This document shows, in pieces, positions 1 to 64,000 of a stretch of DNA of 64,000 nucleotides; within the stretch, counting starts at the first letter, position 1, and each line of letters begins with the position of its first letter. The DNA comes from Nitrospiraceae bacterium. Lineage in GTDB: Bacteria > Nitrospirota > Nitrospiria > Nitrospirales > Nitrospiraceae. Location of the stretch: assembly GCA_050246315.1 (NCBI GenBank), contig JBFWWG010000002.1, positions 364,811-428,810 on the forward strand. Reading direction: 5' to 3'. The notes below the pieces were generated by a model that worked only from the letters and a program-made list of their open reading frames with translations, had not been told where the DNA came from and searched no databases. Made by a program: the position numbers and the translations under genes.

Positions 1-217
1 ATCTGCCCTGCAGTACCCATGCGACAGAACTGAGAAACTGTCTGACAGTGCGCAAAGCTTCTTCATATGTCCCGGGAGGGCCATACTTGGTAATGACGTC
101 AGGTGACCACTTATCCGTTTCAGGTCTTAAGGTGAGCTCTCGCCCGCGAAAACTAATGTTCGTCTCTTCAGTGGCCCAAAACACCCCGTTCTCAACTCCA
201 ACAACGAGCCAGCTCAT
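1..217 (-). CDS. Partial CDS running off the left edge; MauJ/ApeA-like hypothetical protein
   Basis: Read manually on the minus strand from ATG 217, after a GGGGAGGG RBS: MSWLVVGVENGVFWATEETNISFRGRELTLRPETDKWSPD...VRQFLSSVAW, open to the edge. Family call from recalled resemblance only. Confidence 0.5.
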   Translation of the reverse strand, partial: MSWLVVGVENGVFWATEETNISFRGRELTLRPETDKWSPDVITKYGPPGTYEEALRTVRQFLSSVAWVLQGR

Positions 218-365
218 ATGTCCCTCCCCGGGTCGCATTGTAGGATCGCTGCGATACAGCCGCAAGACTCAGGATGGGTTAATACAAGCTTCATCGCAGT
301 TTCCACGCAGGCTGGAGCTGAGGTGTGGACAGGGACCGCTTAGAACGCCATTACAGTTTTATGTA

Positions 366-1271
366 TTACCACCGATCAGAACCAAACGGCTGTTCGAGGT
401 TTCCCACCGCTGACTCAATGGAAAGAACACTTTCCGTCGCAAAGGACAAAACAAACTCGGCTTCACTTTCTGAAAGATTCTCCTTTCGGCCGTATGAATG
501 TGCCGCCATATCGCTGGTAAACGCCACCTCTCCGGCTAGTTGTCGAAACCGCACAAAGTCGGGATAGCTAAGGCCGAGAGTTTGATAGACAAGGATGTCC
601 TGCATCCGCTCCAATGATCTCTGTGCATCTCGGCTGTCACCTTTGTCAAATTTGCCGGACGAGTCAACCATCATGATGGTTGACCATCTAGGAAATTGGC
701 CGACTATGGCACGCTCGACCATCAGCAACGACAGATGTATGGCTGCTGATGCCTTAAATGCGGACGTTTGTAGGTCCTTTGCCTGAAGCGCCGCCTCAGC
801 CTCATTCAGAAACGTCCTAGCCCTCTCGTGCTGCACCAGATCAGTTAAGGAGAGCGTTTCAAACTCGACCGCCCACACGAGCTCTACTAATTTGTTCAGG
901 AAGCTTCTCGTATAGGTTCGGCTATCCTCTACCTCTATGTCATTCGGGTATCTCGCCCGGTGTTGCGCATCATTTCGAACGGCATGAGTTTGAAGGAGAT
1001 GAGCTCTGTCCGGCAGTTCACCGATCCCCTCCTTCCTCAGTACTTGTTCGCACTGTTGAAGGAGCCCGGGGAAGTTATCGGCTGAAGACTTAGAGGAATC
1101 CAACGAGACTATGACGGTGGACAATAAGGACTCGACTGCAAGGTCAAAGCCAATAACGGCGAAGAGTTTGGCGGTCAGCGTCTTTCGAGATGCCTGAACA
1201 AGGGCATGTTGATACAACTGTTTAACCACCAGGAGCTTCTGCCTCGTCGTAACATCGAGAAAGCGCGGCAT
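366..1271 (-). CDS. HEPN-like domain protein (putative toxin or defence RNase)
   Basis: 301 aa helical protein with a DLAVE helix and an RxxxxH motif (RNDAQH). Confidence 0.6.
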   Translation of the reverse strand: MPRFLDVTTRQKLLVVKQLYQHALVQASRKTLTAKLFAVIGFDLAVESLLSTVIVSLDSSKSSADNFPGLLQQCEQVLRKEGIGELPDRAHLLQTHAVRNDAQHRARYPNDIEVEDSRTYTRSFLNKLVELVWAVEFETLSLTDLVQHERARTFLNEAEAALQAKDLQTSAFKASAAIHLSLLMVERAIVGQFPRWSTIMMVDSSGKFDKGDSRDAQRSLERMQDILVYQTLGLSYPDFVRFRQLAGEVAFTSDMAAHSYGRKENLSESEAEFVLSFATESVLSIESAVGNLEQPFGSDRW

Positions 1272-1285
1272 GATTGCTCCTCCGC

Positions 1286-2224
1286 CTACTTGCGACTCGC
1301 GATATCGGTGAGGGGCCCTAGATCAAGATGCTTTATTCCGCACGCGTCATGTCCTAGTGGATGCATCCACAGGAACCGGTATTCTCGTTGATAGGCAAAT
1401 CGGAAGTCCTTGGCAATACCGGGGTCAATGACCTGTGCTAGAGAACCGTCGAGCGGATCAAAGTACTGCATGGGGATGTGGTAGAAGTCCCATCCGCCGA
1501 GCTGCCCGCAGAATGCTTTATTCAGTCTTTCTGCGAACTGCTCTACGTCGCGAACTTCAGCGCATGCCCCGCCAAATTCATCCTTGAGCGAAACGTCCCA
1601 CTCCGATGAGCAACATAAGACGTAGTAGTCGTGAATCGACGATGTGCGGCGCATGTCGCCAATGATGGCCACCTTATTTCCATTCCGATCAATCATATGC
1701 ATGTTTTGACCTGGAACCGTACAACTCTTTTCCGTTTCATGGTCTGACCTTGCTTCACCAAGGGCGGTGTCGTGGTAGAACGATGCCGGCCTGACTTGGA
1801 TGCGACCCGCCATAAAATCTCGTATTACGTCCGGCGCGGCATACCGGAACACTATGTCATCTTTTGGTGGACCTATTGAGGTTTCTGCAACATCGAACAC
1901 TTCCGATGGCTTTGTTAATCCTCTTAGGAATAATTCCAGCCGCGTCTCGTGCTCTTTTCTGAACCAGTACCAGGAGCTCATCGGGCTCTGTATCGGAATT
2001 CTGTGACGATAAGGACAAATCAAGGCCTTCATATTTCGAATCACGGATCGGTGTCGGTCCCTGAGAGCGGCATCTGTGGCGCTTCCGAGATATCGCCTGC
2101 CCTCGAATAACAACTCCCAAAAAGCAGGCTCGTAACTATGAAAATTGTCGTTAAACGACCGCACAGCGGCCGGCGTTGGAAGTACACTGGGCAACATGAG
2201 TGAGGGCACTCGAAGCGAAGGCAT
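1286..2224 (-). CDS. Hypothetical protein with a DUF2971-like C-terminal motif
   Basis: 312 aa, tightly packed between co-oriented genes; KDFRFAYQREYRF resembles the K..(W/F).Y(E/Q).E.R motif. Confidence 0.5.
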   Translation of the reverse strand: MPSLRVPSLMLPSVLPTPAAVRSFNDNFHSYEPAFWELLFEGRRYLGSATDAALRDRHRSVIRNMKALICPYRHRIPIQSPMSSWYWFRKEHETRLELFLRGLTKPSEVFDVAETSIGPPKDDIVFRYAAPDVIRDFMAGRIQVRPASFYHDTALGEARSDHETEKSCTVPGQNMHMIDRNGNKVAIIGDMRRTSSIHDYYVLCCSSEWDVSLKDEFGGACAEVRDVEQFAERLNKAFCGQLGGWDFYHIPMQYFDPLDGSLAQVIDPGIAKDFRFAYQREYRFLWMHPLGHDACGIKHLDLGPLTDIASRK

Positions 2225-2228
2225 AATC

Positions 2229-2996
2229 CTAGTCCACAGCTAGGTGCGGGCCGATCTTCTTCGTAATTTCCATCACCGTTCGCGCGTCTACCATCAATTG
2301 AGCATGAGGTAATACCGGTTCACCTCGATCCTCCCCCGAGAAGGAGTCGGCTACCGCTAGACAAATACTACCCTCTGTTCTTTCCTCTCCACTCAGTTCC
2401 AACGCACGGTCTAGGTCACCTTCTCGGATTGCTTCCGCTATCTTTGCTTCCCGCTCCTTTGAACGCTGTTCATGTTCCGGTGTCTGAACGAAAGGGGGAA
2501 GGTATGGCGGTATCCGATGCGCCTGGGCATCGCGATAGTTTTTGGCGTACTTAATGTGCCAAGCTTTAAGCCGCTCTGTCGTTAAGTAATCTCGCACCTC
2601 TGGTGGTAGAACCTTCTGGGTCTCCTTCAGAAACAGCCCCACATCTTGGCGATTCAGTGTAATTGTGCGCTCCAAGATGTACGTCCATGCGAGGTTATCG
2701 GCCATGCCATGGCAATGAATAAGAAAACTGTGGAGGTGAATCTCTATGTCCGAGAGCTCCTCGTCGGTAAGGAGCTCGTGGCGGTCCACCGGGAACACTT
2801 CGAAGATACTGTCCATGCATCGCTGGATGCATTTCAACCGTCGGCAGACGCCCTGAAGCAAGAACGCCTGGGCGTTCGGCTTCTTCAATTTGGGTGAAAC
2901 CTCGGAGGCCAGTGAAAGCCAGAGATTACGTAACTCACGGGACACGTCCGCACGAGCCGTATTCAGTTGTACCGCAACCTGTGCCGCGTACTCCAT
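2229..2996 (-). CDS. Cthe_2314-like HEPN domain protein
   Basis: 255 aa with DNLAW and YRDAQAHRIP (RxxxxH) motifs; GGGAGG RBS upstream. Confidence 0.65.
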   Translation of the reverse strand: MEYAAQVAVQLNTARADVSRELRNLWLSLASEVSPKLKKPNAQAFLLQGVCRRLKCIQRCMDSIFEVFPVDRHELLTDEELSDIEIHLHSFLIHCHGMADNLAWTYILERTITLNRQDVGLFLKETQKVLPPEVRDYLTTERLKAWHIKYAKNYRDAQAHRIPPYLPPFVQTPEHEQRSKEREAKIAEAIREGDLDRALELSGEERTEGSICLAVADSFSGEDRGEPVLPHAQLMVDARTVMEITKKIGPHLAVD

Positions 2997-3276
2997 CGTT
3001 CCTCCCTATGCTATCGTCTGCCGCCGTATAGCACCCGTACAATAGCGCCGGACTGCATCCTCCGCGAAGAAGGCATGACATTTCAACTACATGATTCGTC
3101 ATATAGCACCAGAGAGCGCGGCTCATGCGCAACATACTGGAGAAGCGGCCGTTGAGTGGTTAACGTTGACAATACAGGGAAAGGACGAATGCATGAAGGA
3201 TGGGGCATCCTTCACGATTCGACCGCATCTGATTTCCGCCGAAACTCTCCCGGCGAGGACGGACCGAATAAGGCCC

Positions 3277-3319
3277 TTGACAGCACTTGGTTTTGTCATG
3301 TATCCATTGGATACATGAC
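3277..3319 (+). promoter_or_regulatory. Promoter -35 (TTGACA 3277-3282) and perfect palindromic operator GTCATGTATCCA-T-TGGATACATGAC (3295-3319)
   Basis: 12-bp perfect inverted arms with a 1-nt centre, covering the expected -10 region and the ATG of the repressor gene at 3315. Confidence 0.75.
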
Positions 3320-3860
3320 CCCAGACGAACTGAAAAGGTCCAGGACAGCCCTCGGATTGACGCAACAGCAGCTCGCCGACGAGCTGCGGTTGAAACGCTT
3401 GGCCATCACGCGCTATGAGGGAGGCACCCGCCGCATTCCCGGTCTGGTCGAGGTTGCCATCAGGCATCTCACCACTCCAAGCCGGATTTTCCTTGTCGGA
3501 ACCGTCGCGGCCGGGGACCCCCTCGAAGCCTTTCCGCAGACCGAAGTGGTCGAGGTGCCGCCGAGCATGGTGGGTCGGCGAGACACCTTCGCTCTTCGTG
3601 TGAAGGGGAACTCCATGCGGGATGAAGGGATCCTGCCCGGTGATGTGGTGGTGGTGCAGAAACAGGCCACGGCGCGAAATGGCCAGACGGTGATTGCCCT
3701 AGTGAATGGGGAGGCCACGATCAAAACGTACTCCCGCAAGGACGGGGTTGTGGAGCTGCATCCCGCCAACGAAAGCATGAAGCCGATCGTGGTGAAGGAG
3801 ACGGATACCTTCCACATCGAGGGCGTCGTGGTGGGGGTCCTGCGTCATTTGCGGAAGTAG
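3315..3860 (+). CDS. lexA: LexA-like self-cleaving repressor (XRE-type HTH plus S24 peptidase)
   Basis: HTH LGLTQQQLADELRL..AITRYEGG, VAAG cleavage site, catalytic Ser (GNSM) and Lys (ATIK). Start moved from ORF 3156 to ATG 3315. Confidence 0.85.
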   Translation: MTPDELKRSRTALGLTQQQLADELRLKRLAITRYEGGTRRIPGLVEVAIRHLTTPSRIFLVGTVAAGDPLEAFPQTEVVEVPPSMVGRRDTFALRVKGNSMRDEGILPGDVVVVQKQATARNGQTVIALVNGEATIKTYSRKDGVVELHPANESMKPIVVKETDTFHIEGVVVGVLRHLRK

Positions 3861-3890
3861 GTGTGCCATCGAACAGACTGAGTCCGCACC

Positions 3891-5075
3891 ATGGACCGCC
3901 AGATTGTCTGCTTTGCGATCCCGTCGTTTGAGCTCGCGCTCGCTCGTCTGAACGACCCCACCCTCCGTACGCGACCTCTCGCCCTGGCCCCTTTCAATAC
4001 CCCGCGTGCCCTGCTCCATGATGTCTCGCCCGAAGCCAAACAGGATGGTCTCCATATCGGAATGCCCCTGGAGCACGCTCGTCGCTTGTGTCCATCACTG
4101 CATGTGCTTTCGCCCAACCCATGTCGGGTCCGTAGTGCAGACCAATCACTTATGAACGTCGTCGCCCTCTATGCGCCCGTGTGGGAACCCTCTCAGCCGG
4201 GGTCCTTCGTAATGGATGTGACAGGCACCGCCAGGCTGTTCGGGCCTGCCTGCGATGTCGCCGCAAAGGTGCAGCAGGAAATCTTCGACCGGTATCGTCT
4301 TGATGGCTTGGCCGGTGTGGGGTGCAACAAACTTGTGGCGCAGACGGCCGCGAGGTTGATCGAGCCTTCCGAATTGTATGAGGTCCGGCCCGGGTCCGAA
4401 CGCCCCTTCATGGCCCCGCTGTCGGTCCGCCTGCTGCCGGGACTCCAGCGCCCCTGTATGCGAAAGGTCCTGGAGCGGCTGGACGACCTCAACCTCCGCA
4501 CCTTAGGCGACGTGGCGGAGAGTCCGCTGGAAGCCTTGGAACTCGCGGTCGGCGACTATGCCGGAACGCTCTGCCGATGGGCGCAAGGGATCGATCATGT
4601 GCCGGTCCTTCCTCCCGCGCATCAACCCAGTCTCGAAGAGACCGTCACCCTCGAGCCGGGCGAGGTGGAGGACCCGGTGCTGTGGGGCCGGCTGTTGGAT
4701 GTCCTGCAACGTCTCTGCCGGACGCTGCGGAGTCACCGGCGGGTCTGCAGCCGGCTGTCCCTCACGATCCACTACAGCGATCAGGTCGCGGTCATGAAGC
4801 AGGCGCATGTCAGGCCGGAGACGTGCTGGGAATGCGATCTCGCTCCCGTGCTTGCTGCGCTCTTCCAACGGTGCCTCCAGCGTCGGGTCCGCCTCCGCCT
4901 GATGACGGTCTCCTTGAGCGGCCTGGAGGTTTCTGCGGAGCAGCTATCCCTCTTTGATGACCGGTCAGATGAGGAGCAGAAGCGGCGTGGGCGAGCACAA
5001 GCCCTGGCCCTGGCGCTCGACCAACTCAAGGCCCGGTTCGGCGAGCGGGCGATTCGCTATGGGAGGAGTCATTGA
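3891..5075 (+). CDS. imuB: ImuB-like catalytically inactive Y-family polymerase
   Basis: Y-family motifs (GMPLEHARRLCP, GVGCNKLVAQTA) with the catalytic acidic residues replaced (FAIPSF, PSQPGSF); clamp-binding motif EQLSLF; directly upstream of dnaE2. Confidence 0.85.
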   Translation: MDRQIVCFAIPSFELALARLNDPTLRTRPLALAPFNTPRALLHDVSPEAKQDGLHIGMPLEHARRLCPSLHVLSPNPCRVRSADQSLMNVVALYAPVWEPSQPGSFVMDVTGTARLFGPACDVAAKVQQEIFDRYRLDGLAGVGCNKLVAQTAARLIEPSELYEVRPGSERPFMAPLSVRLLPGLQRPCMRKVLERLDDLNLRTLGDVAESPLEALELAVGDYAGTLCRWAQGIDHVPVLPPAHQPSLEETVTLEPGEVEDPVLWGRLLDVLQRLCRTLRSHRRVCSRLSLTIHYSDQVAVMKQAHVRPETCWECDLAPVLAALFQRCLQRRVRLRLMTVSLSGLEVSAEQLSLFDDRSDEEQKRRGRAQALALALDQLKARFGERAIRYGRSH

Positions 5076-8000
5076 GTGCCGGCCACCTTCGTGCACCTGC
5101 ATACCCATTCGCTCTATTCCCCCATGCAAGGGATCCCCACCCTGGAGGCGCTCTGCGAGGCGGTGCGCGCCCAAGGCCAGGACCGGCTGGCTCTCACGGA
5201 CACGAACGGGCTGTATGGCGCCATCCGGTTCCTCGATGTGGCGCGAGACACAGGCCTCAAGCCCATCATCGGCGCGGAACTGGTTCACGAGGCGTGGCGG
5301 GCGGTGCTGCTCGCGAAGACCCCGAGCGGCTACGCCAACCTGTGCCGGATCCTCTCGGCTCGCCACTGTGATGAGGCCTTCGACTTCACGGGCACGGTCG
5401 CCCAATATCGAGCCGGCTTGGTGATCCTCTCGGATGACCGCGCCGCTCTGACCGCCTGGAGCCAGGATTCAGACGAAGACCTCTATGTGGAACTGACACC
5501 CGGCCCAACGATGCATGAGGCGGTCGCGCTCAGCCGGCAGAGCGGGCTTCCACCTGTAGCGACTGCACGAGCCTCGTTCCTTCGTCCAGTCGACTACCAC
5601 GCGCACCGGCTGCTGCGGGCCATTGCAACCAATTCGACCCTCTCGCGGCTCTGCGCGGATCACTGCTCCGCCCCGTCACAGTGGCTCATGCCGGAGGCAG
5701 TCCTGGCTCGCTATTTTCCCCATGTCCCTGCGGCGCTCACCAATACATGTCGCATCGCCAAAGCCTGTCACACCGACTGGGACTTCAAGGAGACCATCTT
5801 CCCCGCCTTTCGCCAGCTCTCCGCAGAGGCCGCCTTCGAGACGTTGCGGACCAAGACCTATGAGGGTGCGCGGTGGCGCTATGGTGAACTGTCTGGGGTC
5901 GTGAAGCAGCGGATCGAGAAGGAGCTGAGAGTCATCCAAGAGAAACGCTACGCCCACTACTTTCTCGTCGTCGACGAAATCGTGAGGCAAGCGCCACGGA
6001 CCTGTGGCCGGGGTTCCGCGGCGGCCTCCATCGTGTCGTTCTGCCTTGGGATCACGCACGTCGATCCCATTCGCAACCACCTGCTCTTCGAGAGGTTTCT
6101 CAATCCCGGCCGCCACGATCCCCCGGACGTCGATCTCGACTTCCCCTGGGATGAGCGACCCAAGATTCTGGAATGGGTTTTCACGCACTACGGGCCACGC
6201 CAGGCGGCGATGGTGGCCAACCAGAACACCCTGGCGACTCGTGCCGCGCTGCGCGAGATTGCGAAAGTCTATGGCATTCCTGCGGCAGAGATCGGCAAGA
6301 CCCTGAAGTTGGTTCAGCGGCGTGCCGACTTTGTCGACATGACGCCTGGAATGACCGTCAAGACCTGGGCGACGCAGGTCTGCGACACCCTGCGTCTCCG
6401 AGTCCCGTGGCCGGAGATTCTCTACTGGTCCGTCCAGCTCCAAGGGCACTTCCGCAACCTCGGTCTCCACCCAGGAGGCGTCGTGCTGGTTCCTGACGAG
6501 ATTCGGCGGTATGTGCCGGTTGAAATCTCCGCCTCCGGCTGGCCGATGATTCAGTGGGAGAAGGATCAGACGGAGGAAGCGGGCCTCGTCAAGATTGACC
6601 TGCTCGGCAATCGTTCGCTCGCCGTGATCCGCGATGCGCTGGCGGCGATCGCACGCAATACCGGCCGCGTGATCGACTACGCGACGTGGGACCCCATCAG
6701 CGATCCGGCCACGAACGAGCTGATTCGGCGAGGCGACACGATGGGGTGCTTCTACATCGAGTCGCCGGCGACGCGGCTCCTGCTGAAGAAACTCTGGACC
6801 GGCATGCCGCCAGCCAGACGCGCGCAGGCGGATGTCTTCGAGTACTTAGTCGTCGTCTCCTCGATCATCCGGCCCGCTGCCAATGTATTCGCCGACGAGT
6901 TCGTCCGTCGCGCCCACGGGCGCCCGTACACTTCGCTCCATCCGGTATTGGACGACGTGCTTGCCGAGACCCACGGCATCATGGTCTACCAAGAGGACGT
7001 AATGAAGGTCGCCGTCGCATTGGGCGGGTTCACCGTCGAGGACGGCGATCAACTCAGAAAGGTCTTAAGCAAAAAGCATAAGGAGCGGCAGCTCCAGGAT
7101 TACCAGCGGCAATTCTATGCGGGCGCAGCGGCGCGCGGCGTGCGGCAGCCTGTCATCGACCAGATCTGGGCCATGATCATGAGCTTCGCAGGCTACAGTT
7201 TCTGCAAGCCGCACTCCGCCTCTTACGCCCAGGTCAGTTTCAAGTCGGCGTACCTACGAGCCCACTATCCTGCTGAGTTCATCGCTGCCGTCGTGAGCAA
7301 TCAAGGCGGCTACTACTCGACCTTCGCCTATCTGTCTGAGGGGCGCCGCATGGGGCTCACGATTCACCCGATCAACATCAACGCGAGCGAGTGGACGTAC
7401 GCCGGGTCGGGCAAGACGGTTCGCGTGGGGCTGATGCAGATCAAGTCCCTCCAGGAAGACCTCGCGAAGCGGATCATCGCAGAGCGGCGCGCGAACGGCC
7501 CGTACAGGTCGCTGCGCGACTTCCTGGATCGTGTGCAGCCGGACCTCGTCCAAGCGAAGCTCCTCATCAAGGCAGGGTGTTTCGACTCGATCGCGGGAGA
7601 ACTCACGCGCCCCGGGCTGTTGTGGCGACTCTTCGCGTCGCAGGCAGCCAAGCCGCCAGGCTATTTACCCATTCCTGCCGAGTACTCGGTCCAACAGAAG
7701 CTCGCGCACGAGCTTGAGCTCTTCGGCTTTCCGCTGAGCTGTCATCCGCTGGAACTCTTCGAGGACGTACTCGCGCACCTCCCGCATCTTCCCGCCAAGG
7801 ATCTGGCTCTGCACGTCGGGGAAGAGGTGACGGTGGCCGGCTGGCTCCTCACGGAAAAGATCATCTCCACGAAGAAGGGGGAGCCGATGGAGTTCATCAC
7901 CTTCGAGGATCAGACAGGACTCTACGACGCGACCCTGTTCCCCGATGTCTATCGCCAGTACTGTCATCTGCTGGCACCGAACCATGCCTATGTCGTGACC

Positions 8001-8114
8001 GGACGGGTCGAGGAGCAGCTTTCAACCTTGACGCTCACCGTCAAAGATCTAAAGCTCTTGGCCTCTCGTGATGTGAAGGGTCAGCTGGAGCCCCTTGAAG
8101 AAGTCATCAGCTAA
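5076..8114 (+). CDS. dnaE2: Error-prone DNA polymerase III alpha subunit (DnaE2/ImuC)
   Basis: PHP domain (HLHTHS, TDTNGLYG), GRGSAAAS, PPDVDLDF, KIDLLG, FCKPHSASYA and a C-terminal OB fold; 1012 aa. Confidence 0.93.
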   Translation: MPATFVHLHTHSLYSPMQGIPTLEALCEAVRAQGQDRLALTDTNGLYGAIRFLDVARDTGLKPIIGAELVHEAWRAVLLAKTPSGYANLCRILSARHCDEAFDFTGTVAQYRAGLVILSDDRAALTAWSQDSDEDLYVELTPGPTMHEAVALSRQSGLPPVATARASFLRPVDYHAHRLLRAIATNSTLSRLCADHCSAPSQWLMPEAVLARYFPHVPAALTNTCRIAKACHTDWDFKETIFPAFRQLSAEAAFETLRTKTYEGARWRYGELSGVVKQRIEKELRVIQEKRYAHYFLVVDEIVRQAPRTCGRGSAAASIVSFCLGITHVDPIRNHLLFERFLNPGRHDPPDVDLDFPWDERPKILEWVFTHYGPRQAAMVANQNTLATRAALREIAKVYGIPAAEIGKTLKLVQRRADFVDMTPGMTVKTWATQVCDTLRLRVPWPEILYWSVQLQGHFRNLGLHPGGVVLVPDEIRRYVPVEISASGWPMIQWEKDQTEEAGLVKIDLLGNRSLAVIRDALAAIARNTGRVIDYATWDPISDPATNELIRRGDTMGCFYIESPATRLLLKKLWTGMPPARRAQADVFEYLVVVSSIIRPAANVFADEFVRRAHGRPYTSLHPVLDDVLAETHGIMVYQEDVMKVAVALGGFTVEDGDQLRKVLSKKHKERQLQDYQRQFYAGAAARGVRQPVIDQIWAMIMSFAGYSFCKPHSASYAQVSFKSAYLRAHYPAEFIAAVVSNQGGYYSTFAYLSEGRRMGLTIHPININASEWTYAGSGKTVRVGLMQIKSLQEDLAKRIIAERRANGPYRSLRDFLDRVQPDLVQAKLLIKAGCFDSIAGELTRPGLLWRLFASQAAKPPGYLPIPAEYSVQQKLAHELELFGFPLSCHPLELFEDVLAHLPHLPAKDLALHVGEEVTVAGWLLTEKIISTKKGEPMEFITFEDQTGLYDATLFPDVYRQYCHLLAPNHAYVVTGRVEEQLSTLTLTVKDLKLLASRDVKGQLEPLEEVIS

Positions 8115-8332
8115 CCGCACACATCGTTGGGAACACGGGGGAGGCATCGTAGGGGTGCACGGGAAATGGCGAAAGGAGCTTGTTCCTCACGGAATATTCC
8201 TCCTTCCTGCTTGAACCGCTTTGGGTAGACTTCGTACTCTCTAGCGGGCGCCGTAGGTAGGTCCTGAAGCTCCTTCCAGATGCGGAGTAGGAGCTGTACA
8301 AGAGAACGAAGCGGGCCACACAACGCCTCTGG

Positions 8333-8842
8333 TTATCCCTTGCTCTCATAGCGCCGTATCGCCGCTAACAACTCGCGACGCGGAAGTCTCACCGAGGCAT
8401 CCTGCTCAAGCACACCCAATGCAGTCGCCAGTGCTGTTGCGGTCTGAAGCCCATGGGTATGAATTTGATCCACAACCCAAAGCAGGCCGTGAACTTCAAT
8501 GCCGTGTCGTGTAGCGAGTGTCTTGAGACCGCCGTCACCGGTTACCAAGATGGATTCCTGGTGGCTCTCGGCCAGTGCAAAGGCAAATCCGTCATGAATG
8601 GAGAGTCGTGGCTTGGCGCGAATGACTTCCTGCGCGCGCAGCACCCCTGGACCGGGTATATCGATCACCTTCAGTCCGCCCTCGACCAAGGCTTCCTTCT
8701 GAGCGGCGGTGAATTTTAGCAGCTCCTCTTCGAACAGTGTGTTGGGAATGCAGATCTCGTATGGCAGGCTCAAGAACGCATCGAGCAATGAAGCCTTCCT
8801 GAGATCGATTAAACAACTGCTGTCACTGACGATGATCCTCAT
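8333..8842 (-). CDS. PIN-domain protein
   Basis: IVSDSSCLIDL, LSIHD and LVTGDGGLK motifs; overlaps the 3' end of the upstream XRE-peptidase gene. Confidence 0.8.
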   Translation of the reverse strand: MRIIVSDSSCLIDLRKASLLDAFLSLPYEICIPNTLFEEELLKFTAAQKEALVEGGLKVIDIPGPGVLRAQEVIRAKPRLSIHDGFAFALAESHQESILVTGDGGLKTLATRHGIEVHGLLWVVDQIHTHGLQTATALATALGVLEQDASVRLPRRELLAAIRRYESKG

Positions 8843-9920
8843 CCGCGTGCGGCCCCTTCAGGCCCGCCTCCACATCAGGGACGGGAAGCCGCAACAACTC
8901 GGCAGCCTTCGTCAGTGAAATCAATCCTTCCGCCAGGGCGCGGTAGCACAGGCGCTCAAAGCGTCGTGGCCGTTCCCATTGCCCGCGCTCGGATTCGAGC
9001 TCAAGTTCCTCCGGCTCGTGCGTTCGCCACCCGCGTGCGATTCCCTGGAACGCGTAGACCAGCGTGGGCTCGCTAATGACGTTCAGTTGGCGGAGTCGCA
9101 TGAGGAGCGCGGCGCCGCTGACGCGATACATTCGCTTCAGATCAATCAGTTCCCGGTATCCTAAGGCATGGCGATGTTTGCCGACCTCGAGCAAGAGGTG
9201 CTCGCGCGTCATCATGAGGGCGCCCGCGAAGATCGTACCGGCCTTTTCCTCGTCCTTGTCCGACAGGCTCTCAGGGTCGATGAGTCGATGCGCCAGTTCG
9301 TGCGCCAGCGTCAGGCGTCTGCGTTCGAGCGAAAAGCAGCTGTTCACCACGATGACGGGCAGTTTCCACTCGCGGTCAGCCCGCCCCACTAGACAGGTGA
9401 ACCCGGAGATGCGGTCCGAAAGCGGGACCACCAGGACCTTGAGGCCCTTCTCCTCAAGCAACTCCGTCATGTTGGGAATCGGGTCGAGACCAAGTTTCCA
9501 GGCGCTGCGCACGTCGCGGGCCAACTGCTCTGCGTCCTCCACTCTCCGGAGCTTTCGAGGGCTCGACATGGGGCTCTGCCAGTGCGTACTGTCGAGTTCC
9601 AGGATGGATTCCACCTGCAAGTAGCGCTCGATCCATTCGAGCACTTCCGTCTCCACGTGTGCCCGATCGCGCGCGGTGGTGTTCGCCTTCTTCCTAAACT
9701 CGACGCCGGTTAGTTGAATGCCCTGCGTGTCGAGCAGATAGGCCACGGACACCTTGAGAGCCGCGGCAAGCGCAAGCAGGACACCAGAGCTTGGGACGTC
9801 TTCACCCCGCTCGTACTTGCCGATAGCCTGTGCCGTGACCTTATCCCCCATCGCAGAAGAGAGGCCACGGAGCGATAGCCCAGCTTTTCGCCTGGCGACT
9901 CTGATGCGGTCTCCGATCAT
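8823..9920 (-). CDS. XRE HTH fused to an ImmA/IrrE zinc metallopeptidase (CapH/CapP-like regulator)
   Basis: N-terminal HTH (IRVARRKAGLSLRGLS..AIGKYERG) and HExxH motif (AHELAH); divergent from the CBASS operon. Confidence 0.88.
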   Translation of the reverse strand: MIGDRIRVARRKAGLSLRGLSSAMGDKVTAQAIGKYERGEDVPSSGVLLALAAALKVSVAYLLDTQGIQLTGVEFRKKANTTARDRAHVETEVLEWIERYLQVESILELDSTHWQSPMSSPRKLRRVEDAEQLARDVRSAWKLGLDPIPNMTELLEEKGLKVLVVPLSDRISGFTCLVGRADREWKLPVIVVNSCFSLERRRLTLAHELAHRLIDPESLSDKDEEKAGTIFAGALMMTREHLLLEVGKHRHALGYRELIDLKRMYRVSGAALLMRLRQLNVISEPTLVYAFQGIARGWRTHEPEELELESERGQWERPRRFERLCYRALAEGLISLTKAAELLRLPVPDVEAGLKGPHADEDHRQ

Positions 9921-9932
9921 TTTCCCTCCGTG

Positions 9933-9968
9933 GTTTACACTTGCATATCATTCGTATGTATTGTAAAC
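9933..9968. promoter_or_regulatory. Inverted repeat GTTTACA...TGTAAAC in the divergent regulator/CBASS promoter region; candidate operator
   Basis: Perfect 7-bp outer arms with imperfect inner CATA/TATG pairing, in an AT-rich 113-bp intergenic gap. Confidence 0.5.
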
Positions 9969-10033
9969 TGACCCCATGAGCAATGCAAGCGGATTCCAGT
10001 TGGGAGCTTTTACGCTATGAGTGAGCCCATCAC

Positions 10034-10912
10034 ATGAGCAATCCCGCAGGCGTGGCGCGTCAGTGCCGGCTGCCTCATAAAGACTTCACTCCGGCCTGGA
10101 CGTCGATCAAGCTGGATGCGGGTGTCCGCGAGCGCCTGCTCGCCCAGGCCCTCCTTTCACTCACGGTGCGCCAGCAGCTCCCGTTCGCCGAGGCCCCGAT
10201 CCACGGCCTGATCCTCCTGACCGGCGCACCCGGGACGGGCAAAACGACACTGGCTCGAGGGCTGGCCAACCAGATTGCCGAGCGCCTTCCAGAAACCAAG
10301 ACCACGTTTGCTGAGATCGATCCGCACGCTCTGACCAGCTCGGCCCTCGGTCGCAGTCAACAGGCTGTCGCCAAGCTATTCGAACAGACGATTCCCGAAC
10401 TGGGGATGGATGGCGTCGCGATCGTGCTGCTCGATGAGGTGGAGACCCTCGCCGTTTCCCGCCATCGCCTCAGCCTTGAGGCCAATCCCATCGATGTCCA
10501 CCGGGCCACGGATGCGGCCTTAGCTGGCATGGACCGGCTCTCACGCGACCACCGTAACATCCTGATCATCGCGACGACTAATTTTCCGGACGCGCTCGAC
10601 GCCGCGGTCCTGTCTCGCGCCGACCATGTCGAGGAGATTGGTCTTCCGAACGCGATCGCCCGCTCAGAGATCATTGCCGATACGCTGAGATCGGTCGGCA
10701 GTGTGTGGAGAAACGTGAAGGCTCTCGAAGCGCAGGCAGACCGTTTGGCGAAAGCGGCTGATGGCCTCGATGGCCGGCGCATCCGCAAGGGGATTTTCGC
10801 CGCGATGGCCTCCGACATTGAGACCGCCAAGGATCCCAACCGGCTTACGGTCTCTCAGATCGAATCCTCGTTCCGGCGGGCCCTGAAGGCCCAGAAGGGA
10901 TTAAGCCAATGA
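10034..10912 (+). CDS. cap6: CBASS TRIP13/Pch2-like AAA+ ATPase
   Basis: Walker A GAPGTGKT, Walker B LLDEVE, NPIDVHRATDA motif; adjacent to HORMA and CD-NTase genes. Confidence 0.92.
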   Translation: MSNPAGVARQCRLPHKDFTPAWTSIKLDAGVRERLLAQALLSLTVRQQLPFAEAPIHGLILLTGAPGTGKTTLARGLANQIAERLPETKTTFAEIDPHALTSSALGRSQQAVAKLFEQTIPELGMDGVAIVLLDEVETLAVSRHRLSLEANPIDVHRATDAALAGMDRLSRDHRNILIIATTNFPDALDAAVLSRADHVEEIGLPNAIARSEIIADTLRSVGSVWRNVKALEAQADRLAKAADGLDGRRIRKGIFAAMASDIETAKDPNRLTVSQIESSFRRALKAQKGLSQ

Positions 10913-11376
10913 GAGTGCGGCGCGACATCAGTTCCATCCCTCACCGTTCCGCGACCGAGACATGGCAGCAGATTATCAGTCTCGTTACTGGCGTGGATTC
11001 TCGCGACATCCAGCAGCTGAAGGCCGCCAGCGGGGTCATGGGCTCGCTGATTACCGACGAGCACCCGGCGACTCGTCCCATTGTGCTCGAGGGAGTTGGC
11101 CCTCAGCTTCGCATCTACTGCCGGTATGGCATGGAGGCGATCGAGGAAGGAAGCGCGGTGGATTCTTTAGGCTGGAACCCAACCGCCGGGGACTGGACCA
11201 TGCACGTCCCCTGCGCCCTCGAGGACATGGCATGGGTCACAGCGTCACTGGCGAAGACGTCGCCCCGCATACGGGTGTTCGACGTGGCCGAAGAGGAGCG
11301 GGCTGAGACCGAGGAATGCAGCGCAGCCGGTAAGGCGAGCAGTCCCATCGTCGTTGATTGGAACTTGAAAGGATAA
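10909..11376 (+). CDS. cap8: CBASS HORMA3-like scaffold protein
   Basis: SIPHRSATETWQQI, GSLITDE, GPQLRIYC and GDWTMHVPC match the recalled P. aeruginosa HORMA3 pattern. Confidence 0.85.
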   Translation: MRVRRDISSIPHRSATETWQQIISLVTGVDSRDIQQLKAASGVMGSLITDEHPATRPIVLEGVGPQLRIYCRYGMEAIEEGSAVDSLGWNPTAGDWTMHVPCALEDMAWVTASLAKTSPRIRVFDVAEEERAETEECSAAGKASSPIVVDWNLKG

Positions 11377-11377
11377 C

Positions 11378-11884
11378 ATGACAGTCGCGTACGCGCATAC
11401 CACGACCTATACGCAGACCCACAGCATTGTCTTTCTCAGCGACAACCTTCGCAACACGCTCCGCGAGGTGATCCGCGAGAATGGCCTCAGCCCTGAAAAG
11501 CTGATGCAGGATTGGGAGACGATCGAACGCGGCATCCGGACGTGGCTGCGCAGCGGGCACCTGACGAACGTCGTAGTCGAATTCTTCAGGCCAGGCGCGA
11601 CCGCAGTCGCAGCACGCTGGGAATTTCCTGTTGGCTACTCTGGCTCAGGGGTTGACGACGATATGTGGCTGGACAAGAACTATCTCCGGCAGCTCATTGC
11701 GAAGGCAAGACGACCGACGAACGACTGCATCTATCGTATTGTGCTCTGCACGAGCGATGGGGCGCCCTGGGTGGAGGGCCTTTGCGAGTGTACCTTTCTG
11801 TCAACGAGCCATCTTTCGGCACGACAGGCCGGCACGGTGATCGCTACGGGCCACATGACAGCAGGCGTCACGTACTGGAGGTAG
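11378..11884 (+). CDS. cap7: CBASS HORMA2 sensor protein
   Basis: THSIVFLSDN, IRTWLRSGHL, RWEFPVGY and C-terminal TYWR match the recalled bacterial HORMA2 pattern. Confidence 0.88.
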   Translation: MTVAYAHTTTYTQTHSIVFLSDNLRNTLREVIRENGLSPEKLMQDWETIERGIRTWLRSGHLTNVVVEFFRPGATAVAARWEFPVGYSGSGVDDDMWLDKNYLRQLIAKARRPTNDCIYRIVLCTSDGAPWVEGLCECTFLSTSHLSARQAGTVIATGHMTAGVTYWR

Positions 11885-11890
11885 GGAGCC

Positions 11891-12781
11891 ATGCTGACCA
11901 CCACGCAGGCTTTCGACAAATTCCGGCAGCGCCTCGAGTTGAGTGAGACCGAGAAGAACGATGCCGTGAACCGGCAACAGGATGTGCGGGACTGCATTCG
12001 GTCATCCTTTGACCTGACACGGGATTTTCTCTCCGGTTCGTACAGCCGCCATACCAAGACCAAACCGTTGAAAGACGTGGACGTGATGTTCGTCCTCGGC
12101 CCGAAGGAGCGTTGGCGGCGCGAGAAGCCCGCAATTGAGACGCTGCAGGCGTTCGAGAAGTGTCTGAAGCAGAAGTATGTCGAACCGGGGCAGGTGGAGA
12201 TAGGGCGACGCTCGGTCACGGTGGAATTCGAGAAGACCTACTATCCCGAGGAGCATGACGGAAAGGTACTGAGCATCGACTCGGTCCCTGCATTTGAGTC
12301 CGGTAAAGACGAGTACGAAATCCCTGACAAGATCACCGGGACCTGGATTAAGACGAATCCGGAAGTGCACCAGGAACGCTCGACGGCCAAGAACAAGGAA
12401 CTGAACGGGCGGTGGGTGCCACTCGTGAAGATGGCAAAAGGCTGGAACCGAACGAGTGGCAAGCCGATTAAGCCCTCGTTCCTCGTTGAGGTCATGGCCC
12501 TGGAGCTCGTGGAAACGCCGTTTTCAAACTACCCCGACGAGATCCGTAACCTCTTTGCTGCGATGGAGGCCAACATCAGCCGAACGTGGCCGGATCCAGC
12601 CGGTCTGGGCCCTCCTGTGTCTGACCAGATGACAGCAACCCTCATCGTCGCCGCGAGAAAAGCGCTGCAGGAGGCGCAGCGCAAGGCCACGCTCGCGCGA
12701 CGGGCTGAGGAGAGCGGCCGCCAGGGCGAGAGTCTACGTATCTGGCGTGAGATTCTCGGCGAATATTTTCCCCTCTCGTAA
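11891..12781 (+). CDS. cdnD: cGAS/DncV-like nucleotidyltransferase (CdnD-like)
   Basis: FLSGSYSRHTKTKPLKDVD catalytic motif, IDSVPAF and KPSFLVE. Confidence 0.93.
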   Translation: MLTTTQAFDKFRQRLELSETEKNDAVNRQQDVRDCIRSSFDLTRDFLSGSYSRHTKTKPLKDVDVMFVLGPKERWRREKPAIETLQAFEKCLKQKYVEPGQVEIGRRSVTVEFEKTYYPEEHDGKVLSIDSVPAFESGKDEYEIPDKITGTWIKTNPEVHQERSTAKNKELNGRWVPLVKMAKGWNRTSGKPIKPSFLVEVMALELVETPFSNYPDEIRNLFAAMEANISRTWPDPAGLGPPVSDQMTATLIVAARKALQEAQRKATLARRAEESGRQGESLRIWREILGEYFPLS

Positions 12782-12793
12782 ACGGGTTGATGA

Positions 12794-13516
12794 ATGAACA
12801 CCTGGTCGCTCTCGAAACTACTGGCGAATCTCCACGACGACATCGAGCACCGACTCGCGCGCGCCCGGGAGTCGTTCGGGCACTCGACGACCAAGGGTGA
12901 CGCCAGTGAGCACGTGTGGCTTGAGCTACTACAAAAGTACCTCCCCAAGCGCTATCAGGCCAAGAAGGCTCATGTCGTCGACAGCGAGGGGGTTTTCAGT
13001 CAGCAGATCGACGTCGTGATCTTCGACCGGCAGTACTCGCCGTTTATCTTCGACTACGAAGGTCAGATCGTCGTCCCTGCCGAGAGCGTCTATGGCGTGT
13101 TCGAAGCGAAGCAGGCCATCAATGCGGGCGAGGTGGAGTATGCTCAGATTAAGGTCGAGAGCGTGCGCAAACTCCACCGCACTAGCCTGCCGATTCCTCA
13201 CGCCGGCGGGACCTATCCACCGAAACCGTTGCCGCATATCCTGGCCGGGCTGCTGACATTTGAGAGCGACTGGAGCCCGGCGCTTGGGAAGCCGCTGACC
13301 GACGCCTTGGAGCGAGGCCAAGGGGATGGCCGTCTGGATCTCGGTTGTGTGGCGGCGCATGGGACATTTGGTTGGGACATGGCCGGGTGTTACACCATCA
13401 CGCCCCAGGGAAAGCCCGCGACCGGGTTTCTGCTGGAGCTCATCGCACGACTCCAGAGCAGCGCAACCGTTCCGATGATCGACGTCCGGGCCTACGCCAA
13501 ATGGCTTGCGACCTGA
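12794..13516 (+). CDS. nucC: CBASS effector endonuclease NucC
   Basis: WSLSKLL, KGDASE, QQIDVVIFDRQYSP and FEAKQ nuclease motifs, IPHAGG. Confidence 0.95.
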   Translation: MNTWSLSKLLANLHDDIEHRLARARESFGHSTTKGDASEHVWLELLQKYLPKRYQAKKAHVVDSEGVFSQQIDVVIFDRQYSPFIFDYEGQIVVPAESVYGVFEAKQAINAGEVEYAQIKVESVRKLHRTSLPIPHAGGTYPPKPLPHILAGLLTFESDWSPALGKPLTDALERGQGDGRLDLGCVAAHGTFGWDMAGCYTITPQGKPATGFLLELIARLQSSATVPMIDVRAYAKWLAT

Positions 13517-13706
13517 ATTGACGGTCGATCGCCTTCCTCCACCGTGCAATCAGATACCAGTACATTTGGAAATTCGTGAATAATTCCACTTGTGTCGGGA
13601 TCGTGGCCCCGAATTGCTAGTCGGAGTGCGAAAACTCAAACCGCATATCGTGCGCGCAATTTTCAGGAAAGAGTCCAAGACAATCATGTACCATTAACGG
13701 GCCACA

Positions 13707-14645
13707 TTGTCCGGAATTTGGACACAAGTTCTGAGCAGGACAACAGCCATGCCCATGTCACCACTTGTTCGCTTCGGCAGCTCCACCTGGACCTACGAGG
13801 GTTGGCAAGGCCAGGTCTACAAACGGACGTACGCCAAGAGCCGCTTTGCGTCGGAGAGCTTAGGTGAATACTGCCAGTACCAGTACCACAGCGAACCGCT
13901 GTTCCGAACGGTCGGCAACGACAGCACCTTCTATCGCCCCCCGACACCCAATCAGCTCCGTCGCTATCTCAACCAGATTCCTGAAGACTTCGAAATGTGC
14001 TGCAAGGTATGGGAAGAGATCACGATTCCAAGTTATGCGAAACAGGCGCGGTACGGAGCAAAGGCAGGCCAGGCCAACCCTAGGTTCCTGGATGCGACGC
14101 TGTTCAACGACCTGGTGCTCGCGCCATACCGGGAGGTGAAGTTCGAACCCCATGCTGGACCGTTCATCTTCGAGTTTCAGCGCCACGGGATGTCCTTAGA
14201 AGAGTTCTGCTCACGGCTGGATGGATTCTTCGGGCAGCTCCCCAAAGACTTTCGCTACGCCGTTGAAATCCGTAATGCCGGCCTGCTTGGTCCCGAGTAC
14301 CACAAGCTTCTCGAGTCGCACGGCGTCTCACATGTCTATAACCATTGGAGCTACATGCCGCCATTGGCCGAGCAGCACAAGCACATGGGAAGCTTCACCG
14401 CCGGGTTCACGGTTTTTCGCCTCCTCACGCCGCTCAAGATGTCCTATGAACAGGCCAAGAAGCGAGCCGAACCCTACACGAAGATCATCGAGGAGATCCC
14501 GGAGATGCGGCGGGACACGGTCGAATTGATTCGCCAGGCCGTCAGAGAAGAGCGCAGAGCCTATGTCTTGGTCAACAACCGTGCAGAGGGCAATGCACCG
14601 CTCACTATTCAGGCGCTGGTGGATCGGTTGCACGCCGGAGGTTAA
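13707..14645 (+). CDS. DUF72-family protein (true start probably at MPMSPLVRFG)
   Basis: RFGSSTWTY, DSTFYRPP, YAVEIRN and YVLVNNRAEGNAP motifs. Confidence 0.85.
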   Translation: MSGIWTQVLSRTTAMPMSPLVRFGSSTWTYEGWQGQVYKRTYAKSRFASESLGEYCQYQYHSEPLFRTVGNDSTFYRPPTPNQLRRYLNQIPEDFEMCCKVWEEITIPSYAKQARYGAKAGQANPRFLDATLFNDLVLAPYREVKFEPHAGPFIFEFQRHGMSLEEFCSRLDGFFGQLPKDFRYAVEIRNAGLLGPEYHKLLESHGVSHVYNHWSYMPPLAEQHKHMGSFTAGFTVFRLLTPLKMSYEQAKKRAEPYTKIIEEIPEMRRDTVELIRQAVREERRAYVLVNNRAEGNAPLTIQALVDRLHAGG

Positions 14646-14803
14646 GAACAAGGTGAGCTAGCCGGTGCCCTCCCCTATCAGCGGATGCGCTGTTAGCCGA
14701 AAGACGTCTTTCCACAACCCATCGCTGTTTAAGCCAGTTCCCGAAACACTTCCGTCTCCCGCTTACTGAAACAGCCGCGATCACTTCAGGAGCGGTTGGT
14801 TGC

Positions 14804-15367
14804 GTGATCACCACAACATCTTTCCCGCATATGACTATGACACCCACTGCTCCCGAGACTCCTCAGGCGGACCTGTATCGTCGTTCGGCCAGAAAAGCTC
14901 CATCTGCCAAGCCACAGACAGGCCAACATGTCTATGCAATTCCCCGCTACCGGGTAATGCTGGTGAAGGAGAGTCTGGCACACCCCTCATCCGCCAAGAT
15001 CATGGATTCCCAGAACGCGTACCGGCTGCTTGAGCCCCTCTTCGATGGACTCGATCGCGAGCATTTCATGGTCGTAGCCCTTGACGCGAAGCATTCCGTC
15101 ATCGGCATCAACACCGTCAGCATCGGATCGGTCACGATGAGCATCGTCCACCCCCGCGAAGTCTTCAAGCCGCTGATCCTCATGAACGCGAGCGCCGTCA
15201 TCCTGGCCCACAACCATCCCAGCGGCGATGCGACTCCCAGTCAAGAAGATCGCGTCCTGACCCAGCGTCTCAAAGACGGTGGCGAGTTGCTCGGCATCAG
15301 AGTGCTGGACCATGTTGTGCTGGGCGAGGCCCGGTACTACAGCCTCGCCGACCATCAAGAACTGTAG
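14804..15367 (+). CDS. radC: RadC-like JAB-domain protein
   Basis: REHFMVVALD, VHPREVFK, HNHPSGDATPSQED and VLDHVV motifs. Confidence 0.9.
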   Translation: MITTTSFPHMTMTPTAPETPQADLYRRSARKAPSAKPQTGQHVYAIPRYRVMLVKESLAHPSSAKIMDSQNAYRLLEPLFDGLDREHFMVVALDAKHSVIGINTVSIGSVTMSIVHPREVFKPLILMNASAVILAHNHPSGDATPSQEDRVLTQRLKDGGELLGIRVLDHVVLGEARYYSLADHQEL

Positions 15368-15418
15368 GGAGAATGAGTGCTCACCCTCAGTCCCCACTCT
15401 TCTGATGCTGGCGGCAGG

Positions 15419-15778
15419 CTAGCGGTGACGGTCGGGAAAGGTGTTGAGGGGTCCGAAAGGGGTGTTGGGATTGTAGCGATTGATGGGATTCAGCGGGTTG
15501 TTCGGGTTGACTTCATTGATCGGATTGAAGGGATTGTTGGGGTTGAAACGATTGATCGGATTTGCGGGATTCCCGGGATCGACGCTGTTGATGGGGTTGA
15601 AGGGGTTGTTGGGGTCCACCGAATTGATTGGGTTAAGGGGATTGTCCGGGCGCAGTTGGTTGATCGGGTTGAAGATGTTGTAGTCCCGCTCGTACTTCTC
15701 GTCGAAGCCGAATTCGGCCCACGCCGGCGAGACCACGAGAAACATCGTCCCAATGAACAGAAAGAGGACCGTCCGCAT
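15419..15778 (-). CDS. Small secreted protein with 12-aa NPIN tandem repeats
   Basis: GGAGGT RBS, signal peptide ending SPAWA, six units of the form NPINxxxPxNPx. Confidence 0.75.
   Translation of the reverse strand: MRTVLFLFIGTMFLVVSPAWAEFGFDEKYERDYNIFNPINQLRPDNPLNPINSVDPNNPFNPINSVDPGNPANPINRFNPNNPFNPINEVNPNNPLNPINRYNPNTPFGPLNTFPDRHR
15450..15680 (-). repeat. Imperfect 36-bp coding tandem repeat, about 6 copies
   Basis: Periodic TTGAT(G/C/T)GG(A/G)TT on the + strand, in register with the 12-aa protein repeat. Confidence 0.75.
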
Positions 15779-16400
15779 GATGGACCTCCGCGCTAGCAGA
15801 GTGCACATCAATATTATACGCCCTTAAGGGTCGACCTGGCACTGAAGTCCATGTGCCCATCTCGGCGCCACCAGCCCCTCGCTGGAGCAACGGCGCGTCG
15901 GAAGGATCAATACTGCTCCCACGCCTCATCTTCCGAAACACCCACGGCGGCATGGGGTTCGAGTCTCGCCAAAGCCCGGCTCTAGCCGCTCTCGCATCCG
16001 CCTCCAGTTTCTCCAGAGTCACATTGTCGGGTGCGTACTTTCGGTACCACCAGCACCACCCCCGCCGAACCAATTCCTGGTTTAGATTCACGCCGTCAGG
16101 CAGGATCACGTCGGCGATGGTTCGACCGTACTTATCCAGCCCGTGCGCCTGCACAGTGACGTGCTTGCCAAAGGCAAGCTGGGATGTGGCCTGCTTCGCC
16201 GCGCCGCCAAATGCTTGACCCTTCTCGGGGCAGTCGATTCCGTTCAGACGGATGCGTTCGCCGACTCCCTGATGGAGCACAGTGATCGTGTCCCCGTCTG
16301 TGACGCTGACCACTTTACTATACTCCGCGGCAAAAACCACTCTCGGGAGGGTAAGAAGGGAGACGAGGAAGAGAAGGGATATTATATGGCGCGTTTTCAT
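15633..16400 (-). CDS. Secreted thermonuclease (SNase family) with a probably spurious C-terminal extension
   Basis: Signal peptide; VTDGDTI, IRLNGIDCPE, DKYGRTIA and ARAARAGLW motifs; the tail overlaps the next gene out of frame. Confidence 0.85.
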   Translation of the reverse strand: MKTRHIISLLFLVSLLTLPRVVFAAEYSKVVSVTDGDTITVLHQGVGERIRLNGIDCPEKGQAFGGAAKQATSQLAFGKHVTVQAHGLDKYGRTIADVILPDGVNLNQELVRRGWCWWYRKYAPDNVTLEKLEADARAARAGLWRDSNPMPPWVFRKMRRGSSIDPSDAPLLQRGAGGAEMGTWTSVPGRPLRAYNIDVHSASAEVHHADGPLSVHWDDVSRGLAGVGRIRLRREVRAGLQHLQPDQPTAPGQSP

Positions 16401-16462
16401 GAAGGCTCCCCGGGCGAAGCCTGACTATCTATTATGAACGCCACCTAATCGCTATATAAGTT

Positions 16463-16918
16463 TCAGTCATCCATCGCAGTCACGGACTTCAACCATTCGA
16501 TGTATGTGGGGGGCAGGCCGTGGTCCTCTGCACCGTTGATTATCAGATCGAGATAATCTCGGCGGGGACGCAGTCCCGAAGATGGGCTGATCGCGAAATA
16601 GCACTCAGCCGAGATCGGCTCACCATCGTGGGTCCTGATGGTGATCGTTCGTGGCACATACTGTCTCTTGTGCACGCCCTCATGTTTGTCGAGCTTCTTC
16701 AATTCATGATCTTGCAGTGCGTACAAGACCCCGTGTACGGTGTGCCCTTCCTCAGGAACAACCATAGCATAGCCAGAACCATCAGCAGCGGGCTTGTCAA
16801 ATGAAAGCCTGTATCCGTCCAGGCGAGCGAGCCTCCACTCGATATTCCTCCTCCCGACTCGGTCTTCCAATCGTCCGGTATCAAGATTTGATCCGTACGC
16901 GAAATACCAATGTAGCAT
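16463..16918 (-). CDS. Gamma-glutamylcyclotransferase (GGCT/AIG2-like) family protein
   Basis: YFAYGSNL, VHGVLY, LDKHEG and YLDLIINGAEDHGLP motifs; ATG 16918 follows the upstream stop codon. Confidence 0.85.
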   Translation of the reverse strand: MLHWYFAYGSNLDTGRLEDRVGRRNIEWRLARLDGYRLSFDKPAADGSGYAMVVPEEGHTVHGVLYALQDHELKKLDKHEGVHKRQYVPRTITIRTHDGEPISAECYFAISPSSGLRPRRDYLDLIINGAEDHGLPPTYIEWLKSVTAMDD

Positions 16919-16922
16919 ACGC

Positions 16923-17582
16923 TCAAAGGAACCCTTCCGTTTCTCTTCGGGCACCGTGAGACACTCTTTTCAGCCTCGACAGATCCGAAGCATAGATACA
17001 GAGGCAATCTTCTATCTCGTGAGGCCTTAGCTTGGTGAATTCTGCTGGCAGTTCGCTGACCTTCAGGTATTTGCCTCCTGAGGCAAGACCGAGAGCTCTG
17101 GCGCCCTTCCGCGACCCACGATGCAGGTAGACGAATTCGGGTTCCATCCCGAGCCGAGTTCCAATGCGGACCGCGGTATCGTATATCGCCAGCTCTCCAA
17201 ATCCCCTGATCGACCCAGCCGTTGTTTCCACCACTTCGATTAAGCTGTCAAAGCCGGTGCATTTGCTGATCTGAGCGCGTTTCGCCAGCAGCACTTTGCC
17301 CGCCCTGGCTAATACCGCCTCCGGGATCCGCCACTGGTGGTCATGCTTCTTCCCACCTTCTACCTCCGCCCTGGCAGCCCTTTCTATGGCTTCTTCGAGA
17401 GAATTCAACATCTGGAAGGAGGCAAGCTCATCGTTAGCCCTGTCTCTGTACTTAGCAATGTAATCCTGCACAACCTCCTTGAAGGAGTGAAGGACCATCT
17501 GGTCGCCGGTCCGGGGTAGGCAAGATCCGCGGGTCCTTTTCGGATGAGCCTTGCAGCTCCTTGCATCACCAATTCTTTTCAT
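16923..17582 (-). CDS. Hypothetical helical protein with an HhH-like motif (start uncertain, possibly 17498)
   Basis: IRGFGELAIYDTAVRIG...VYLHRGSRKGARALG...EIEDCLC; resembles the HhH-glycosylase / aGPT-pyrophosphorylase-like fold. Confidence 0.55.
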   Translation of the reverse strand: MKRIGDARSCKAHPKRTRGSCLPRTGDQMVLHSFKEVVQDYIAKYRDRANDELASFQMLNSLEEAIERAARAEVEGGKKHDHQWRIPEAVLARAGKVLLAKRAQISKCTGFDSLIEVVETTAGSIRGFGELAIYDTAVRIGTRLGMEPEFVYLHRGSRKGARALGLASGGKYLKVSELPAEFTKLRPHEIEDCLCIYASDLSRLKRVSHGARRETEGFL

Positions 17583-17604
17583 GGATAAGAACCTTAAAGA
17601 ATAT

Positions 17605-18546
17605 TCATTGGCCGCCTACGGATGGTATTTCACCCAGCATCACTTGCCCGGACTGCGGTGGCATGTCATCGGCATAGGTTTTCCAGAGTAGAATGGGCTC
17701 CCTGGTCTCATTCATATCAATGCGGCTTGTGTCCACGATTAGGACAAAGTCTCGATCCTTTCCGTTGGTAAGCTCCCAATCATCTTCTGGAAAAATGACA
17801 CGCCCGACCGCGGTCAACGGATTCTCGAACCATTGATTCCCGAACAGACGAGAAGGAATTTCGATGATGCGCTGCTTATCAAAGCCCTTCACGGCTTTGG
17901 ATACGGTTCTTGGAACGGTGAAAACTGCCTTCACATCATGGGCAGACACTGCTCCCTTATTAACAAGTGAGATGTTCAGTGCATATTCGCACACAGTTGC
18001 CTTGCGATCTATGAATCTTCGCGAGAAGGAAGGGATGATAAGAGGATGTTTCATGCGATTCATGATGTCGCGGATCTCATAGTCTTCCATCGGTACAGAT
18101 TCAAAGTTGAATCGCTTGTAGTATCTCTTGTCCGCCGCTTGATGGGCCGTCGGTGCCTGTGGAACGCTTACGACATAGGCCACCTTTCCCGGAGCAGAGG
18201 TGGTGAGTGCAACTGGATTGACGTGGACTCCAGCTAACCGAGGACGTACCCGGGCGTTGATGACCTGCTCAAGCCACTCCTTTGTGACCTGCGCCGGATC
18301 GACCCCGTCCAATTGGCGTGGAGTATGTTGCTCTTCCACCATGCCGTAGACAATTACGCCGCCAGCACCATTCGCCAAAGCCGAAACATCCTTACTAATC
18401 TCATTCTTCGCCTTCTCGTTGTTGGTCAGTGCGTCGCCCCGCTTATATTCGAGGTCAGTCTGTTCCTCTACGCCACTCTGAATCAGCGAGAGTAGATCCT
18501 GCTCCGTCCATTCTGACGGTGGCTTATCCATGCTGAGGGCACTCAC
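17605..18546 (-). CDS. Schlafen/AlbA_2-domain protein
   Basis: EQTDLEYK, KDVSALANGAGGVIVYGMVE and YYKR motifs. Confidence 0.85.
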   Translation of the reverse strand: MSALSMDKPPSEWTEQDLLSLIQSGVEEQTDLEYKRGDALTNNEKAKNEISKDVSALANGAGGVIVYGMVEEQHTPRQLDGVDPAQVTKEWLEQVINARVRPRLAGVHVNPVALTTSAPGKVAYVVSVPQAPTAHQAADKRYYKRFNFESVPMEDYEIRDIMNRMKHPLIIPSFSRRFIDRKATVCEYALNISLVNKGAVSAHDVKAVFTVPRTVSKAVKGFDKQRIIEIPSRLFGNQWFENPLTAVGRVIFPEDDWELTNGKDRDFVLIVDTSRIDMNETREPILLWKTYADDMPPQSGQVMLGEIPSVGGQ

Positions 18547-18719
18547 CCCCTCGTTGTACCGAATTAGGTTCGATCCAGAGAGCGGATATGCGATGGCCGA
18601 TTTCCTGGACGCCGGGCGCCGGGAGGCCGACCCATTTGGGGCTCTTGTCCACCAGGTATGTGTTCAGGACGGCGGGGCACTGGGAATGGCCGTGAGTGGT
18701 CCAAGCGAACGCTGGCAAC

Positions 18720-20978
18720 CTATCCCTCGTCCTCGTCATTGGCCCAGTGACCGTCATCTGGTTTTCCATCCCGTCGCCGCTTGATTGCCTTTTGGAATGC
18801 CTTCACCGCTCTCTTTTCCTTGTCGCTGAGGCCGTCGGGTGAGATTTCCGCCACTTTCCTTTCCAAAGTTCCCACGGGAACGAAATCTTCGATGTTCGTC
18901 AGATTGATCCGCCAGTGCTCCTGCGACACATAGTCCCCCATACCATGGGACGTAGACCGGTGAAGACATGCGGTGAGGAAAGAGAGGACGCCTTCCTTTG
19001 AGTCGATTAACTTTTCCACCCATTGACGAGGTTTTTCGTGTGAGGCCCATTTATCCCAGCAATAAAGGATGCTAAGCATGTTGCGATGGCTTGTCAGGAT
19101 TCCGGAGCCTGCGGCTTGCTCAATCTTTCCCACACAGATATGGTGCAGTGCGTCCAAATCAGCGTCAGTCACATTAAAAGCATCAGGGTCCTTCTTTCGC
19201 TTCTCTTCGTTACCTTCGAGGGAAGCGATTCTTATCGGAAGGTACAGACCCGTCGTGGCTTTCATGGCATCCTTCAGGATAGCCCCGCGTCTGCCTATGT
19301 CCATCTCCTGTTTCAAATACCAGTAAATGATGCGGGACGCATGCGTGTCTGGGGCAATTGAAAAGAAGCCACCTCGATCTTCTGGCAGTTCGTCGCCGAT
19401 ATCGAACAGCGCGGTGATAAACGATATGGCGTGTTGCAGGTCGATTTTCTGCTTGTAGGCTTCAAGACGGTCCAGTGCGACGCCTAACAGGCTACGCTTG
19501 TTAAGCGCACGGAATTCTCCGACTAGGCCTTCACGATTGCCAACGAGGGACAGTACCCGATCTAGCTCCGCTTGGGAAATGTCTCCCTCAGGAATTGCGA
19601 GATGGAAATACCGGTCGAACACATCGGGGTGGCAGAGACGCAGCTCCCTAAACCACTCCTCCTTAAAGTCATGGCCGTACATGGATCCGTTGAATACCCA
19701 TTCAACCGGCGGGAAGAGTTCTTTGACTATCTCGCGCACCTGGCCGGGTTGTGAGGCCGCTTCGACTATGAACTCAATGAGTTTTCTCGTTCGCTCGTTT
19801 TCGTCGTGCGAATCATGCGCTCGGTCGCGAAGGTTCGTCAGCTCTAAGTTAGCCTCGGGAAGCCTCTGGTAAACGGCTGGCTCAAAGACGCGGAGCACTT
19901 CCAGCGCGATAAGGTCCATTGGGTTCACTTCAAAGCTGCCCGTGCTCCGAAACAGCGAAACGTGAAAAGAGAGGGAGGCTAGATAGCGGTACACATCCCG
20001 TAGCGTTTGGAAGTAGGGGCGAAGGCCTCCAAGGAATAGGTTGCCCCAGCGCGTCTGGTCGAACCGCTTGCCCACATCCCCATCGGTTAGTAGTTCGTCG
20101 AGGCCCGCGAATAGGACTTTCTCCAGGCGTGTTCGCTCAATGCGTGGGATATCGAATCCCACCTGTACTATTTTCTCAAGGAATTCTTGTCCACTGACGG
20201 CTGGCGATGAATCCAAACTACGCTCCACGATGTCCCGTTGGAACAGAAGGAGATAGACCACGTTTGGAAAGTCAGCATTAGCCTTGACGAGTTGGAAGAG
20301 GAGTCGTATTTCTTCAGGTGTGAGGCGATCGATATCATCCAACACCACGAGGATTGGCCTTTCGAGTTCTTTCAGGGAGTCAGAAAGCTCTTTCTTTATC
20401 TCAGCCAAAGTCTGCTGTTGCACGACCGCTTGGTCCTCGACTCCTTTTGAGCCTTCTTGCGCCACGGTCGCAGATTGCTCCATCCCTTTGGCAAGCATGT
20501 CTGCGATTCCCGAACCGGGCAGTCCAAGTATTGGCAAGATGGTCTTAAGTGATTTGGCGAGAGAGGCGCCGAGGGTGAGGTAGGTTCCATAGGTTCGCCA
20601 CTTGGCCGCACGTCGTTTCCCGTCTTCGCTTCCGTCCGATCGGCCCAATACCAGACCGATTTCTTGAAAGAACGCCTCTGCCAGTTGATCTTGGCCTGAC
20701 CATTGCCATGGATTGAACTCAATGATCAGGGGACAGTTCGTCTCGGCCAAACGGAGCGTTTGCAGGACCAAGTTTTTTACCGAAGATTTCCCCGAGCCCC
20801 AAGGTCCATACATGGCAACGACCAGGCTCTCATTGCCCTGCCAGCCTTTGATGGCGGAGGCTAGGGATTTCGCAAACGGAGCACGGCCCAGGAGGTCTTC
20901 CTCAATATAGACGATAGGCCGATCGGCTGAGAATTGATGTTTCGTGCGCTGGCTCTTTTCGGGGTTATTCTCCATCAT
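18720..20978 (-). CDS. KAP-family P-loop NTPase
   Basis: DLLGR, Walker A GPWGSGKS, FNPW, Walker B VLDDIDRL and FLEKIVQ; start overlaps the MTase stop. Confidence 0.9.
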   Translation of the reverse strand: MMENNPEKSQRTKHQFSADRPIVYIEEDLLGRAPFAKSLASAIKGWQGNESLVVAMYGPWGSGKSSVKNLVLQTLRLAETNCPLIIEFNPWQWSGQDQLAEAFFQEIGLVLGRSDGSEDGKRRAAKWRTYGTYLTLGASLAKSLKTILPILGLPGSGIADMLAKGMEQSATVAQEGSKGVEDQAVVQQQTLAEIKKELSDSLKELERPILVVLDDIDRLTPEEIRLLFQLVKANADFPNVVYLLLFQRDIVERSLDSSPAVSGQEFLEKIVQVGFDIPRIERTRLEKVLFAGLDELLTDGDVGKRFDQTRWGNLFLGGLRPYFQTLRDVYRYLASLSFHVSLFRSTGSFEVNPMDLIALEVLRVFEPAVYQRLPEANLELTNLRDRAHDSHDENERTRKLIEFIVEAASQPGQVREIVKELFPPVEWVFNGSMYGHDFKEEWFRELRLCHPDVFDRYFHLAIPEGDISQAELDRVLSLVGNREGLVGEFRALNKRSLLGVALDRLEAYKQKIDLQHAISFITALFDIGDELPEDRGGFFSIAPDTHASRIIYWYLKQEMDIGRRGAILKDAMKATTGLYLPIRIASLEGNEEKRKKDPDAFNVTDADLDALHHICVGKIEQAAGSGILTSHRNMLSILYCWDKWASHEKPRQWVEKLIDSKEGVLSFLTACLHRSTSHGMGDYVSQEHWRINLTNIEDFVPVGTLERKVAEISPDGLSDKEKRAVKAFQKAIKRRRDGKPDDGHWANDEDEG

Positions 20979-23900
20979 CAGACCCAGCATCCTGACCCAT
21001 ACGGTACTTGCCGTCGTAGTTGATGATGAAGTCCAGTTCTTCATCCGTGAAGCCGTAGTGCTTCGCCAGCACGCGGTCTATCTCGTCGATGATGGGCTTT
21101 GATCTGTCGGGATAAAACTCATCATACTCAACTTGTCCCGATGCCTCGTAGTTATAAATGCGTCTTCGTGAATGCCGCTGGAGATCTTTCATCAGTTTGT
21201 TGAAGAGAGGTTCGAGATGTTTGAGCGCTGGTGAGTTCAGATCTCCGATGGGGAAGTTCTCTATATCTGGGCCAGCGATGTTTCTGCAATTTCCTTGGCT
21301 CGTAAACCAAAAGTAAAAGAGAGTGCTATTCAAAATGGCGCCAAGTCGCTTTGCGTGCTCTTCCCTCTTGAGATACAAGTCCTTAAGATGATCGGTTGAT
21401 CTCTCCTTAACGGCAGACTTAAAGTACGGTTCGAAGTCCATGGATCTAATCCAGAACACAGGACTTCTATGATACGTGACATGACCTGGCCCCGAATCGG
21501 AGAAATAAATGTTCATAGTAAGTTGTTTGCTGACGATCTTGCCAAGCACCTTGGCAGCCAACCTACTTCCGAGTTTTGCAAATCTTAAGAAACCATTTGG
21601 GAATCCACATTCTGAGTAAGCTATCTTTGCGAACAGGTAAGGTCTCTCGTCCGCATACCATCGCAAGTAATCAGTGGTCTGGACCTTTGCCGAACCTGTG
21701 TACTGCGGTCCGCCAATAACAATGCACAGGCGGTACTTTACTCCATTGAACATGACAGAAGGGTGAGCATCTCCACTATAGTAGGAAATGTGCAGTTGCC
21801 CGTATCGATTCCAAACGTAATCTTGGTAGGGCTCCATGCGATCAGTCGAGAAGCCGCTCAAGGGAACGATCATGCTGAAGCTTCCTGTATTCCTTAACAG
21901 AGCAGAACTGCGCTCCACACATGGCGGGTAAAGGTTGCCACAGTCTTTAGTTACGTAGCCAATAAGACTGTAGGTCGTAACTTTGTGCATCTCCACGTAG
22001 GGCGGATTGCCGATAATCACATCGAACCCCCCGCTTTTCATGATGCGGTAAAATTCTATGAACCAGTGGAAAGGCTTGTGGGAGGCAAGCCACTTCGCAT
22101 AGGAAGCGCGCTTTGAAGCCTCGACACCATACTCGTTGGCAAGATAGCGATTGAGTTCGTCCTCAAGCGTCTGGAGTCGCCTACGTAGCTCCTCCTTGGC
22201 CTCGGCGAAGTCTTTCGCCTCCATGCCGTGCTCAGTCTGCATCTCGTGGAACTTCTGAAACGCCCTGTCGGCAATCTCGGCGTTCTCTTCTATGGTCGGG
22301 AGGGATTGAAGGCGTACCCAGTCCCCTTCCATGGACTTCTTCAAATTTTCAAGACTGGCGTATCCAACCAACGTATTACCCGCACGGATATTAAAGTCGA
22401 TGTCCGGTAGCGGCTCGATCTGCTCCACCTTCTCGACTTGCGCCACAAGTTTGAGGAACAGACGGAGTTTGCAGATCTCGACGGCCTCTTCCATGATGTC
22501 CACGCCATAGAGATTGTTGAGGATGATGGACTTCAGGATGAAGTAACGACGGTTGGGATGACTCGTGACCCGATCAAGAATTTTCCGAAAGTCGTTGAAT
22601 TTCTCCGGGAGGTGCCTGGTGCCCGAGCGCGTGAGCTCGTCTAGGAACACTTCCATCCGGTCCAGGCAGGCTTCGTAGAGCGGTTCAAGGATATTGAGTG
22701 CAGCAAAGAGGAAGGCTCCAGAGCCGCAAGTCGGATCGAGCACCGTGACCTTTTCAATCGCATGGTAAAAGGCCCGCAGCAGTTCCGGACCTTCAGAATT
22801 TTCGATGACATCCTGCGCAAACTGCCTGATGTCGAGGTTGTAAGTAATGAAGTGGTTGACATCTCCAATTTCCCCGTCCGCGAGTTTTTTGCGCACCTCT
22901 AGGTATCGGGCACGGCGGGCGACGACTTCACGCCAAATTTCCGTTGGCAGGGAATAGTCTGAGGGCGCGGCTTTGTTCCATTCCGTCCGATTCGAGATAT
23001 CTTTCAGGCCGGATGCAATTTCAGGAGGGAGCTCGAGATCGACTCCCTTCTTCACCGGCTCATAGATGTAGCGGTCTGGGTCGAGCTGGAGCTGGCGCCA
23101 AACGGATTGATTGCCTTCGAAGGCGATCTTGCACTTCTGCCGCGCGGCATCGAAGAGGAACGGAATCACCGTGTTTTGGCTGATATAGCCGGTGATATCC
23201 TCCTTCGTATAATAGGCGCCCATCTGCTTCTGGTTGATGTACTTCTCAAAGATATAACCAAGCACGTCGGGATTGATTTCGTCATCCCGGCGGAGCGGGC
23301 GCTCATCGAGGTGCCAGTTGTACTGTTCGAAGAAGGCGAACAGTCTGGCAAACGCGGCATCGGCCACCTGAATGTCTTTGCCGTGCTGCTCTTCAATGTG
23401 ATGGCGTAGAAACAGACCTCCGTTGAGGTAAGGCACCTTGCCCAGCAATCGGTTCACGGTTGCTCCGCGATCGGTATCCTTTTTGGCGAAGCCTTCGAAG
23501 AACAGCGGACAGAGAAAGTCTCTATAGAATCGGTCCTTCCCTCGGGCCTGCGACTCGTTCAATTTGATCCGCAGGTAGTCTCGGTTGCCGTCGAGAAAGC
23601 CCTTTTTCTGAATGAAGTAGACGAACATCAGCCGGTTGAGCATGACGGAGGCGTACCATCGCAGCAGGTCATCATCTGGAATGCCTTTGAGAAACTTTAG
23701 GAACGCCGTGTGTTCCTTCTGAAACGTATCGTAGAACCGCTTCGTGACGCGCTCCACATCGAAGGCCGCTCGCGCCCGAGTGGTTACTTCCACCAGACTT
23801 AATTGTTCTTCCTCCTCCAGGGAAAAGGCGATGCCCTGGAGCTTTAGGATGAGGGCATCTCCTGGTTGATTGCGATGGTAGGTATGTTCCCGACAGGCCG

Positions 23901-24234
23901 TCGGTTTGCCCACCTCGCGCTTCACCCACTGCCATACTTGAGTGGAGTTGGATGGATCGGTGTAAATGATGAGATGTTCTTGAGCGGACTTGGTGAGCTG
24001 GCGGTCAATTTTGCGACGTGTCGGGTAGTCAGGAATTCCGTGCTGGCCAGTTGCAGGACAGTGGAACGCAACCATGCCGCGCTTCTGGGCGACAGCGGTC
24101 AGGGTGAGCGGCTGGCCGTCGATCGGTATCTCGATGGATGCAGTATGTGTGTCCCAACCGAGTTCTTCTATGAAAAGGCATCGAAAATCACAAGCGGCGA
24201 GGTGTTGGCGAGTTCGAGTAGGTTCGAGCGGCAT
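20965..24234 (-). CDS. Eco57I/type IIG-like N6-adenine DNA methyltransferase with a C-terminal target-recognition domain
   Basis: YLNGGLF, GAYYT, VLDPTCGSGAF, YGVDI and IGNPPY motifs; start moved to MPLEPT. Confidence 0.9.
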   Translation of the reverse strand: MPLEPTRTRQHLAACDFRCLFIEELGWDTHTASIEIPIDGQPLTLTAVAQKRGMVAFHCPATGQHGIPDYPTRRKIDRQLTKSAQEHLIIYTDPSNSTQVWQWVKREVGKPTACREHTYHRNQPGDALILKLQGIAFSLEEEEQLSLVEVTTRARAAFDVERVTKRFYDTFQKEHTAFLKFLKGIPDDDLLRWYASVMLNRLMFVYFIQKKGFLDGNRDYLRIKLNESQARGKDRFYRDFLCPLFFEGFAKKDTDRGATVNRLLGKVPYLNGGLFLRHHIEEQHGKDIQVADAAFARLFAFFEQYNWHLDERPLRRDDEINPDVLGYIFEKYINQKQMGAYYTKEDITGYISQNTVIPFLFDAARQKCKIAFEGNQSVWRQLQLDPDRYIYEPVKKGVDLELPPEIASGLKDISNRTEWNKAAPSDYSLPTEIWREVVARRARYLEVRKKLADGEIGDVNHFITYNLDIRQFAQDVIENSEGPELLRAFYHAIEKVTVLDPTCGSGAFLFAALNILEPLYEACLDRMEVFLDELTRSGTRHLPEKFNDFRKILDRVTSHPNRRYFILKSIILNNLYGVDIMEEAVEICKLRLFLKLVAQVEKVEQIEPLPDIDFNIRAGNTLVGYASLENLKKSMEGDWVRLQSLPTIEENAEIADRAFQKFHEMQTEHGMEAKDFAEAKEELRRRLQTLEDELNRYLANEYGVEASKRASYAKWLASHKPFHWFIEFYRIMKSGGFDVIIGNPPYVEMHKVTTYSLIGYVTKDCGNLYPPCVERSSALLRNTGSFSMIVPLSGFSTDRMEPYQDYVWNRYGQLHISYYSGDAHPSVMFNGVKYRLCIVIGGPQYTGSAKVQTTDYLRWYADERPYLFAKIAYSECGFPNGFLRFAKLGSRLAAKVLGKIVSKQLTMNIYFSDSGPGHVTYHRSPVFWIRSMDFEPYFKSAVKERSTDHLKDLYLKREEHAKRLGAILNSTLFYFWFTSQGNCRNIAGPDIENFPIGDLNSPALKHLEPLFNKLMKDLQRHSRRRIYNYEASGQVEYDEFYPDRSKPIIDEIDRVLAKHYGFTDEELDFIINYDGKYRMGQDAGSDDGE

Positions 24235-24244
24235 TGTTGGTTGG

Positions 24245-27200
24245 TTATTCGGGCGCTGATAGTCCCATGGAACAGATGATCCTAGGTTCCTGGGTCTGTT
24301 CTTCCTCATGAATTAGACAGAGCCGATCTTCTTCACGGAGCGCGATGACCAGTTCTGCCAGTGCCTCATCCGACACCCCGCTTCGGAGTTGGCGATTGAG
24401 CGTATCCACGGCGGCTTGGCGGAGTGGATAGCGGTAGATTTCATCGATGGCTTTCAGAAGTTCCAGGGACTCAAACAACGTGCCTTTGACATGCTCCGCA
24501 TGGCGCTTGAGTCGTTCATACGTGCGAAAACGTGCCCCTGAAGGCCGTCCTAATTGTCCCCCAACTGTTTTCTCTTCTGTGACTATCAACTCGACACCCT
24601 TCTGGACCAGTTCGTGATGGTTCGATTGGCGCGGTAGGGCTGGCGTGTCTGAGCTGCACGCCGCAGCCTGGAGGATGGCGAACTGAGACTCCGTGACGGC
24701 GGTACCGTTTTTGTCGATCCAGGCCAGCGCGTCGTTGCCTTCGGCTGTTCTCAGATACACCAGCACCCCGCCTGGTTGCTTGTTCGTCGGGTCATGCGCC
24801 CGCGTGGCATAAATTACGGGCGGCAGATCGGGGATGGTCTTTTGTAGGCTTGGATCGGCGGTAATCGCGTTCTTCCAGATTTGATAGGCATACGAGGCCA
24901 AATCCACTTCTGTATCGGCCTCTCCATCTAGAATGCCTGCTTTCTCATGGTAGAGATTGAGGATCGCATTATCGTTTCGATCATCCTCGAAGAAGGCCTC
25001 GTCGGTGCCGACCACTTCCGCATTTTCTTGAAGACGGCGCCTCACTCTGGCTCGGAGTCGTATGATGCGCTCGACGCCTTCGGCGGGCAAGAAAGAGTAG
25101 CAGAGGATGTTCTCAGCCTTCTGTCCGATACGGTCCACACGGCCTGCTCGTTGGACGAGGCGAATGATGGCCCAGGGGAGGTCGAAATTCACCACAATGG
25201 CCGCATCTTGCAGGTTTTGTCCCTCACTGAGCACGTCCGTGGCAATCAGGACTCGCAACTCCTCGCCCGGTTTCAGTCTGTCACGCTTATCGTTGCTATC
25301 CGGGCTGAACCGCCACGCCAAGGCTGTCGGGTTCGGAGAGTCTCCGGTTGCACCAGCCAAGGATGAAACTCCACGAGCCGCGAGCTGGGTCTCTAGGTAG
25401 CGGACGGTATCGGCAAATTGAGTAAAGATAAGGACTTTGTCATTCGGGTGTTTCTTCTTGAGCAAATTGACGAGGGCCTGAAGCTTGGCGTCTTTGTTCG
25501 AGTCCCATTCACCGCATAGTTGCAAGACCTTTAGGAGGGCCTCTGTATCGCTCCGCAAATCGTTCTCTAACGATTTCACAAATAGTCCTGACGGAAGCCA
25601 CTTAAATCGCCGCTTGTATTGACCAGCGTACTCCTCATAGATCTCGGCTCCTCGACTGATGAAGTCCTTGGCCTTTCGGAGCGACCCCGTGAGTGGTCGC
25701 TCTTGCTCTTGATCGTTCTCGTCGTCCTCAAATAATCCTGTCTTGGCTCCGGGGGCGTCGGCGTCTTCGTCGTATATGCGCGCATCGAGCATCTCGGCAT
25801 CTTGCGTGCCGATTGGGATGGGCTTCTTGTGTTCAATCGCATCAAGGTAAACGTGATTGCGGAGGATATGACGTTCGATTGATTGGAGAAAGGCCTGGCC
25901 GCTGCTTTCGAGACGCTTGAACAGATTCGTCCGACAGAACCCCATAAGGCGTTTCCCGGCACGAGATAGGTCTTGCAGCAATCTCGCTTCAGCTTGTGTA
26001 GGTGGTTCATGCGGCGTCGCCGCCACATAGTTCCCTAATCCGTACCGAGGGAGATTGAGGGCGTTGATGGTATTGACGATATCGTCGGCGTAGAGCCGCG
26101 CATATTGGTCTGCGGGGTTGGCATCGTCAATCTTAAAGGTCACTGTTCTTGGAACTCTGATGGGGAAGTAAGACCGGCTCCCATCCTCGAAGGTGAGAAA
26201 TCTCCGACCGCTGGTTGGGTCAGTCTGGGCATAGTTGTCCTGAATGAAACTGCGGGTGCGTCTTACCATGTAGAGGCGCATCAGTTCTCGCCAGTCGTCC
26301 GCATATTCGCTCTTCTCGAAAGCCGCCAGAGAGCGCACGGAACATTGATGGCGTCGAATAAACTCGGTTTCGGTGAGCTCGCGAATTAAGCGTTCGGGAC
26401 GAACACCGAGGTCTTTGTCTTCTTTGACGAAGAGACGTAACTGGTTGGAAAGGTCAAGATAGGTTTTGTTGTAGGGGGTGGCAGAAAGCAGAATGCACTT
26501 GCTCTCATTGGCTTGGATGTATTCTTGAATTGCCCGATAGCGCTTGCCTTCACGGTTGCGAAGGTTGTGGCTTTCGTCGATGAGCACGAGGCGGTAACGG
26601 CGCAGATTCGGCAGTTCCCCTACAACCTGGCTAATTGACAACACCTTCGCGAGTAACCGGTATTGTGCTCGATAATCCTCCCACATCGGGACCAAGTTCT
26701 TGGGACAGATGATGAGTGTCTCAAGCCCATGATCATCTTCGAAAATCCTTGCCAGGGCAGTGGCCATCAGAGTTTTCCCGAGACCCACCACATCGCCGAT
26801 CAACACGCCACCGCGCTTGTTCAGGTGATGAGCGGCAATCTTGACCGCCGCCGTTTGAAACTCGAATAGCCGCTTGCCAAAGTCTCGTGGTATTCGAAAT
26901 TCGGAAAGCCCCGCCCGTGCCTCTTGCGAAAGATGGTACGCCATCTTGATATAGATATGGTACGGAGGCACGAGTTCTTCCCGAGCCCAGCTCTCTTCGA
27001 TAAAACGGACGAGTTCTTCCGAAATATCCACACACCAACGGTCCGTCCACCGATCTTCGAACCACTTGGCCAACTTCTGGCAGGCGTCGTGATCCAGTAC
27101 GTCCACGTTCAGCTCGCCCTGCTTGGAAAGGCCCGCAAGCGTCAGATTGCTGCTTCCTAGGTACCCGACGGAGGGATTGATAGGATCGGGGCGAAAAAGC

Positions 27201-27631
27201 AAATACAACTTGGCATGTAGAGGATGCCGGAGGAACAGTTTGACTATAACCTTCTTGGATTTAATCTGTTCTGCCAGCTTGCGTAATCCCGCTTCGTCTT
27301 CGTTGGTAGGAATGCCAACGCTCAATTGCTCGCGGAACTCTTCGGCGAGCTTCTTCTTGAGGCGAATTGCCGTCTGATTGTCTATCTCGCCATCTCGGCT
27401 TATCAGGCTCAGAGCTTCCCGTAATTCGTCTTGCGGCAACCGCTGCATGCCGACCAATAAGCGGCAGCAGTGCCCGTCTCCTCCGGACCACTTCTCAATA
27501 TACGAGTCGAGCTGCTTCCATCCCCGAAGGTTGAAATACCCAACACAGAAGTCGGCACGGTCAGCAACTTGGATTGTTTCGCGCAGCGCTGGCAGGAGAG
27601 ATTGTTCGATGTTGTCAAAGATACGAGGCAT
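24245..27631 (-). CDS. PLD-nuclease / SNF2-like helicase fusion (restriction-type subunit)
   Basis: HAKLY...GSSNLT PLD motif; DVVGLGKT, IDESHN, LSATP, SEGQNLQ and QRAGRVDRIG helicase motifs. Confidence 0.9.
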   Translation of the reverse strand: MPRIFDNIEQSLLPALRETIQVADRADFCVGYFNLRGWKQLDSYIEKWSGGDGHCCRLLVGMQRLPQDELREALSLISRDGEIDNQTAIRLKKKLAEEFREQLSVGIPTNEDEAGLRKLAEQIKSKKVIVKLFLRHPLHAKLYLLFRPDPINPSVGYLGSSNLTLAGLSKQGELNVDVLDHDACQKLAKWFEDRWTDRWCVDISEELVRFIEESWAREELVPPYHIYIKMAYHLSQEARAGLSEFRIPRDFGKRLFEFQTAAVKIAAHHLNKRGGVLIGDVVGLGKTLMATALARIFEDDHGLETLIICPKNLVPMWEDYRAQYRLLAKVLSISQVVGELPNLRRYRLVLIDESHNLRNREGKRYRAIQEYIQANESKCILLSATPYNKTYLDLSNQLRLFVKEDKDLGVRPERLIRELTETEFIRRHQCSVRSLAAFEKSEYADDWRELMRLYMVRRTRSFIQDNYAQTDPTSGRRFLTFEDGSRSYFPIRVPRTVTFKIDDANPADQYARLYADDIVNTINALNLPRYGLGNYVAATPHEPPTQAEARLLQDLSRAGKRLMGFCRTNLFKRLESSGQAFLQSIERHILRNHVYLDAIEHKKPIPIGTQDAEMLDARIYDEDADAPGAKTGLFEDDENDQEQERPLTGSLRKAKDFISRGAEIYEEYAGQYKRRFKWLPSGLFVKSLENDLRSDTEALLKVLQLCGEWDSNKDAKLQALVNLLKKKHPNDKVLIFTQFADTVRYLETQLAARGVSSLAGATGDSPNPTALAWRFSPDSNDKRDRLKPGEELRVLIATDVLSEGQNLQDAAIVVNFDLPWAIIRLVQRAGRVDRIGQKAENILCYSFLPAEGVERIIRLRARVRRRLQENAEVVGTDEAFFEDDRNDNAILNLYHEKAGILDGEADTEVDLASYAYQIWKNAITADPSLQKTIPDLPPVIYATRAHDPTNKQPGGVLVYLRTAEGNDALAWIDKNGTAVTESQFAILQAAACSSDTPALPRQSNHHELVQKGVELIVTEEKTVGGQLGRPSGARFRTYERLKRHAEHVKGTLFESLELLKAIDEIYRYPLRQAAVDTLNRQLRSGVSDEALAELVIALREEDRLCLIHEEEQTQEPRIICSMGLSAPE

Positions 27632-28661
27632 CAGAAGTACTCATAACCGGTGCAAATCTGTCTCACAGTTTCAAATGTACCTACATACAAGGCCTGCCAG
27701 GCAGTTGAGCAGGTTGGGACAACTCCTTATCAGAAATAAGCTATGTGTGTGGACACATGGGAGCAGGCGGCTGTGCCGGCTAGCTCGCAAGAAACGTCCA
27801 TATATCGAGGCGAGAGTTTAGCGAATTACGCTGAAAAAGCCAATGAGAGCGGCCGGATAAGCTCTGCTTTTCGGGAAACAGTCTTGTGTTCGAGCCGCCA
27901 AGAATTTCGACAGCTCATCTTGGAGTACGCAGTGAGCACCCTTGCTTCATGGGCCCTTATCGACGAGCTTCTTCGGTTGGACCGCTTGCTGCAAGAACGC
28001 CGCTAACTCGCTGGGCACATCCCATCTATCCATCAAGGACATGATTATCCTCCTTGCTCCAGGAACTCAGTGAGCCTAGAATTTTGTTAGCATGTCCCCG
28101 GCTGATCTATACATCGCACTCTGGCTGCTTTCGCATTCTGCGGCAAGCGTGCCCTACAGTGGGTTCATCTGCTCTAACAGTTCCACCCCTCCCCTCTGCA
28201 CTCACCAGGTCTCTTCCGCAAGCCTTCCCTTGTTCAGCTCTTTGTACGACGGCGACTACCCTCTTCCTCCCACGCAGGGTTTTCCCGATTGGTTCTTCTC
28301 CTACCGAGACCGGACGGCACATCACGCTACCCCTCCCACGAGTTGCAGTGAATCATCCGAGCACGCCTTGGATGGCGGGACACCGTCCATCTTCACCTTC
28401 TACCCAGATCGGTCTCCGAGCCAGACCGGCTCAGACCTCGAAACCTGCCACGACAAGGTCTTCTAGCTACCTCCGTCTCGAACCACGGCCTGACCTCACG
28501 TTTCCCCCTCGGTAATTCACGAGTTCTGGGCTCACCCTGACGCACGACAATGTCCCCTCCCCGAGACCCTCTCCGAAATGGGGGAGGGAAAGGTTGGGGG
28601 GAGCGGGCCCGCGGCGGGCAGGGATCCGCTGAAATCGGTCTGTTCGAGGAGGTGAATCGCT

Positions 28662-29099
28662 ATGCAGGAGATCATCTGTGACCTGTGGGAATTGTACGAT
28701 CAAGGCTTCTTCATAGGGGTGCCTACGAACGGCGACTGTCGCCGGGATGGCCGTGCGGTCATGGGTGCGGGAGTGGCCTTGGCAGCTGCCAACCGATTCC
28801 CGAACCTGCCGATTCTCCTCGGAGCGAAGCTCCGTGCTTCTGGAAACCATGCCTACTACTGGCATGAGTGCCGGCTCGTGACATTGCCGACGAAGGAAAC
28901 ATGGACGCAACCCTCGAATCTCGGCCTCATTGAGCGGACCGCCCGAGAAGCCGTCCACCTCGCCGATCATAACCGACTCACCACGATCTACTGCCCCCGA
29001 CTGGGCTGTGGACTCGGCGGCCTCGCGTGGAAAGACGTCGCCTCCGTCCTGGCCAGCTTGTGGGATGGCCGCTTCATCATTGTCCACCCGGCTGCATAA
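28662..29099 (+). CDS. Macrodomain (ADP-ribose binding or hydrolase) protein
   Basis: VPTN..VMGAGVA, LPTKETW and PRLGCGLGGLAW motifs; GAGGAGGT RBS. Confidence 0.85.
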   Translation: MQEIICDLWELYDQGFFIGVPTNGDCRRDGRAVMGAGVALAAANRFPNLPILLGAKLRASGNHAYYWHECRLVTLPTKETWTQPSNLGLIERTAREAVHLADHNRLTTIYCPRLGCGLGGLAWKDVASVLASLWDGRFIIVHPAA

Positions 29100-29230
29100 C
29101 GCTATCCCCAGCATCCCCGAAAACTCACCACATCGCGATCCAACGGTCAGTAGTACCCAGAATGAGCACCGACAATGCGCAAGGGGGGCACCGTGCACGT
29201 CCGTCAGATGAGGAGGACGAAGAGACGGCC

Positions 29231-29512
29231 ATGAATCCGCTGAAAGTCATCGAGCAACGCTGTCCCGATCGCCCGCTATGGGACCCTATTCTTAAGGTCA
29301 TGCCCGAGAAGAGCGTCGCGCAATTCATGTTCATGGGAGAGGTGCTATGCGAGAGTGGAACCCGCATCTTTCTGTACAAGCACATCTGGAGCCGGCGCTA
29401 TATCAATCTGGATCAGCAAGGACAGGCCTACCAGTTCCACGCTTCTGAGCAGGGCTCCCACTACGTCCCCGTCGAGCTTTCTGGCGCCATCCGTCGCGCC
29501 TCAACCTTTTAG
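29231..29512 (+). CDS. Small hypothetical protein
   Basis: GAGGAGG upstream; globular composition (FMFMG..LYKH..RRYINLD). Confidence 0.6.
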   Translation: MNPLKVIEQRCPDRPLWDPILKVMPEKSVAQFMFMGEVLCESGTRIFLYKHIWSRRYINLDQQGQAYQFHASEQGSHYVPVELSGAIRRASTF

Positions 29513-29589
29513 ATCAGCCGCAAGCGAGCGCGATGCAGATGATGTGACTTCATTCCTCACGTAGACCACCCGACAAGCCACAGTCTCCC

Positions 29590-29910
29590 TTGACGCGTGA
29601 ACGCCGCACGCAGGATACTTCACCCGTGAGTCCCATCCTTCCGGATCAGACGGACCTCGAATCGCAGCTCGGAATCCTCCTCCGCACCGGCCGCGCGGCG
29701 GGATTCTCGAGCGAACGCTTCGACCAGTGTCTCCGGCTGATCGCCCAGATTCCGTCCCCCGATTCCCAGAAGGCGTGGTTCGATCTGTTCTACGAACAGT
29801 GGACGGAGTTTTCCCGGACGCCGGACTGCTTGCAGGGCCCGTTGAAAGAGTCCTTCGAGTCACGGCTGGCTCGCCTTCGTGCCCAGATCGAGCAGCAGCG
29901 CCGAGATTAA
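29590..29910 (+). CDS. Hypothetical helical protein
   Basis: 106-aa ORF co-oriented within the + strand cluster; weak start signal. Confidence 0.45.
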   Translation: MTRERRTQDTSPVSPILPDQTDLESQLGILLRTGRAAGFSSERFDQCLRLIAQIPSPDSQKAWFDLFYEQWTEFSRTPDCLQGPLKESFESRLARLRAQIEQQRRD

Positions 29911-29942
29911 CCTTTCCTTCTTCCCCACCAGCAGGAGTCATC

Positions 29943-30425
29943 ATGAACAACGCCCGCTCTTGGATCGCCGTTGTCAGTCTCTTTGATTGGGCCCGCATCC
30001 ACGAGTTCTGCCGCGAGCACGATATCGCCAAGGGCAACAGCCCCTGGCACATGTTCGATGCGCCGACGGGCGGGGCGATCAACTGCTGGACGATCGACGA
30101 GTCGCACTGGCAACGGATGGGCGAACTGTGCGGAACCTTCTACCCCGAACGATCCGACGGCCAGCATCCAGGTATCATCATCGAGGACATCATGGCCGGC
30201 AAGGTCGCACCGGAAGCCCTGCTCCAGGGCGGCTTCATGGCGGGGACTGAGGCTGTGATTGTCCGGTTCTCCCCCGCGAATCCCAATGACACGATCGAGG
30301 CCGAAGTGTGTGCTGCCTGGTCGGTCGAGCAAGCCCGTGAGTTATTCAACAAGTTGCACCTGCGTGTGTTGCAACGGCCCTTGCCCGCGCCCTCTCCTCC
30401 AGCGCCTCAGCCACTCCAACAATAG
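29943..30425 (+). CDS. Hypothetical protein
   Basis: AGGAG RBS before ATG 29943 (MNNARSW), in the frame of ORF 29727. Confidence 0.6.
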   Translation: MNNARSWIAVVSLFDWARIHEFCREHDIAKGNSPWHMFDAPTGGAINCWTIDESHWQRMGELCGTFYPERSDGQHPGIIIEDIMAGKVAPEALLQGGFMAGTEAVIVRFSPANPNDTIEAEVCAAWSVEQARELFNKLHLRVLQRPLPAPSPPAPQPLQQ

Positions 30426-30536
30426 CCCTCCTTTGTGAACGAGACAATTCTCGGATGGCCCGCAAGCGGGCAGTGCTCCAGCCTGCCTGACATGTCTGTG
30501 CGTCCATGATCTTTATCTTTGTTGAAGGAGGTTGCC

Positions 30537-30908
30537 ATGGCTGAGCAGGACATCAAGATTCTGACGCTTTCCGGTCGCATCACGCATAAGCCCGAATTGT
30601 TCCAGCACCAGGAAGGATCCTCCCTTGAGTTTTCGATCGCGGTGCACTCCAACGGGTTTTATGCCAAGGCCGACGATCCGGAGTACTGGGACATCAAGGT
30701 CCTCGGTGCATCGGAGAAGCTAGCCAACACGCTGGAGAAAGGGCAGCACGTGAAACTGACCGGGAATCCCCAGATCCGGACCTACATAAAGGAGGGAGTC
30801 CGGCATAAGGCGGTCACCGTGATCGTCATCGATCCGCGATTGCTGATCCTCGGACCCAAAGCGAAGCAACCGAAACCGCCTGAACTTGTCAATTCGGCTG
30901 CGGCTTGA
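30537..30908 (+). CDS. ssb: SSB-like OB-fold protein 1 (no acidic tail)
   Basis: LSGRITHKPEL, FSIAV, LEKGQHVKLTG and QIRTY motifs; AAGGAGG RBS. Confidence 0.7.
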   Translation: MAEQDIKILTLSGRITHKPELFQHQEGSSLEFSIAVHSNGFYAKADDPEYWDIKVLGASEKLANTLEKGQHVKLTGNPQIRTYIKEGVRHKAVTVIVIDPRLLILGPKAKQPKPPELVNSAAA

Positions 30909-30981
30909 CGCATCAAGCGACGCTCATTTGCCTGACCTCATTGTGTATCGGTCATCTATTATGTTGGAGGAGGATCATCCC

Positions 30982-32352
30982 ATGGAATGTGCGACATGCC
31001 TAACAGACTTGTACCCACCTGAGCTCATTGTTCAGCCGGAGTTCGATCCGGAAGACACCCTTCCCCCTCTCTACGACCGCTATGTGCTGCTCTCGAACGA
31101 CAACGAAGAGGTCGTGGTCACCTTCCTCGTCGCGCTGCATGCCGCCCATCTGGAGCAATGGGCTCGCCGAGACCAGGAACGCCGATTGTCGGGGGAGACA
31201 CGCTTCGCGGACGAGGATCCCAGACCGGAGTTCCCGCTGATCATCAAACGATCACAGAGGGCTGGCGCGCCCCGATTCGCTGTGCTCCCCAACGGCCGGC
31301 GAGTTCTTCTCCTCGATGCGCATCGGGTCTACTTCCTCTGCGGCATCGCGGGCGTCCTCTCCCTCGAAGAGGCGAAAGCCCGGAACCACACGAGACTCGG
31401 CTACAGGCTGTGCCCGGGCTGTCAGGGGAAACATCTGCCTCCATCCGCCGCGACAATCTCCAAGGCTAAAGCAGTCGCAGTCAACGAGTGCCCTGCAGAG
31501 ACCTGCCCCAAGTGCCACGCGCCCAAGGCCTCCTCCTATATTCCAGACGGGCCCGACCACAGCCGGTGCCTTCTCTGCGGCCAGTATGACTACCATGCGG
31601 CGCCAGACCAGCTCACCAGCGATGAAATGGACCAGAACGAGGATGCGATTGCCAGCATGCTCTTCGCCCAGGGAGACCTCGAAGCCGCATTCCCCTCACT
31701 CGGAGACGACCTCAGCGAAGAGCCTTTCGATGTGGATCCCGATAGCTTTCCAACAGACTCTGAAGGCAGTGAAGAGTGCCGCAAAGGGTTCGATCTCCAT
31801 GAAGAAGAGCTTGCCGACCTCCTCGCGAACACGTCGCAAGACCTCGCCGATCTCGGCGACCGCATGCACAAGCCCGCGTTCGACCTCTTCCTGACCCGCC
31901 ATCCCCTCCGGAAGAAGCTGATCGACCTGGCTCTCCGTGGCGCCGACCATACCGAGTCACGTATGGCCCTCTGGGCAGCGGCCGGCCGGATCCTTGAGGT
32001 GTCTCCGCGTTCTCTGAGCGAGGAAGACTCCGAGGCCATCTCCGAGTGGCTCCTCACGTTATCAGATGAGGACCTCTCCATCCTTGCCGGCGATCCGGAC
32101 GCACACCATCCGATGCTGCAGCACCCGAGCCCTGGTGCCTTTCAATCTACGGATCCCCTGCTGCTCCCGCTCGTCAAGTATTTCAAAGAGCAGCTCCGGC
32201 GTTTCCGCTCGAAGGAAGCCGGCTGCCGCCTTCTTTCGAAGGACCATGGATTGAGCGAAGAAGCGCTGCGTTCCGTCGCCATGCAATGTGGCATGCTGCC
32301 TGGGACCACTTCTGCCCCCATTCGTTGCTCTCCTCAGGCCCACGCTGCCTGA
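30982..32352 (+). CDS. Zn-ribbon plus acidic-linker hypothetical protein (paralog A)
   Basis: GGAGGAGG RBS; CPGC, CPKC and CLLC motifs followed by a D/E-rich tract. Confidence 0.7.
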   Translation: MECATCLTDLYPPELIVQPEFDPEDTLPPLYDRYVLLSNDNEEVVVTFLVALHAAHLEQWARRDQERRLSGETRFADEDPRPEFPLIIKRSQRAGAPRFAVLPNGRRVLLLDAHRVYFLCGIAGVLSLEEAKARNHTRLGYRLCPGCQGKHLPPSAATISKAKAVAVNECPAETCPKCHAPKASSYIPDGPDHSRCLLCGQYDYHAAPDQLTSDEMDQNEDAIASMLFAQGDLEAAFPSLGDDLSEEPFDVDPDSFPTDSEGSEECRKGFDLHEEELADLLANTSQDLADLGDRMHKPAFDLFLTRHPLRKKLIDLALRGADHTESRMALWAAAGRILEVSPRSLSEEDSEAISEWLLTLSDEDLSILAGDPDAHHPMLQHPSPGAFQSTDPLLLPLVKYFKEQLRRFRSKEAGCRLLSKDHGLSEEALRSVAMQCGMLPGTTSAPIRCSPQAHAA

Positions 32353-32527
32353 ACTCACCAAGCGGCACAGAGGTTCCCTGCGACGTTGGTTTCCAGGACC
32401 CTGTGCGGCATGCGCATCGATAGTTCGGTGCCATAAGGGTAATCAGGTCAGCCAGGTAACCGGCGTGGCGCATTGAGCGTCATGTCTTGTTGTTCACTCA
32501 CCACTCACATGTTGGAGGTATGTTCAC

Positions 32528-32875
32528 ATGCGTACGTTCGCCAAAGGCACCATCAACGGCCGTCTCACCACCGACCCCGTCATCCGCACGGTCGGCGACA
32601 AGTCGGTCTGCAACCTGCGCCTCGCGGTCGACGGGCTCCCGTCCAGGAAGACCGGCGAGAAGCGGCCCTCGAGTTATTTCTCAGTCGTCGTCTGGGGAAA
32701 GCTCGCCGAGAGCTGCCGCAACCTGGTCAAGGGCCAGGAAGTCTACGTGGAAGGCAACCTTCAAACCCGGACGCGAGAGACCGACGGTCAGGCGTCGGTG
32801 ACGTATGTCGAGCTCAACGCCAGGACCGTCAACTTCGGCAACCTGCCGAGGTCGGCGATGCAACGGGCCGCGTAA
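32528..32875 (+). CDS. ssb: Single-stranded DNA-binding protein 2 (no acidic tail)
   Basis: INGRLTTDP, LRLAV, VVVWGKLAE and LVKGQEVYVEGNLQTR motifs. Confidence 0.88.
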   Translation: MRTFAKGTINGRLTTDPVIRTVGDKSVCNLRLAVDGLPSRKTGEKRPSSYFSVVVWGKLAESCRNLVKGQEVYVEGNLQTRTRETDGQASVTYVELNARTVNFGNLPRSAMQRAA

Positions 32876-32881
32876 GCGGAC

Positions 32882-32935
32882 AAAAAAAGGGAGTGCGATC
32901 CCCCGATCGTCACGATCGAGCTGGACGCACTCCCT
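32882..32935 (-). terminator. Intrinsic terminator between convergent genes
   Basis: Stem GGGAGTGCG/CGCACTCCC with an inner CGATCG hairpin, followed by T7 on the minus strand. Confidence 0.7.
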
Positions 32936-33004
32936 CACCTGTAGGGAGACCGGAAGGAACTCCGCACCGCCCTGAGTGCAGAATTCCTTCCGTCTCGTTG
33001 CCTG

Positions 33005-34423
33005 TCACCTGCCGCAAGCTCTCTGGAACACGGCCTGGGACACTCCAAACTTCGGACCCAGAATCCGGATTCCAGCCTGCGGATAGATGAAGCGCGCGAG
33101 TTTGACCCGGCACGAATACTTCCACCGCTCGATCTTCACCGAAATCGGCGGCAGGACCCGCTGCATGCCATCGGTCGTGATCTCGGTCAAGAGGTCGGCT
33201 TCCGGCAAGAGCTTCCAGAGGACATCCTCCGGCGCCGCGACCAGCCAATGCGCGACCTCACGCTGCTCCCTCTCTTTCATCCTGACACAGGATTCAGCCG
33301 TGGCCGATGCGGCTGCCCACACCAGATCCATTCGGCTCCCCGACAAGTGGCCGAGTATCGTGGCTTCAAGAAGCCCACAACGCAAGGCCTTGACCGAGAG
33401 GCTTTGCCAGAACCGGTTCTGGAGCGCGATGAGCATGTCATCGGCATCCTCCTGCTCAGATACGTCCTGATCTGCTGATGCTGCTTCGTCGGAGGATTCC
33501 TCGGTTGGTTCCTCACCGCACCTCTCATCGGTTGAGAGGGATGTGGCATCCGTCCTCTCGGGGTCTCGATCCTGTTCCCGATCCGTCTCCGGCACCTCGC
33601 CGAAGAGCAAATCCTCCGCTTCCACTGATCCCAACGCCGCCACCTCCGCAAATTCCTGGGCGACGTCGCTCAACATTGGATCAGGTTCCTGGTCGTCATC
33701 TCGCACCGCCGCCCGTGATAACGCCAGCTCGTTCTGAGCCTGGTCTTCCGCTGGCAGCAGTGTCGTTGTTTCCCTCCACCCGCACAGGCAACTCCGCTCC
33801 AGGATTCCGGATTCGGAGGTCCCAGAGACCACCCGTTCCAGCACCACTGAAGCCTTGCACCGGGGGCATGTCGGTTGTGTGGATACCGATGCGCGAGGTA
33901 AGGGCACCTGATTCTCCGCTTGTAGCCTCGACAGGTGATATCCGAAGCACATCGGACACTGCCGAGGGCCAGTGATCCACGTTCCGCCACGTCGTTCCTC
34001 CTCCGACAACACCACCGGCACTTGAAGACCGCACAGCGGCATTGCCCGGGACAAGTCCAATCGACGACCTCGCCGTCCGTCACGTAGCGTGACATACACG
34101 CTGCGGTATCGACGGCGGAGGACCGGAACCCTGGGTGTGGTCGGTTGATGTTCTTCGTCATAGCGATTCTCCAATGGAGTGCGAGCCGTCTGCATCAGCC
34201 GGTTCGACCAGTCCACTTCCTCCATCTCCGCCAACCGCTGTTCCAGGTTGTAGAGATTGACGGGGTGGATTCTGTGGTTCCCAGTCCGGCACTCCTCGAG
34301 CAACGCCTGCACATCCTCTTTCTCCAGACGTGCGACACGGGTCGCATGGGCTCGTGGAGCCAGAAGGGCCTTGCGAAGTATGGTCCGAATCGCTGTGAGC
34401 TTCGATGTGGTTGTTGTGGTCAT
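33005..34423 (-). CDS. Zn-ribbon plus acidic-linker hypothetical protein (paralog B)
   Basis: GAAGGAG RBS; CPMC, CPRC and CLC motifs and a D/E-rich tract; motifs align with 30982-32352. Confidence 0.7.
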   Translation of the reverse strand: MTTTTTSKLTAIRTILRKALLAPRAHATRVARLEKEDVQALLEECRTGNHRIHPVNLYNLEQRLAEMEEVDWSNRLMQTARTPLENRYDEEHQPTTPRVPVLRRRYRSVYVTLRDGRRGRRLDLSRAMPLCGLQVPVVLSEEERRGGTWITGPRQCPMCFGYHLSRLQAENQVPLPRASVSTQPTCPRCKASVVLERVVSGTSESGILERSCLCGWRETTTLLPAEDQAQNELALSRAAVRDDDQEPDPMLSDVAQEFAEVAALGSVEAEDLLFGEVPETDREQDRDPERTDATSLSTDERCGEEPTEESSDEAASADQDVSEQEDADDMLIALQNRFWQSLSVKALRCGLLEATILGHLSGSRMDLVWAAASATAESCVRMKEREQREVAHWLVAAPEDVLWKLLPEADLLTEITTDGMQRVLPPISVKIERWKYSCRVKLARFIYPQAGIRILGPKFGVSQAVFQRACGR

Positions 34424-34463
34424 GATGGTGTCTCCTTCGATTGTGGGTGCGACGGTGAATCGG

Positions 34464-34847
34464 TCAACGTTGGCAAACCGGTTCCGCATTGAGGGCCTGC
34501 GAGGCAGTCACGACCGCTTCATGAGCTTCCTGCGACAACCTTGGCAGATCCCTTGGGCTGTAACGGGCAAACGTCATCAAGGCCTCGCGCTCGAAGCGCC
34601 CAAGCCTTGCCGCCCGCGCGACAACTCTCCGTGCGAAGTCGAACTCCCAAGTTTCCGGAATGGTCGCCTGCCCCCTTGTTTGCCTTTGAATCTGGTCCGC
34701 TATGGCACTGACCTTTACAAACTCCCCATCGACTTCGCAGAGTACGTCCCCCGCTGCCGTGTGAACCCGATCCGGTTCGAACAGGGTCGCGAGGATGAAT
34801 TCGCGATGGGACCTGAAGTAGTCGTTCCATTTGTGATGGCTCTCCAT
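34464..34847 (-). CDS. Hypothetical protein
   Basis: AGGAGG RBS before MESHHKW. Confidence 0.55.
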   Translation of the reverse strand: MESHHKWNDYFRSHREFILATLFEPDRVHTAAGDVLCEVDGEFVKVSAIADQIQRQTRGQATIPETWEFDFARRVVARAARLGRFEREALMTFARYSPRDLPRLSQEAHEAVVTASQALNAEPVCQR

Positions 34848-34910
34848 GATGGCCTCCTGATGAGTGACAAGGATTGACAATCCGCCTGCGCTGCAGTACA
34901 TCGTGAATGG

Positions 34911-35246
34911 ATGCGAGCCTACCGAGTCGAAATCCCGCTCAGCGGGCCTCTCCACGATGAAGCTGAGGTTCTGCTGCTGGAGTCACAGAGCGGTGACACC
35001 GGACGCGACGACCTCAAGCGACGCATGCGCGACTGGTTCGATCGAGTCCTGCGCTATTGGAATTTCCAGCCGACGCCGGTCCTGTGTCCCAGATGCCAGA
35101 CTCGACTGGACACGCTGTATCCGAAAGGTTCGCGAGAAGATTGTGATTTGTGGGTACTTGAGATGAACGGGAAGGGACCGGCGATCATCTACACCTGTCT
35201 CTCATGTCGAGAGCGGGTGCCGATGCCGATTGGCGTCCTGACCTGA
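34911..35246 (+). CDS. Small putative Zn-finger protein
   Basis: CPRC and CLSC pairs; lies antisense between two minus-strand genes. Confidence 0.4.
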   Translation: MRAYRVEIPLSGPLHDEAEVLLLESQSGDTGRDDLKRRMRDWFDRVLRYWNFQPTPVLCPRCQTRLDTLYPKGSREDCDLWVLEMNGKGPAIIYTCLSCRERVPMPIGVLT

Positions 35247-35441
35247 GACGACCTGCCGCAACTTTCCCAACAGGCCATCTCCCAGAATTACCTCGTCATC
35301 GAGCGTACTAAGGTACAACCGCACTTTTTCCGGTTCGCTCTGCGCACGTTCCACCAAGTGTCGATAGGTTCGTCGCGCATGCCGGATGTCCCCTAGAAGC
35401 ATTTCCCACGCCTGTTTTTCGTTCTTGCTCATGCCTGCCAT
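35202..35441 (-). CDS. Small hypothetical protein
   Basis: GGAGGT RBS before MAGMSKNEK. Confidence 0.55.
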   Translation of the reverse strand: MAGMSKNEKQAWEMLLGDIRHARRTYRHLVERAQSEPEKVRLYLSTLDDEVILGDGLLGKLRQVVSGQDANRHRHPLST

Positions 35442-36302
35442 AGGCGTACCTCCACAACAAGGATGTGCTGAACTCAGCACGGGGCCGGAGCCCAGGTTGA
35501 GTCATGCGATGTCTGTGATCGCTATGAGGTGACTTGATCTGATGCAGGAGAGAACAGATGGAAGGATGGTTTTGAGGAGTTGGACGGTTGTGAGCGGTGC
35601 TGTCCTGCCGATAATCTGATTATGGTACTGTCATGATGTCCTCCTTTCCTGTGGGCTGAAGCCGCTGCCGGTGCGATGCGAATAAGCAAGCCGCATCCAT
35701 GTGGAGACACACGAGGGGCGTCTCACTCACATGAGCCAGCGGTCAGATGAATGTTGGGAATGATGTTGAACTGTGTGAAGTGTGAAACTGTTCCTGCGCA
35801 GGGCGCGCAATCGCTGCTGAAGGGATCGTGCGCTGTCCACGATGATCAGTCGTGAAACGACAGCATCACGATGATGAGAAGAATTGAGAAAGGTTCTGCC
35901 GCGTGAAGTACTCCGGCAGACAGATGATTCGGCGAGTGCCTACTAAAAGAAGTAAAGTGGCTTTATCCTACGGTTCTGCGCGACGAGTTGCAAGAGTTTG
36001 GCGCGTGCATCGAGCAATTTTTTTGCGCGGGCAACATGCATAACTGAGACCAACCCCACGTGACCGGAACTGAACGTTCTTAACTCCAATCACACCTCAC
36101 CCAGCCGGTGCGAACACTCCGCGCACTGGTCCCGGCTGGTTTCAGATCGTTCGCGGACCAACATAGAGACTTCACGCGACAACGCCACGCGGCTTCACGT
36201 TGTTCTCTGTCTTTGCCCGTCCGCCCTCCGGCGCTCGTCCCGAGCGCAGGTTCAATCACCCGATGCTCTGTGCGCTTATCTTCGGCACTCAAGGGAGATG
36301 TC

Positions 36303-38768
36303 ATGCAGACTCCGGCAGGATGGACCACTCCAGAAGTGCACCACGTGGACCACCGCACCCTTGTCCGCATGATTGAATCCTTTCGCCAGGCCATCGCAGA
36401 CGAGCTGCGCGCTCGACAACCCCAAAGCAGTACGGACAGCTTCACCTTCCCGATCCGCAACGGCCGCCTCCAACACCGTGCCGGGCGGACCTCCTACTTT
36501 CTCTTCGACTGCCAGCCGATCCCTGACCACATTCTGGAGGATACCCATCCTTCTCTCCTACTGAACGACCAGCGTCTTCCTTGCCGAGTCGTTGGACTCT
36601 CGATCGACGGCCTGGCACTGGCGCTGGATACTGAACTGCAGTCGGAAATACCCCAAGCGCATCTCACCTTTGACTCCATCAAGCTCTTGCAGGCCCTGGA
36701 CAAACGTCTGGTCCAGATCCTGCGCCAGCCGGCCGACTTCAACACAGCACTCAGCCTCAAGGCCTTCCAGCCCGATGCCGTCCCCAGACTCGTGAATTCC
36801 GTGGGCATTGCCGCACCCTCGTCCTTAAACAAAGAACAGGCAGCGGCCTTCGCATGCGCGCTACGGGACGATCTCCTGTTCGTCCTCGGTCCTCCGGGAA
36901 CCGGGAAAAGTGAATTGATCAGTGCCCTTGCTCACGCGTTCCTTCAGCTCGGCCAGCGGGTGTTGATCTGCTCTCCGACGAACACCGCCATCGATCACAT
37001 CCTCGACCTTGTGCTCGATAAGTTGCCGGATTGTCCCACCGGGACGATCGTTCGCGTAGGAGCTCCAAGCCCCGACATCTCCAAGCGAAGCCAAACAACC
37101 AGTCTTGAGGCCCTGGTACTGGACTACACGACCGCTATCGAAGCAACCGTTGAGCCTCTACGGAAGCAACTCAGCGCCCTGGAAGCCGACCTGCCCGGGC
37201 TTGAAAGCCTGCTCCAGGATGCTCGGCAGGTCAGCATCTGCCAGCGCACCGTCGCCGAGCTGCAGCAACGGCATGATCTGCTCGTCGCCCACGAGGAGCA
37301 GCTCCTCAGCGCGATCGCAAGGGTTCGAAGCGAGTTGGAAGAGGCCCACCACCGCCTGGCGTCCCTGCGGGCCCTGCCCTTTGTGTTCAGGCTACTGCAG
37401 CAACGGCAGATCGCGCAGACGGAACAATTCATTCTGGAAGAAACTCCTGAGCAAGCCAGGCGGTATGCGGCCCTCCGGATGCTCGAACAAGATCTGCGCC
37501 AATCACGGCGACTCATCCAGGACGCTCAGGAAGGGGAGCGAGCAGCCAGAGAGCATCTCCCCTTTTCCGTGGACCACTTCACCCTTGATGAACTCGAACT
37601 GCTGGTCTGCGTCACGCAGCACAAGACCCGCGAGCTCCGGCAGACCGTCACAGATGGAGGGCGGCGCATTGCGGAGATCGAACGTACGATCATCAACCGA
37701 AGCCGGATCATTGCGACAACCTTGACCCGGACCTATGCCTCCAAATTGCTCAGTCCCGAACGGTTCGACGTCGTGATCCTGGATGAGGCGAGTATGGGCT
37801 TGCCGCCCGCCGTCTTTGCCGCCTCGTGTCTCGCGACCAAGAAGCTGATCATCGTCGGCGACTATCTCCAATTGCCCCCAATCACAGTAGCCAAGACCGA
37901 GCACACCAAAGCGTGGCTCGCAAGGGATATTTATCAGATCGCGCAGATCACGTCCGGACAGGATCAGCGGGTCGTGTCGCTCGCCACCCAGTACCGGATG
38001 CATCCGGATATCGCACGGGTTGCCGCGCGCCTGTATGCCCGCGCCGGCCTCGCCTATCAGTCGGCCGCCCACATGGGGGCAGCCCGTCGGCCCTTAACGG
38101 CCTATGCGCCCGCTCCCGGTCAGCCCTTGATCGTCTTGGACACGGCCGGCGCCGATCCCCTGACCAAACGGGACCGCAGAGGGTCGCCCTATAACCTCTA
38201 CCACGCCATGCTCGCTGTGCGGCTTGCCATGCAAACCGTATCGACCCCGGGCGAGGCGCCCTCCGTCAGCATCATCGCGCCCTATCGCGCCCAGGTCGAT
38301 CTGATCGAGCGATTGCTTCGCCTTCAAGGGCTGGCAGACTTGGTCCAGGCCGGAACGGTCCACCGCTTCCAAGGGCGCCAGAGCGATGTCGTCATCTTCG
38401 ACACGGTCACGACGGCCAACATCGCACGGACCATGCTCGGGTGGGGACACGAAGATGCAGCGCCGCACAAGCTCATCAACGTCGCGATCACGCGCGCGAA
38501 AGGAAAGCTCATCCTCATCGGCCACGCCGGGGCGCTCGAAGAACTCCAACGGAGTCCCGAACCGCTGCTCTGGGACTTTCTTCAACTGGCCCGGGAATAC
38601 GGCATCATCGTGGCGGCGACGTCGCTGCTCGCGGCGGTCCCGGATATCCACCTGGATTCCACTCAGCAAACCGACCAGTTGCTGACTGAAGCGTTCGGGC
38701 GGTCGCAAACGGGCAGCCAGAATCTCCGCCTGGTCGAGGCCGCGTCTCGGGCCCTTCAAGTCTCCTAG
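36303..38768 (+). CDS. Superfamily 1 UPF1/DNA2-like helicase with a coiled-coil insertion
   Basis: GPPGTGKS, SPTNTAID, ILDEAS, VGDYLQLPP, QYRMHP, GTVHRFQG and NVAITRAK motifs. Confidence 0.9.
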   Translation: MQTPAGWTTPEVHHVDHRTLVRMIESFRQAIADELRARQPQSSTDSFTFPIRNGRLQHRAGRTSYFLFDCQPIPDHILEDTHPSLLLNDQRLPCRVVGLSIDGLALALDTELQSEIPQAHLTFDSIKLLQALDKRLVQILRQPADFNTALSLKAFQPDAVPRLVNSVGIAAPSSLNKEQAAAFACALRDDLLFVLGPPGTGKSELISALAHAFLQLGQRVLICSPTNTAIDHILDLVLDKLPDCPTGTIVRVGAPSPDISKRSQTTSLEALVLDYTTAIEATVEPLRKQLSALEADLPGLESLLQDARQVSICQRTVAELQQRHDLLVAHEEQLLSAIARVRSELEEAHHRLASLRALPFVFRLLQQRQIAQTEQFILEETPEQARRYAALRMLEQDLRQSRRLIQDAQEGERAAREHLPFSVDHFTLDELELLVCVTQHKTRELRQTVTDGGRRIAEIERTIINRSRIIATTLTRTYASKLLSPERFDVVILDEASMGLPPAVFAASCLATKKLIIVGDYLQLPPITVAKTEHTKAWLARDIYQIAQITSGQDQRVVSLATQYRMHPDIARVAARLYARAGLAYQSAAHMGAARRPLTAYAPAPGQPLIVLDTAGADPLTKRDRRGSPYNLYHAMLAVRLAMQTVSTPGEAPSVSIIAPYRAQVDLIERLLRLQGLADLVQAGTVHRFQGRQSDVVIFDTVTTANIARTMLGWGHEDAAPHKLINVAITRAKGKLILIGHAGALEELQRSPEPLLWDFLQLAREYGIIVAATSLLAAVPDIHLDSTQQTDQLLTEAFGRSQTGSQNLRLVEAASRALQVS

Positions 38769-38882
38769 CTTCCACCAGACGGTCGCGAAGCCGAGTGCCG
38801 CTCAGGGCCGCAGGGCGGCCAGGCCGGTCTGCTGATCACCTGTACAGGCAGAAGCAAGTATCCAGAGAAGGAGGCGATCAGC

Positions 38883-39452
38883 ATGGTCCTCTCCATCATG
38901 GTCTCCGGCCACAGACCCGGCAAGTTAGGCGGCTACACCGTCAATCCCATCGGCAGCCGCATCCGTCGAGAGCTCCATGACATCATGGCCAAGACGCGGC
39001 GTCGATTTGGCTGCTGCGTAGGCATCACGGGTATGGCCCAAGGTGTCGACCAGTGGTTCGCGGAAGTCTGCCGCGACCTCTCTATCCCCTACATCGCGTA
39101 CATACCTTTCCCCGGACAGGAACGGTTGTGGCCTCCGGATGCTCAACATCACTACCGCCAGTTGGTAGCCGATGCTTTCGAAGTCCGCGTCGGTCCGTCC
39201 GCGAGCACAAAGCCCGACATTATCGCCGCGCTTCAGCGGAGGAATTCCGAGATGGTGAGCGGATGTCATGCGGCAATCGCGGTATGGGATGGATCTTCCG
39301 GTGGAACCGCCGATGCTGTGAGAAAACTCACGGACCTAGGCCGGCCACTCCTTCGGCTGGACCCGCGCCAGCCTTTCGATCCTGCAACCGTTGATCACTG
39401 GCTCGATACATTGTCGGAATTCGCTTCATCTGCCAGGAGGCATCTTCCATGA
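38883..39452 (+). CDS. YspA/DUF1273-like SLOG-family protein
   Basis: SGHRPGKLGGY, TGMAQGVDQW, RRNSEMV and VWDGSSGGTA motifs. Confidence 0.85.
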   Translation: MVLSIMVSGHRPGKLGGYTVNPIGSRIRRELHDIMAKTRRRFGCCVGITGMAQGVDQWFAEVCRDLSIPYIAYIPFPGQERLWPPDAQHHYRQLVADAFEVRVGPSASTKPDIIAALQRRNSEMVSGCHAAIAVWDGSSGGTADAVRKLTDLGRPLLRLDPRQPFDPATVDHWLDTLSEFASSARRHLP

Positions 39453-39925
39453 CTCTTGATCATCCGCCTCTTACCCACGACGAACGGAAAGCCGCCGAAG
39501 CTGCCTTCCAAGACCGCCCATTCAATCCCATGTGGTCGCAGAAGGCCCAACGCATCTATGACGGCATCCGTGCGGCGCAAGCCAATCGCCCTACCAAGAG
39601 CCAGGCTGCGGATGTTGTGCCTCCAGTTCGAACCACCATCGCCAGTCCGTCGTCTGATTTGCATTACTCCGATTCGGCTCCCTTCATTCCTCGGATTGCA
39701 CAAGTTTGGATGCTCGAATATCAGGACACGAAGGAGCGCCGCCTGGAAGTGTGTCCAGGTGCCACGTCGATCGAGCAGCTCTTGAAGGTCTTTCGGCGGA
39801 GAGCTCACGGCCGCTCGTTCACGATCCAGATGGTTGATGTTGCCAGCATGTCACTCCCCCAGGCCAGCATTTCCTCCTGCAGTCACGATGCGCGCCGCAT
39901 CGACCAGGACGGATTCCTGGCATGA
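39449..39925 (+). CDS. Hypothetical protein
   Basis: ATGA overlap with the SLOG gene stop codon. Confidence 0.55.
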   Translation: MTLDHPPLTHDERKAAEAAFQDRPFNPMWSQKAQRIYDGIRAAQANRPTKSQAADVVPPVRTTIASPSSDLHYSDSAPFIPRIAQVWMLEYQDTKERRLEVCPGATSIEQLLKVFRRRAHGRSFTIQMVDVASMSLPQASISSCSHDARRIDQDGFLA

Positions 39926-40043
39926 GCACGACCGATGCACACCATGTTCATGCTTCTGTAGCAGGTGGACCTTGATGTGGCCCGCTGCGCGGGCATTGTC
40001 TCAGGCTCGGCGTATCTGGTAGACGAACAGCCAGGAGGACACC

Positions 40044-40808
40044 ATGACGCTCCAGGAATTGGCAGATGCCATGACCAGCGGACTCCAAGAGCAAGGGATC
40101 ATCGCTATGTCGGGCCCGTCGATGAACAACCAGTACGCTGCCAAACTGCTTGTCCAGATGCAGAACGGACCCAGTCTCGGTGCTCTTAAGCTTTATGTCG
40201 GCAAACGCGGCCCCACCCTGGTCCCTGATGAATTGCACTCCTGTCCACCGGACGTACGATCACGCATCTTGGAAGTCTGGGAGCGCATCTCAGGCCGGCT
40301 CTCTACTTCTCCGGGTGGTCGCGACTCCTTCGCAATCGATCCCTCGGTCGTTCAGGTCTGGGTGGATGGAGCCTGTCTGCAGGCGCCGCTCGGATTCCGG
40401 TTCGGCTGGGCGTTTGTCATCCAGCAAGGTGATCGGGAATTGCACCGGGACTCCGGCAGCCTTCTGCGGAGCGGCGCATTCGAACATCGCAATGTCGGAG
40501 CGGAACTCGAGGCCGCGACCCGCGCGCTCACCTGGTGTCTTCTCAACGGATACAAGCAGGTCACCGTGTACCACGATTACAAGGGCATCGCCGCCTGGCC
40601 AACCGGCGCTTGGCGGGCCAATACCCCGTCGACCTGCGAGTACGCCCGGTTCGTCAAAGCCCTACGGCTTGAGGTCACCTGGCAGAAGGTTCCCGCGCAC
40701 CAGGGGATTGCGATGAATGAACTGGTTGATCAACTCGCCAACCGCGCAGCAGCCGAGAGTCCTGCTCTTCCTATTCCCGCAAGCTCGACTCCTGATCCCG
40801 TCATGTGA
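40044..40808 (+). CDS. Ribonuclease HI-family protein with an N-terminal extension
   Basis: VWVDGA, RNVGAELEA, VYHDYKGIAAW and KVPAHQG..NELVDQLA motifs. Confidence 0.88.
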   Translation: MTLQELADAMTSGLQEQGIIAMSGPSMNNQYAAKLLVQMQNGPSLGALKLYVGKRGPTLVPDELHSCPPDVRSRILEVWERISGRLSTSPGGRDSFAIDPSVVQVWVDGACLQAPLGFRFGWAFVIQQGDRELHRDSGSLLRSGAFEHRNVGAELEAATRALTWCLLNGYKQVTVYHDYKGIAAWPTGAWRANTPSTCEYARFVKALRLEVTWQKVPAHQGIAMNELVDQLANRAAAESPALPIPASSTPDPVM

Positions 40809-41039
40809 AACTCACCCTTCCGCGCACCTCTTTTTTTCCACCGTCCAACCTTCTGAGCGGTCATCAGGCCCGCTGCGCGGGCAGCATGTCCGAAGTTGTG
40901 ACAGGGGCCTGAGACCATCTCACGAATCAGACCACGTTGCATGTCGACTTCGGTGAACGGCCGAGGCTCGGGCCTGTCGTTCCCTATTGCTCTGCCATCC
41001 CCGCAGGGTCTTTGTTCACCCATGAAAAGGAGTGTTGCG

Positions 41040-41429
41040 ATGAGCACTGCGACCGCTGATTCCGGAACGGACCGGAAACTATTCAAAGATACGAACAAGC
41101 TTGAGATGACCGGGCGGCTTGCGAGGAACCCGGAGATCCGCTACCGAGCCAATAGCCAGGCTGTGACCACATTCGACCTCTGCAGCACTGAGGAGTATCC
41201 GGTGCAAGGGGAAGTGCGAAAGCGGGAATGCTGGGTCACGGTCGTCATGTACGGCCCCGACGGCGAGAAGTTCGCCGGTGAAGGCCAAAAAGGCGATTGG
41301 ATCGGCATCATCGGCAAGCTCCAACAGCGTCGCTGGGAAACCGAGGATGGCCAGAAGCGCGCGAAGCATGAGATCGTCGCGTTCTCCGCCGAGGTCAAGC
41401 GCAAGGCTCGCACGAGCACCCCGAGCTGA
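41040..41429 (+). CDS. ssb: Single-stranded DNA-binding protein 3 (no acidic tail)
   Basis: NKLEMTGRLARNPEIRY, KGDWIGIIGKLQQRRWE and DGQKR motifs. Confidence 0.85.
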   Translation: MSTATADSGTDRKLFKDTNKLEMTGRLARNPEIRYRANSQAVTTFDLCSTEEYPVQGEVRKRECWVTVVMYGPDGEKFAGEGQKGDWIGIIGKLQQRRWETEDGQKRAKHEIVAFSAEVKRKARTSTPS

Positions 41430-41806
41430 TCCACTACAACCGGGCGGCTTCCTACCGTGGATCTGACCACCGCTTTTTCGAGAGCCATTATGACGCTCTC
41501 CACCCTGGGCCATGGGGACTAACATGGCCACCCCCTTGGCACCCAATCCTTCAGAGGCGCGCAATGGACATCTTCGATTCTGCATTTGTCGGAATCCTGC
41601 AATTCATGGTTGCCTCCGTCACCCTGGGTACCGTCCTTGGCTCGATCGCGATCTACGTCTTCCAGACCCAGGAGAGACGGGTGGCTCGTCGTACGCTCTT
41701 CATCCACATTCCGCCGCACTATCCACTCGGCCGCTTCCGGTAACAACCAGCTCAGACTCGCTGCGCTCGTAGGTCACACCTCCCGGGTAATACATGGAGG
41801 TGCACC

Positions 41807-42136
41807 ATGACTGTACTGACCCGCGGACAAATCAAGCCGGGCGTGATCGGCATCGATACGACCGTGAAGTCTGCCATCGGACTGTGGCGATCCTTCGCCC
41901 CGACGTGGTCTATGGTAATGGGCTGGAAGCGCGGAGAACTCACCTGGGAGCAGTACGTCTCGCAGTACGGTGCGATCCTCGCTCGTGTTCCGGATGTTGT
42001 CTGGAACACCCTGGCCGCGCAACCTGAAGCCCGGTTGCTCTGTTATTGTCGTGACGGCGTACCCTGTCACACGCACCTCATTATCGCGTATGCGGTCGGC
42101 ATCTGGCCGGACCGCTTTCGCGACGGACGCACGTGA
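41807..42136 (+). CDS. Small DUF488-like protein
   Basis: FAPTW, TWEQY and LLCYC...CH motifs; GGAGGT RBS. Confidence 0.6.
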   Translation: MTVLTRGQIKPGVIGIDTTVKSAIGLWRSFAPTWSMVMGWKRGELTWEQYVSQYGAILARVPDVVWNTLAAQPEARLLCYCRDGVPCHTHLIIAYAVGIWPDRFRDGRT

Positions 42137-42254
42137 ATCGTTTCTCGTGTTCCGCCTCCCCTTGAGGTAGATGTTCCCGCCTCCGAGTTGGAGGCCGCCG
42201 CAGACGGCGGCAGGAACTCACCGTGATGACTCTCGTCCAACCCAGGAGGAAAAG

Positions 42255-42431
42255 ATGCGGTTCCAGATGCAGATCTCAAACCACATTCTGAGCAAGCTGA
42301 ATGGGAAGGCTCATCAAGAGGTCGACTCGTTCGCTCGACGGCATTTCCGGATCAAAGAAGTGCGCGCGAGAAAGGAAGCACAAGACCGAGTCCACACCTT
42401 CAACGCCATCCGTGCGGCACTGAGTCGCTAA
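42255..42431 (+). CDS. Small basic hypothetical protein (58 aa)
   Basis: Strong AGGAGG RBS before MRFQMQ. Confidence 0.5.
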   Translation: MRFQMQISNHILSKLNGKAHQEVDSFARRHFRIKEVRARKEAQDRVHTFNAIRAALSR

Positions 42432-42704
42432 CGTTTCCCAGTGGAGTGGACAGGCCTACTGCACCACGCCTCTAAGACAACCGGCTTCCCCCCGGGGCTG
42501 CTGCAGATCGAGCGGAGCAGGCCGCTCTGTCCCAGTGTCGCGGCTTCGCGCCCACGACGCGGGCGCTCGCCGCTCCGTACCAGGGCTGCATTGCGCACCT
42601 GGCACCTGAGGGACAGGCCGGCGCTTCGCGCCGGCAGGCTACAGAACTCTGTGGTGCTCCATTCGAATTGCCGGATCTGGCTCCCCGAACCCTTGTGTCC
42701 TCCC

Positions 42705-43229
42705 TTATAGAGCCCACTCCTCCCGCTCAATCTCCGCCTCGTGGCCAAGATTTACGACTTGTTCTTTCCCGCCAACGACACGGACTTCGATTCTCCCCCG
42801 ATGCTTTCTCATCCGATACCTGGCCTTGACCTTTCGTGCAAGGTTGATGAGGAACGGTTTCATTCGTGGATCAATCTTATGGTACGCGATGAGATAGTCT
42901 GCAATCCGGGTGGGCATCGTTCGGTAATTCTTGCGCAGCCACATTTCTATTTGCTTTTCAGTTTTTATCCAGCGCTGGCTTGTCATCCCGTACCTACAGG
43001 CACGCTGATACATGAACGGCACTGCCTCTGGACACTCCGCCTCTGCCCGGACAAATAAGGTATCCACCTCCTCGCAGTACATCCGCATCCTGATTCGTCT
43101 GCCTGTATCGCTTGAGCATTCAGAGGCAGGTTGGAGCGCGATCGACTCCTGACGCCCATCAATAGGCCCTACCGGCAACGCGCCGTCAGAAACAGGAGAT
43201 GACTTCACTTCACCGGACCCGTTCCCCAT
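42705..43229 (-). CDS. Basic hypothetical protein, possibly DNA-binding (start uncertain)
   Basis: K/R-rich helical C-terminal half; divergent from parM. Confidence 0.5.
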   Translation of the reverse strand: MGNGSGEVKSSPVSDGALPVGPIDGRQESIALQPASECSSDTGRRIRMRMYCEEVDTLFVRAEAECPEAVPFMYQRACRYGMTSQRWIKTEKQIEMWLRKNYRTMPTRIADYLIAYHKIDPRMKPFLINLARKVKARYRMRKHRGRIEVRVVGGKEQVVNLGHEAEIEREEWAL

Positions 43230-43809
43230 CTCGATTTACTTTCCCTCCGTCGCTTCGTGAGTTCGGACAATATATTCATATATGTTATGTACGAACGTCC
43301 TGAGCACAATCCCGTCAGCAACCTCGTCCAGGAAACGCGAACATCTCGGTACCCCGTACAGCCTCATGATGAGGAGGTTCACTCTGAAGGGAACCATCGC
43401 AGTATCCCTCACTTTCGTGGCAATTCGGATGTAGAGGTATTACTGCTTCGAGACCGGCCCTCCAAAACCCCTTGATCTCGTGGAGCCCAGAACTTCTTCA
43501 GCCAGTCGGACTCAACAGGCTGATCCGGGTATTGAGGCAACCTCGATAGGGAAGGCCCACATATATATATGGATAGAGCGACCTTCCTCAGACATTCAGT
43601 GTTACATTGTCTTTATTATCTAACCTATTGACGATATTTATATTTCATACTTTCTACGTTGTTCGCGCTTTGCTTTTCCCCCTTTCGCTCGGTGACTTTG
43701 ATGGTCTCCTGGAATCTTGGGGAGACTCTCTGGCGTCTGGTCAGTAATACGACAGGCGAGAGGCCAGATTATCCGTTACTCCGAACCAGTCGAACGAAAG
43801 GAGCGCTAT

Positions 43810-44922
43810 ATGGCGACTCGAGCAAGGGCGGGCGCGAAGGCAGGAATGACGTTAGGCGTTAGACATTCACCGAACCGATCGAACGGAGAGGTGCCGTTCA
43901 TCGGTCTTGACGTGGGCTACGGGTACACGAAGATTGTCTTCGAAGATGGGCAGCGCATCATCTATCCCTCACTGGTGGCACCGGTTGCCGTCACCTCGAT
44001 CGATCTGGGTCTCTCGCTCTCAAAGAGCGCCGTTCAGGTCGAGGGAGCCGATTATGTCGTTGGCGAGGAAGCAGTCCAGGCCGGCTGGAGGTTCCGCGAA
44101 CAATATGACGGGTGGTGGACCTCTCCCACGTTTAAGGCGCTCGTGGCATTTGCCGCACGCCATGTACCCGAAGGCGCCCACGTGTTCACGGGTCTCCCAC
44201 TCCATGTATATGCGTCAGCAGTGGCCCAGAATCAGGTGGCAGAGGTAGTCCGGAAGGGACTTCGCACGAACCAGGTCACGGTCTTCCCTCAGGGAGTGGG
44301 GGCGTTTTTCGCTGCGATCGCTGCACATCCCGGTTCTGAAGAAGGCCGGAACGCCTTCGTCGATATCGGCATGCGCACCACCGAGTTCGTCGGCATGTCC
44401 AATCGCCAATTTCTGAGCGACCTCTCATGCGGTAGGGTCCTTGGCGTCACAGAGCTCTTCACGCGCGTTGCTGAGAGCTTGACTCACCAATATGAACGAA
44501 CAATCGATCCCTACGAAGTCGATCTCGCGATTCAAGGCCTTCGCCCGATAAAGGTCAAAGGGGACAATCTCGCCCAAAAGGTCATCGATGAGACTATCGA
44601 ACCTCTTCTCAAGCCCTTTGCCGAACGCATCCTTGGCGAAATGGCTAGACTCTGGGGACCAGGCGCCCCGTCTTTTGACCGCGTCATCTTCTGCGGCGGA
44701 GGCGCATTGATCCTCAAGCCGTATCTCTCAGGATTTCGAGAGAACGTGGAATTTCTCAGAGACTCGCAATACGCGAACGCCTCCGGCTATCTGCACTTCG
44801 GCCGCTGGGTCTATCAGCGAACTGTTACACACAATGAAATGCGCCCGTCACAGTCCGGGCTGGATCGCCAGGGGGAAGCATATCAAGATGAAGATATGCT
44901 TCGCGTGGGAGGGACCCTATGA
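43810..44922 (+). CDS. parM: ParM/StbA actin-like partitioning ATPase
   Basis: GLDVGYGYTK, TGLP, FPQGVGA, VDIGMRTT and CGGGA motifs; AAGGAG RBS. Confidence 0.88.
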   Translation: MATRARAGAKAGMTLGVRHSPNRSNGEVPFIGLDVGYGYTKIVFEDGQRIIYPSLVAPVAVTSIDLGLSLSKSAVQVEGADYVVGEEAVQAGWRFREQYDGWWTSPTFKALVAFAARHVPEGAHVFTGLPLHVYASAVAQNQVAEVVRKGLRTNQVTVFPQGVGAFFAAIAAHPGSEEGRNAFVDIGMRTTEFVGMSNRQFLSDLSCGRVLGVTELFTRVAESLTHQYERTIDPYEVDLAIQGLRPIKVKGDNLAQKVIDETIEPLLKPFAERILGEMARLWGPGAPSFDRVIFCGGGALILKPYLSGFRENVEFLRDSQYANASGYLHFGRWVYQRTVTHNEMRPSQSGLDRQGEAYQDEDMLRVGGTL

Positions 44923-45245
44923 GGGATGAGCCGGTGAAGGGGCATCGCATCTACCGGCTCTATTTCAACGAACAAGATCCGTCCGACGTTGCTCTCCGGC
45001 GGTGGATCTGGTCTCTACCAAGTCGCAAACGAGGTCACATCATCAAAACCATCTTAAGAAAACAGCTCACAGACTGGGGCAGAATGAAGGGTCGCATTGG
45101 CAAAGCTCGCGCGCCCCTCCTGACTCGGCGTCCGGTATCGCAGCGCGCCCTCCGAGCACCCGAAACGCAGGAACCAGTCGGCGCCCCCAATGAGATTCAA
45201 TCCCTGATCAACCGAGCCTTCGCCTCGAAGGGTTCAACCACCTGA
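44919..45245 (+). CDS. Putative ParR/StbB-like centromere-binding adaptor
   Basis: Small basic ORF coupled to parM by ATGA overlap; beta-helix-helix-like N-terminus. Confidence 0.6.
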   Translation: MRDEPVKGHRIYRLYFNEQDPSDVALRRWIWSLPSRKRGHIIKTILRKQLTDWGRMKGRIGKARAPLLTRRPVSQRALRAPETQEPVGAPNEIQSLINRAFASKGSTT

Positions 45246-45494
45246 GGAGGGCGCTTCCTATCGACCAATTCGTTCTTGTGGGTACGAAGGAACGACGAAT
45301 TCCAAAGCACTTGGGGAAGTCATTCTTGAGGACGTAACTTTCTAGACTCAACAAGCCATCAGATCAAGTGTTCAGAAAACCTTACGCATCGAGGTCGCGC
45401 GGTCCTCGCTGAGATTCCTCGCTACCGGAAGAACCTAGGTCCATAAGTCCGATGTTTGGATCACATAAGGAGTTGTTGAGTTAACTGGCTTGGG

Positions 45495-47540
45495 CTAGGC
45501 CTCCGCCGCTTGTAGAACTCCGTGACGCAGCGGATAGATATCGGTTTCTTGCATTATCGTAGCCGAGCCGTTCTTGGTAGTACCGAGTTCGAAGCGCTTA
45601 CCGCCCTCAACGCCTGTGCTCCGAAGCCTCCTGCAAAGAACATCCGCGAGCGCAGGGTCTTCTACGGATACGATCACTTGGCGACCGGTACGACGCACTG
45701 CGGACAGGACTTCAACCAGATTCAGCGCACGGTAGTCGTCGATGTGTTGAACGGGATCATCGAGCAAGAGTGTGCGCAGACGACACCACGGTCGCGAGAG
45801 ATGAATAGCAAGCAGAAATGCGATCCCAGCTGCGCGTCGTTGCCCGCTACTGAATACGAATTGTGGATTGCGCCCGTCACCCACGGTGAGATTCAACGAG
45901 GCACGCACACGACCGCCGAAGTCGGTCTCAATCTCGCGCCAATCCGTGTGGGGCCGAAGGCGTCGATAGAGTTCCTTGAGCAGGGGCATGACCGTGTCGA
46001 ACTGTTCGTTCAGCACTTGATTGGCAACCTCTTTCACGGCATTATCGACTTGGCGAGCCACCTCGGCCGCGCGCTCGGCAGCGTTCAACTTCGCTATTTC
46101 CAAATCGAGTTGGCCTCGCAGCTCCTGAACACGAGCTTCTAGTGTTGTAACACGGTCATGAGCGCCTGAGGCCTCTAGGATAAAGAGAGCGTGTTCAAGG
46201 CTCGCTGTGTCCTCCTGCCTCCGCAGGATGAGCTGTCTAGCAGTTTCTGGCTCTGAAGGCGACGCAGCCAGACTCCACTGGCTGAAAGTCGACACCAGCC
46301 TCTCGATTTCGTGCGAGAATCTAGTCCGTCGAGCTTCCAGTTCTGACAGGCGCTGCTCGGCCTCCCTCAGCGTCGTCCCGGCCCGTTCAGATGCCAGACG
46401 TGCCTGCACGAGAGCTTCCCTTACACGAGCTGCGCGCTCCCCTAACGCACTCAGATTTGAACGTGCTGCTGCGATTGCGGCGACGAACTCTTCGGGATTG
46501 CGAGCAGCTTGGCATAGTGGGCAGTGTCCAGCCTGCAAACCTATAGCCTCGCCGTGATCAAGCAAGGCTACCACGTGGCTAGCGAAAGCGTCCCTTTCGC
46601 GCTCCGCAGCTTGCAGTGCCTGGGCTGAAGCCAGGCTTGCGTCAGCTCGCTCCTTCGCCTGTCGTGCAGTAGCCACCTCGGCGTGTGCAGCTGTGATGTC
46701 GGCTTGGCCGACTTCTGACTCGAAGTAGAGCCTTTCAGCCTTCAAGTCCTCTGCCCGAGCGACCGCTTCAGTGAGCACGGAGATCGATTGCTTTAGATGG
46801 GCGACACGCCGACGAACTATCTCAGCGCGTTCTCCTGGCGCGTCGGCAAGATCCGGCGTAAGGGCTCTTACGACCTGTTCTGCTTCGGCGACGTCGGCCT
46901 GTTGCTGCGCCACGCTGCGTGCTTCAGTCAGAGTGCTGAGAGTACGACCAAGCTCTCTCTGGGCGTCCTCGACCGGCCGCTCCTGCGCCGTCTTCGCGGC
47001 GTTGGCGGCGTCCATGATAGCGCGCGTCCGTTTGTTGTGATCAGGCCCCGTCAAGCCGCCAATCGCCGCACGAACGGCGGCAGCCCGTGCTTGCTCGGGC
47101 AGATCCAGACTGAGGGCTGCAATTGTTTCGTCTCTGATCAGGGTCGTCTGCATCAGAGTTTCAGGCAACGCTTGAGCAGTGGACTCCTCGATGCAGAGCC
47201 TGCGCATAAAGGCGTCCACGGGCGTGTCGAGGCTCCGCTCTCGGCTACGCGTGACCACAAACTCCTCGCCGTTGTCGCCGATAAACCCGATTGCGACATA
47301 CTGATTCTCGGAAGGGCCTTCACCTACCCACCAGATATGCTCTTCGAGACCTCCCCCCTTCGCGCTCTTCACGTGATACTTATTTATTGTGCCAGTGAGG
47401 ACGAAATCGATCGCGTCCATCACAGTGCTCTTCCCGACCCCATTTCGGCCCGTCAGCACAACGAAGCCACCAGGCAAGTTGAATCGCGTCTTGTCCTTGA
47501 AGCCGCGAAAACCTGCAAGCTCGATGAACGCTAGTTTCAT
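45495..47540 (-). CDS. lmuB: Rad50/SMC-like ABC ATPase (Lamassu LmuB-like)
   Basis: GFRGF, Walker A GRNGVGKS, coiled coils, CPLC zinc hook, signature FSSGQ and Walker B LLLDDP. Confidence 0.8.
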   Translation of the reverse strand: MKLAFIELAGFRGFKDKTRFNLPGGFVVLTGRNGVGKSTVMDAIDFVLTGTINKYHVKSAKGGGLEEHIWWVGEGPSENQYVAIGFIGDNGEEFVVTRSRERSLDTPVDAFMRRLCIEESTAQALPETLMQTTLIRDETIAALSLDLPEQARAAAVRAAIGGLTGPDHNKRTRAIMDAANAAKTAQERPVEDAQRELGRTLSTLTEARSVAQQQADVAEAEQVVRALTPDLADAPGERAEIVRRRVAHLKQSISVLTEAVARAEDLKAERLYFESEVGQADITAAHAEVATARQAKERADASLASAQALQAAERERDAFASHVVALLDHGEAIGLQAGHCPLCQAARNPEEFVAAIAAARSNLSALGERAARVREALVQARLASERAGTTLREAEQRLSELEARRTRFSHEIERLVSTFSQWSLAASPSEPETARQLILRRQEDTASLEHALFILEASGAHDRVTTLEARVQELRGQLDLEIAKLNAAERAAEVARQVDNAVKEVANQVLNEQFDTVMPLLKELYRRLRPHTDWREIETDFGGRVRASLNLTVGDGRNPQFVFSSGQRRAAGIAFLLAIHLSRPWCRLRTLLLDDPVQHIDDYRALNLVEVLSAVRRTGRQVIVSVEDPALADVLCRRLRSTGVEGGKRFELGTTKNGSATIMQETDIYPLRHGVLQAAEA

Positions 47541-48076
47541 TCCAGGCCTCCGAGGAGCCGGACCACCTCTGAAGGTGAGACAGCAGGATTGAGCATGACG
47601 TGTGCAGCTCTTGGCGCAATGGTCCGGATGCGAGTTAGCAGGCGCTCGGTGACATCTTCCGGTCTGAGGACTGGCTGGTATTGCAGAGGCAAGACGGGCA
47701 GCAGAGCTCGCAAAAGATCTTCGCGAGTTGCGAGACCACAGGCCGCAATCTTCCGAGTGTGTTCGAGATCCTCCTCGATCCAACGCACCTGGCGATTATG
47801 AACTGGGTCGGCCGCAGAACCACATAGAAAAATACAGTAAACGTTCCAAGCTTTCTCCCCAGCAGTACGAATGCCCGCCGCATAGCGCATCAAGAGGGAC
47901 TTCTCCGTGGTCTTCCAACGAGCTAGCAGTGCATCAGGACTCTCAAAGACGCAGCCGAATCCAATTAGGGTGTCATCCTCGAAGGAAACAATCGGAGAAC
48001 GGTCCAAGGATGATAGGCGTGTGGCGAAACCTGCTTCCCGCAACACGACCTGCATTGCAGAAAGAACGTCGATCAT
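47537..48076 (-). CDS. ABC three-component middle protein (LmuC-like)
   Basis: 179 aa, overlap-coupled between the effector and ATPase genes; KAWNVY..IEEDLEHTRK motif. Confidence 0.65.
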   Translation of the reverse strand: MIDVLSAMQVVLREAGFATRLSSLDRSPIVSFEDDTLIGFGCVFESPDALLARWKTTEKSLLMRYAAGIRTAGEKAWNVYCIFLCGSAADPVHNRQVRWIEEDLEHTRKIAACGLATREDLLRALLPVLPLQYQPVLRPEDVTERLLTRIRTIAPRAAHVMLNPAVSPSEVVRLLGGLE

Positions 48077-49389
48077 ATCCCTAGCGCCTCCCTTGCTTGG
48101 TCAAACGTCAACCACATGGCGCCTCCACCAGGAGTAGGGCGAATCATGCTGGCACCACGTCCAGTAGAGATCACCCTCGCAGGTACGCCAAGTTCAAAAG
48201 CGCCTGCGCACACAACAATATCAGACTTCATTGCGGTCGTTGGCTCTCTGTACTGGGCCTGTACATCCTTCAGCCCACGCCCAGCTCCGTTGACCACGCG
48301 GATCGATTGGCCACGGTACTGCAGCCAGGCGCCCAACTTTGTCGCTCCTCCGTTCAACAACATAACGTGAGTCGACGCCGCCTGAGTAGCATTCGGGAGT
48401 GGCGCTTTCAGTGTCGCCGCGCGAGTGTATGGTACCCCCTCGGCATCGCGGCGGAGATTGTAGAGATCCTCCACGTCCAATGCATCAAACGGGGCCGAAA
48501 CCTGAACGACTCCCCCATCCGCCTCCACCGAGTCTTTCCCTAGTTTGTAGAACCTTCGGGCCCAGGCCTTGGAATACGCTGTACGCAACTCTTCGAGTGC
48601 GTCGACGCCTGACGCCTGAACGTGCTCGAATACTCGGCTCAAATTGTACATTTTCTCCCAGAGCTTCGGCGCCTTGCTCTGCAGGCCGGCCATAGGGCTC
48701 GGGTCGATCACGGTGACGGAACTCGCGTTGTCAATCGTAAACGCTTCGGCTAAGACGTCGTTCAAGTATCCCCAATCTGTCCAAAAGCCCACGACGACTA
48801 GGTGTTTCCCAGGCAAGTTGAGTTTCATCCATTGCGAACAACTCGACAATCGGTCCTGAATGGCCGGCTCAGCGAGTTGGCTCTGCGTCCACAACGTGTT
48901 TTCACGGTCGCGCTGGAGACACCCATGGAATTTGACTAAAGGATTAGCGCAGGCAGTGAATTTACCGGCTTCAAGTCCCGAAAGGGCCCCCTGCATTGCG
49001 ACCCTCTGTTCCTCCGCCCAGCGCTCGATCATTGCATCGAAGTTCGCGGACAGAGCGGAATGCGCACCACGACTGATCAAGAAATCGGCGATCGCGGCAT
49101 GACCCTTATTGGGGGGCCCAACCAGATCGTTCCAGGGTACGAGTCCGATGAAGACCTTGAAGTCCCCTCTCGCGTGGAAATGCCCCGCAAGTTGATTAAC
49201 GTCGTCCCGAAATACTGGATCGAGGGTTTCATTCGGGGACCACGCGTCATAACAGGTTTGTGATATGCGGATGGAAGACGGAAGGTCGCTCGGCGCTGGC
49301 ATGGACAAGCCGGCCCCACAAAGGAACATTAGCGAGTTGGTTTCGATCGCGCCCAGCAATCTTGTTGTCAATTCGGCACTCAGATGCAT
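48073..49389 (-). CDS. SIR2-like effector (LmuA-like, putative NADase)
   Basis: FLCGAGLS..PSDLP, SANFD, KFHG and VVGF motifs. Confidence 0.78.
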   Translation of the reverse strand: MHLSAELTTRLLGAIETNSLMFLCGAGLSMPAPSDLPSSIRISQTCYDAWSPNETLDPVFRDDVNQLAGHFHARGDFKVFIGLVPWNDLVGPPNKGHAAIADFLISRGAHSALSANFDAMIERWAEEQRVAMQGALSGLEAGKFTACANPLVKFHGCLQRDRENTLWTQSQLAEPAIQDRLSSCSQWMKLNLPGKHLVVVGFWTDWGYLNDVLAEAFTIDNASSVTVIDPSPMAGLQSKAPKLWEKMYNLSRVFEHVQASGVDALEELRTAYSKAWARRFYKLGKDSVEADGGVVQVSAPFDALDVEDLYNLRRDAEGVPYTRAATLKAPLPNATQAASTHVMLLNGGATKLGAWLQYRGQSIRVVNGAGRGLKDVQAQYREPTTAMKSDIVVCAGAFELGVPARVISTGRGASMIRPTPGGGAMWLTFDQAREALGI

Positions 49390-49775
49390 TTTCCCTCAAT
49401 CCCCGTGCTTCTGCCGCAAAGAAAACATACCGTCGACTTTGGATACAGCCAACCATTTGTTCTTGGACCGGCCCGTAGCATAAGTCAAAATTCCAAAGAA
49501 TTCGACAGCTCTATTGGTAGGGAGATGTATGGATTGCGGTCAATAAGGGCGGGAGACTGTTAAGGGTTGTTCTTAGGGAGGTCGAGGAATTCCCCGGTCG
49601 TATATCGGTCGCATAGCCGAGCGATTTTCGGGTTATTCTATCTCACTTGATCTCACTCCTGCTCTGCACACAACTCGTTGAGTTTCTGCAAGACAACGTG
49701 TGAAGCCCGCGCAAACATTGAAGGCGCTGAATTGGTCACAATCAAATCCCGGCTTTGGCACCGTATCATAGTTCC

Positions 49776-50510
49776 TCAGTATCCGTCGTAGAGCATGTTG
49801 CGGCGATGTTCGAGCTCGGCCTGCTTTGACCCGCGCACGAAGAAGATACGGGGGATGATGAGGGAGACAGCGGTACTGAAGACGACGAACCAGCTCGACA
49901 GAAGGAGCACTTCGCGGACATTCAGGATCCACGTTTGCACCTCCAGGGCGGTAGCCTGATTCATCAGGACCCGCCACGCCGGCCACAACTGTTCGGACTT
50001 GGCATGCACCCAATCCGGCGTGAGTAAGCCGTGCAAGCCATGGAAGAGCAGAAATATCAGGATCACCTTCAGGATATTGAACATGACCATCGCGCTGTAA
50101 ATGCTGTCGATGGCTTGCCGGCACGCCTTCCCATAGTAGCAGTTGCCCAGATTGACCCCGATCATGACGTTGTAGCCCAATCCGTACGCCATCGCGATGA
50201 GGACGGAGAAGAGTTGATCAAATAGGTTCGGGGTGAGCGTTCCGAAGATCGGCACCATATTCGACAACACCCCCATACTCACCGGCACGAACAAGGCGCT
50301 GATCAAACCATCTGCCAGTGCCCCTTTCACGCCCACTTCAAAATACGCGATCCGCCGGTCCAGCAGAAGATAGTTCTCAGGAATCTCTCGCCCCGTCTTG
50401 ACGACCGTCGCGAGGATCTGAATCTCGGAGATCGCCTCGATGAGGCTCCGGGGCTTGGCCCTGGCCATGCCCTCTGCAAACAATGGCCCCGGACGTCCCC
50501 CTTTCTCCAT
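49776..50510 (-). CDS. Multi-pass membrane protein at the end of the transfer operon
   Basis: About four hydrophobic segments; co-oriented and tightly spaced with upstream genes. Confidence 0.65.
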   Translation of the reverse strand: MEKGGRPGPLFAEGMARAKPRSLIEAISEIQILATVVKTGREIPENYLLLDRRIAYFEVGVKGALADGLISALFVPVSMGVLSNMVPIFGTLTPNLFDQLFSVLIAMAYGLGYNVMIGVNLGNCYYGKACRQAIDSIYSAMVMFNILKVILIFLLFHGLHGLLTPDWVHAKSEQLWPAWRVLMNQATALEVQTWILNVREVLLLSSWFVVFSTAVSLIIPRIFFVRGSKQAELEHRRNMLYDGY

Positions 50511-50513
50511 GGC

Positions 50514-50765
50514 TCACCCCCCGCCGAAAAATCGTGTGACCGAAGTCACATAGGCGAGCAGGATCGTCAGCGCATAGAAGAAGATCCCGATTGCCAGCCG
50601 CTGTTTGTAGGCTCCGTACCAGAACGCGAACCCGAGGCACGTCACTGCCAGCACCCGAGCGACCACACCCTGGAACAAGGTCACGAAGATCCAGTCCCAC
50701 CAGGCCAGATATTCTTCCAGCGTCATGTAGGAGAGCGGGTTCAGATAATCGATGAGATTCTCCAT
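50514..50765 (-). CDS. Small two-TM protein, possibly TrbC/VirB2 pilin-like
   Basis: 83 aa; QGVVARVLAV followed by two hydrophobic helices; transfer-gene context. Confidence 0.45.
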   Translation of the reverse strand: MENLIDYLNPLSYMTLEEYLAWWDWIFVTLFQGVVARVLAVTCLGFAFWYGAYKQRLAIGIFFYALTILLAYVTSVTRFFGGG

Positions 50766-50780
50766 GACCTGCGGGTGCTC

Positions 50781-52118
50781 CTAGGAGATCGCTCGCAGCT
50801 CGACAACGATTTGGAGGATCCCGGACTTGCGGGCCTCAAGGTCCGATGCCGGCACATTGAAGACTTCGAGCTTGATCGGGACGAAATAATTTCGAGGTGG
50901 GAGCGTATTTCTCCGTCTCGGATTGTTCATGATGATCTGATAGCTCCGCCCATAGAATCCCTCCCCGATCGGTACTGCAAGGACGTCAGCACGTCGTACA
51001 TCATCGACGATGCGACGCAATGCCTTCTCGCGATCGGAAAGCCGGATCAAAGACAGATCGACCACCTTGCGCTCCGTGGACAAGCGCCGAGCCGCGTCGA
51101 GGAGTAGGTCGGGATGCACGTAGACTGTATCCTTTATGGAGATGGCGGACCACCTCCCGCCCCGCTGGAGTTGGTTGATCTTCGGTTCCATCAGTTCAAG
51201 CAGGCAGGGAACCGAGAACCAGCTTTCCCACGGCTGCACTTTCAATTCCTTGGAGAAGGCTGCCACTTCCAATTCTCGCGCCCGTCCATCGGCTTGCCGC
51301 AGCAGGGCGTCGAACTGGCCTTTGCTCGCACGATGATGACCTCGGATCGCATCCAACGACTCCTTCAGCCACGGAAGGTCAGAGCCTGCAAAGAGTTCCT
51401 GCACCTTCATCGCGCTCACGGCGGGATGGTCACCCATCGTGTAGATCCCACTTGCGCGGAACACCGGAATCTTTCCCAGATCATGGCCCAGAGCGGCCAC
51501 CAGCATCTTCGGGACCAGCGGTTCGTAGTCGCGATACGTTTCCTTGAGACTCTTCATCGCCATTAGTGTGACGCGATGGGTGTGCTCCTTCAGCGTCACT
51601 TTCGCCAATGTGTCGCGGATACTGTACAGATCGCTGTGTTCCTCATCCTTCTCCGGCGCAGTGACAACGACTGACGGACAGTGCCCGTACTGCTCCAGCA
51701 CCTTCACCATTTCCATGAGGGGCACCCACACACGCTGTGCCTCGAGAATGGCCTGATGCGGCGCCAGCAGATCCCGCACCAAGGCGGAGGACTGAAGGGC
51801 TTCCGGTCGGAGAGGCTGGCTCACAGGTCGGGATTGATCCGGAGGCATGTCGGAAGAGGCGTCCTCCTTCGATTCAGGAGTATCACCATCCAGAGCCACG
51901 TCCGATTCGGTCTCCATCGCGTGATCGTTCGCCTGCCCCTCCTCCGGCTGGACCTCAATCCTCATGAAATCGACGTTCAAAGGTAGCCACAGGTCCTTGG
52001 CGAGCTCGGACAAATCGATTTCAATCGGGTCAGGCCCATGAGGATACGGCGGCGCCAAGCTGACTGATTGCTTCCATCCCAATCGGGTTACCACCGCACT
52101 CAGCCATCGCTTGACCAT
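50781..52118 (-). CDS. HD-domain protein, possible MOBH/TraI_2-type relaxase
   Basis: LKEHT..AALGHDLGK..DH..IRGHH..QAD metal-binding motifs, in a transfer operon. Confidence 0.65.
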   Translation of the reverse strand: MVKRWLSAVVTRLGWKQSVSLAPPYPHGPDPIEIDLSELAKDLWLPLNVDFMRIEVQPEEGQANDHAMETESDVALDGDTPESKEDASSDMPPDQSRPVSQPLRPEALQSSALVRDLLAPHQAILEAQRVWVPLMEMVKVLEQYGHCPSVVVTAPEKDEEHSDLYSIRDTLAKVTLKEHTHRVTLMAMKSLKETYRDYEPLVPKMLVAALGHDLGKIPVFRASGIYTMGDHPAVSAMKVQELFAGSDLPWLKESLDAIRGHHRASKGQFDALLRQADGRARELEVAAFSKELKVQPWESWFSVPCLLELMEPKINQLQRGGRWSAISIKDTVYVHPDLLLDAARRLSTERKVVDLSLIRLSDREKALRRIVDDVRRADVLAVPIGEGFYGRSYQIIMNNPRRRNTLPPRNYFVPIKLEVFNVPASDLEARKSGILQIVVELRAIS

Positions 52119-52121
52119 GGG

Positions 52122-52580
52122 CTAGGCCCATTGTTCAGGCAACGGAACAGGTTCAATCGCGCGTCGCGTCACGCGGACGGGAATCGCTCGCCCGAACAGG
52201 GCCACGTCCACCACCCCCTGTTCCCCGTCCCACACTCGCAAGAACCCGATCACCGGCGCACTCACCCAATGAGCAATGCGCACGAGGTCTCCTGGAGCGA
52301 ACGATCCCTCACGAGGACGGGCTGGTGCGGCCAACGCCCCCACATCGCACAGATCCTCGATCGGCAGCACTCTCTTGACACCAGGAAACTTCGATACCGC
52401 CTCAATCTTTGTCCGATCCAACTGGCACACCACATAGCCCTTCACGAGCTCAGTCATCCGTGCGGTATCAAGTCGCTGTAGGTATCGCATCACCCGATTC
52501 TCATGGCCTGGAACGACCTCAATCCCGACGACCTTCACTTCCGCGTCTTCCACCGACCCGCCTCGACAGCCGCCAGTCAC
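52122..52580 (-). CDS. nusG: NusG paralog (compact NGN plus KOW)
   Basis: VVPGHENRV, KGYVVC and FPGVKRVL in the NGN; FAPGDLVRI..VDVALFGRAIPV in the KOW. Confidence 0.75.
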   Translation of the reverse strand: MTGGCRGGSVEDAEVKVVGIEVVPGHENRVMRYLQRLDTARMTELVKGYVVCQLDRTKIEAVSKFPGVKRVLPIEDLCDVGALAAPARPREGSFAPGDLVRIAHWVSAPVIGFLRVWDGEQGVVDVALFGRAIPVRVTRRAIEPVPLPEQWA

Positions 52581-52734
52581 TGTTCAACCATTCAAGCTCA
52601 TGTCCGGCCGTCTATAGACTGTTCTCCTACGACCCGCTTAGATTGGCCGGCCTCCCGGACACAGGTGCGATCATGCGCTGGAGCTGGTCAAACCCGTCCG
52701 GCAAGTGCAGAAGCAAGACCGGCCTGATCGCAGG

Positions 52735-53289
52735 TCATCGGCGTGTCTTCCTCACCTTGTCCAGATGAACAAGCGCGCGATAGATCTTCCACACGTACTG
52801 AGTCAGCTGCTTCGAGCCGTTGTACCGTCCGATCGCCACCCAGGTGTTTCCAAACAGATCGAGCTTCTGCCGGAGCACGAAGGCGGCCCACTGCAAATTG
52901 ACACAGGGATCCAGAAGATAAACGGGATGCACGCGATACTGTTCCAGATTGCGACTGTTGATCTGCCCCAGTCCTACATCAAAATTGGCCCCCTGCTGCC
53001 ATAAGCGACTGACCAGCTCCGCTGCTGTTGTATAAGACAGTCTGCCGCGAGACTCGCCCACGCCTTGGCGATTGACCCCGACCGCAAGGGGATTCCCATC
53101 GCTCTCCACGTGCACGATAGCCTCGAGAAGAACAGGCGAGACGTGGTATCGCTGCGCGGCCTCCTGAATGCAGCGATGGTTCACGTACCAGTAGGTGTCC
53201 CGACCGAGGCGTGATCCGCCGATTGCCTCGGCTCCTATTGGAACCAGCGCGATGACCAGGAGCGCACCAACCAGAACTATGTGCACCAT
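52735..53289 (-). CDS. Lytic transglycosylase (VirB1/SLT-like)
   Basis: Signal peptide; AIVHVES, DVGLGQINS, DPCVNL and AIGRYNG motifs. Confidence 0.9.
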   Translation of the reverse strand: MVHIVLVGALLVIALVPIGAEAIGGSRLGRDTYWYVNHRCIQEAAQRYHVSPVLLEAIVHVESDGNPLAVGVNRQGVGESRGRLSYTTAAELVSRLWQQGANFDVGLGQINSRNLEQYRVHPVYLLDPCVNLQWAAFVLRQKLDLFGNTWVAIGRYNGSKQLTQYVWKIYRALVHLDKVRKTRR

Positions 53290-53307
53290 GCCGTTCGGGC
53301 CTCTGCA

Positions 53308-55263
53308 CTAACACTTTCCGCTGTAGGCGCAGATCTTCGCATTCATGTCGGAGGCCACAGCCGCAGGATCGATATTCGCGTTGACGTGCACGTACCACTC
53401 CGTGAAATCCATGGCGGCAAAATTCAACGAGGAGAATTGCGCGATGCTGAACCCGCTGCAGTCAGGCGCGTCGGCAGAACCCCAGGGCCAACCGATTTGC
53501 GCGCGGCCTTGTTCCTGGACAATGCGGGCCAATTCCGACTTGAAATCACAGTACACCTGCTCCTTCCTGGTACAGACCTTCGCGAATCCAAAACTGACCC
53601 ACTCCACACAGCGAGTCCCCACGTAGTGCGCCTTGTACAGCTGCCGGTCCTTCGCCAACTGGACTTCCTCGTCCGAGCAGCTGCCCAGTAATCTCGTCGG
53701 ATCGCTGGCATCGCAGCAGTCGATGATCGGCCGAATGATCGGGTTGTAATCACAGGCCATCCGTGTTCCGTTGAACACGCGAAGGTTGGTGGTATCCCAA
53801 TCGTTCTCGACATCTTTGACCAACTGCAGATAGGTGGCAGAGAGGGCGAGATACTGGTTGGGAGGGGTTGACGTATCGACACAGAATGGAACGTAGCTTC
53901 CGGGAACACCGCATTGGTTGCACTGGGCCATCGTCACCGTCCGACTGCAGGTAGGAGTGGACGCGCAGGAGAAGGTATTCTCATAGACCTGGCACCGACC
54001 GAAGCTGTCAGGAACACAAGTGGAGCTGATCTGGCTGCAACCCTTCTCCAGGAGAGGTTGACAAGTGTCCGGAGAAGACGAGCTGGTCATCCACTGTTCC
54101 TGCTCCCTCCAGCAGGCAATATCTGTGATCGTAAAGACCGTTCCGTCTGAACTCGTGATCTGACGAGCGGCGGAGTCTAGACAACGGGAAGACTCGAACA
54201 CCCAGGACGACCTCAAGGGGGCACAACTATCAGTGATCACGTCCTTTCGAACCTGCACGTCATAGGCGAGGGTCATCTGTATGCCACCGGATTGCGCTCC
54301 GCCCGCAGGGCAGAGGGCGAGCAGAGCAGACTGTCCGGGACCAAGGGTCGCACTTCCAAACCCCGTGCAGCCACCGTTCTGCCAGCCGCTGATGGAGGCA
54401 GAGAACGATTCTGTGAGGATCGTCTCACCGGAGCCTAAGGACGCGGCGTAATTGAACGTGCCCAGCACATGCCAGCCTCCTCCATGCCCACAGTTCTTAT
54501 GCCAGATTCCTTCCGGGCCCATGTCCAAGTATTCAACCGAGTAGCTGCCGGGACCAATTTGGCGGACTTGGGCATAGAGGTAGTGATCACTGCACCAGCC
54601 GGCAGGACCAAAACTGCCGGTCTGGGTCTTGTGCGTGATCGAGACAAAGGTATTCACCTCACACACGGCCGTTTCCACACCGGGACTTTGGCAGCTCTGA
54701 ACTGATTCAGGTCCAGCCGTGTATTCCACACAGGTCGGGACGTCCACGCAGGTCCCGCTGAGTCCGGGTGACGGGGTGATGCTGGAGGCCACCGCCTCGG
54801 CGGTCTTGACCGGAGCGGTCGTGCTCACATCCCATCCGTCCTTTGATGATTTCTGGTCCTGCAGCGTCGAATAAGTCGGATCCGTCACCGTCGCGTTGGT
54901 TGCATCCGCATTGAGCGGGGCGATATCCCCGCTGTTGCTGAAATACCCCTCCTGCGGCGCTCCCGAACAGCCGGAGCTCGTACAGCCGGTAGCGCCGCCG
55001 TACTGAGGTGTCTTCGTCATATTCGGCGCCAAGTTTCCAGTGCTGACCGAACCAGCGCCTTGCATTTCGCCCAACACACATTGAGCCCGTGTATAGGCAT
55101 CGGCGATGCTGTCGCATGGCCCCACCCCCGTGGCCGGAGTCACCAAGGCCATCACGCAGCTTGCGGACAGCGCCGCCCCAACCATGACCGATCTTGACCG
55201 GCTGAGCGGTACGGCAGGCAATGATGATCTGCCCGAGACGAATTGGAATGGCAGGCGCTGCAT
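53308..55263 (-). CDS. traN: Mating-pair stabilisation protein TraN
   Basis: Cys-rich; C-terminal YCDFKSELARIVQEQGRAQIG.WG....PDCSGFS..QFS.LNF..MDFTEW signature. Confidence 0.9.
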   Translation of the reverse strand: MQRLPFQFVSGRSSLPAVPLSRSRSVMVGAALSASCVMALVTPATGVGPCDSIADAYTRAQCVLGEMQGAGSVSTGNLAPNMTKTPQYGGATGCTSSGCSGAPQEGYFSNSGDIAPLNADATNATVTDPTYSTLQDQKSSKDGWDVSTTAPVKTAEAVASSITPSPGLSGTCVDVPTCVEYTAGPESVQSCQSPGVETAVCEVNTFVSITHKTQTGSFGPAGWCSDHYLYAQVRQIGPGSYSVEYLDMGPEGIWHKNCGHGGGWHVLGTFNYAASLGSGETILTESFSASISGWQNGGCTGFGSATLGPGQSALLALCPAGGAQSGGIQMTLAYDVQVRKDVITDSCAPLRSSWVFESSRCLDSAARQITSSDGTVFTITDIACWREQEQWMTSSSSPDTCQPLLEKGCSQISSTCVPDSFGRCQVYENTFSCASTPTCSRTVTMAQCNQCGVPGSYVPFCVDTSTPPNQYLALSATYLQLVKDVENDWDTTNLRVFNGTRMACDYNPIIRPIIDCCDASDPTRLLGSCSDEEVQLAKDRQLYKAHYVGTRCVEWVSFGFAKVCTRKEQVYCDFKSELARIVQEQGRAQIGWPWGSADAPDCSGFSIAQFSSLNFAAMDFTEWYVHVNANIDPAAVASDMNAKICAYSGKC

Positions 55264-55274
55264 CGAGCCCTTCC

Positions 55275-55757
55275 TTAGCTTCTCAGAATCGGTATCGTCG
55301 GCCGCACGGCCGCTCGCGCGGAACTCGCCGTCATCTCGCTCACGACTCGTTTGGACTCCTCCGACAACGGAAGCACACCGTCTCTTGCCTCACACTCACC
55401 CACTTCTCGCCTGATAAATCGTACGGCCGTTCCAAATCCCAAGACCTGGGTCATGGCCATCCCTTTGAACGGGACCGGTGAGACTTCCACCACCACCCCG
55501 ATCACCGCATCGGCACCGAGCTCCCACGCCTGGTCCTGCAGACCATCGAATACCTTCTCCATGGCCTTGCGAGCCGGCTTATCGTACGTGCTCACCCGGC
55601 CACCCAAGATGTCCATAATCCGCGCGATATAGTCGCGAAACGTTCCCAATCCCACCGTGAGGATCTCCACCACCAGCCCTAACGATTCGACCTCGCGGCC
55701 TAGATAACTCTGCGTACTGAGGAACTCGATGTCCTTCTTATCTCGCTTTGCCATCAC
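55275..55757 (-). CDS. YbjQ/UPF0145-family protein
   Basis: DILGGR...Y, ELGADAVIGV and FGTAVR motifs. Confidence 0.85.
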   Translation of the reverse strand: MMAKRDKKDIEFLSTQSYLGREVESLGLVVEILTVGLGTFRDYIARIMDILGGRVSTYDKPARKAMEKVFDGLQDQAWELGADAVIGVVVEVSPVPFKGMAMTQVLGFGTAVRFIRREVGECEARDGVLPLSEESKRVVSEMTASSARAAVRPTIPILRS

Positions 55758-56781
55758 CGTTCTTCTCCCCTTTTTCCGGGACGGTGCTGTCGGCAGCCGG
55801 CTGAGGCGAGAAGGTCAGTGTCCCAGGTGGCGGTGCGGCAAGAGGCTCCGCTGGAGGACCAATCCGTGAGCCAGACCCATCAGTCGGAATAGACATCCCT
55901 TTCGCCGCAGTGCCGTCTTTCGGACCCACAACCGCCTGGGCGGCCGCTTTCCTCTCTTGTTCGCTTTTCTCGATCCCCTGATCTCGGACGGCACTCGCGG
56001 TTGTTTCCGTAGGAGAGCGCGGCCCCTTGCCATCGACAGTTCCCTGAGCAATCTTGGACGCCGGTGTGATCGGACCGGTCTTGACGGGCGCAGCGGATTT
56101 CCCGGCTCCTCTCCCGACGACCGACGGGTCGGCCTTTACTCCAAGTTGCCGCATCGCCTGTTCCACGGCGGGAGACTCGGTGTTCTTGCCCTTTTTGAGT
56201 TCATCCCCGGTGTCAGACCCAGCCGTGGTGTTAGGGCCCGCCTTCGAGACAGTTTCCTGTGGCGCATTCCCGGCCCTATCCTCTCCGTCCTTCACGCCGG
56301 CCTCCTTGCGCAGCTCCGGGGCTCTGGCTTTGGGATCACGCGAGGCCACCGGTTTCAGCCGGACCATCAGGGCGCCCATCCTGGCGATCAAGGACTCGAC
56401 CCGATTCGTGAGCATCACATTCGTCTCGGCTAGCAGGCTGAGCTGATCCAGCACCTTGCCGAACTTCTGATCCAGCGCAGAGACCCGCGTCTCCTGCGAT
56501 GCCAGCTTGCCTGTGAGCAGTCTGGCGTCATCGCGAGCACGTGCGACTTCTGTCTTGGTCTGGTCCTGTTGCAGCCGCAGCGTGCCCTGCTCCTTGCTCA
56601 CGTTCGAGTAGGCCCGATGAACCGCATCCACGCGCTGCTGCAAATCGTCTTTTTCCGTTTCCCACTCTGTTTTCACTTCCTTGAGATGCTCGTACTGATT
56701 CTGGACGCGCTCATACTCCCCACTGCTCACGCATCCGACCAGCAGCATCGGAATGACACTCCAGATCCATTGACGCATCAT
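55738..56781 (-). CDS. Coiled-coil lipoprotein with a disordered tail
   Basis: Lipobox LVGC, heptad region and P/A/G/K-rich tail. Confidence 0.7.
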   Translation of the reverse strand: MMRQWIWSVIPMLLVGCVSSGEYERVQNQYEHLKEVKTEWETEKDDLQQRVDAVHRAYSNVSKEQGTLRLQQDQTKTEVARARDDARLLTGKLASQETRVSALDQKFGKVLDQLSLLAETNVMLTNRVESLIARMGALMVRLKPVASRDPKARAPELRKEAGVKDGEDRAGNAPQETVSKAGPNTTAGSDTGDELKKGKNTESPAVEQAMRQLGVKADPSVVGRGAGKSAAPVKTGPITPASKIAQGTVDGKGPRSPTETTASAVRDQGIEKSEQERKAAAQAVVGPKDGTAAKGMSIPTDGSGSRIGPPAEPLAAPPPGTLTFSPQPAADSTVPEKGEKNGDGKAR

Positions 56782-56836
56782 GCCTTCCTCCCCCTTCTTC
56801 ACCATCACATGGTCTCGATGTTGACTCCTGTCCGGC

Positions 56837-57574
56837 TCACGTCGTCGCCCGAGGAGGAACAGGTCCTCCCGCAGTTGCGGGCGTCTGAGCGTCTGGGTTC
56901 GGACGCTCACGAAACACGTCCTCCGCTTCGCGTGGCGTGCGATAGGGCAGTTCCACCAGTGCGCAGAACTCAGCGATCAATTCGTGGAGGCGCCTGATCA
57001 GTTCGTGAATCTTCGTGAACAGATGCTCCGCCTGCGCCAAATCGTCGCAACTCATGCGTGTATGCAGAATCACCCCATCCAGCTTCTCCGCCACCCGCGA
57101 CACCTTCTTCGTTTCTTCTGATCGCGGGGTGATCACTCGCGCATTCCGTTGTCCGGCAAGGGTGAGCCGATACTGATAGTTCAGGGCCGGCGCCGGTCCG
57201 AAATCCTGCTCACTGACCCCCATCGCCTTTAACAACTCCTGTCCCCTGCTCACCCACTCATGGATACGATCCAGCTGCCCCTGCACTTCACTGACGGAGA
57301 GGGAATGCCCCGCGCTGAGCCGGAGCCGATTGACGGCCTTATCCAAAGGAAACAGCATCCCCACGATGACCCTCCCCTCAGGCGTGCGAGGCAGGAGCAA
57401 CAGGCTCTGGGGATCTTGCAGCCGTTCGCGGTTGTGCTCGGCCCGTTCCTCCGGGCTGGGCCGTCCGCGCATCGGGCGTCTTCCCTGACCAGCGAGACCT
57501 GCCCGCCCATTCGGCTCCCGCTCTTCCTTCCTCGACGAACCTGGTTGTCCATTTTGTTGTATTGCCGTTGCCAT
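56837..57574 (-). CDS. Hypothetical protein, possibly an AcaB/DUF1845-like conjugation regulator
   Basis: GAGGAGG RBS; internal duplication (LLPRTPEGRV..LDKAV and ITPRSEETKK..LDGVI). Family call is tentative. Confidence 0.45.
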   Translation of the reverse strand: MATAIQQNGQPGSSRKEEREPNGRAGLAGQGRRPMRGRPSPEERAEHNRERLQDPQSLLLLPRTPEGRVIVGMLFPLDKAVNRLRLSAGHSLSVSEVQGQLDRIHEWVSRGQELLKAMGVSEQDFGPAPALNYQYRLTLAGQRNARVITPRSEETKKVSRVAEKLDGVILHTRMSCDDLAQAEHLFTKIHELIRRLHELIAEFCALVELPYRTPREAEDVFRERPNPDAQTPATAGGPVPPRATT

Positions 57575-57601
57575 AAGAATCCTCCTCTCCCGGACCGACT
57601 G

Positions 57602-58228
57602 TTACGGTTCTGTCCTCAGCTCGATCGCCATCGACGTCAGCTTGCTCGCGAGCGCGACGTTCATGCCGCCCTTGCCCAGGAAGTATCCTTTGCACTCGGC
57701 CGGCACCAGGACCCGCGCCATCTGCTCCTCCCTGAACACATCGATCCTTCGGATGCGATCCACCGGTGCCGGTGCCAGCGCATTGCGAATGAATCGGCCC
57801 AGGTCCGTCGAGTACCGGACAAACGACACCATCAGTCGGGTATAGCTGGCGTAGCTCTGACGGTAAGGCACACACAACTTCACCGGATCCACTCCCTCTT
57901 CGCTCTCCACGGCGATTTTGACAAACGGCGAGCCGAGGCCCGTGGCGACCCGACGTATCCGGACTTCACCAGCCTCCAACACAGGACGGAGGATGGATTC
58001 CGAAATACGGCGGATGTAATGGGGACAGCGCTGGGACAGGACCGGATACATCTCACCCAGCCGGTACACCGCTGCTGAGATCGTGTCCTTGACCCGATAG
58101 GGCCGGTCAGCATACTGCTTCGGAAGCACGGCGAAAGGCTGCGTGCCGTTGATCAGGATGAGGTAACTGTCCCGATCCGGTAAGGCCTTCACAACCCGAC
58201 CCAGCACGAAGTCCCCGATCTTCTCCAT
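57602..58228 (-). CDS. nusA: NusA paralog (S1-KH-KH only, no N-terminal domain)
   Basis: S1-like GRVVK..FAVLPK..VLSQ; KH1 VRIRRVA..VKIAVES..VDPVKLCV; FIRNALAPA; KH2 FLGKGGMNVALASKLT. Confidence 0.82.
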   Translation of the reverse strand: MEKIGDFVLGRVVKALPDRDSYLILINGTQPFAVLPKQYADRPYRVKDTISAAVYRLGEMYPVLSQRCPHYIRRISESILRPVLEAGEVRIRRVATGLGSPFVKIAVESEEGVDPVKLCVPYRQSYASYTRLMVSFVRYSTDLGRFIRNALAPAPVDRIRRIDVFREEQMARVLVPAECKGYFLGKGGMNVALASKLTSMAIELRTEP

Positions 58229-58403
58229 CGAGCCAGTTTCCTTCCCCAACCCCTGTATTACTCCCGCCGCTCGCGGGGACTTTCCTCACCACGATGCACC
58301 CCTGCCTGCCCACGGACCCTTCGGCGCTGGCTTGCGTTGCACATCCATTCCTGTATTAGTTCTGGAGGAAGCAACGCATCGTCGGGTTGCGATCGAGGCA
58401 CCA

Positions 58404-59699
58404 ATGGGTCCTCAAAATCAGGTTTCCACTGAGCAACTACGGGTCCTCCAGACATTATTCCCCTGGTTGGCGTTCATTCCGCTGGTGCTGACGCACTGCG
58501 GGCCGATTGAAACACCCGTCAGCCTCGACCACGTTCATCAGGTGCCGGTCATTCACCACACTGAGCCTCTAGGCCCTCCGGAACTCCGGATCTCCGCGCA
58601 TACGGATGGCCTTGGGTGGTCCGTCCAGCCGGTTCAACGGATCCGACGGTATGTCGATGTGACGCAGCAGGAAACGTGGAAAACCAGGGTCTATCCGGCT
58701 GCGAAAACCTGGAGAATTCCAAAATTCGTGGCAGGATGGGTCACATGTCCGACGTGGGGAATTTTAGGGATGACGGGACTCGCCTTCGCTGAACCCGGCG
58801 CCCCGATGTGGCGCCGATCGGCCCTCTATGAACCTTGCTCGCTGGCCAGCGGGGGTGAGGCCTACTCCTCCGAATCAACGATGATGCGAACCGATGTCAC
58901 GCTGGATCGCCGGATTGAAGAGGAGGATCAGCACGTGACGACTGGTTCTCTTGCGCTCGTGTGGCAACTCCCTGGCAAGGATCCTCTCGGCATCGACATT
59001 CCTCTGAGCCCGGAGCAGACCACAATCATGTTCCGGGCTCGCTGGATCGCAGACCTGCTTATTCGGCAGGGCATCGAGATCACCGATCAGCTTTCCGGCC
59101 ACGCAGAGGTTCAGCTACAGCAACCAGGAGCCCCTCTCATCTCTCATCCGATCCCGTTGACCACCGTGATGCTCCGCGCCGCAATCGAGCAGGAAGCGGC
59201 ACGCGCTCCCGCAGGCCGGTGGCCATCGGCGATCAGAATCCGAACCGTCGTGGAAACTGATGGAAAGGGTGCTGCTCCTGAAACGCGCGCGCTCGCAACG
59301 CATCTGCTACGACACCTTGCTCGGTCGGGTCTGGCTGTCGTCGTGCGCGACGAGCTTCTCGCCGAATCCGAAGACCTCCTGACGGCTCAACAACAAGGCC
59401 GCTATAGGGACTCGGCGCGGAACGGAATCGGGCAATGGTCTGGCGCAACCCTTCTCGTTCACGTGTCTGCCCGGAATCTCCACGAGCAGGGCTACCTCGC
59501 TACGACGAGCATCGCTTCCATCGAGACCGGCGAGGTTCTCGCTCATCTCCTCGTGGAAGCCCCGCCCGGACAGTGGGCCGAGTTTCTCGACACCATGAGC
59601 GCCCGGATCCTCGACATCGTGATGCCCGCAGGTCGCCCACAGGGGGATATCGCGCGCCACAATCATGCGAGGCGTGAGGGATGGCTCATCACACAATGA
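58404..59699 (+). CDS. Putative lipoprotein with a CsgG-like C-terminal domain (paralog 1)
   Basis: LTHC lipobox-like motif; VVVRDEL..IGQWSGATLLV..IETGEVL. Confidence 0.6.
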   Translation: MGPQNQVSTEQLRVLQTLFPWLAFIPLVLTHCGPIETPVSLDHVHQVPVIHHTEPLGPPELRISAHTDGLGWSVQPVQRIRRYVDVTQQETWKTRVYPAAKTWRIPKFVAGWVTCPTWGILGMTGLAFAEPGAPMWRRSALYEPCSLASGGEAYSSESTMMRTDVTLDRRIEEEDQHVTTGSLALVWQLPGKDPLGIDIPLSPEQTTIMFRARWIADLLIRQGIEITDQLSGHAEVQLQQPGAPLISHPIPLTTVMLRAAIEQEAARAPAGRWPSAIRIRTVVETDGKGAAPETRALATHLLRHLARSGLAVVVRDELLAESEDLLTAQQQGRYRDSARNGIGQWSGATLLVHVSARNLHEQGYLATTSIASIETGEVLAHLLVEAPPGQWAEFLDTMSARILDIVMPAGRPQGDIARHNHARREGWLITQ

Positions 59700-60838
59700 C
59701 CACCAGCCGCCTCCTTCCCCTCCTTATCAGCCTCCTCCTCGCGGGATGTGCAGAACTTGTCCCTGAGGATGCAGGCCCTCCCCATACCCGCACGTTCGAG
59801 CTCGACCGCTATCCCACCGGCCACGTTCGGATCAGCACAGAAGTGCACCCAGATCATCTGGGCTGGACGCTCGCCATCGAACAAGCGACAGCCGTCACCA
59901 TCGCCATCCAGGAAGAAACGCCACAGCAGTACCGCCGCTACGTTTTTTCGCCCCTCTCGATCGTTCCCGGACTTTTCCAATGTCCCTACGGCTTGATCAA
60001 GTACGCGCTCACGCTCGGCTACGCTTCGGACGAGCCGATGCGCTACGGCTGCTGGAGGCTCATCATGAAAGAACCCCTTCAGGGATCCATTTCTCTGCCC
60101 AGCAACATTCACCGCTCCCTCGAGCTTACGGAGCGATGGGAACCGGTTAAGGGAGGATCGATAGACGTGAAATGGGAAGGGCAGACAGATCTACTCGCGA
60201 CCTATGCGATCTCCGTCGAGGTACCAGTCCTTCGACTGGCACATCTCGTGCGGAACGATCAGGGGCGGCCTATATCAGAGGAAGCGCAAGCAGGCAGATT
60301 GGAAGTGAACTATAGGCAGGGACCACATACCGCCACAACGATGCTCGACGTCTCACGGAAACAGTTCACCAAAGCTTCCAAGTCCGCGACCCAATCCATT
60401 GCGGCCGAGCGCTGGCCTCATCCGCTCGTCGTTCAGGTCGGTACGCTGCAAGGCCTGCCTCCTGTCCTCGAAGAAGTCATCAAGGCAGCTCTTGCCAGAA
60501 ACTTCTTGCAGGCACAGATCTGTTTCGTCGCTGATGATCCCACGAAGGCGAGAATCACTGAAGAACAACGTTTCCAACTTAGCGGCCGGGTCCATGACAG
60601 CAAACAAGTCGCGCTCGGCCAATGGATCCCGGCCACCGTTCTGATCACTGGCAGTCTCGACACCACCCAGACCGCACCCGAAGTCGTCCTGCAAGTATCG
60701 ACGGTCCCTTCGGCAGAAGTCCTTGGAACGATCCGCCTGCCAGTCACTCCCACGACCGCATTCCCTATGGCATCAATACTCTCCGAGGACCTGCGGCTCC
60801 TCACCGCCCATGCCCCGAAAACGCCTTGCAGAAACTGA
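59696..60838 (+). CDS. Lipoprotein with a CsgG-like C-terminal domain (paralog 2)
   Basis: LAGC lipobox; EEQRFQLSG..LGQWIPATVLITGSL..SAEVL; ATGA overlap with paralog 1. Confidence 0.65.
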   Translation: MTTSRLLPLLISLLLAGCAELVPEDAGPPHTRTFELDRYPTGHVRISTEVHPDHLGWTLAIEQATAVTIAIQEETPQQYRRYVFSPLSIVPGLFQCPYGLIKYALTLGYASDEPMRYGCWRLIMKEPLQGSISLPSNIHRSLELTERWEPVKGGSIDVKWEGQTDLLATYAISVEVPVLRLAHLVRNDQGRPISEEAQAGRLEVNYRQGPHTATTMLDVSRKQFTKASKSATQSIAAERWPHPLVVQVGTLQGLPPVLEEVIKAALARNFLQAQICFVADDPTKARITEEQRFQLSGRVHDSKQVALGQWIPATVLITGSLDTTQTAPEVVLQVSTVPSAEVLGTIRLPVTPTTAFPMASILSEDLRLLTAHAPKTPCRN

Positions 60839-60876
60839 GAATCCTTCCCATGACTTAGCCATGGAAAATCGTGTGT

Positions 60877-60948
60877 ATCTAACGTTGCCGTAAGTGGCTG
60901 GGGTGCAAGCAGGCGAGCCCCCCGGTCCGCTGTAGCAGGAAGTCCGTG
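60877..60948 (-). repeat. Degenerate terminal attC site
   Basis: ATCTAAC..AGTGGCTGGGG/CCCCGGTCCGCT..GTCCGTG on the + strand; one core has decayed. Confidence 0.55.
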
Positions 60949-60952
60949 GGCA

Positions 60953-61297
60953 TCACGACTGCCACATAGGCAGACCGAGCCTACAAAAGAGTGACTTCAC
61001 GTGCGCCTTGATCGCACACTTGGCAGTGTGCACCAGAAAGAAGCCACGCCCGATGAAGGCGTTTACGGTCGGGCATGGTCTGCCCAACTGCCTAAGGACG
61101 TCAAATAGGCCGCGGCGCAAGTTATCAGACGGATCCGTGTAGAAGTGACGACCGTTCTCTGGTGGCGCGACACCAACGAACAGAACACGAACGGGATCTG
61201 GTGACTCGATGCCCAGTGGGTACAAGGGGCCAGGCGGACATTCGACGTCGACTCCAGGGAGGACTGCGCCGCAGCGGGCACAGCTTATCACGTCCAT
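60953..61297 (-). pseudogene. Cassette: truncated uracil-DNA-glycosylase-like gene
   Basis: VLFVGVAPP..HFY and HTAKC motifs, but only 114 aa with the C-terminal half of the fold missing. Confidence 0.5.
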
Positions 61298-61353
61298 CTG
61301 AATCTGCGCTCAGCAATCCCTCACTGCTCCCACCTGACCCGGCCCTGTTGTGT

Positions 61354-61411
61354 GCCGAACGCGCAGGATTACCCGCGGCCGTAGGCCGTCGGGTGAATCC
61401 TGTAGTTAGCA
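61354..61411 (-). repeat. attC site (58 bp)
   Basis: GCCGAAC..GGATTACCCG/CGGGTGAATCC..GTTAGCA. Confidence 0.85.
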
Positions 61412-61437
61412 AGCCGTCCGGTGTTCGTGCGCATCTG

Positions 61438-62016
61438 TCACGGCAGGTCCTGAACTCGGACCGAGAAATCCATGCTGATGCCGTCGAGGCAATCGCCGAT
61501 TAACGCGACCGTTGCGCCGAGTGCCTTGAGACCAATAACCAGGTGGTCAAAGATGGGGCGCCCGTTGCGATCACGGCCGTAGCGAAAGCTCTCCGAGTTT
61601 GGATCGAGCTGGCAGAGATCGTTGACGCACTCTGCGATTGTGACGAATTGCGCGGGCAACGAAGCTCCGTAGAGCGAGCCGCACAGCTGATGGACCTCCG
61701 TCCAGAGTCGGTCAAGATCGTGTCCGTGTCGCCATTCGGCTCGTTGACCCGATAGCACCAGCCCGTAGACGATGATGTCCTTGAAGCGCAGTTCAAGATA
61801 GTGCCGAAAGAGGAAGAGTATCGGAAGTACGACACTGTCTCGTTCGCCTGCGGTTCCCTCCGGGTCCGCTAGCAATCGCCGGAGCAGTATTTCTGCCGCC
61901 TGCCGATACCCGGCTGCGTGAAAGTCGCCGACCCCTGTCCAGTGGTCGAGCACCGCATTGAACCTGATATCATGATCCGCGGTCAGAACTCGAAGTGGAT
62001 TCGAACTCGCCATCAC
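61438..62016 (-). CDS. Cassette: HEPN-like hypothetical protein
   Basis: PILFLFRHYLELRFK, HGHDL..LW and DPNSESFRY motifs. Confidence 0.65.
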   Translation of the reverse strand: MMASSNPLRVLTADHDIRFNAVLDHWTGVGDFHAAGYRQAAEILLRRLLADPEGTAGERDSVVLPILFLFRHYLELRFKDIIVYGLVLSGQRAEWRHGHDLDRLWTEVHQLCGSLYGASLPAQFVTIAECVNDLCQLDPNSESFRYGRDRNGRPIFDHLVIGLKALGATVALIGDCLDGISMDFSVRVQDLP

Positions 62017-62060
62017 CTACCACCCAGAAGCGCGGTCATCCTGGCACAGATGTTCTGTCT

Positions 62061-62126
62061 TGCTAACGAACGAGGTAACCGGCTCGGCCGCTTGCTGCCG
62101 AGTCCGAGTTGAGCGATTGGTTAGGC
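62061..62126 (-). repeat. attC site (66 bp)
   Basis: TGCTAAC..CGGCTCGGC/GCCGAGTCCG..GTTAGGC. Confidence 0.85.
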
Positions 62127-62142
62127 AACGCGGGCACCTGTG

Positions 62143-62607
62143 TTAAGACATGAACAACGAATCGACTGCCAATAGTAATTGGTGCGCATTGTCGGCTTCA
62201 TCTTGTGCTGTCTTGATCTCACCGGTATCGAAGTGAGCCTTTTCATGCATCAACTCCTTTCGGCATTTCCGAAATTTCTCAGCAGCATCAAGAACCCTCT
62301 GATCTGAGCAACCAAGTAAACGCATTTTGTCTGCATAAGATTTGAAATCGAATTCCTTGAATTTCTCTATCCCGTGATCGCGAACAATCAAAAGATGAAG
62401 CAGTGCTTCAAGCCACATCCCTGTGAATACGATGGCGATCATGGCCTTCTTGAAGCTCCTTCGCTCTGGATCAAAGGTGATAATCCAGCCCGGGCTTCCA
62501 TCATCCTTCGGTCTTCGTCCGGAGTTGATGTGTTCATGCATTTCCTTGTGTGCATCAAGTGCAATGGCTTTGTAAGTGGCAACATTGGTGATGACGAATT
62601 TGTTCAT
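62143..62607 (-). CDS. Cassette: HEPN-like protein
   Basis: WLEALL helix and RxxxxH motif (RKELMH). Confidence 0.65.
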   Translation of the reverse strand: MNKFVITNVATYKAIALDAHKEMHEHINSGRRPKDDGSPGWIITFDPERRSFKKAMIAIVFTGMWLEALLHLLIVRDHGIEKFKEFDFKSYADKMRLLGCSDQRVLDAAEKFRKCRKELMHEKAHFDTGEIKTAQDEADNAHQLLLAVDSLFMS

Positions 62608-62613
62608 GGCGTT

Positions 62614-62688
62614 GTCTAACGTCGGCGTCGAGCGGCGCCGTGAAGCGCGCGGCGCTGAACCGCGTCCGTCTCGAACGCGGGGTTAGGC
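62614..62688 (-). repeat. attC site (75 bp)
   Basis: GTCTAAC..GTCGAGCGGCGC/GCGTCCGTCTCGAAC..GTTAGGC. Confidence 0.88.
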
Positions 62689-62692
62689 GGCA

Positions 62693-63292
62693 TCATTTGT
62701 CGACGCGGAGGTTCTTCTCAAGCAGGTTGAGCAACTCCTCCAGTGGCGCACCATATTCTTTTTCCACTAGCATCTGAAGATTAGCGACGGCCTGCTCTTT
62801 CCACGCCGCAACTGCTGTTGGGTCATTCGGTCGTGATGGCGAAGCAATCTTCGGCGATTTGAAGTGGTATATGGCTTGGGTAAGCCGATCCAGTTCTGGC
62901 GAGGGCGAAAAAACTGCCCTCGCGAGGCCGATGGATTCATAGAGCGACTGGCGGGTGCGCGCAACTTCCAGGGCAAGATCCTCGCTCTTGTGCATCCACC
63001 GCGTAGCTTCGGTGAAATCGATGGACTCTTTTGGCCGGCCTGCGATTTTCCACAAGTACTCGTGGTAGTCGGAGTGGATGTACGCCTCAAAGCGAGAAAC
63101 GAGTAGTTGCATAAGCAAGACTCTCTTGCCCATGATCTCAGCGTATGCGCGCTGCCGGTCCTGCTGCTGCGCCAGTTTGACCTGATTACGCAACGCAAAA
63201 TGCGACGTAGTGAATGAGCCCACAATCGCCCCAATGATTGCGAAAACTCCCGCAATCAGAGCGACGTAGAGAGGTAAGAACTTAGTATCCAC
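62693..63292 (-). CDS. Cassette: membrane-anchored hypothetical protein
   Basis: N-terminal TM helix followed by a helical domain; fills the space between two attC sites. Confidence 0.7.
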   Translation of the reverse strand: MDTKFLPLYVALIAGVFAIIGAIVGSFTTSHFALRNQVKLAQQQDRQRAYAEIMGKRVLLMQLLVSRFEAYIHSDYHEYLWKIAGRPKESIDFTEATRWMHKSEDLALEVARTRQSLYESIGLARAVFSPSPELDRLTQAIYHFKSPKIASPSRPNDPTAVAAWKEQAVANLQMLVEKEYGAPLEELLNLLEKNLRVDK

Positions 63293-63314
63293 TCATCCGC
63301 CCGAGGTTAATGCC

Positions 63315-63410
63315 GCCTAACGCCGCGCTTCACCGGCGCCGAGCGAGCGTGAGCGAGCGAGGGAACAGCCGCCGGAAGGCTGCTGCGTCCGGTGGAAGCG
63401 CCGGTTAGGC
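63315..63410 (-). repeat. attC site (96 bp)
   Basis: GCCTAAC..CTTCACCGG/CCGGTGGAAG..GTTAGGC. Confidence 0.9.
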
Positions 63411-63414
63411 GCAC

Positions 63415-63837
63415 TCATGTTGACGGCCGCTTGGCAACCGAGGAGAGCATCCTTTTAAGTTCGCGGTGGATGACCTTGGCACATTCATCGTACTCCGCGA
63501 GATCGTCACCGTACGGATCATTGATTCGCCACTTCTTCAATCGCTCGCTCGGCAGAGCCGGGAACAGCTCGTGCAGCGTTCTTGCGACCTGGTTGTCCAT
63601 AGTGACGATCAAGTCGAACTCTGCGATGTTCACGCCTCTGACGTCGCGTGGCTTGTGTGCGCGGGCATCGATCCCGTGCTGTCTCAGGGTGTATATAGCG
63701 TTGCTTGAGTCCTCAACTGAACCCGGCTGGACTCCGGCTGATTCTGCATCAATCTGCCCTCGAAACCTCCCGCGCGAGATGTACTCGGCAAGGACACTTC
63801 GGCACGTGTTCCCGGTGCACACAAAGAGAACGCGCAT
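63415..63837 (-). CDS. Cassette: low-molecular-weight phosphatase / ArsC-family protein
   Basis: FVCTGNTCRS P-loop, SAG and WRINDPYG motifs. Confidence 0.88.
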   Translation of the reverse strand: MRVLFVCTGNTCRSVLAEYISRGRFRGQIDAESAGVQPGSVEDSSNAIYTLRQHGIDARAHKPRDVRGVNIAEFDLIVTMDNQVARTLHELFPALPSERLKKWRINDPYGDDLAEYDECAKVIHRELKRMLSSVAKRPST

Positions 63838-63845
63838 TTCAGTGC

Positions 63846-63909
63846 GCCTAATGTTCCGGTTCAGCGGCGGGCCACGCCGCGCACCGCCCGCTGCAACCGG
63901 TTGTTAGGC
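63846..63909 (-). repeat. attC site (64 bp) with a non-canonical ATT core
   Basis: GCCTAAT..GTTCAGCGG/CCGCTGCAAC..GTTAGGC. Confidence 0.85.
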
Positions 63910-64000
63910 GCTTCCCTCAAGAAGCTGGTGCGAGATTCCCTTCGCGACCTCCCAAAAGAGTCGTGCATCGTGGTCGCTAATGTTAACGCCATGGGTCAGT
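63904..64000 (-). CDS. Cassette: 3' end of a gene entering from the right edge
   Basis: Reads LTHGVNISDHDARLFWEVAKGISHQLLEGSA then stop; the TAA lies inside the attC core, as is typical of cassettes. Confidence 0.6.
   Translation of the reverse strand, partial: LTHGVNISDHDARLFWEVAKGISHQLLEGSA

Follow-up and report, generated by a model that had tools for sequence, protein, structure and literature searches.

Strand-specific GC hairpins in a gene block of a Nitrospira conjugative element and their possible role in initiation on single-stranded DNA

The question raised by this locus is what eight short GC-rich hairpins, all on the + strand and all intergenic, might do in a single block of genes, and what would read them. 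The window (the whole stretch of 64,000 nucleotides that was analyzed) comes from a Nitrospira, and the hairpins sit in part of a large F-type conjugative element, whose T4SS genes bear out the conjugative nature claimed in a preliminary description of this DNA. The leading-region setting suggested there also agrees with the predicted gene content, as the block looks like a leading region in encoding three SSBs (all tail-less) and a DarG-like macro protein; ParM likewise belongs to this leading-region-like gene content.

The hairpins and their gene block

28662..42431, + strand: gene block with the hairpins (Pfam and NCBIfam matches), in the order macro, three small ORFs, ssb1, 456-aa Zn-ribbon protein, ssb2, a minus-strand block (33005-35480), SF1 helicase (Upf1/IGHMBP2-like), YpsA-SLOG, 158-aa ORF, RNase H, ssb3, 86-aa ORF, DUF488-N3a, 58-aa ORF
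28606..28621, + strand: hairpin 1, G, GCCCG-CGG-CGGGC, AG; head of the first + strand unit, 42 nt to the ATG of the DarG-like macro gene (28662-29099)
30457..30473, + strand: hairpin 2, G, GCCCG-CAAG-CGGGC, AG; 65 nt to ssb1 (30537-30908)
36230..36249, + strand: hairpin 3, G, GCGCTCG-TCC-CGAGCGC, AG; head of the second + strand block, 55 nt to the SF1 helicase gene (36303-38768)
38805..38822, + strand: hairpin 4, G, GGCCGC-AGG-GCGGCC, AG; 62 nt to the YpsA/SLOG gene (38883-39452)
39979..39996, + strand: hairpin 5, G, GCCCGC-TGC-GCGGGC, AT; 49 nt to the RNase H gene (40044-40808)
40867..40884, + strand: hairpin 6, G, GCCCGC-TGC-GCGGGC, AG; 157 nt to ssb3 (41040-41429)
42193..42213, + strand: hairpin 7, G, GCCGCCG-CAGA-CGGCGGC, AG; 43 nt to the 58-aa ORF (42255-42431)
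42616..42637, + strand: hairpin 8 (orphan), G, GCCGGCGC-TTC-GCGCCGGC, AG; longest stem of the eight, with no + strand gene downstream, facing the convergent gene 42705-43229 (minus strand)

All eight have perfect Watson-Crick stems of 5-8 bp and loops of 3-4 nt, with a G on the 5' side and AG on the 3' side, replaced by AT only at 39980. The distances listed run to the next SD+ATG, and on the other side the hairpins follow the preceding stop codon at 32-59 nt. The preliminary description therefore stands in its account of eight co-oriented intergenic hairpins, of seven lying about 40-160 nt before a + strand gene (42-157 nt as measured), and of stems that vary in sequence among sites while keeping their pairing. 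The minus-strand genes inside the block, those of 33005-35480 included, have no hairpins, and the first + strand operon ends at ssb2 with no closing hairpin; a canonical terminator with a T-run lies in the same region (32889-32904).

Clustering, conservation and strand bias

A both-strand pattern search with shuffled controls, as the preliminary description had proposed, used a strict motif: G, a perfect stem of at least 5 bp starting with G and at least 85% GC, a loop of 3-4 nt, and A. Between 28000 and 43000 it recovers 8 matches on the + strand and 0 on the minus strand, against an average of 0.11 and at most 2 in 300 dinucleotide-preserving shuffles of that region. The 4.385 Mb genome (8.77 Mb of strands) has 115 matches on both strands, and these eight form its sole cluster of at least four within 15 kb; as the motif was derived from the same eight sites, the genome and shuffle figures overstate the significance. 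An independent check is provided by relatives, in which we collected non-redundant GC hairpins 30-100 nt before SD+ATG with no rule on the flanks. Among 104 such hairpins on the + strand the flanks were G..AG in 40, G..AA in 6 and G..AT in 4, every other pair occurring at most 4 times, whereas G..AG was found in only 1 of 83 on the minus strand. Across 17 Nitrospirales genome loci there are 62 motifs on the helicase strand versus 5 on the opposite strand.

Conservation in homologous elements, which had also been proposed as a check, is most extensive at the helicase gene, whose hairpin is present in 41 of 41 loci (17/17 from genomes and 24/24 from metagenomes, counting metagenome loci that hold sequence upstream of the gene), down to 34% helicase identity. 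The clustering and this retention in distant relatives together establish that the eight hairpins are a real signal. All 32 distinct sequences of the helicase hairpin have the flanking G and A, with G next to the A in 29; variation is free in the three loop columns and in the outer flanks. The stem is nearly invariant, with 4 of 7 pairs unchanged and 99.5% of 222 cells paired, nearly all as G-C with a single G-U cell. Imperfect hairpin copies show one G.T, two A.C and three transversion mismatches; although the numbers are small, such strict, almost pure G-C pairing, in which G.T is not favored, is more in keeping with a DNA helix than with a typical RNA one.

In every relative, distant loci included, hairpins precede the ssb, RNase H and helicase genes; L028 and L031 contain the same kinds of genes as the block, and the RNase H gene is also preceded by a hairpin in the distant relatives L023, L024, L031, L033 and L034. 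Hairpin 1 is kept in G001, G031 and L020, and the block is closed in relatives by counterparts of hairpin 8, whose loop is GAA in G031 and whose stem has 12 bp in L023, arm lengths ranging from 5 to 12 bp across sites and relatives. In contrast to the hairpin, about 100 nt directly 5' of 28607 are unrelated among four close relatives, and homology between close relatives resumes at hairpins 28607, 39980 and 40868, within 1-3 nt of their 5' edges. The hairpin 4 unit is missing from G001, which has a coiled-coil gene with no hairpin in its place. Judged by these sequence comparisons, the hairpin moves together with the downstream gene.

Readings in RNA and in duplex DNA

Intrinsic terminators were rejected, in agreement with the preliminary description, since the 10 nt 3' of each stem contain 1-4 T with a T-run at none of the eight sites, and a terminator scan flagged none of them. 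Weak or factor-dependent terminators or pause sites, which would insulate genes and be relieved by the putative NusG and NusA paralogues of the element, would account for the intergenic, GC-rich character of the hairpins, for the C-rich sequence upstream and for the strongest hairpin lying at an operon end. We nevertheless regard them as highly improbable: a canonical T-run terminator is present nearby, two of the hairpins open gene blocks, each hairpin keeps to the gene that follows it, RNA-library contigs pass through three of the hairpins, column counts reveal no pause-consensus signal 10-12 nt downstream, and there are no hairpins in the transfer operon that contains the Nus genes. The related suggestion of boxB-like sites for Nus factors is unsupported on the last point as well. 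A 5-bp GC stem-loop in an operon leader of a mobile element with Nus-type factors does recall the lambda nut site; boxB, however, is read through its loop and paired with boxA, whereas here the loops are free and the hairpin flanks conserve only G and A-G, with no boxA-like flank among what is conserved. A lambda-type nut site was rejected, and TCTTTGTT, earlier offered as weak support for it, accompanies the ssb genes rather than the hairpins.

The main rival reading, possible if doubtful, is that the hairpins act as 5'-leader or intercistronic stem-loops of polycistronic mRNA, serving as exonuclease barriers at processed ends, as processing sites at the G or the A-G, or as sites at which an element-encoded factor reads the helix foot. 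RNA libraries of four studies yield contigs that cover the block and run across hairpins 30458, 38806 and 39980, and although DNA carry-over is possible, the hairpins are thus probably also present inside ordinary transcripts; these contigs include a variant in which the 103 nt after 40884 (3' of hairpin 6) are replaced. The distance from hairpin end to start codon (median 48 nt; 34-67 nt in most of 50 non-redundant sites) would place the hairpin just outside the region covered by the 30S subunit, given its usual footprint, and the short gap after the preceding stop codon is equally in keeping with such a role. The stems are predicted to be very stable as RNA (-8.4 to -17.6 kcal/mol), the strongest is the last and closes the operon, and the 60 nt 5' of the hairpins are rich in C and poor in G (C 0.357, G 0.228), as are Rho-loading regions; no extra polymerase is required. 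Against this stand the nearly pure G-C stems with their single G-U cell, and the free loops, even though most RNA-binding proteins read loops. Moreover, hairpins 28607 and 36231 begin blocks with nothing promoter-like just upstream, and so are not 5'-terminal in a primary transcript. Hairpins are also lacking at the minus-strand genes of the block and after ssb2, and no Rfam family matched them. REP and other intercistronic stabilizers are similarly GC-rich palindromes between operon genes, but REPs are imperfect, about 35 nt long and genome-wide, with a GTAG head, whereas this motif is strand-specific and limited to a single 14-kb block of the genome.

At the level of duplex DNA, the hairpins could represent palindromic operators for a regulator, N4-type promoter elements in the form of hairpins extruded from supercoiled DNA, or hot spots of module exchange between relatives, all of which we consider improbable. 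All sites form perfect palindromes around a free center of 3-4 bp, the stem sequence itself is kept at a given gene (the four invariant pairs of the helicase hairpin), homology breaks at the 5' edges of hairpins, and loops in relatives are sometimes exact reverse complements (TTC/GAA, TCG/CGA, TGC/GCA), pointing to a DNA-level event; in N4, SSB holds such hairpins open (PMC4496689). However, the stems differ by gene (GCCCG, GCGCTCG, GGCCGC, GCCGCCG, GCCGGCGC) and the arms vary in length, so that a single duplex-binding regulator cannot read all sites, and a symmetric operator needs neither the asymmetry nor the strand-specificity of the G..AG flanks. The unit replaced in G001 has a hairpin at one boundary only, which does not support cassette-type recombination between hairpins. 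Finally, a sigma-70-like -10 is not seen in the leaders that separate hairpin from gene: TANNNT is present in 8 of 47 versus 18.8 +/- 3.0 in shuffles, and this depletion makes an ordinary duplex promoter there unlikely.

Initiation on single-stranded DNA

We tentatively favor, at somewhat under an even chance, the proposal that the hairpins are strand-specific initiation signals on the single-stranded element, used either directly after its entry by conjugation or in the course of rolling-circle copying. Viewed on the strand complementary to the genes, all sites have the form 5'-(C/T)T, GC-rich hairpin, C-3', and the short, all-GC perfect stem could withstand coating by the three SSBs of the element and mark the spot. 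Synthesis might start at the invariant T and the following C, giving an RNA beginning pppA-G and running into the downstream gene, which would prime complementary-strand synthesis and possibly also form the 5' end of an early messenger. The likeliest reader would be the element's own DnaG-type primase (340 aa, Zn-ribbon_DnaG + Toprim, C2:468400-469422) or the host DnaG. The exposure of the minus strand, the start at A-G and the identity of this reader are inferred; the proposal as a whole draws on the following features.

The motif is restricted to one strand, its conserved part is exactly the G, both arms and the A(G), with very strict pairing, and the invariant purine pair at the helix foot has the look of an initiation point. 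The hairpin remains attached to the downstream gene, homology restarting at its 5' edge, and the genes concerned include three ssb, an RNase H and an SF1 helicase, kinds that keep hairpins in distant loci. Five genomes carry distant versions of the block, and all five have homologues of the primase on the same contig; the leaders are devoid of a sigma-70-like -10. Precedents are found in leading-region genes, including those for SSBs, which are driven by single-strand promoters with the transferred strand as template (PMC11541004, PMC12672017), in the N4 virion RNA polymerase, which uses hairpins with a 5-7 bp stem and a 3-nt loop and needs SSB (PMC4496689), and in RepB', which primes beside a short hairpin (PMC8567376).

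On the other side, profile searches with PF07514, PF08751, PF03432 and PF03389 matched no relaxase, and no oriT was found either. The T4SS genes lie on the strand opposite to the block; in F, transfer and leading genes are co-oriented, and the same arrangement here would make the + strand the transferred strand. A search for an element-encoded T7/N4-like RNA polymerase gave no match, which weighs little as control genomes gave none either, and no primase is known to make messengers by itself. No copy of the primase was found in G031, a genome with the hairpin block, and one is present in G025, which lacks a close helicase. The RNA-library contigs that bridge three hairpins also count against the proposal. 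The start rule of DnaG, a 5'-CTG-3' template, may not hold for the primases of Nitrospira or of the element, and the narrow start-codon spacing is equally explained by a role in RNA. The earlier reading of the hairpins as single-stranded priming or promoter signals is partly supported: the one-stranded motif, the invariant A, mostly followed by G, the primase and the link to ssb, RNase H and helicase genes are consistent with it, but the searches for a relaxase, an oriT and a polymerase found none.

The closest parallels each differ from the hairpins. At the G4 origin, SSB coats the strand, leaving hairpins exposed, and DnaG starts pppA-G primers at 5'-CTG-3'; three stem-loops, spread over some 140 nt, are needed, and stem-loop I is copied by the primer. 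At the present sites the hairpin is a lone one, and on the minus strand the CTG would be located 5' of it, so that synthesis would run away from the hairpin, unlike in G4. Frpo and ssi elements (F, ColIb-P9, pESBL; classes 1-3) are likewise repeated on one strand before ssb and anti-defense genes of conjugative elements, and Frpo, with a much larger structure, is similarly proposed as a source of messenger and primer on the incoming strand; these are described as large fold-backs rebuilding -35 and -10 boxes (PMC12672017, PMC11541004). A Frpo-type fold-back promoter was rejected here, the best 200-nt window reaching -57.9 where Frpo-type elements were selected at below -75 kcal/mol for windows of this size: complete intergenic regions show no better folding than their shuffles (z -1.9 to +0.8), the hairpins are 13-19 nt long and -10-like hexamers are depleted.

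N4 early promoters resemble the hairpins in their 5-7 bp stem and 3-nt loop and, on the proposed reading, also in recognition as a hairpin on the template strand, in a start a few bases past the stem, in SSB dependence and in non-conserved stem bases that need only pair; they differ, as described, in conserving the loop and stem bases -11G, -10G and -8G, with four bases from stem to +1 (PMC4496689), whereas here the loops are free, the conserved A-G abuts the stem, and the polymerase search drew a blank, in the control genomes too. The ssiA and ssiB sites of RSF1010 offer a parallel to the proposed signals, as short hairpins from which a primase specific to the element initiates on a single strand; this primase, RepB', starts with A opposite T near the helix foot (PMC8567376). 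There are two such sites of 40 nt in oriV, with a six-base recognition sequence 5' of the hairpin, and RepB', a Pri-type (AEP) primase making DNA primers, starts 5 nt 3' of the hairpin and copies into it (PMC8567376). In the Nitrospira element, by contrast, eight gene-linked sites lie outside any known origin, their only conserved flanks are one G and A-G, and the primase is of the DnaG type.

Form, place and abundance of the hairpins

Eight short hairpins, each cited by the start of its stem, occupy the following places:

28607, + strand, 42 nt before the macro-domain protein gene
30458, + strand, 65 nt before ssb1
36231, + strand, 55 nt before the helicase gene
38806, + strand, 62 nt before the YpsA-SLOG gene
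39980, + strand, 49 nt before the RNase H gene
40868, + strand, 157 nt before ssb3
42194, + strand, 43 nt before a 58-aa ORF
42617, + strand, at the end of the block, with a convergent gene opposite and the longest stem of the eight

The gaps lead to genes with a Shine-Dalgarno sequence and start codon, and bear out the preliminary description, which had placed seven hairpins about 40-160 nt upstream of a + strand gene. Its reading of the sites as paired stems of 5-8 bp, co-oriented and intergenic, also stands: all eight were recovered at the same positions, on the + strand and between called genes. The stems are perfect and almost pure G-C and the loops 3-4 nt long, with G 5' of the stem and AG 3' of it (AT at 39980). 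Beyond this, stem-anchored column counts leave (C)(A)G on the 5' side of the helix and A-G(-G) on its 3' side as the sole conserved positions, and MAFFT alignment of the 40-nt flanks revealed no further conserved sequence near the eight sites.

A strict form of the motif (G, a perfect stem of at least 5 bp, at least 85% GC and starting with G, a loop of 3-4 nt, then A) occurs 115 times on the two strands of the genome, which together make 8.77 Mb, a rate that by simple arithmetic predicts about 0.18 sites per 14 kb. The block of + strand genes headed by the hairpins (about 28.6-42.6 kb) is the sole place in the genome with at least four strict motifs within 15 kb. Between 28000 and 43000 the + strand carries eight and the - strand none, against a mean of 0.11 and a maximum of 2 in 300 dinucleotide-preserving shuffles; as the motif was derived from these same eight sites, such chance figures flatter it, and the independent test lies in the relatives. 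A minus-strand block of three genes in mid-block (33005-35480) has hairpins on neither strand. Several relatives have, inside the coding sequence of the helicase, a perfect GCCGCC-CACAT-GGCGGC hairpin with AG after it, whose copy in the window (38065-38081) contains a mismatch; it is probably unrelated to the intergenic family.

The hairpins had been held not to be intrinsic terminators, and this is upheld by the lack of a T-run: the 10 nt after each stem contain 1-4 T, and a terminator scan that detects a canonical terminator at 32889-32904 flags none of the eight. Factor-dependent termination we consider very improbable and less likely than both leading readings, which place the hairpins in single-stranded DNA or in RNA.

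Conservation in related elements

A search with the helicase protein found the block in 2 of 60 related genomes, in 18 Nitrospirales genome records and on about 30 metagenome contigs, with helicase identity across the loci bearing it falling from 92% to 34%. The strand bias is kept in these relatives, with 62 strict motifs on the helicase strand against 5 on the opposite one in 17 genome loci (L018-L034); the motif is essentially absent from loci of other phyla. Conservation in homologous elements is equally evident from the helicase hairpin (36231), which no locus that includes upstream sequence lacks (17 of 17 from genomes, 24 of 24 from metagenomes). Even the most distant loci keep hairpins at their helicase, RNase H and SSB genes.

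Among 32 distinct sequences of the helicase hairpin, 99.5% of 222 cells are paired, with one G-U cell and one mismatch. Four of its seven pairs are invariant, and two show compensatory change: G-C has become A-U in a lineage of six sequences, and U-A has become C-G in a single one. G before and A after the stem never vary, A is followed by G in 29 of the 32, and the loop and outer flanks are unconstrained. Mismatch types in imperfect copies of the motif, compared as a strand test, gave one G.T against two A.C, numbers too small to weigh. A test blind to the flanks gave the same picture: among 104 non-redundant GC hairpins lying 30-100 nt before a start codon in related loci, G..A(G/A/T) frames 50 and every other flank pair at most four, and on the opposite strand of these loci G..AG frames 1 of 83 GC hairpins. 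Across 50 non-redundant sites the gap to the start codon is 48 nt at the median and mostly 34-67 nt.

This spacing would be explained by the main rival to the reading favoured below, namely a leader or intercistronic hairpin acting in RNA, as would the strong hairpin at the operon end. Such a role fits poorly with the free loops, with the lack of G-U pairs and with hairpins that head gene blocks, and we regard it as possible but doubtful. The more particular proposal of boxB-like RNA sites for Nus factors is abandoned. Lambda-type nut sites combine a conserved loop, which the antiterminator reads, with a boxA close by; here the loops are free in 32 sequences and there is neither a boxA nor a conserved flank. 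Rfam 15 gave no match at E up to 1 on either strand of 27000-46000.

Judged by sequence comparison, each hairpin is a companion of the gene that follows it. At hairpins 28607, 39980 and 40868, homology between close relatives resumes within 1-3 nt of the 5' edge, and the roughly 100 nt before hairpin 28607 (28497-28605) are unrelated among four elements that are otherwise 85-95% identical. Conserved sequence flanks this variable stretch on both sides, namely the hairpin with what lies downstream of it and, further upstream, a separate block. Parts of the window are contained in 19 RNA runs, four of which were examined; these are assembled contigs and hence carry no starts, ends or strand, and thin coverage of a part carries no weight. 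Contig variants from these libraries break at 28604, 30448 and 40884, and contigs run through three hairpins. Between relatives the loops are sometimes exact reverse complements (TTC/GAA, TCG/CGA, TGC/GCA). A role in duplex or cruciform DNA we hold to be improbable, behind both the single-strand and the RNA-level readings. In the close relative G001 a hairpin-less gene replaces the unit of hairpin 38806, and because just one edge of the swapped unit carries a hairpin, the case for cassette recombination between hairpins is weakened and we do not read them as sites of such recombination. In integron attC sites the R''/L''...L'/R' boxes have a GTT/AAC core and stand where a cassette ends (3'); the eight hairpins were judged not to be of this kind, given that they have no AAC/GTT core, that the hairpin stays with the downstream gene, and that the G001 unit has a hairpin at one edge.

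Genes of the element and a proposed single-strand initiation

The region is a large conjugative element, confirmed by a full F-type transfer set, all on the minus strand (TraE, TraK, TraB/TrbI, TraV, TraC, TrbC, TraU, TraF, TraH, TraG and TraN). The element further encodes a coupling protein, a RecD2-like helicase and an integrase (C2:476511-477746, C2 being the contig of the window, which spans G000:C2:364811-428810). The following genes bear on the hairpins:

28662-29099, + strand, macro-domain protein, nearest family the DarG antitoxin
30537-30908, + strand, ssb1, SSB paralogue
30982-32352, between ssb1 and ssb2, 456-aa protein with conserved CPGC, CPKC and CLLC (three Cys pairs)
32528-32875, + strand, ssb2, SSB paralogue
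41040-41429, + strand, ssb3, SSB paralogue
G000:C2:468400-469422 (L173:1401-2423), + strand, about 40 kb past the window end, 340-aa primase with DnaG-type zinc ribbon and Toprim domain

Other block products are an IGHMBP2/Upf1-like SF1 helicase, a YpsA-SLOG protein, an RNase H and a DUF488-N3a protein. The acidic C-terminal tip of SSB recruits host proteins; the three paralogues, of 115-129 aa, consist of the OB fold alone and have no such tip. By the description in PMC11541004, genes such as these are what one would expect a leading or establishment region to contain.

Of the readings considered we rank first, tentatively, that the hairpins are initiation signals in single-stranded DNA. In its favour are the restriction to one strand even where opposite-strand genes intersperse, conservation centred on the helix and the purine pair at its foot, the near-absence of G-U and A-T pairs, and the neighbourhood of SSBs, RNase H and an RNA/DNA helicase on an element with its own DnaG-type primase. 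Against it stand the transfer genes on the strand opposite to the block, the failure to find an RNA polymerase for such sites (with an equally empty PF00940 control), the imperfect co-occurrence of primase and block, and the RNA-library contigs that traverse hairpins.

The primase gene adjoins a gene for an SNF2-like helicase. Homologues of 42-85% identity share a contig with the hairpin block in all five genomes with distant block versions, one of which carries a further copy that a stop codon interrupts; the search did not find the primase in one genome with the block and found it in one without a close helicase. The complementary strand of each site presents (C/T)T and then the stem. DnaG starts at template CTG, and the two together would yield pppA-G products running into the downstream gene. 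A further possibility, in our estimate rather unlikely in so specific a form, is a minimal start signal consisting of an all-GC hairpin of 13-19 nt with an A-G start at the helix foot, read on the incoming strand by the element's DnaG-type primase or an unrecognised polymerase. The three tail-less SSBs, the Upf1-like helicase and RNase H would assist, giving a host-independent kit for complementary-strand priming and early expression of establishment and anti-defence genes.

The hairpins resemble the Frpo/ssi promoters in place and purpose and differ in size and principle. Frpo and ssi class 1-3 sites are fold-backs of about 100-300 nt, far stabler than their surroundings, on the transferred strand in the leading region by oriT. 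Folding the minus strand of 27.5-45.5 kb as DNA in sliding 200-nt windows gave a best value of -57.9 kcal/mol and a mean of -32.1, none near the -75 kcal/mol used in published Frpo-type screens according to PMC12672017. The eight intergenic regions fold no better than shuffles (z -1.9 to +0.8), and the stems, at 5-8 bp of almost pure G-C, do not reconstitute -35 and -10 hexamers. An ordinary promoter was also rejected: between hairpin and gene the -10-like TANNNT is depleted, with 8 of 47 leaders containing it where shuffles give 18.8 +/- 3.0, and the sequence immediately upstream does not resemble a promoter. A sigma-70 scan of 27-44 kb gave 3 sites where 4.9 were expected, none adjoining a hairpin.

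Phage N4 early promoters are of the same size and, like the signal proposed here, depend on SSB; what sets them apart is a conserved loop and a dedicated polymerase. According to PMC4496689, the bases conserved in their loop and stem are -11G, -10G and -8G, and a 4-nt ruler fixes the distance to +1. An N4-type promoter is disfavoured by the unconstrained loop columns in 32 sequences and a conserved A-G that abuts the stem. The T7-like RNA polymerase family PF00940 had no match in the genome, nor in control genomes. RSF1010 ssiA/ssiB likewise pair a short hairpin with a plasmid primase, but with other geometry and another primase family; RepB' is, according to PMC8567376, a primase of the Pri type that recognises 6 nt lying 5' of the hairpin. 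This type was rejected: the Prim-Pol family PF09250 was not found in our search, the element primase is DnaG-type, and no more than one base is conserved 5' of the stem.

Searches with four relaxase Pfam families gave no match and no oriT was found. A 445-aa HD-domain protein (50781-52118) was considered as a MOBH relaxase and set aside: its neighbours in the protein atlas are all of the 'HD domain' kind, and neither NCBIfam nor PHROG gave a match. GC skew is -0.06 to -0.16 in the element and about -0.05 in the chromosome to its right, a contrast that carries little weight. A plasmid collection contained no helicase relative above 34% identity, and thus no typed plasmid gives the transfer polarity.

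Our search of full-text literature outside subscription journals found no paper in which conjugative elements or Nitrospira are described as carrying short GC hairpins like these, and a look-up with the sequence of the helicase leader gave no similar stretch. To our knowledge the early switch-on of protective genes in conjugative elements is largely uncharted beyond the enterobacterial F and I families, and the sole worked-out device we know of is the large Frpo-type fold-back, reliant on the host sigma-70 enzyme. The Nitrospirales element family keeps a smaller, differently built signal before genes for ssDNA handling and host defence. If these are initiation signals, they would represent a second, possibly host-independent, answer to the early-expression problem, in a compact element with eight sites of 13-19 nt and a defined candidate reader; as a class of minimal start signals they would match Frpo and N4 early promoters in function while working on another principle. 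As mRNA hairpins they would be tidy but ordinary operon punctuation. Whichever reading holds, the motif offers a practical way to mark the establishment block of this element family in wastewater and soil nitrite oxidisers.

Further genes and sequences of the region

The macro-domain gene has no adjoining DarT partner; DarG is a DNA ADP-ribosyl glycohydrolase, and the protein may serve as counter-defence against DarT-type systems. The 456-aa protein has no match in Pfam, NCBIfam, PHROG or PDB sequences, and the protein atlas gave no more than a lead, at 0.85. Its AlphaFold model has a mean pLDDT of 60.5, with a confident helical C-terminal domain, and a Foldseek search against PDB was empty at E up to 0.001. 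Its relatives, at 36-40% identity, are confined to Nitrospirota, and in the distant locus L031 the orthologue lies immediately upstream of a hairpin-headed SSB gene. A 494-aa protein likewise had no match.

The sequence TCTTTGTT had been offered as weak support for hairpin-linked Nus sites, but it accompanies ssb genes and not hairpins (4 matches against 1.2 expected). Two of the matches precede ssb1 and ssb3, and the related TCTTGTTGTT precedes ssb2, in each case 14-32 nt before the ATG. Terminator-like hairpins (32462-32486 and 40989-41009) directly precede these sequences in two cases, and the combination could be an autoregulatory or attenuator site.

Two stretches, 28007-28606 (600 nt) and 35481-36230 (750 nt), contain no credible gene and are pyrimidine-rich on the + strand; they precede the first hairpin of each + strand block and are partly conserved in relatives. 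Just past the hairpin block lies a ParM-like actin gene (43810-44922), and a candidate centromere site is seen in the AT-rich stretch upstream of it (43476-43809), which includes short repeats and an (AT)5 run. Positions 1-28000 of the window form a defence island with a CBASS-like set (SMODS, HORMA, AAA), a KAP NTPase, an Eco57I/MmeI-type methylase, an SNF2-PLD helicase and a LexA-like/ImuB/DnaE2 mutagenesis cassette.

Follow-up and report, generated by a model that had tools for sequence, protein, structure and literature searches.

The genes of the transfer module

The window, i.e. the whole stretch of 64,000 nucleotides that was analysed, contains a NusA-like and a NusG-like gene, both inside an integrative conjugative element (ICE) of ∼113 kb on a Nitrospira chromosome. 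The ICE carries a coupling protein, a tyrosine integrase and a type IV secretion system (T4SS) of the F type (MPF-F), with genes for TraE, TraK, TraB, TraV, TraC, TrbC, TraU, TraF, TraH, TraG and TraN. Three Pfam relaxase families (TraI_2, TrwC and Relaxase) were searched in the whole genome, and none gave a match at E≤0.01. Ten conserved genes including traN run from 58228 down to 49776 (Table 1). The genes for TraE through TraG have the same orientation and lie outside the window, upstream of the ten-gene run, from which they are separated by a divergent gene pair (58332-60838). A first-pass annotation, made from the sequence, had called the NusA-like gene the first gene of the transfer operon; this is correct for the TraN-containing run of ten genes, but not for the transfer region as a whole, since TraE-TraG lie upstream.

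Table 1. Features of the ten-gene module and its leader, with positions in the window
Feature	Position	Strand	Description
Second motif copy, CTAATACAGGA	58349-58359	(-)	
GTAATAC motif	58255..58261	(-)	Begins 33 nt before the ATG of the NusA-like gene; noticed post hoc
NusA-like paralog	57602..58228	(-)	208 aa; S1, KH1 (GxxG lost), KH2 (GKGG)
g245	56837..57574	(-)	245 aa; basic, probably disordered N-terminus; conserved core; no family found
Coiled-coil protein	55738..56910	(-)	390 aa; conserved in the module; weak coiled-coil and lipoprotein matches only
YbjQ-family protein	55275..55757	(-)	160 aa; Pfam YbjQ_1, E 1.3e-17
TraN, F-type mating-pair stabilisation	53308..55263	(-)	Pfam F_T4SS_TraN, E 9.9e-43; TIGR02750, E 1.4e-48
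Lytic transglycosylase (SLT, VirB1-like)	52735..53289	(-)	Pfam SLT, E 1.4e-13
Compact NusG-like protein	52122..52553	(-)	143 aa from the probable start; NGN-like N-domain (∼66 aa), linker, NusG-type KOW, conserved C-terminal tail
HD-domain protein	50781..52118	(-)	445 aa; Pfam HD, E 3.4e-6; candidate nuclease/nickase
g83 and g244	49776..50765	(-)	Two conserved genes closing the ten-gene module (synteny)

The spacing within the module is uneven. A gap of 181 nt between the SLT gene and the NusG-like gene precedes the latter (fold z-score −0.30, no better than shuffles), and the HD gene begins 3 nt past the NusG-like stop codon. Because the NusG-like gene is thus found in a tight sub-operon with the HD gene, after the gap, the NusA-like and NusG-like genes may belong to different units. 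Contigs from RNA libraries (at least 95% identity; four runs from three studies) cover 30 of the 30 bins of 49500-59000, and one assembled contig of 1071 nt spans the junction between g245 and the NusA-like gene. As these are contigs only, and as DNA carry-over is possible, the coverage shows neither transcription nor a single transcript. RNA-library contigs of related strains diverge at 49774.

For the HD-domain protein, a MobH-type relaxase is no more than a lead: there is no TraI_2 match, and the similarity is limited to weak matches to the HD domains of Cas3'' (four of six homologs) and Cas10 (five of six), at E values of 4e-4 to 6e-3. A comparison with the PDB gave no informative match for this protein.

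A NusA paralog without the N-terminal domain

The product of the first gene in the module is homologous to NusA. It matches Pfam KH_5 at residues 103-159 (28.9 bits, with a cut-off of 27) and the NCBIfam NusA model TIGR01953 at E 5.6e-17. In the latter alignment, residues 2-207 correspond to model positions 129-338 of 340 only, and therefore S1, KH1 and KH2 are present while the N-terminal domain is absent. Pfam NusA_N, which matches the host NusA at E 1.1e-39, gives no match in this protein, and the acidic repeats are missing as well. A profile of the family finds NusA structures in the PDB (1hh2 at E 2.3e-14 and 1k0r at E 1.3e-13). The AlphaFold2 (AF2) model has a pLDDT of 80.4 and a pTM of 0.76, with the S1 part modelled at pLDDT 55-67; in a Foldseek search with this model, the best 16 matches listed (ranks 1-17) are all bacterial NusA, with 1hh2 on top (E 6.5e-13). 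HMM searches and structure prediction had been set as a check in advance, and KH_5, TIGR01953, the PDB profile and Foldseek together support the S1-KH-KH fold without N-terminal domain that the first-pass annotation had described.

That annotation had also described the KH1 loop as replaced and the KH2 loop as intact, and this holds both for the protein and for its family. In a BLASTP alignment with the host NusA (28% identity), in which the S1 part pairs with host residues 135-192, the host's KH1 'GIKG' is replaced by 'PYRQ', and KH2 has 'GKGG' where the host has 'GKNG'. Across the family, the GxxG is present in 0 of 38 members in KH1 and in 33 of 38 in KH2. Compared with bacterial NusA (TIGR01953; 1hh2, 1k0r/2asb, 6flq), the S1-KH1-KH2 body, an ALAPAP junction motif and the KH2 GxxG are shared, whereas the N-terminal domain and the KH1 GxxG are lost, the gene lies outside rimP-nusA-infB, and the sequences form a separate clade on a long stem. 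The N-terminal domain binds the flap tip of RNA polymerase, and no other part of NusA is known to hold it on the polymerase. When set against the bacterial NusA orthologous group, the protein has the S1 and two KH domains, but neither NusA_N, nor GxxG in both KH domains, nor the clade or gene context of that group. Archaeal NusA and crenarchaeal NusA2 (2cxc, 9fjl, 9f9u) are likewise without the bacterial N-terminal domain, and are matched by Foldseek at E 1.8e-5 to 6.6e-5. They do, however, consist of KH domains only, without S1, and are chromosomal housekeeping genes of archaea; the NusA-like protein is closer to bacterial NusA. PF26594 is listed for relatives of the NusA-like protein; we take it to be a NusA KH-region family, because it is co-listed with NusA_N and KH_5 in true NusA.

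In a phylogenetic tree, 44 short NusA-like sequences form a clade (support 1.0) apart from 70 full-length NusA sequences including the host's own, with a stem of 1.42 substitutions per site. An exhaustive search ranks 51 cluster representatives of 102-273 aa first, and a full-length NusA appears only at E 4.7e-13. The dN/dS of the NusA-like gene is 0.08 (two relatives), the lowest among eight genes compared and tied with g244 (0.08-0.09); g83 has 0.13 and the NusG-like gene 0.28. Given the short relatives, the separate clade and the low dN/dS, the NusA-like proteins are a family and not a remnant. The comparison with host NusA by phylogeny and the test for selection, both proposed beforehand, thus came out in favour of a distinct paralog under purifying selection, and the NusG-like gene is under purifying selection as well. 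Two simpler origins are rejected: a recent duplication of the host nusA, by the 28% identity and the separate clade, and decay into a pseudogene, by the dN/dS of both genes and the family-wide conservation. It had also been noted that both genes lack their housekeeping neighbours, and this is the case in the genome: the housekeeping nusA is found on contig C11 of the host genome (G000), between rimP and infB, and the housekeeping nusG on contig C5, while the paralogs are found at conjugation loci. A tblastn search of a plasmid collection with the NusA-like protein gave 15 records, all below 60% identity and, where annotated, matching the record's nusA; the same search with the NusG-like protein gave no match. 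In PHROGs, none of seven proteins was matched.

A compact NusG-like protein

The NusG-like open reading frame spans 52122-52580. Its start is probably the GTG at 52553, as a length of 143 aa prevails among the 27 homolog clusters. Pfam, NCBIfam and PHROGs contain no matching family. The KOW domain is of the NusG type: the profile lists 14 PDB sequences at E up to 10, the first 13 of which are NusG with the match in the KOW (E 0.0054-0.13), and the 14th is an unrelated protein at E 0.14. An hhalign comparison with the host NusG gives an alignment confined to the KOW (E 2.3e-4), and VIA-align superposes it on the C-terminal domain of E. coli NusG with Z 7.1 and rmsd 2.4 over 56 residues at 30% identity. 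In the C-terminal tail that follows, P139 and W142 are invariant in the alignment of the broader of two NusG-like profiles (A4).

The N-terminal domain is more difficult to place. In the AF2 model (pLDDT 75.7), elements in the order b-a-b-b-a-b-a precede a five-strand barrel, and Foldseek gives 23 matches at E≤1e-3; the 19 of these that are listed are all NusG, RfaH or Spt5, over both domains (best E 7.2e-7). When residues 1-66 are compared alone with VIA-align, RAM/Lrp domains score Z 8.2-8.5 (rmsd 2.5-2.7), which ties with two-domain NusG at Z 8.2-8.3. Since the domain scores equally against both, it is assigned to NGN at the level of the predicted fold only; Pfam, NCBIfam and hhalign against the host NusG give no NGN signal at the sequence level. 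Of the compact NusG paralog claimed by the first-pass annotation, then, the KOW domain stands on sequence evidence, and the NGN domain is matched as a fold.

The tie also allows for a protein that does not bind polymerase in the manner of NusG, in which a KOW/Tudor-like barrel would be joined to a RAM/ACT-like ligand-binding or oligomerisation domain, and in which the pairing of NusA and NusG would be a coincidence of folds. The missing NGN family match and the KOW-only hhalign alignment agree with this. Against it are the listed Foldseek matches, which extend over both domains, and the KOW profile, for which the only PDB match besides NusG is unrelated. A secondary HMMER alignment also places the N-terminal G-x-E-x-R-V on the equivalent segment of E. 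coli NusG (at 2.5 bits, not significant), and four cluster representatives carry a NusG label from JGI's pipeline. Taken together, this reading is unlikely.

Gene neighbourhoods and co-occurrence

Wherever the flanking sequence of a metagenome locus is long enough (13 of 13 loci), the NusA-like gene stands at the head of a run of F-type transfer genes or close to it, and the same holds in six of six other genomes. Each of the 13 metagenome loci that extend at least 4 kb downstream has two or more F-type T4SS genes on the same strand. In three of the genomes (G300, G062 and G160), the order is the NusA-like gene, a g245 homolog, and then SLT, DsbC, TraB, TraV, TraC or TraF. The proposed link of this family to conjugation loci is therefore well borne out. 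The next gene downstream is a g245 homolog in 29 of 33 metagenome loci (36 were returned, and L074, L075 and L077 were dropped as ordinary full-length NusA) and in eight of eight genome loci, so that the constant neighbour of the NusA-like gene is g245 and not the NusG-like gene. For g245 itself there is no usable match in the protein atlas, and no family in Pfam, NCBIfam or PHROGs; its profile matches mainly designed coiled coils and other helical proteins in the PDB. A complex prediction for the NusA-like protein with g245 gave a score of 0.00 against a mark of 0.32, which speaks neither for nor against a complex.

Co-occurrence was assessed in 401 genomes of the phylum with the profile A4, which replaced a narrower one (A2) that matched the window's own genome only (1/401). 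In seven of the eight genomes with a NusA-like gene, the same contig also carries a compact NusG-like gene, and seven of the eight with a compact NusG-like gene also have a NusA-like gene. The exceptions are G160, where a NusA-like but no NusG-like gene was found, and G286, where the reverse is the case. The position of the NusG-like gene varies: in Nitrospirales it lies in the SLT-HD interval, G062 has it next to parM, and G300 next to a coupling-protein-like gene. The pairing that the first-pass annotation had proposed is thus retained at the level of the element, but the NusG-like gene shifts its position and the constant partner is g245. The co-occurrence may reflect only the shared descent of one element family.

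These neighbourhoods also bear on a different role. The S1 and KH folds are as apt to bind single-stranded DNA as RNA, and the NusA-like protein and g245 could be accessories of the relaxosome or of T-strand processing, with the S1-KH-KH body passing single-stranded DNA or oriT hairpins to the coupling protein, the HD protein as nickase, and the NusG-like protein as regulator of a separate sub-operon. The genome has no match to the three relaxase families, and the HD protein weakly resembles the Cas3'' and Cas10 HD domains, which cut single-stranded DNA. In metagenome loci L056 and L062, a coupling-protein gene adjoins the NusA-like gene on its upstream side and is divergent to it; in G300, the start of a coupling-protein-like ATPase gene is overlapped by the compact NusG-like gene; and in G062 and G160, genes for VRR-NUC nucleases follow the pair of NusA-like gene and g245. 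In most loci, however, this pair heads mating-pore genes (TraK, TraB, TraV, TraC) and not DNA-processing genes, the coupling-protein gene in the window's ICE is ∼38 kb away, and the HD similarity is weak at the E values given above. Nor is a NusA-type S1-KH-KH body known to us from any accessory protein of conjugation, which further counts against this role. DNA processing is a serious rival, albeit a rather unlikely one; if the NusA-like protein does handle transfer DNA, it would represent a new class of conjugation accessory factor.

A motif in the leaders

The leader of the NusA-like gene contains the motif GTAATAC, which was picked by eye after looking at the data, i.e. post hoc. It occurs eight times in the window where 1.12 are expected, a number reached in 0 of 100 shuffles, and the element has 12.4 copies per 100 kb where the remaining genome, at similar G+C, has 2.55. 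Of 14 copies, seven sit 7-214 nt upstream of the start of a co-oriented ORF, and an eighth is found just inside the called start of parM. Across 19 lineages, TAATAC is present upstream of the NusA-like gene on the forward strand in nine and on the reverse strand in one. The motif is a candidate leader or control element, or promoter element, of the ICE; it could simply be a promoter element, and bears no known resemblance to the ops sequence of E. coli. Leaders upstream of the NusA-like genes do not align beyond close relatives, and scans of leader and intergenic regions for promoters and terminators are at chance. As the number of terminator-like sequences in 45000-64000 is at chance (16 found, 13.3 expected), a need for read-through is not demonstrated.

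With a leader motif of this kind next to its gene, the NusA-like protein, together with g245, might also work off the polymerase, as a post-transcriptional RNA regulator or chaperone acting on mRNA stability, antisense pairing or translation, similar to FinO/ProQ or KhpA/KhpB. RNA chaperones control F-like transfer genes, the protein has no polymerase-docking domain, its one intact GxxG, in KH2, is the one kept in the family, and the motif is strand-specific. This reading is nevertheless quite unlikely: neither an antisense RNA nor a structured leader was detected (the gap between the SLT and NusG-like genes folds at the level of shuffles, and the leaders are not alignable), and the regular occurrence of a NusG-type factor on these elements speaks for co-transcriptional action.

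Proposed transcription control and relation to known systems

Specialised NusG paralogs are the textbook means by which horizontally acquired operons escape host termination and silencing. Mobile elements and operons with such paralogs have RfaH, ActX/PrfaH (IncX), TraB (IncI), LoaP or UpxY. Bacterial NusA, to our knowledge, has so far been treated as a single-copy housekeeping protein. We give a probability of roughly 0.45 to the reading that diverged, element-borne paralogs of NusA and NusG tune the transcription of long transfer operons. This builds on the folds, homology, conservation, linkage to conjugation genes and co-occurrence described above, and from these we infer each mechanistic step. 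The NusG-like protein would act like RfaH, ActX/PrfaH or TraB, with an N-terminal domain that rides RNA polymerase, suppressing both pauses and termination in element transcripts, and a KOW domain and conserved tail that recruit a partner. The NusA-like protein, an S1-KH-KH body with an intact GxxG in KH2 alone, presumably cannot dock on the polymerase flap unaided; it would work with its invariant neighbour g245 and bind the nascent leader RNA of transfer operons, with the strand-specific GTAATAC motif as candidate recognition site. There it could either deliver a modifying factor, or antagonise NusA by occupying the sites that host NusA uses for hairpin termination. Opposing NusA is a proven route to read-through, because LoaP antiterminates by antagonising NusA (PMC12691694).

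In its most specific form, this control of transcription would be exerted by an elongation-control kit of Nitrospirota conjugative elements, made up of a polymerase-riding mini-NusG, an anchorless NusA body, g245 as the obligate link and a AGTAATACA-like leader motif that targets all three. We consider such a kit doubtful; if it exists, a mobile element that supplies a NusA of its own, rather than borrowing or opposing that of the host, would here be seen for the first time. The first-pass annotation knew of no characterised NusA paralog on a mobile element, and a search of the literature likewise found no description of one, while element-borne copies of NusG are already known. With a conserved and strongly selected NusA-derived family leading conjugation operons, the paralog principle would apply to NusA as well, and this would point to a new layer of control over horizontal gene transfer in the nitrifiers of soil and wastewater. 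The protein would also be a natural anchorless NusA, useful for dissecting the RNA-binding body alone, and the g245 partner and the leader motif are concrete handles for experiments.

Among the NusG-type systems, the likeness is that of a small two-domain protein encoded within or beside the long operon that it is expected to serve, and conjugation operons are described as targets (PMC7819879, PMC11880322). The first of these sources reports that RfaH activates the F transfer operon and that ActX, a close relative of RfaH, is encoded within plasmid pilus operons (PMC7819879); the second, that a deletion of prfaH abolishes IncX transfer (PMC11880322). The NusG-like protein described here differs from RfaH, ActX, TraB, LoaP and UpxY in being much more compact (with an N-domain of ∼66 aa), in having no sequence-level NGN signal and an extra conserved C-terminal tail, in that no ops-like site is established, in its host phylum, Nitrospirota, and in being accompanied by a NusA paralog.

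On the side of antitermination, conAn1/conAn2 is described as a bipartite, element-encoded system of processive antitermination at the start of Gram-positive conjugation operons (PMC8191782), and the logic shared with the ICE is the position in the operon only. In lambda N (with NusA, NusB, NusE and NusG at nut) and LoaP, as in the reading preferred here, an element or operon alters termination by engaging or opposing NusA on leader RNA (PMC12691694), with the antiterminator gene at the 5' end of the operon. Both use the host NusA, whereas the ICE carries a NusA-derived protein of its own together with the g245 partner; no nut, boxA or hairpin element was identified. The structures 6gov and 5ms0 are among the Foldseek fold matches.

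A NusA-derived family in Nitrospirota

The protein that heads the conserved transfer module (208 amino acids) is a shortened relative of NusA. In Pfam it matches the NusA KH domain with 28.9 bits against a gathering score of 27, and the NusA equivalog model aligns to it at positions 129–338 of 340 only (E 5.6e-17), so its N-terminus coincides with the start of NusA's S1 domain. NusA crystal structures are matched at E 2e-14 by a profile built from six members of the family. The AlphaFold model has an overall pLDDT of 80.4, lower in the S1 part (55–67), and a Foldseek search with it returns bacterial NusA in the top 16 rows (ranks 1–17), followed by archaeal NusA and NusA2. The genome's own NusA, a 388 amino acid protein encoded between rimP and infB, is 28% identical over residues 135–337. 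In the pairwise alignment the host's KH1 loop GIKG is PYRQ in the NusA-like protein and the KH2 loop GKGG is kept; across the family, the GxxG is seen in KH1 in 0 of 38 members and in KH2 in 33 of 38. The first-pass annotation had described an S1-KH-KH protein lacking the N-terminal domain, with a replaced KH1 GxxG and an intact KH2 loop, and every detail of this that could be tested is right. It had also noted that neither gene has its housekeeping neighbours; the host nusG is found elsewhere, on contig C5.

Searched exhaustively with this protein by phmmer, 1.84 billion cluster representatives yield 1447 proteins at E ≤ 1e-3. The top 51 matches are all 102–273 amino acids long, and the first full-length NusA (560 amino acids) appears at E 4.7e-13. 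In a FastTree phylogeny of the S1-KH-KH region (209 trimmed columns), 44 short sequences, including those of three distant genomes (G300, G062 and G160), form one clade with support 1.0 and a stem of 1.42 substitutions per site; none of the 70 full-length NusA sequences, which were sampled as the best matches to the query and include that of the host, falls inside it. All named members that were looked up, such as those of N. moscoviensis NSP M-1 (on its chromosome) and Nitrospira sp. CR1.3, are from Nitrospirota, and the JGI pipeline labels members as "transcription antitermination factor NusA-like protein". There is no sign of relaxed selection: pairwise dN/dS is 0.084 and 0.085 against N. 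moscoviensis and CR1.3, tied with g244 (the last gene of the module described below) as the lowest among eight module genes compared.

A conserved module at the head of F-type transfer operons

The DNA of the window (positions 364811–428810 of contig C2) is mostly that of a mobile element, in a source genome of 4.39 Mb on 30 contigs, and homologs at 85–96% identity are from Nitrospira. Because a run of genes from TraE to TraG is followed by a coupling protein, a tyrosine integrase and then ordinary chromosomal genes, the element is an integrative conjugative element (ICE) with an F-type secretion system. Its size is roughly 113 kb.

Within it, ten genes follow each other in a fixed order: NusA-like, g245 (encoding a 245 amino acid protein), a coiled-coil protein, YbjQ, TraN, a lytic transglycosylase (SLT), NusG-like, HD-445 (a 445 amino acid HD-domain protein), g83 and g244. 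The same order is found in N. moscoviensis, CR1.3 and two genomes of a 401-genome phylum sample (G273 and G234, where the contig end cuts the NusA-like gene), and with small losses in two more (G285 and G225). In N. moscoviensis NSP M-1 the NusA-like protein is 96% and the NusG-like protein 86% identical to those of the window. Spacing is tight throughout, with the one exception of the 181 nt that precede the NusG-like gene. The points at which RNA-library contigs from related strains diverge are exactly 58245 and 49774, which agrees with a conserved module between variable cargo.

The NusA-like family is present in 7 of the 401 genomes, in addition to the cut copy. In the three most distant ones (G300, G062 and G160), the NusA-like gene comes first and a g245 homolog second in a run that continues with SLT, DsbC, TraB, TraV, TraC or TraF genes. 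A metagenome scan returned 36 loci, and 33 were kept after three with ordinary NusA were dropped, many of them near-identical copies of this element and thus not independent. A g245 homolog lies directly downstream of the NusA-like gene in 29 of the 33; of the four exceptions, three have a contig end within 62 nt and one (L078) is frameshifted. Where 4 kb or more of downstream sequence is available (13 metagenome loci), there are always at least two F-type secretion genes on the same strand, so the linkage to conjugation on which the first-pass annotation depended holds.

The g245 protein has no match to a family (Pfam, NCBIfam, PHROGs) and no neighbour in the protein atlas, and its PDB matches are uninformative. 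Its N-terminus is basic and of low complexity, and D78, G89, P150 and R151 are invariant in its conserved core. A literature search, mainly of openly accessible papers, turned up no bacterial NusA paralog encoded by a mobile element, and a NusA-derived family with a constant partner, g245, heading F-type transfer operons appears to be undescribed. This family is the interesting part of the finding, with a function that is inferred.

A compact NusG-like protein

In the case of the NusG-like gene, the open reading frame extends to 52580, and the start is probably the GTG at 52553, as most of 27 homolog clusters are 143 amino acids long (NITMOv2_3087 of N. moscoviensis is an example of a homolog). 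There is no curated family match in Pfam, NCBIfam or PHROG. The last 55 residues of the protein form a KOW domain of the NusG type, which aligns to the C-terminal domain of E. coli NusG with a Z of 7.1 (VIA-align, 30% identity). The best 13 of 14 listed matches in a PDB profile search are NusG (E 0.0054–0.13), and the host NusG is aligned by hhalign with E 2.3e-4. The model (pLDDT 75.7) has an N-domain of topology b-a-b-b-a-b-a, and Foldseek gives 23 matches at E ≤ 1e-3, of which the 19 listed are NusG, RfaH or Spt5 without exception, with both domains covered. The isolated 66-residue N-domain resembles RAM/Lrp domains equally well and has no significant sequence match to NGN. For these reasons we put membership of the NusG family at roughly 80%, and the predicted N-domain is a candidate polymerase-binding domain, unproven as such. 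Past the KOW, P139 and W142 are invariant in the operon-type subfamily, inside an LPExW-like tail. The dN/dS of the gene is 0.28. This kind of protein is already known; the very compact form is new.

Do the two paralogs belong together?

The operon-type NusG-like gene is found in 5 of the 401 genomes, in all five in the same run as the NusA-like gene. A second subtype, equally compact, occurs in three (G062, G300 and G286). In G062 it is next to a ParM-like gene, and 32 kb separate it from the NusA-like gene; in G300, where the NusA-like gene is on the same contig at a distance of 38 kb, it overlaps the start of a gene for a coupling-protein-like ATPase. G286 has the housekeeping NusA only, and in G160, a fragmented genome, no NusG-like gene was found. 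With both subtypes counted, seven of eight genomes with the NusA-like gene have a compact NusG-like gene, and seven of eight with a compact NusG-like gene have the NusA-like gene. Co-occurrence is strong, and it may be no more than a sign that these elements descend from one family. The NusG-like gene changes position, which speaks against an obligatory pairing; NusA-like and g245 are the pair that does not vary. The original observation is confirmed, and its interpretation, a candidate antitermination system made of the two paralogs, is partly supported.

A recurrent motif in element leaders

The motif GTAATAC (or TAATAC) was picked post hoc while aligning otherwise unalignable NusA-like leaders, where 17 of 27 loci have a forward TAATAC in the 300 nt upstream. 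When the close group is collapsed, it is forward in 9 of 19 lineages against reverse in 1 of 19, the background being 0.096 per 300 nt on both strands. The window has eight copies of GTAATAC against 1.12 expected, a number reached by 0 of 100 shuffles. Density in the element is about five times that elsewhere (12.4 against 2.55 per 100 kb) at nearly equal G+C, and the densest 50-kb bins of the genome are the element's. Of the 14 element copies, seven precede a co-oriented ORF start by 7–214 nt and one more is just inside the called parM start. Leaders with the motif include those of the NusA-like run, the gene preceding TraE, the small gene preceding the integrase and an HTH regulator. This fits a candidate element-specific promoter element, or an ops-like loading or RNA recognition site. 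A region of contig C8 also has a raised density (5 per 50 kb, the median being 1) and may be a second related mobile element.

Possible functions

By analogy with RfaH, ActX/PrfaH and TraB (PMC7819879, PMC11880322), the NusG-like protein would most likely support processive transcription of element operons. The NusA-like protein keeps the nucleic-acid-binding body without the polymerase anchor, and it would therefore either depend on a bridging partner, most obviously g245, or compete with host NusA. The latter idea is made concrete by LoaP, which was recently reported to antiterminate purely via NusA antagonism (PMC12691694). Two results count against antitermination: terminator-like sites between 45000 and 64000 are at chance level, and no RNA structure was found in the gap before the NusG-like gene. 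The main rival is that the NusA-like protein has a role in DNA processing. Coupling-protein genes adjoin its gene in two metagenome loci, HD-445 belongs to a family weakly resembling Cas3''/Cas10 HD nucleases, and the whole genome has no match to the TraI_2, TrwC or Relaxase families. HD-445, whose gene starts 3 nt past the NusG-like stop codon, may be an unrecognised nickase of the element.

Other gene content

Features of the element and its surroundings (window coordinates unless a retrieved stretch, L, or a contig of the source genome, G000, is named)
Feature	Position	Strand	Content or remark
SOS mutagenesis cassette	3156-8114	+	window left; LexA-like S24 peptidase with HTH domain, ImuB-like Y-family polymerase, DnaE2-like polymerase
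CBASS-type defence operon	10034-13516	+	TRIP13-like AAA ATPase, uncharacterised gene, bacterial HORMA, SMODS cyclase, DUF6602 effector candidate
Large defence-like cluster	18720-27631	-	SNF2 helicase with PLD nuclease domain, Eco57I/MmeI-type methylase, KAP-family NTPase; adjoined by Schlafen/AlbA_2, AIG2-like and SNase genes
RadC, SSB, ParM-like actin	within window		
Gene cluster downstream of module	45495-49389	-	SIR2-like protein, 179-aa protein, SMC/Rad50-like ATPase
Ten-gene module	58228 to 49776	-	
HD-445	50781-52118	-	
NusG-like	52122-52553	-	ORF 52122-52580
TraN, lytic transglycosylase	within window		
NusA-like	57602-58228	-	
Paralogous gene pair	58332-60838	+	uncharacterised; 455 and 385 aa
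TraE, TraK, TraB, DsbC, TraV, TraC, S26 peptidase, TrbC, TraU, TraF, TraH, TraG	just right of window	same strand	
Coupling protein, ParB-like, recombination-directionality-factor-like protein	farther right, beyond TraE-TraG run		
Class II-like ribonucleotide reductase	L039 13514-15769	+	element right part
DnaN beta clamp	L040 5380-6525	+	element's own; right part
Tyrosine integrase	L040 7701-8936	+	right border of element
GTAATAC (AGTAATACA-like), strand-specific	58255-58261(-), 58349-58359(-), 41787(+), 43443(-), 43744(+)		
GTAATAC copies	L006 19685(-); L039 7128(-), 10812(+); L040 7267(+)		
GTAATAC-dense region	G000:C8:50001-125000		

The cluster downstream of the module is variable cargo, since related strains diverge from 49774 onward, and it probably has a defence function. 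The paralogous gene pair, divergent from the NusA-like gene, is kept in N. moscoviensis, CR1.3 and G225, and in G225 it is preceded by a gene whose product contains a T4 gp19 tail-tube domain.
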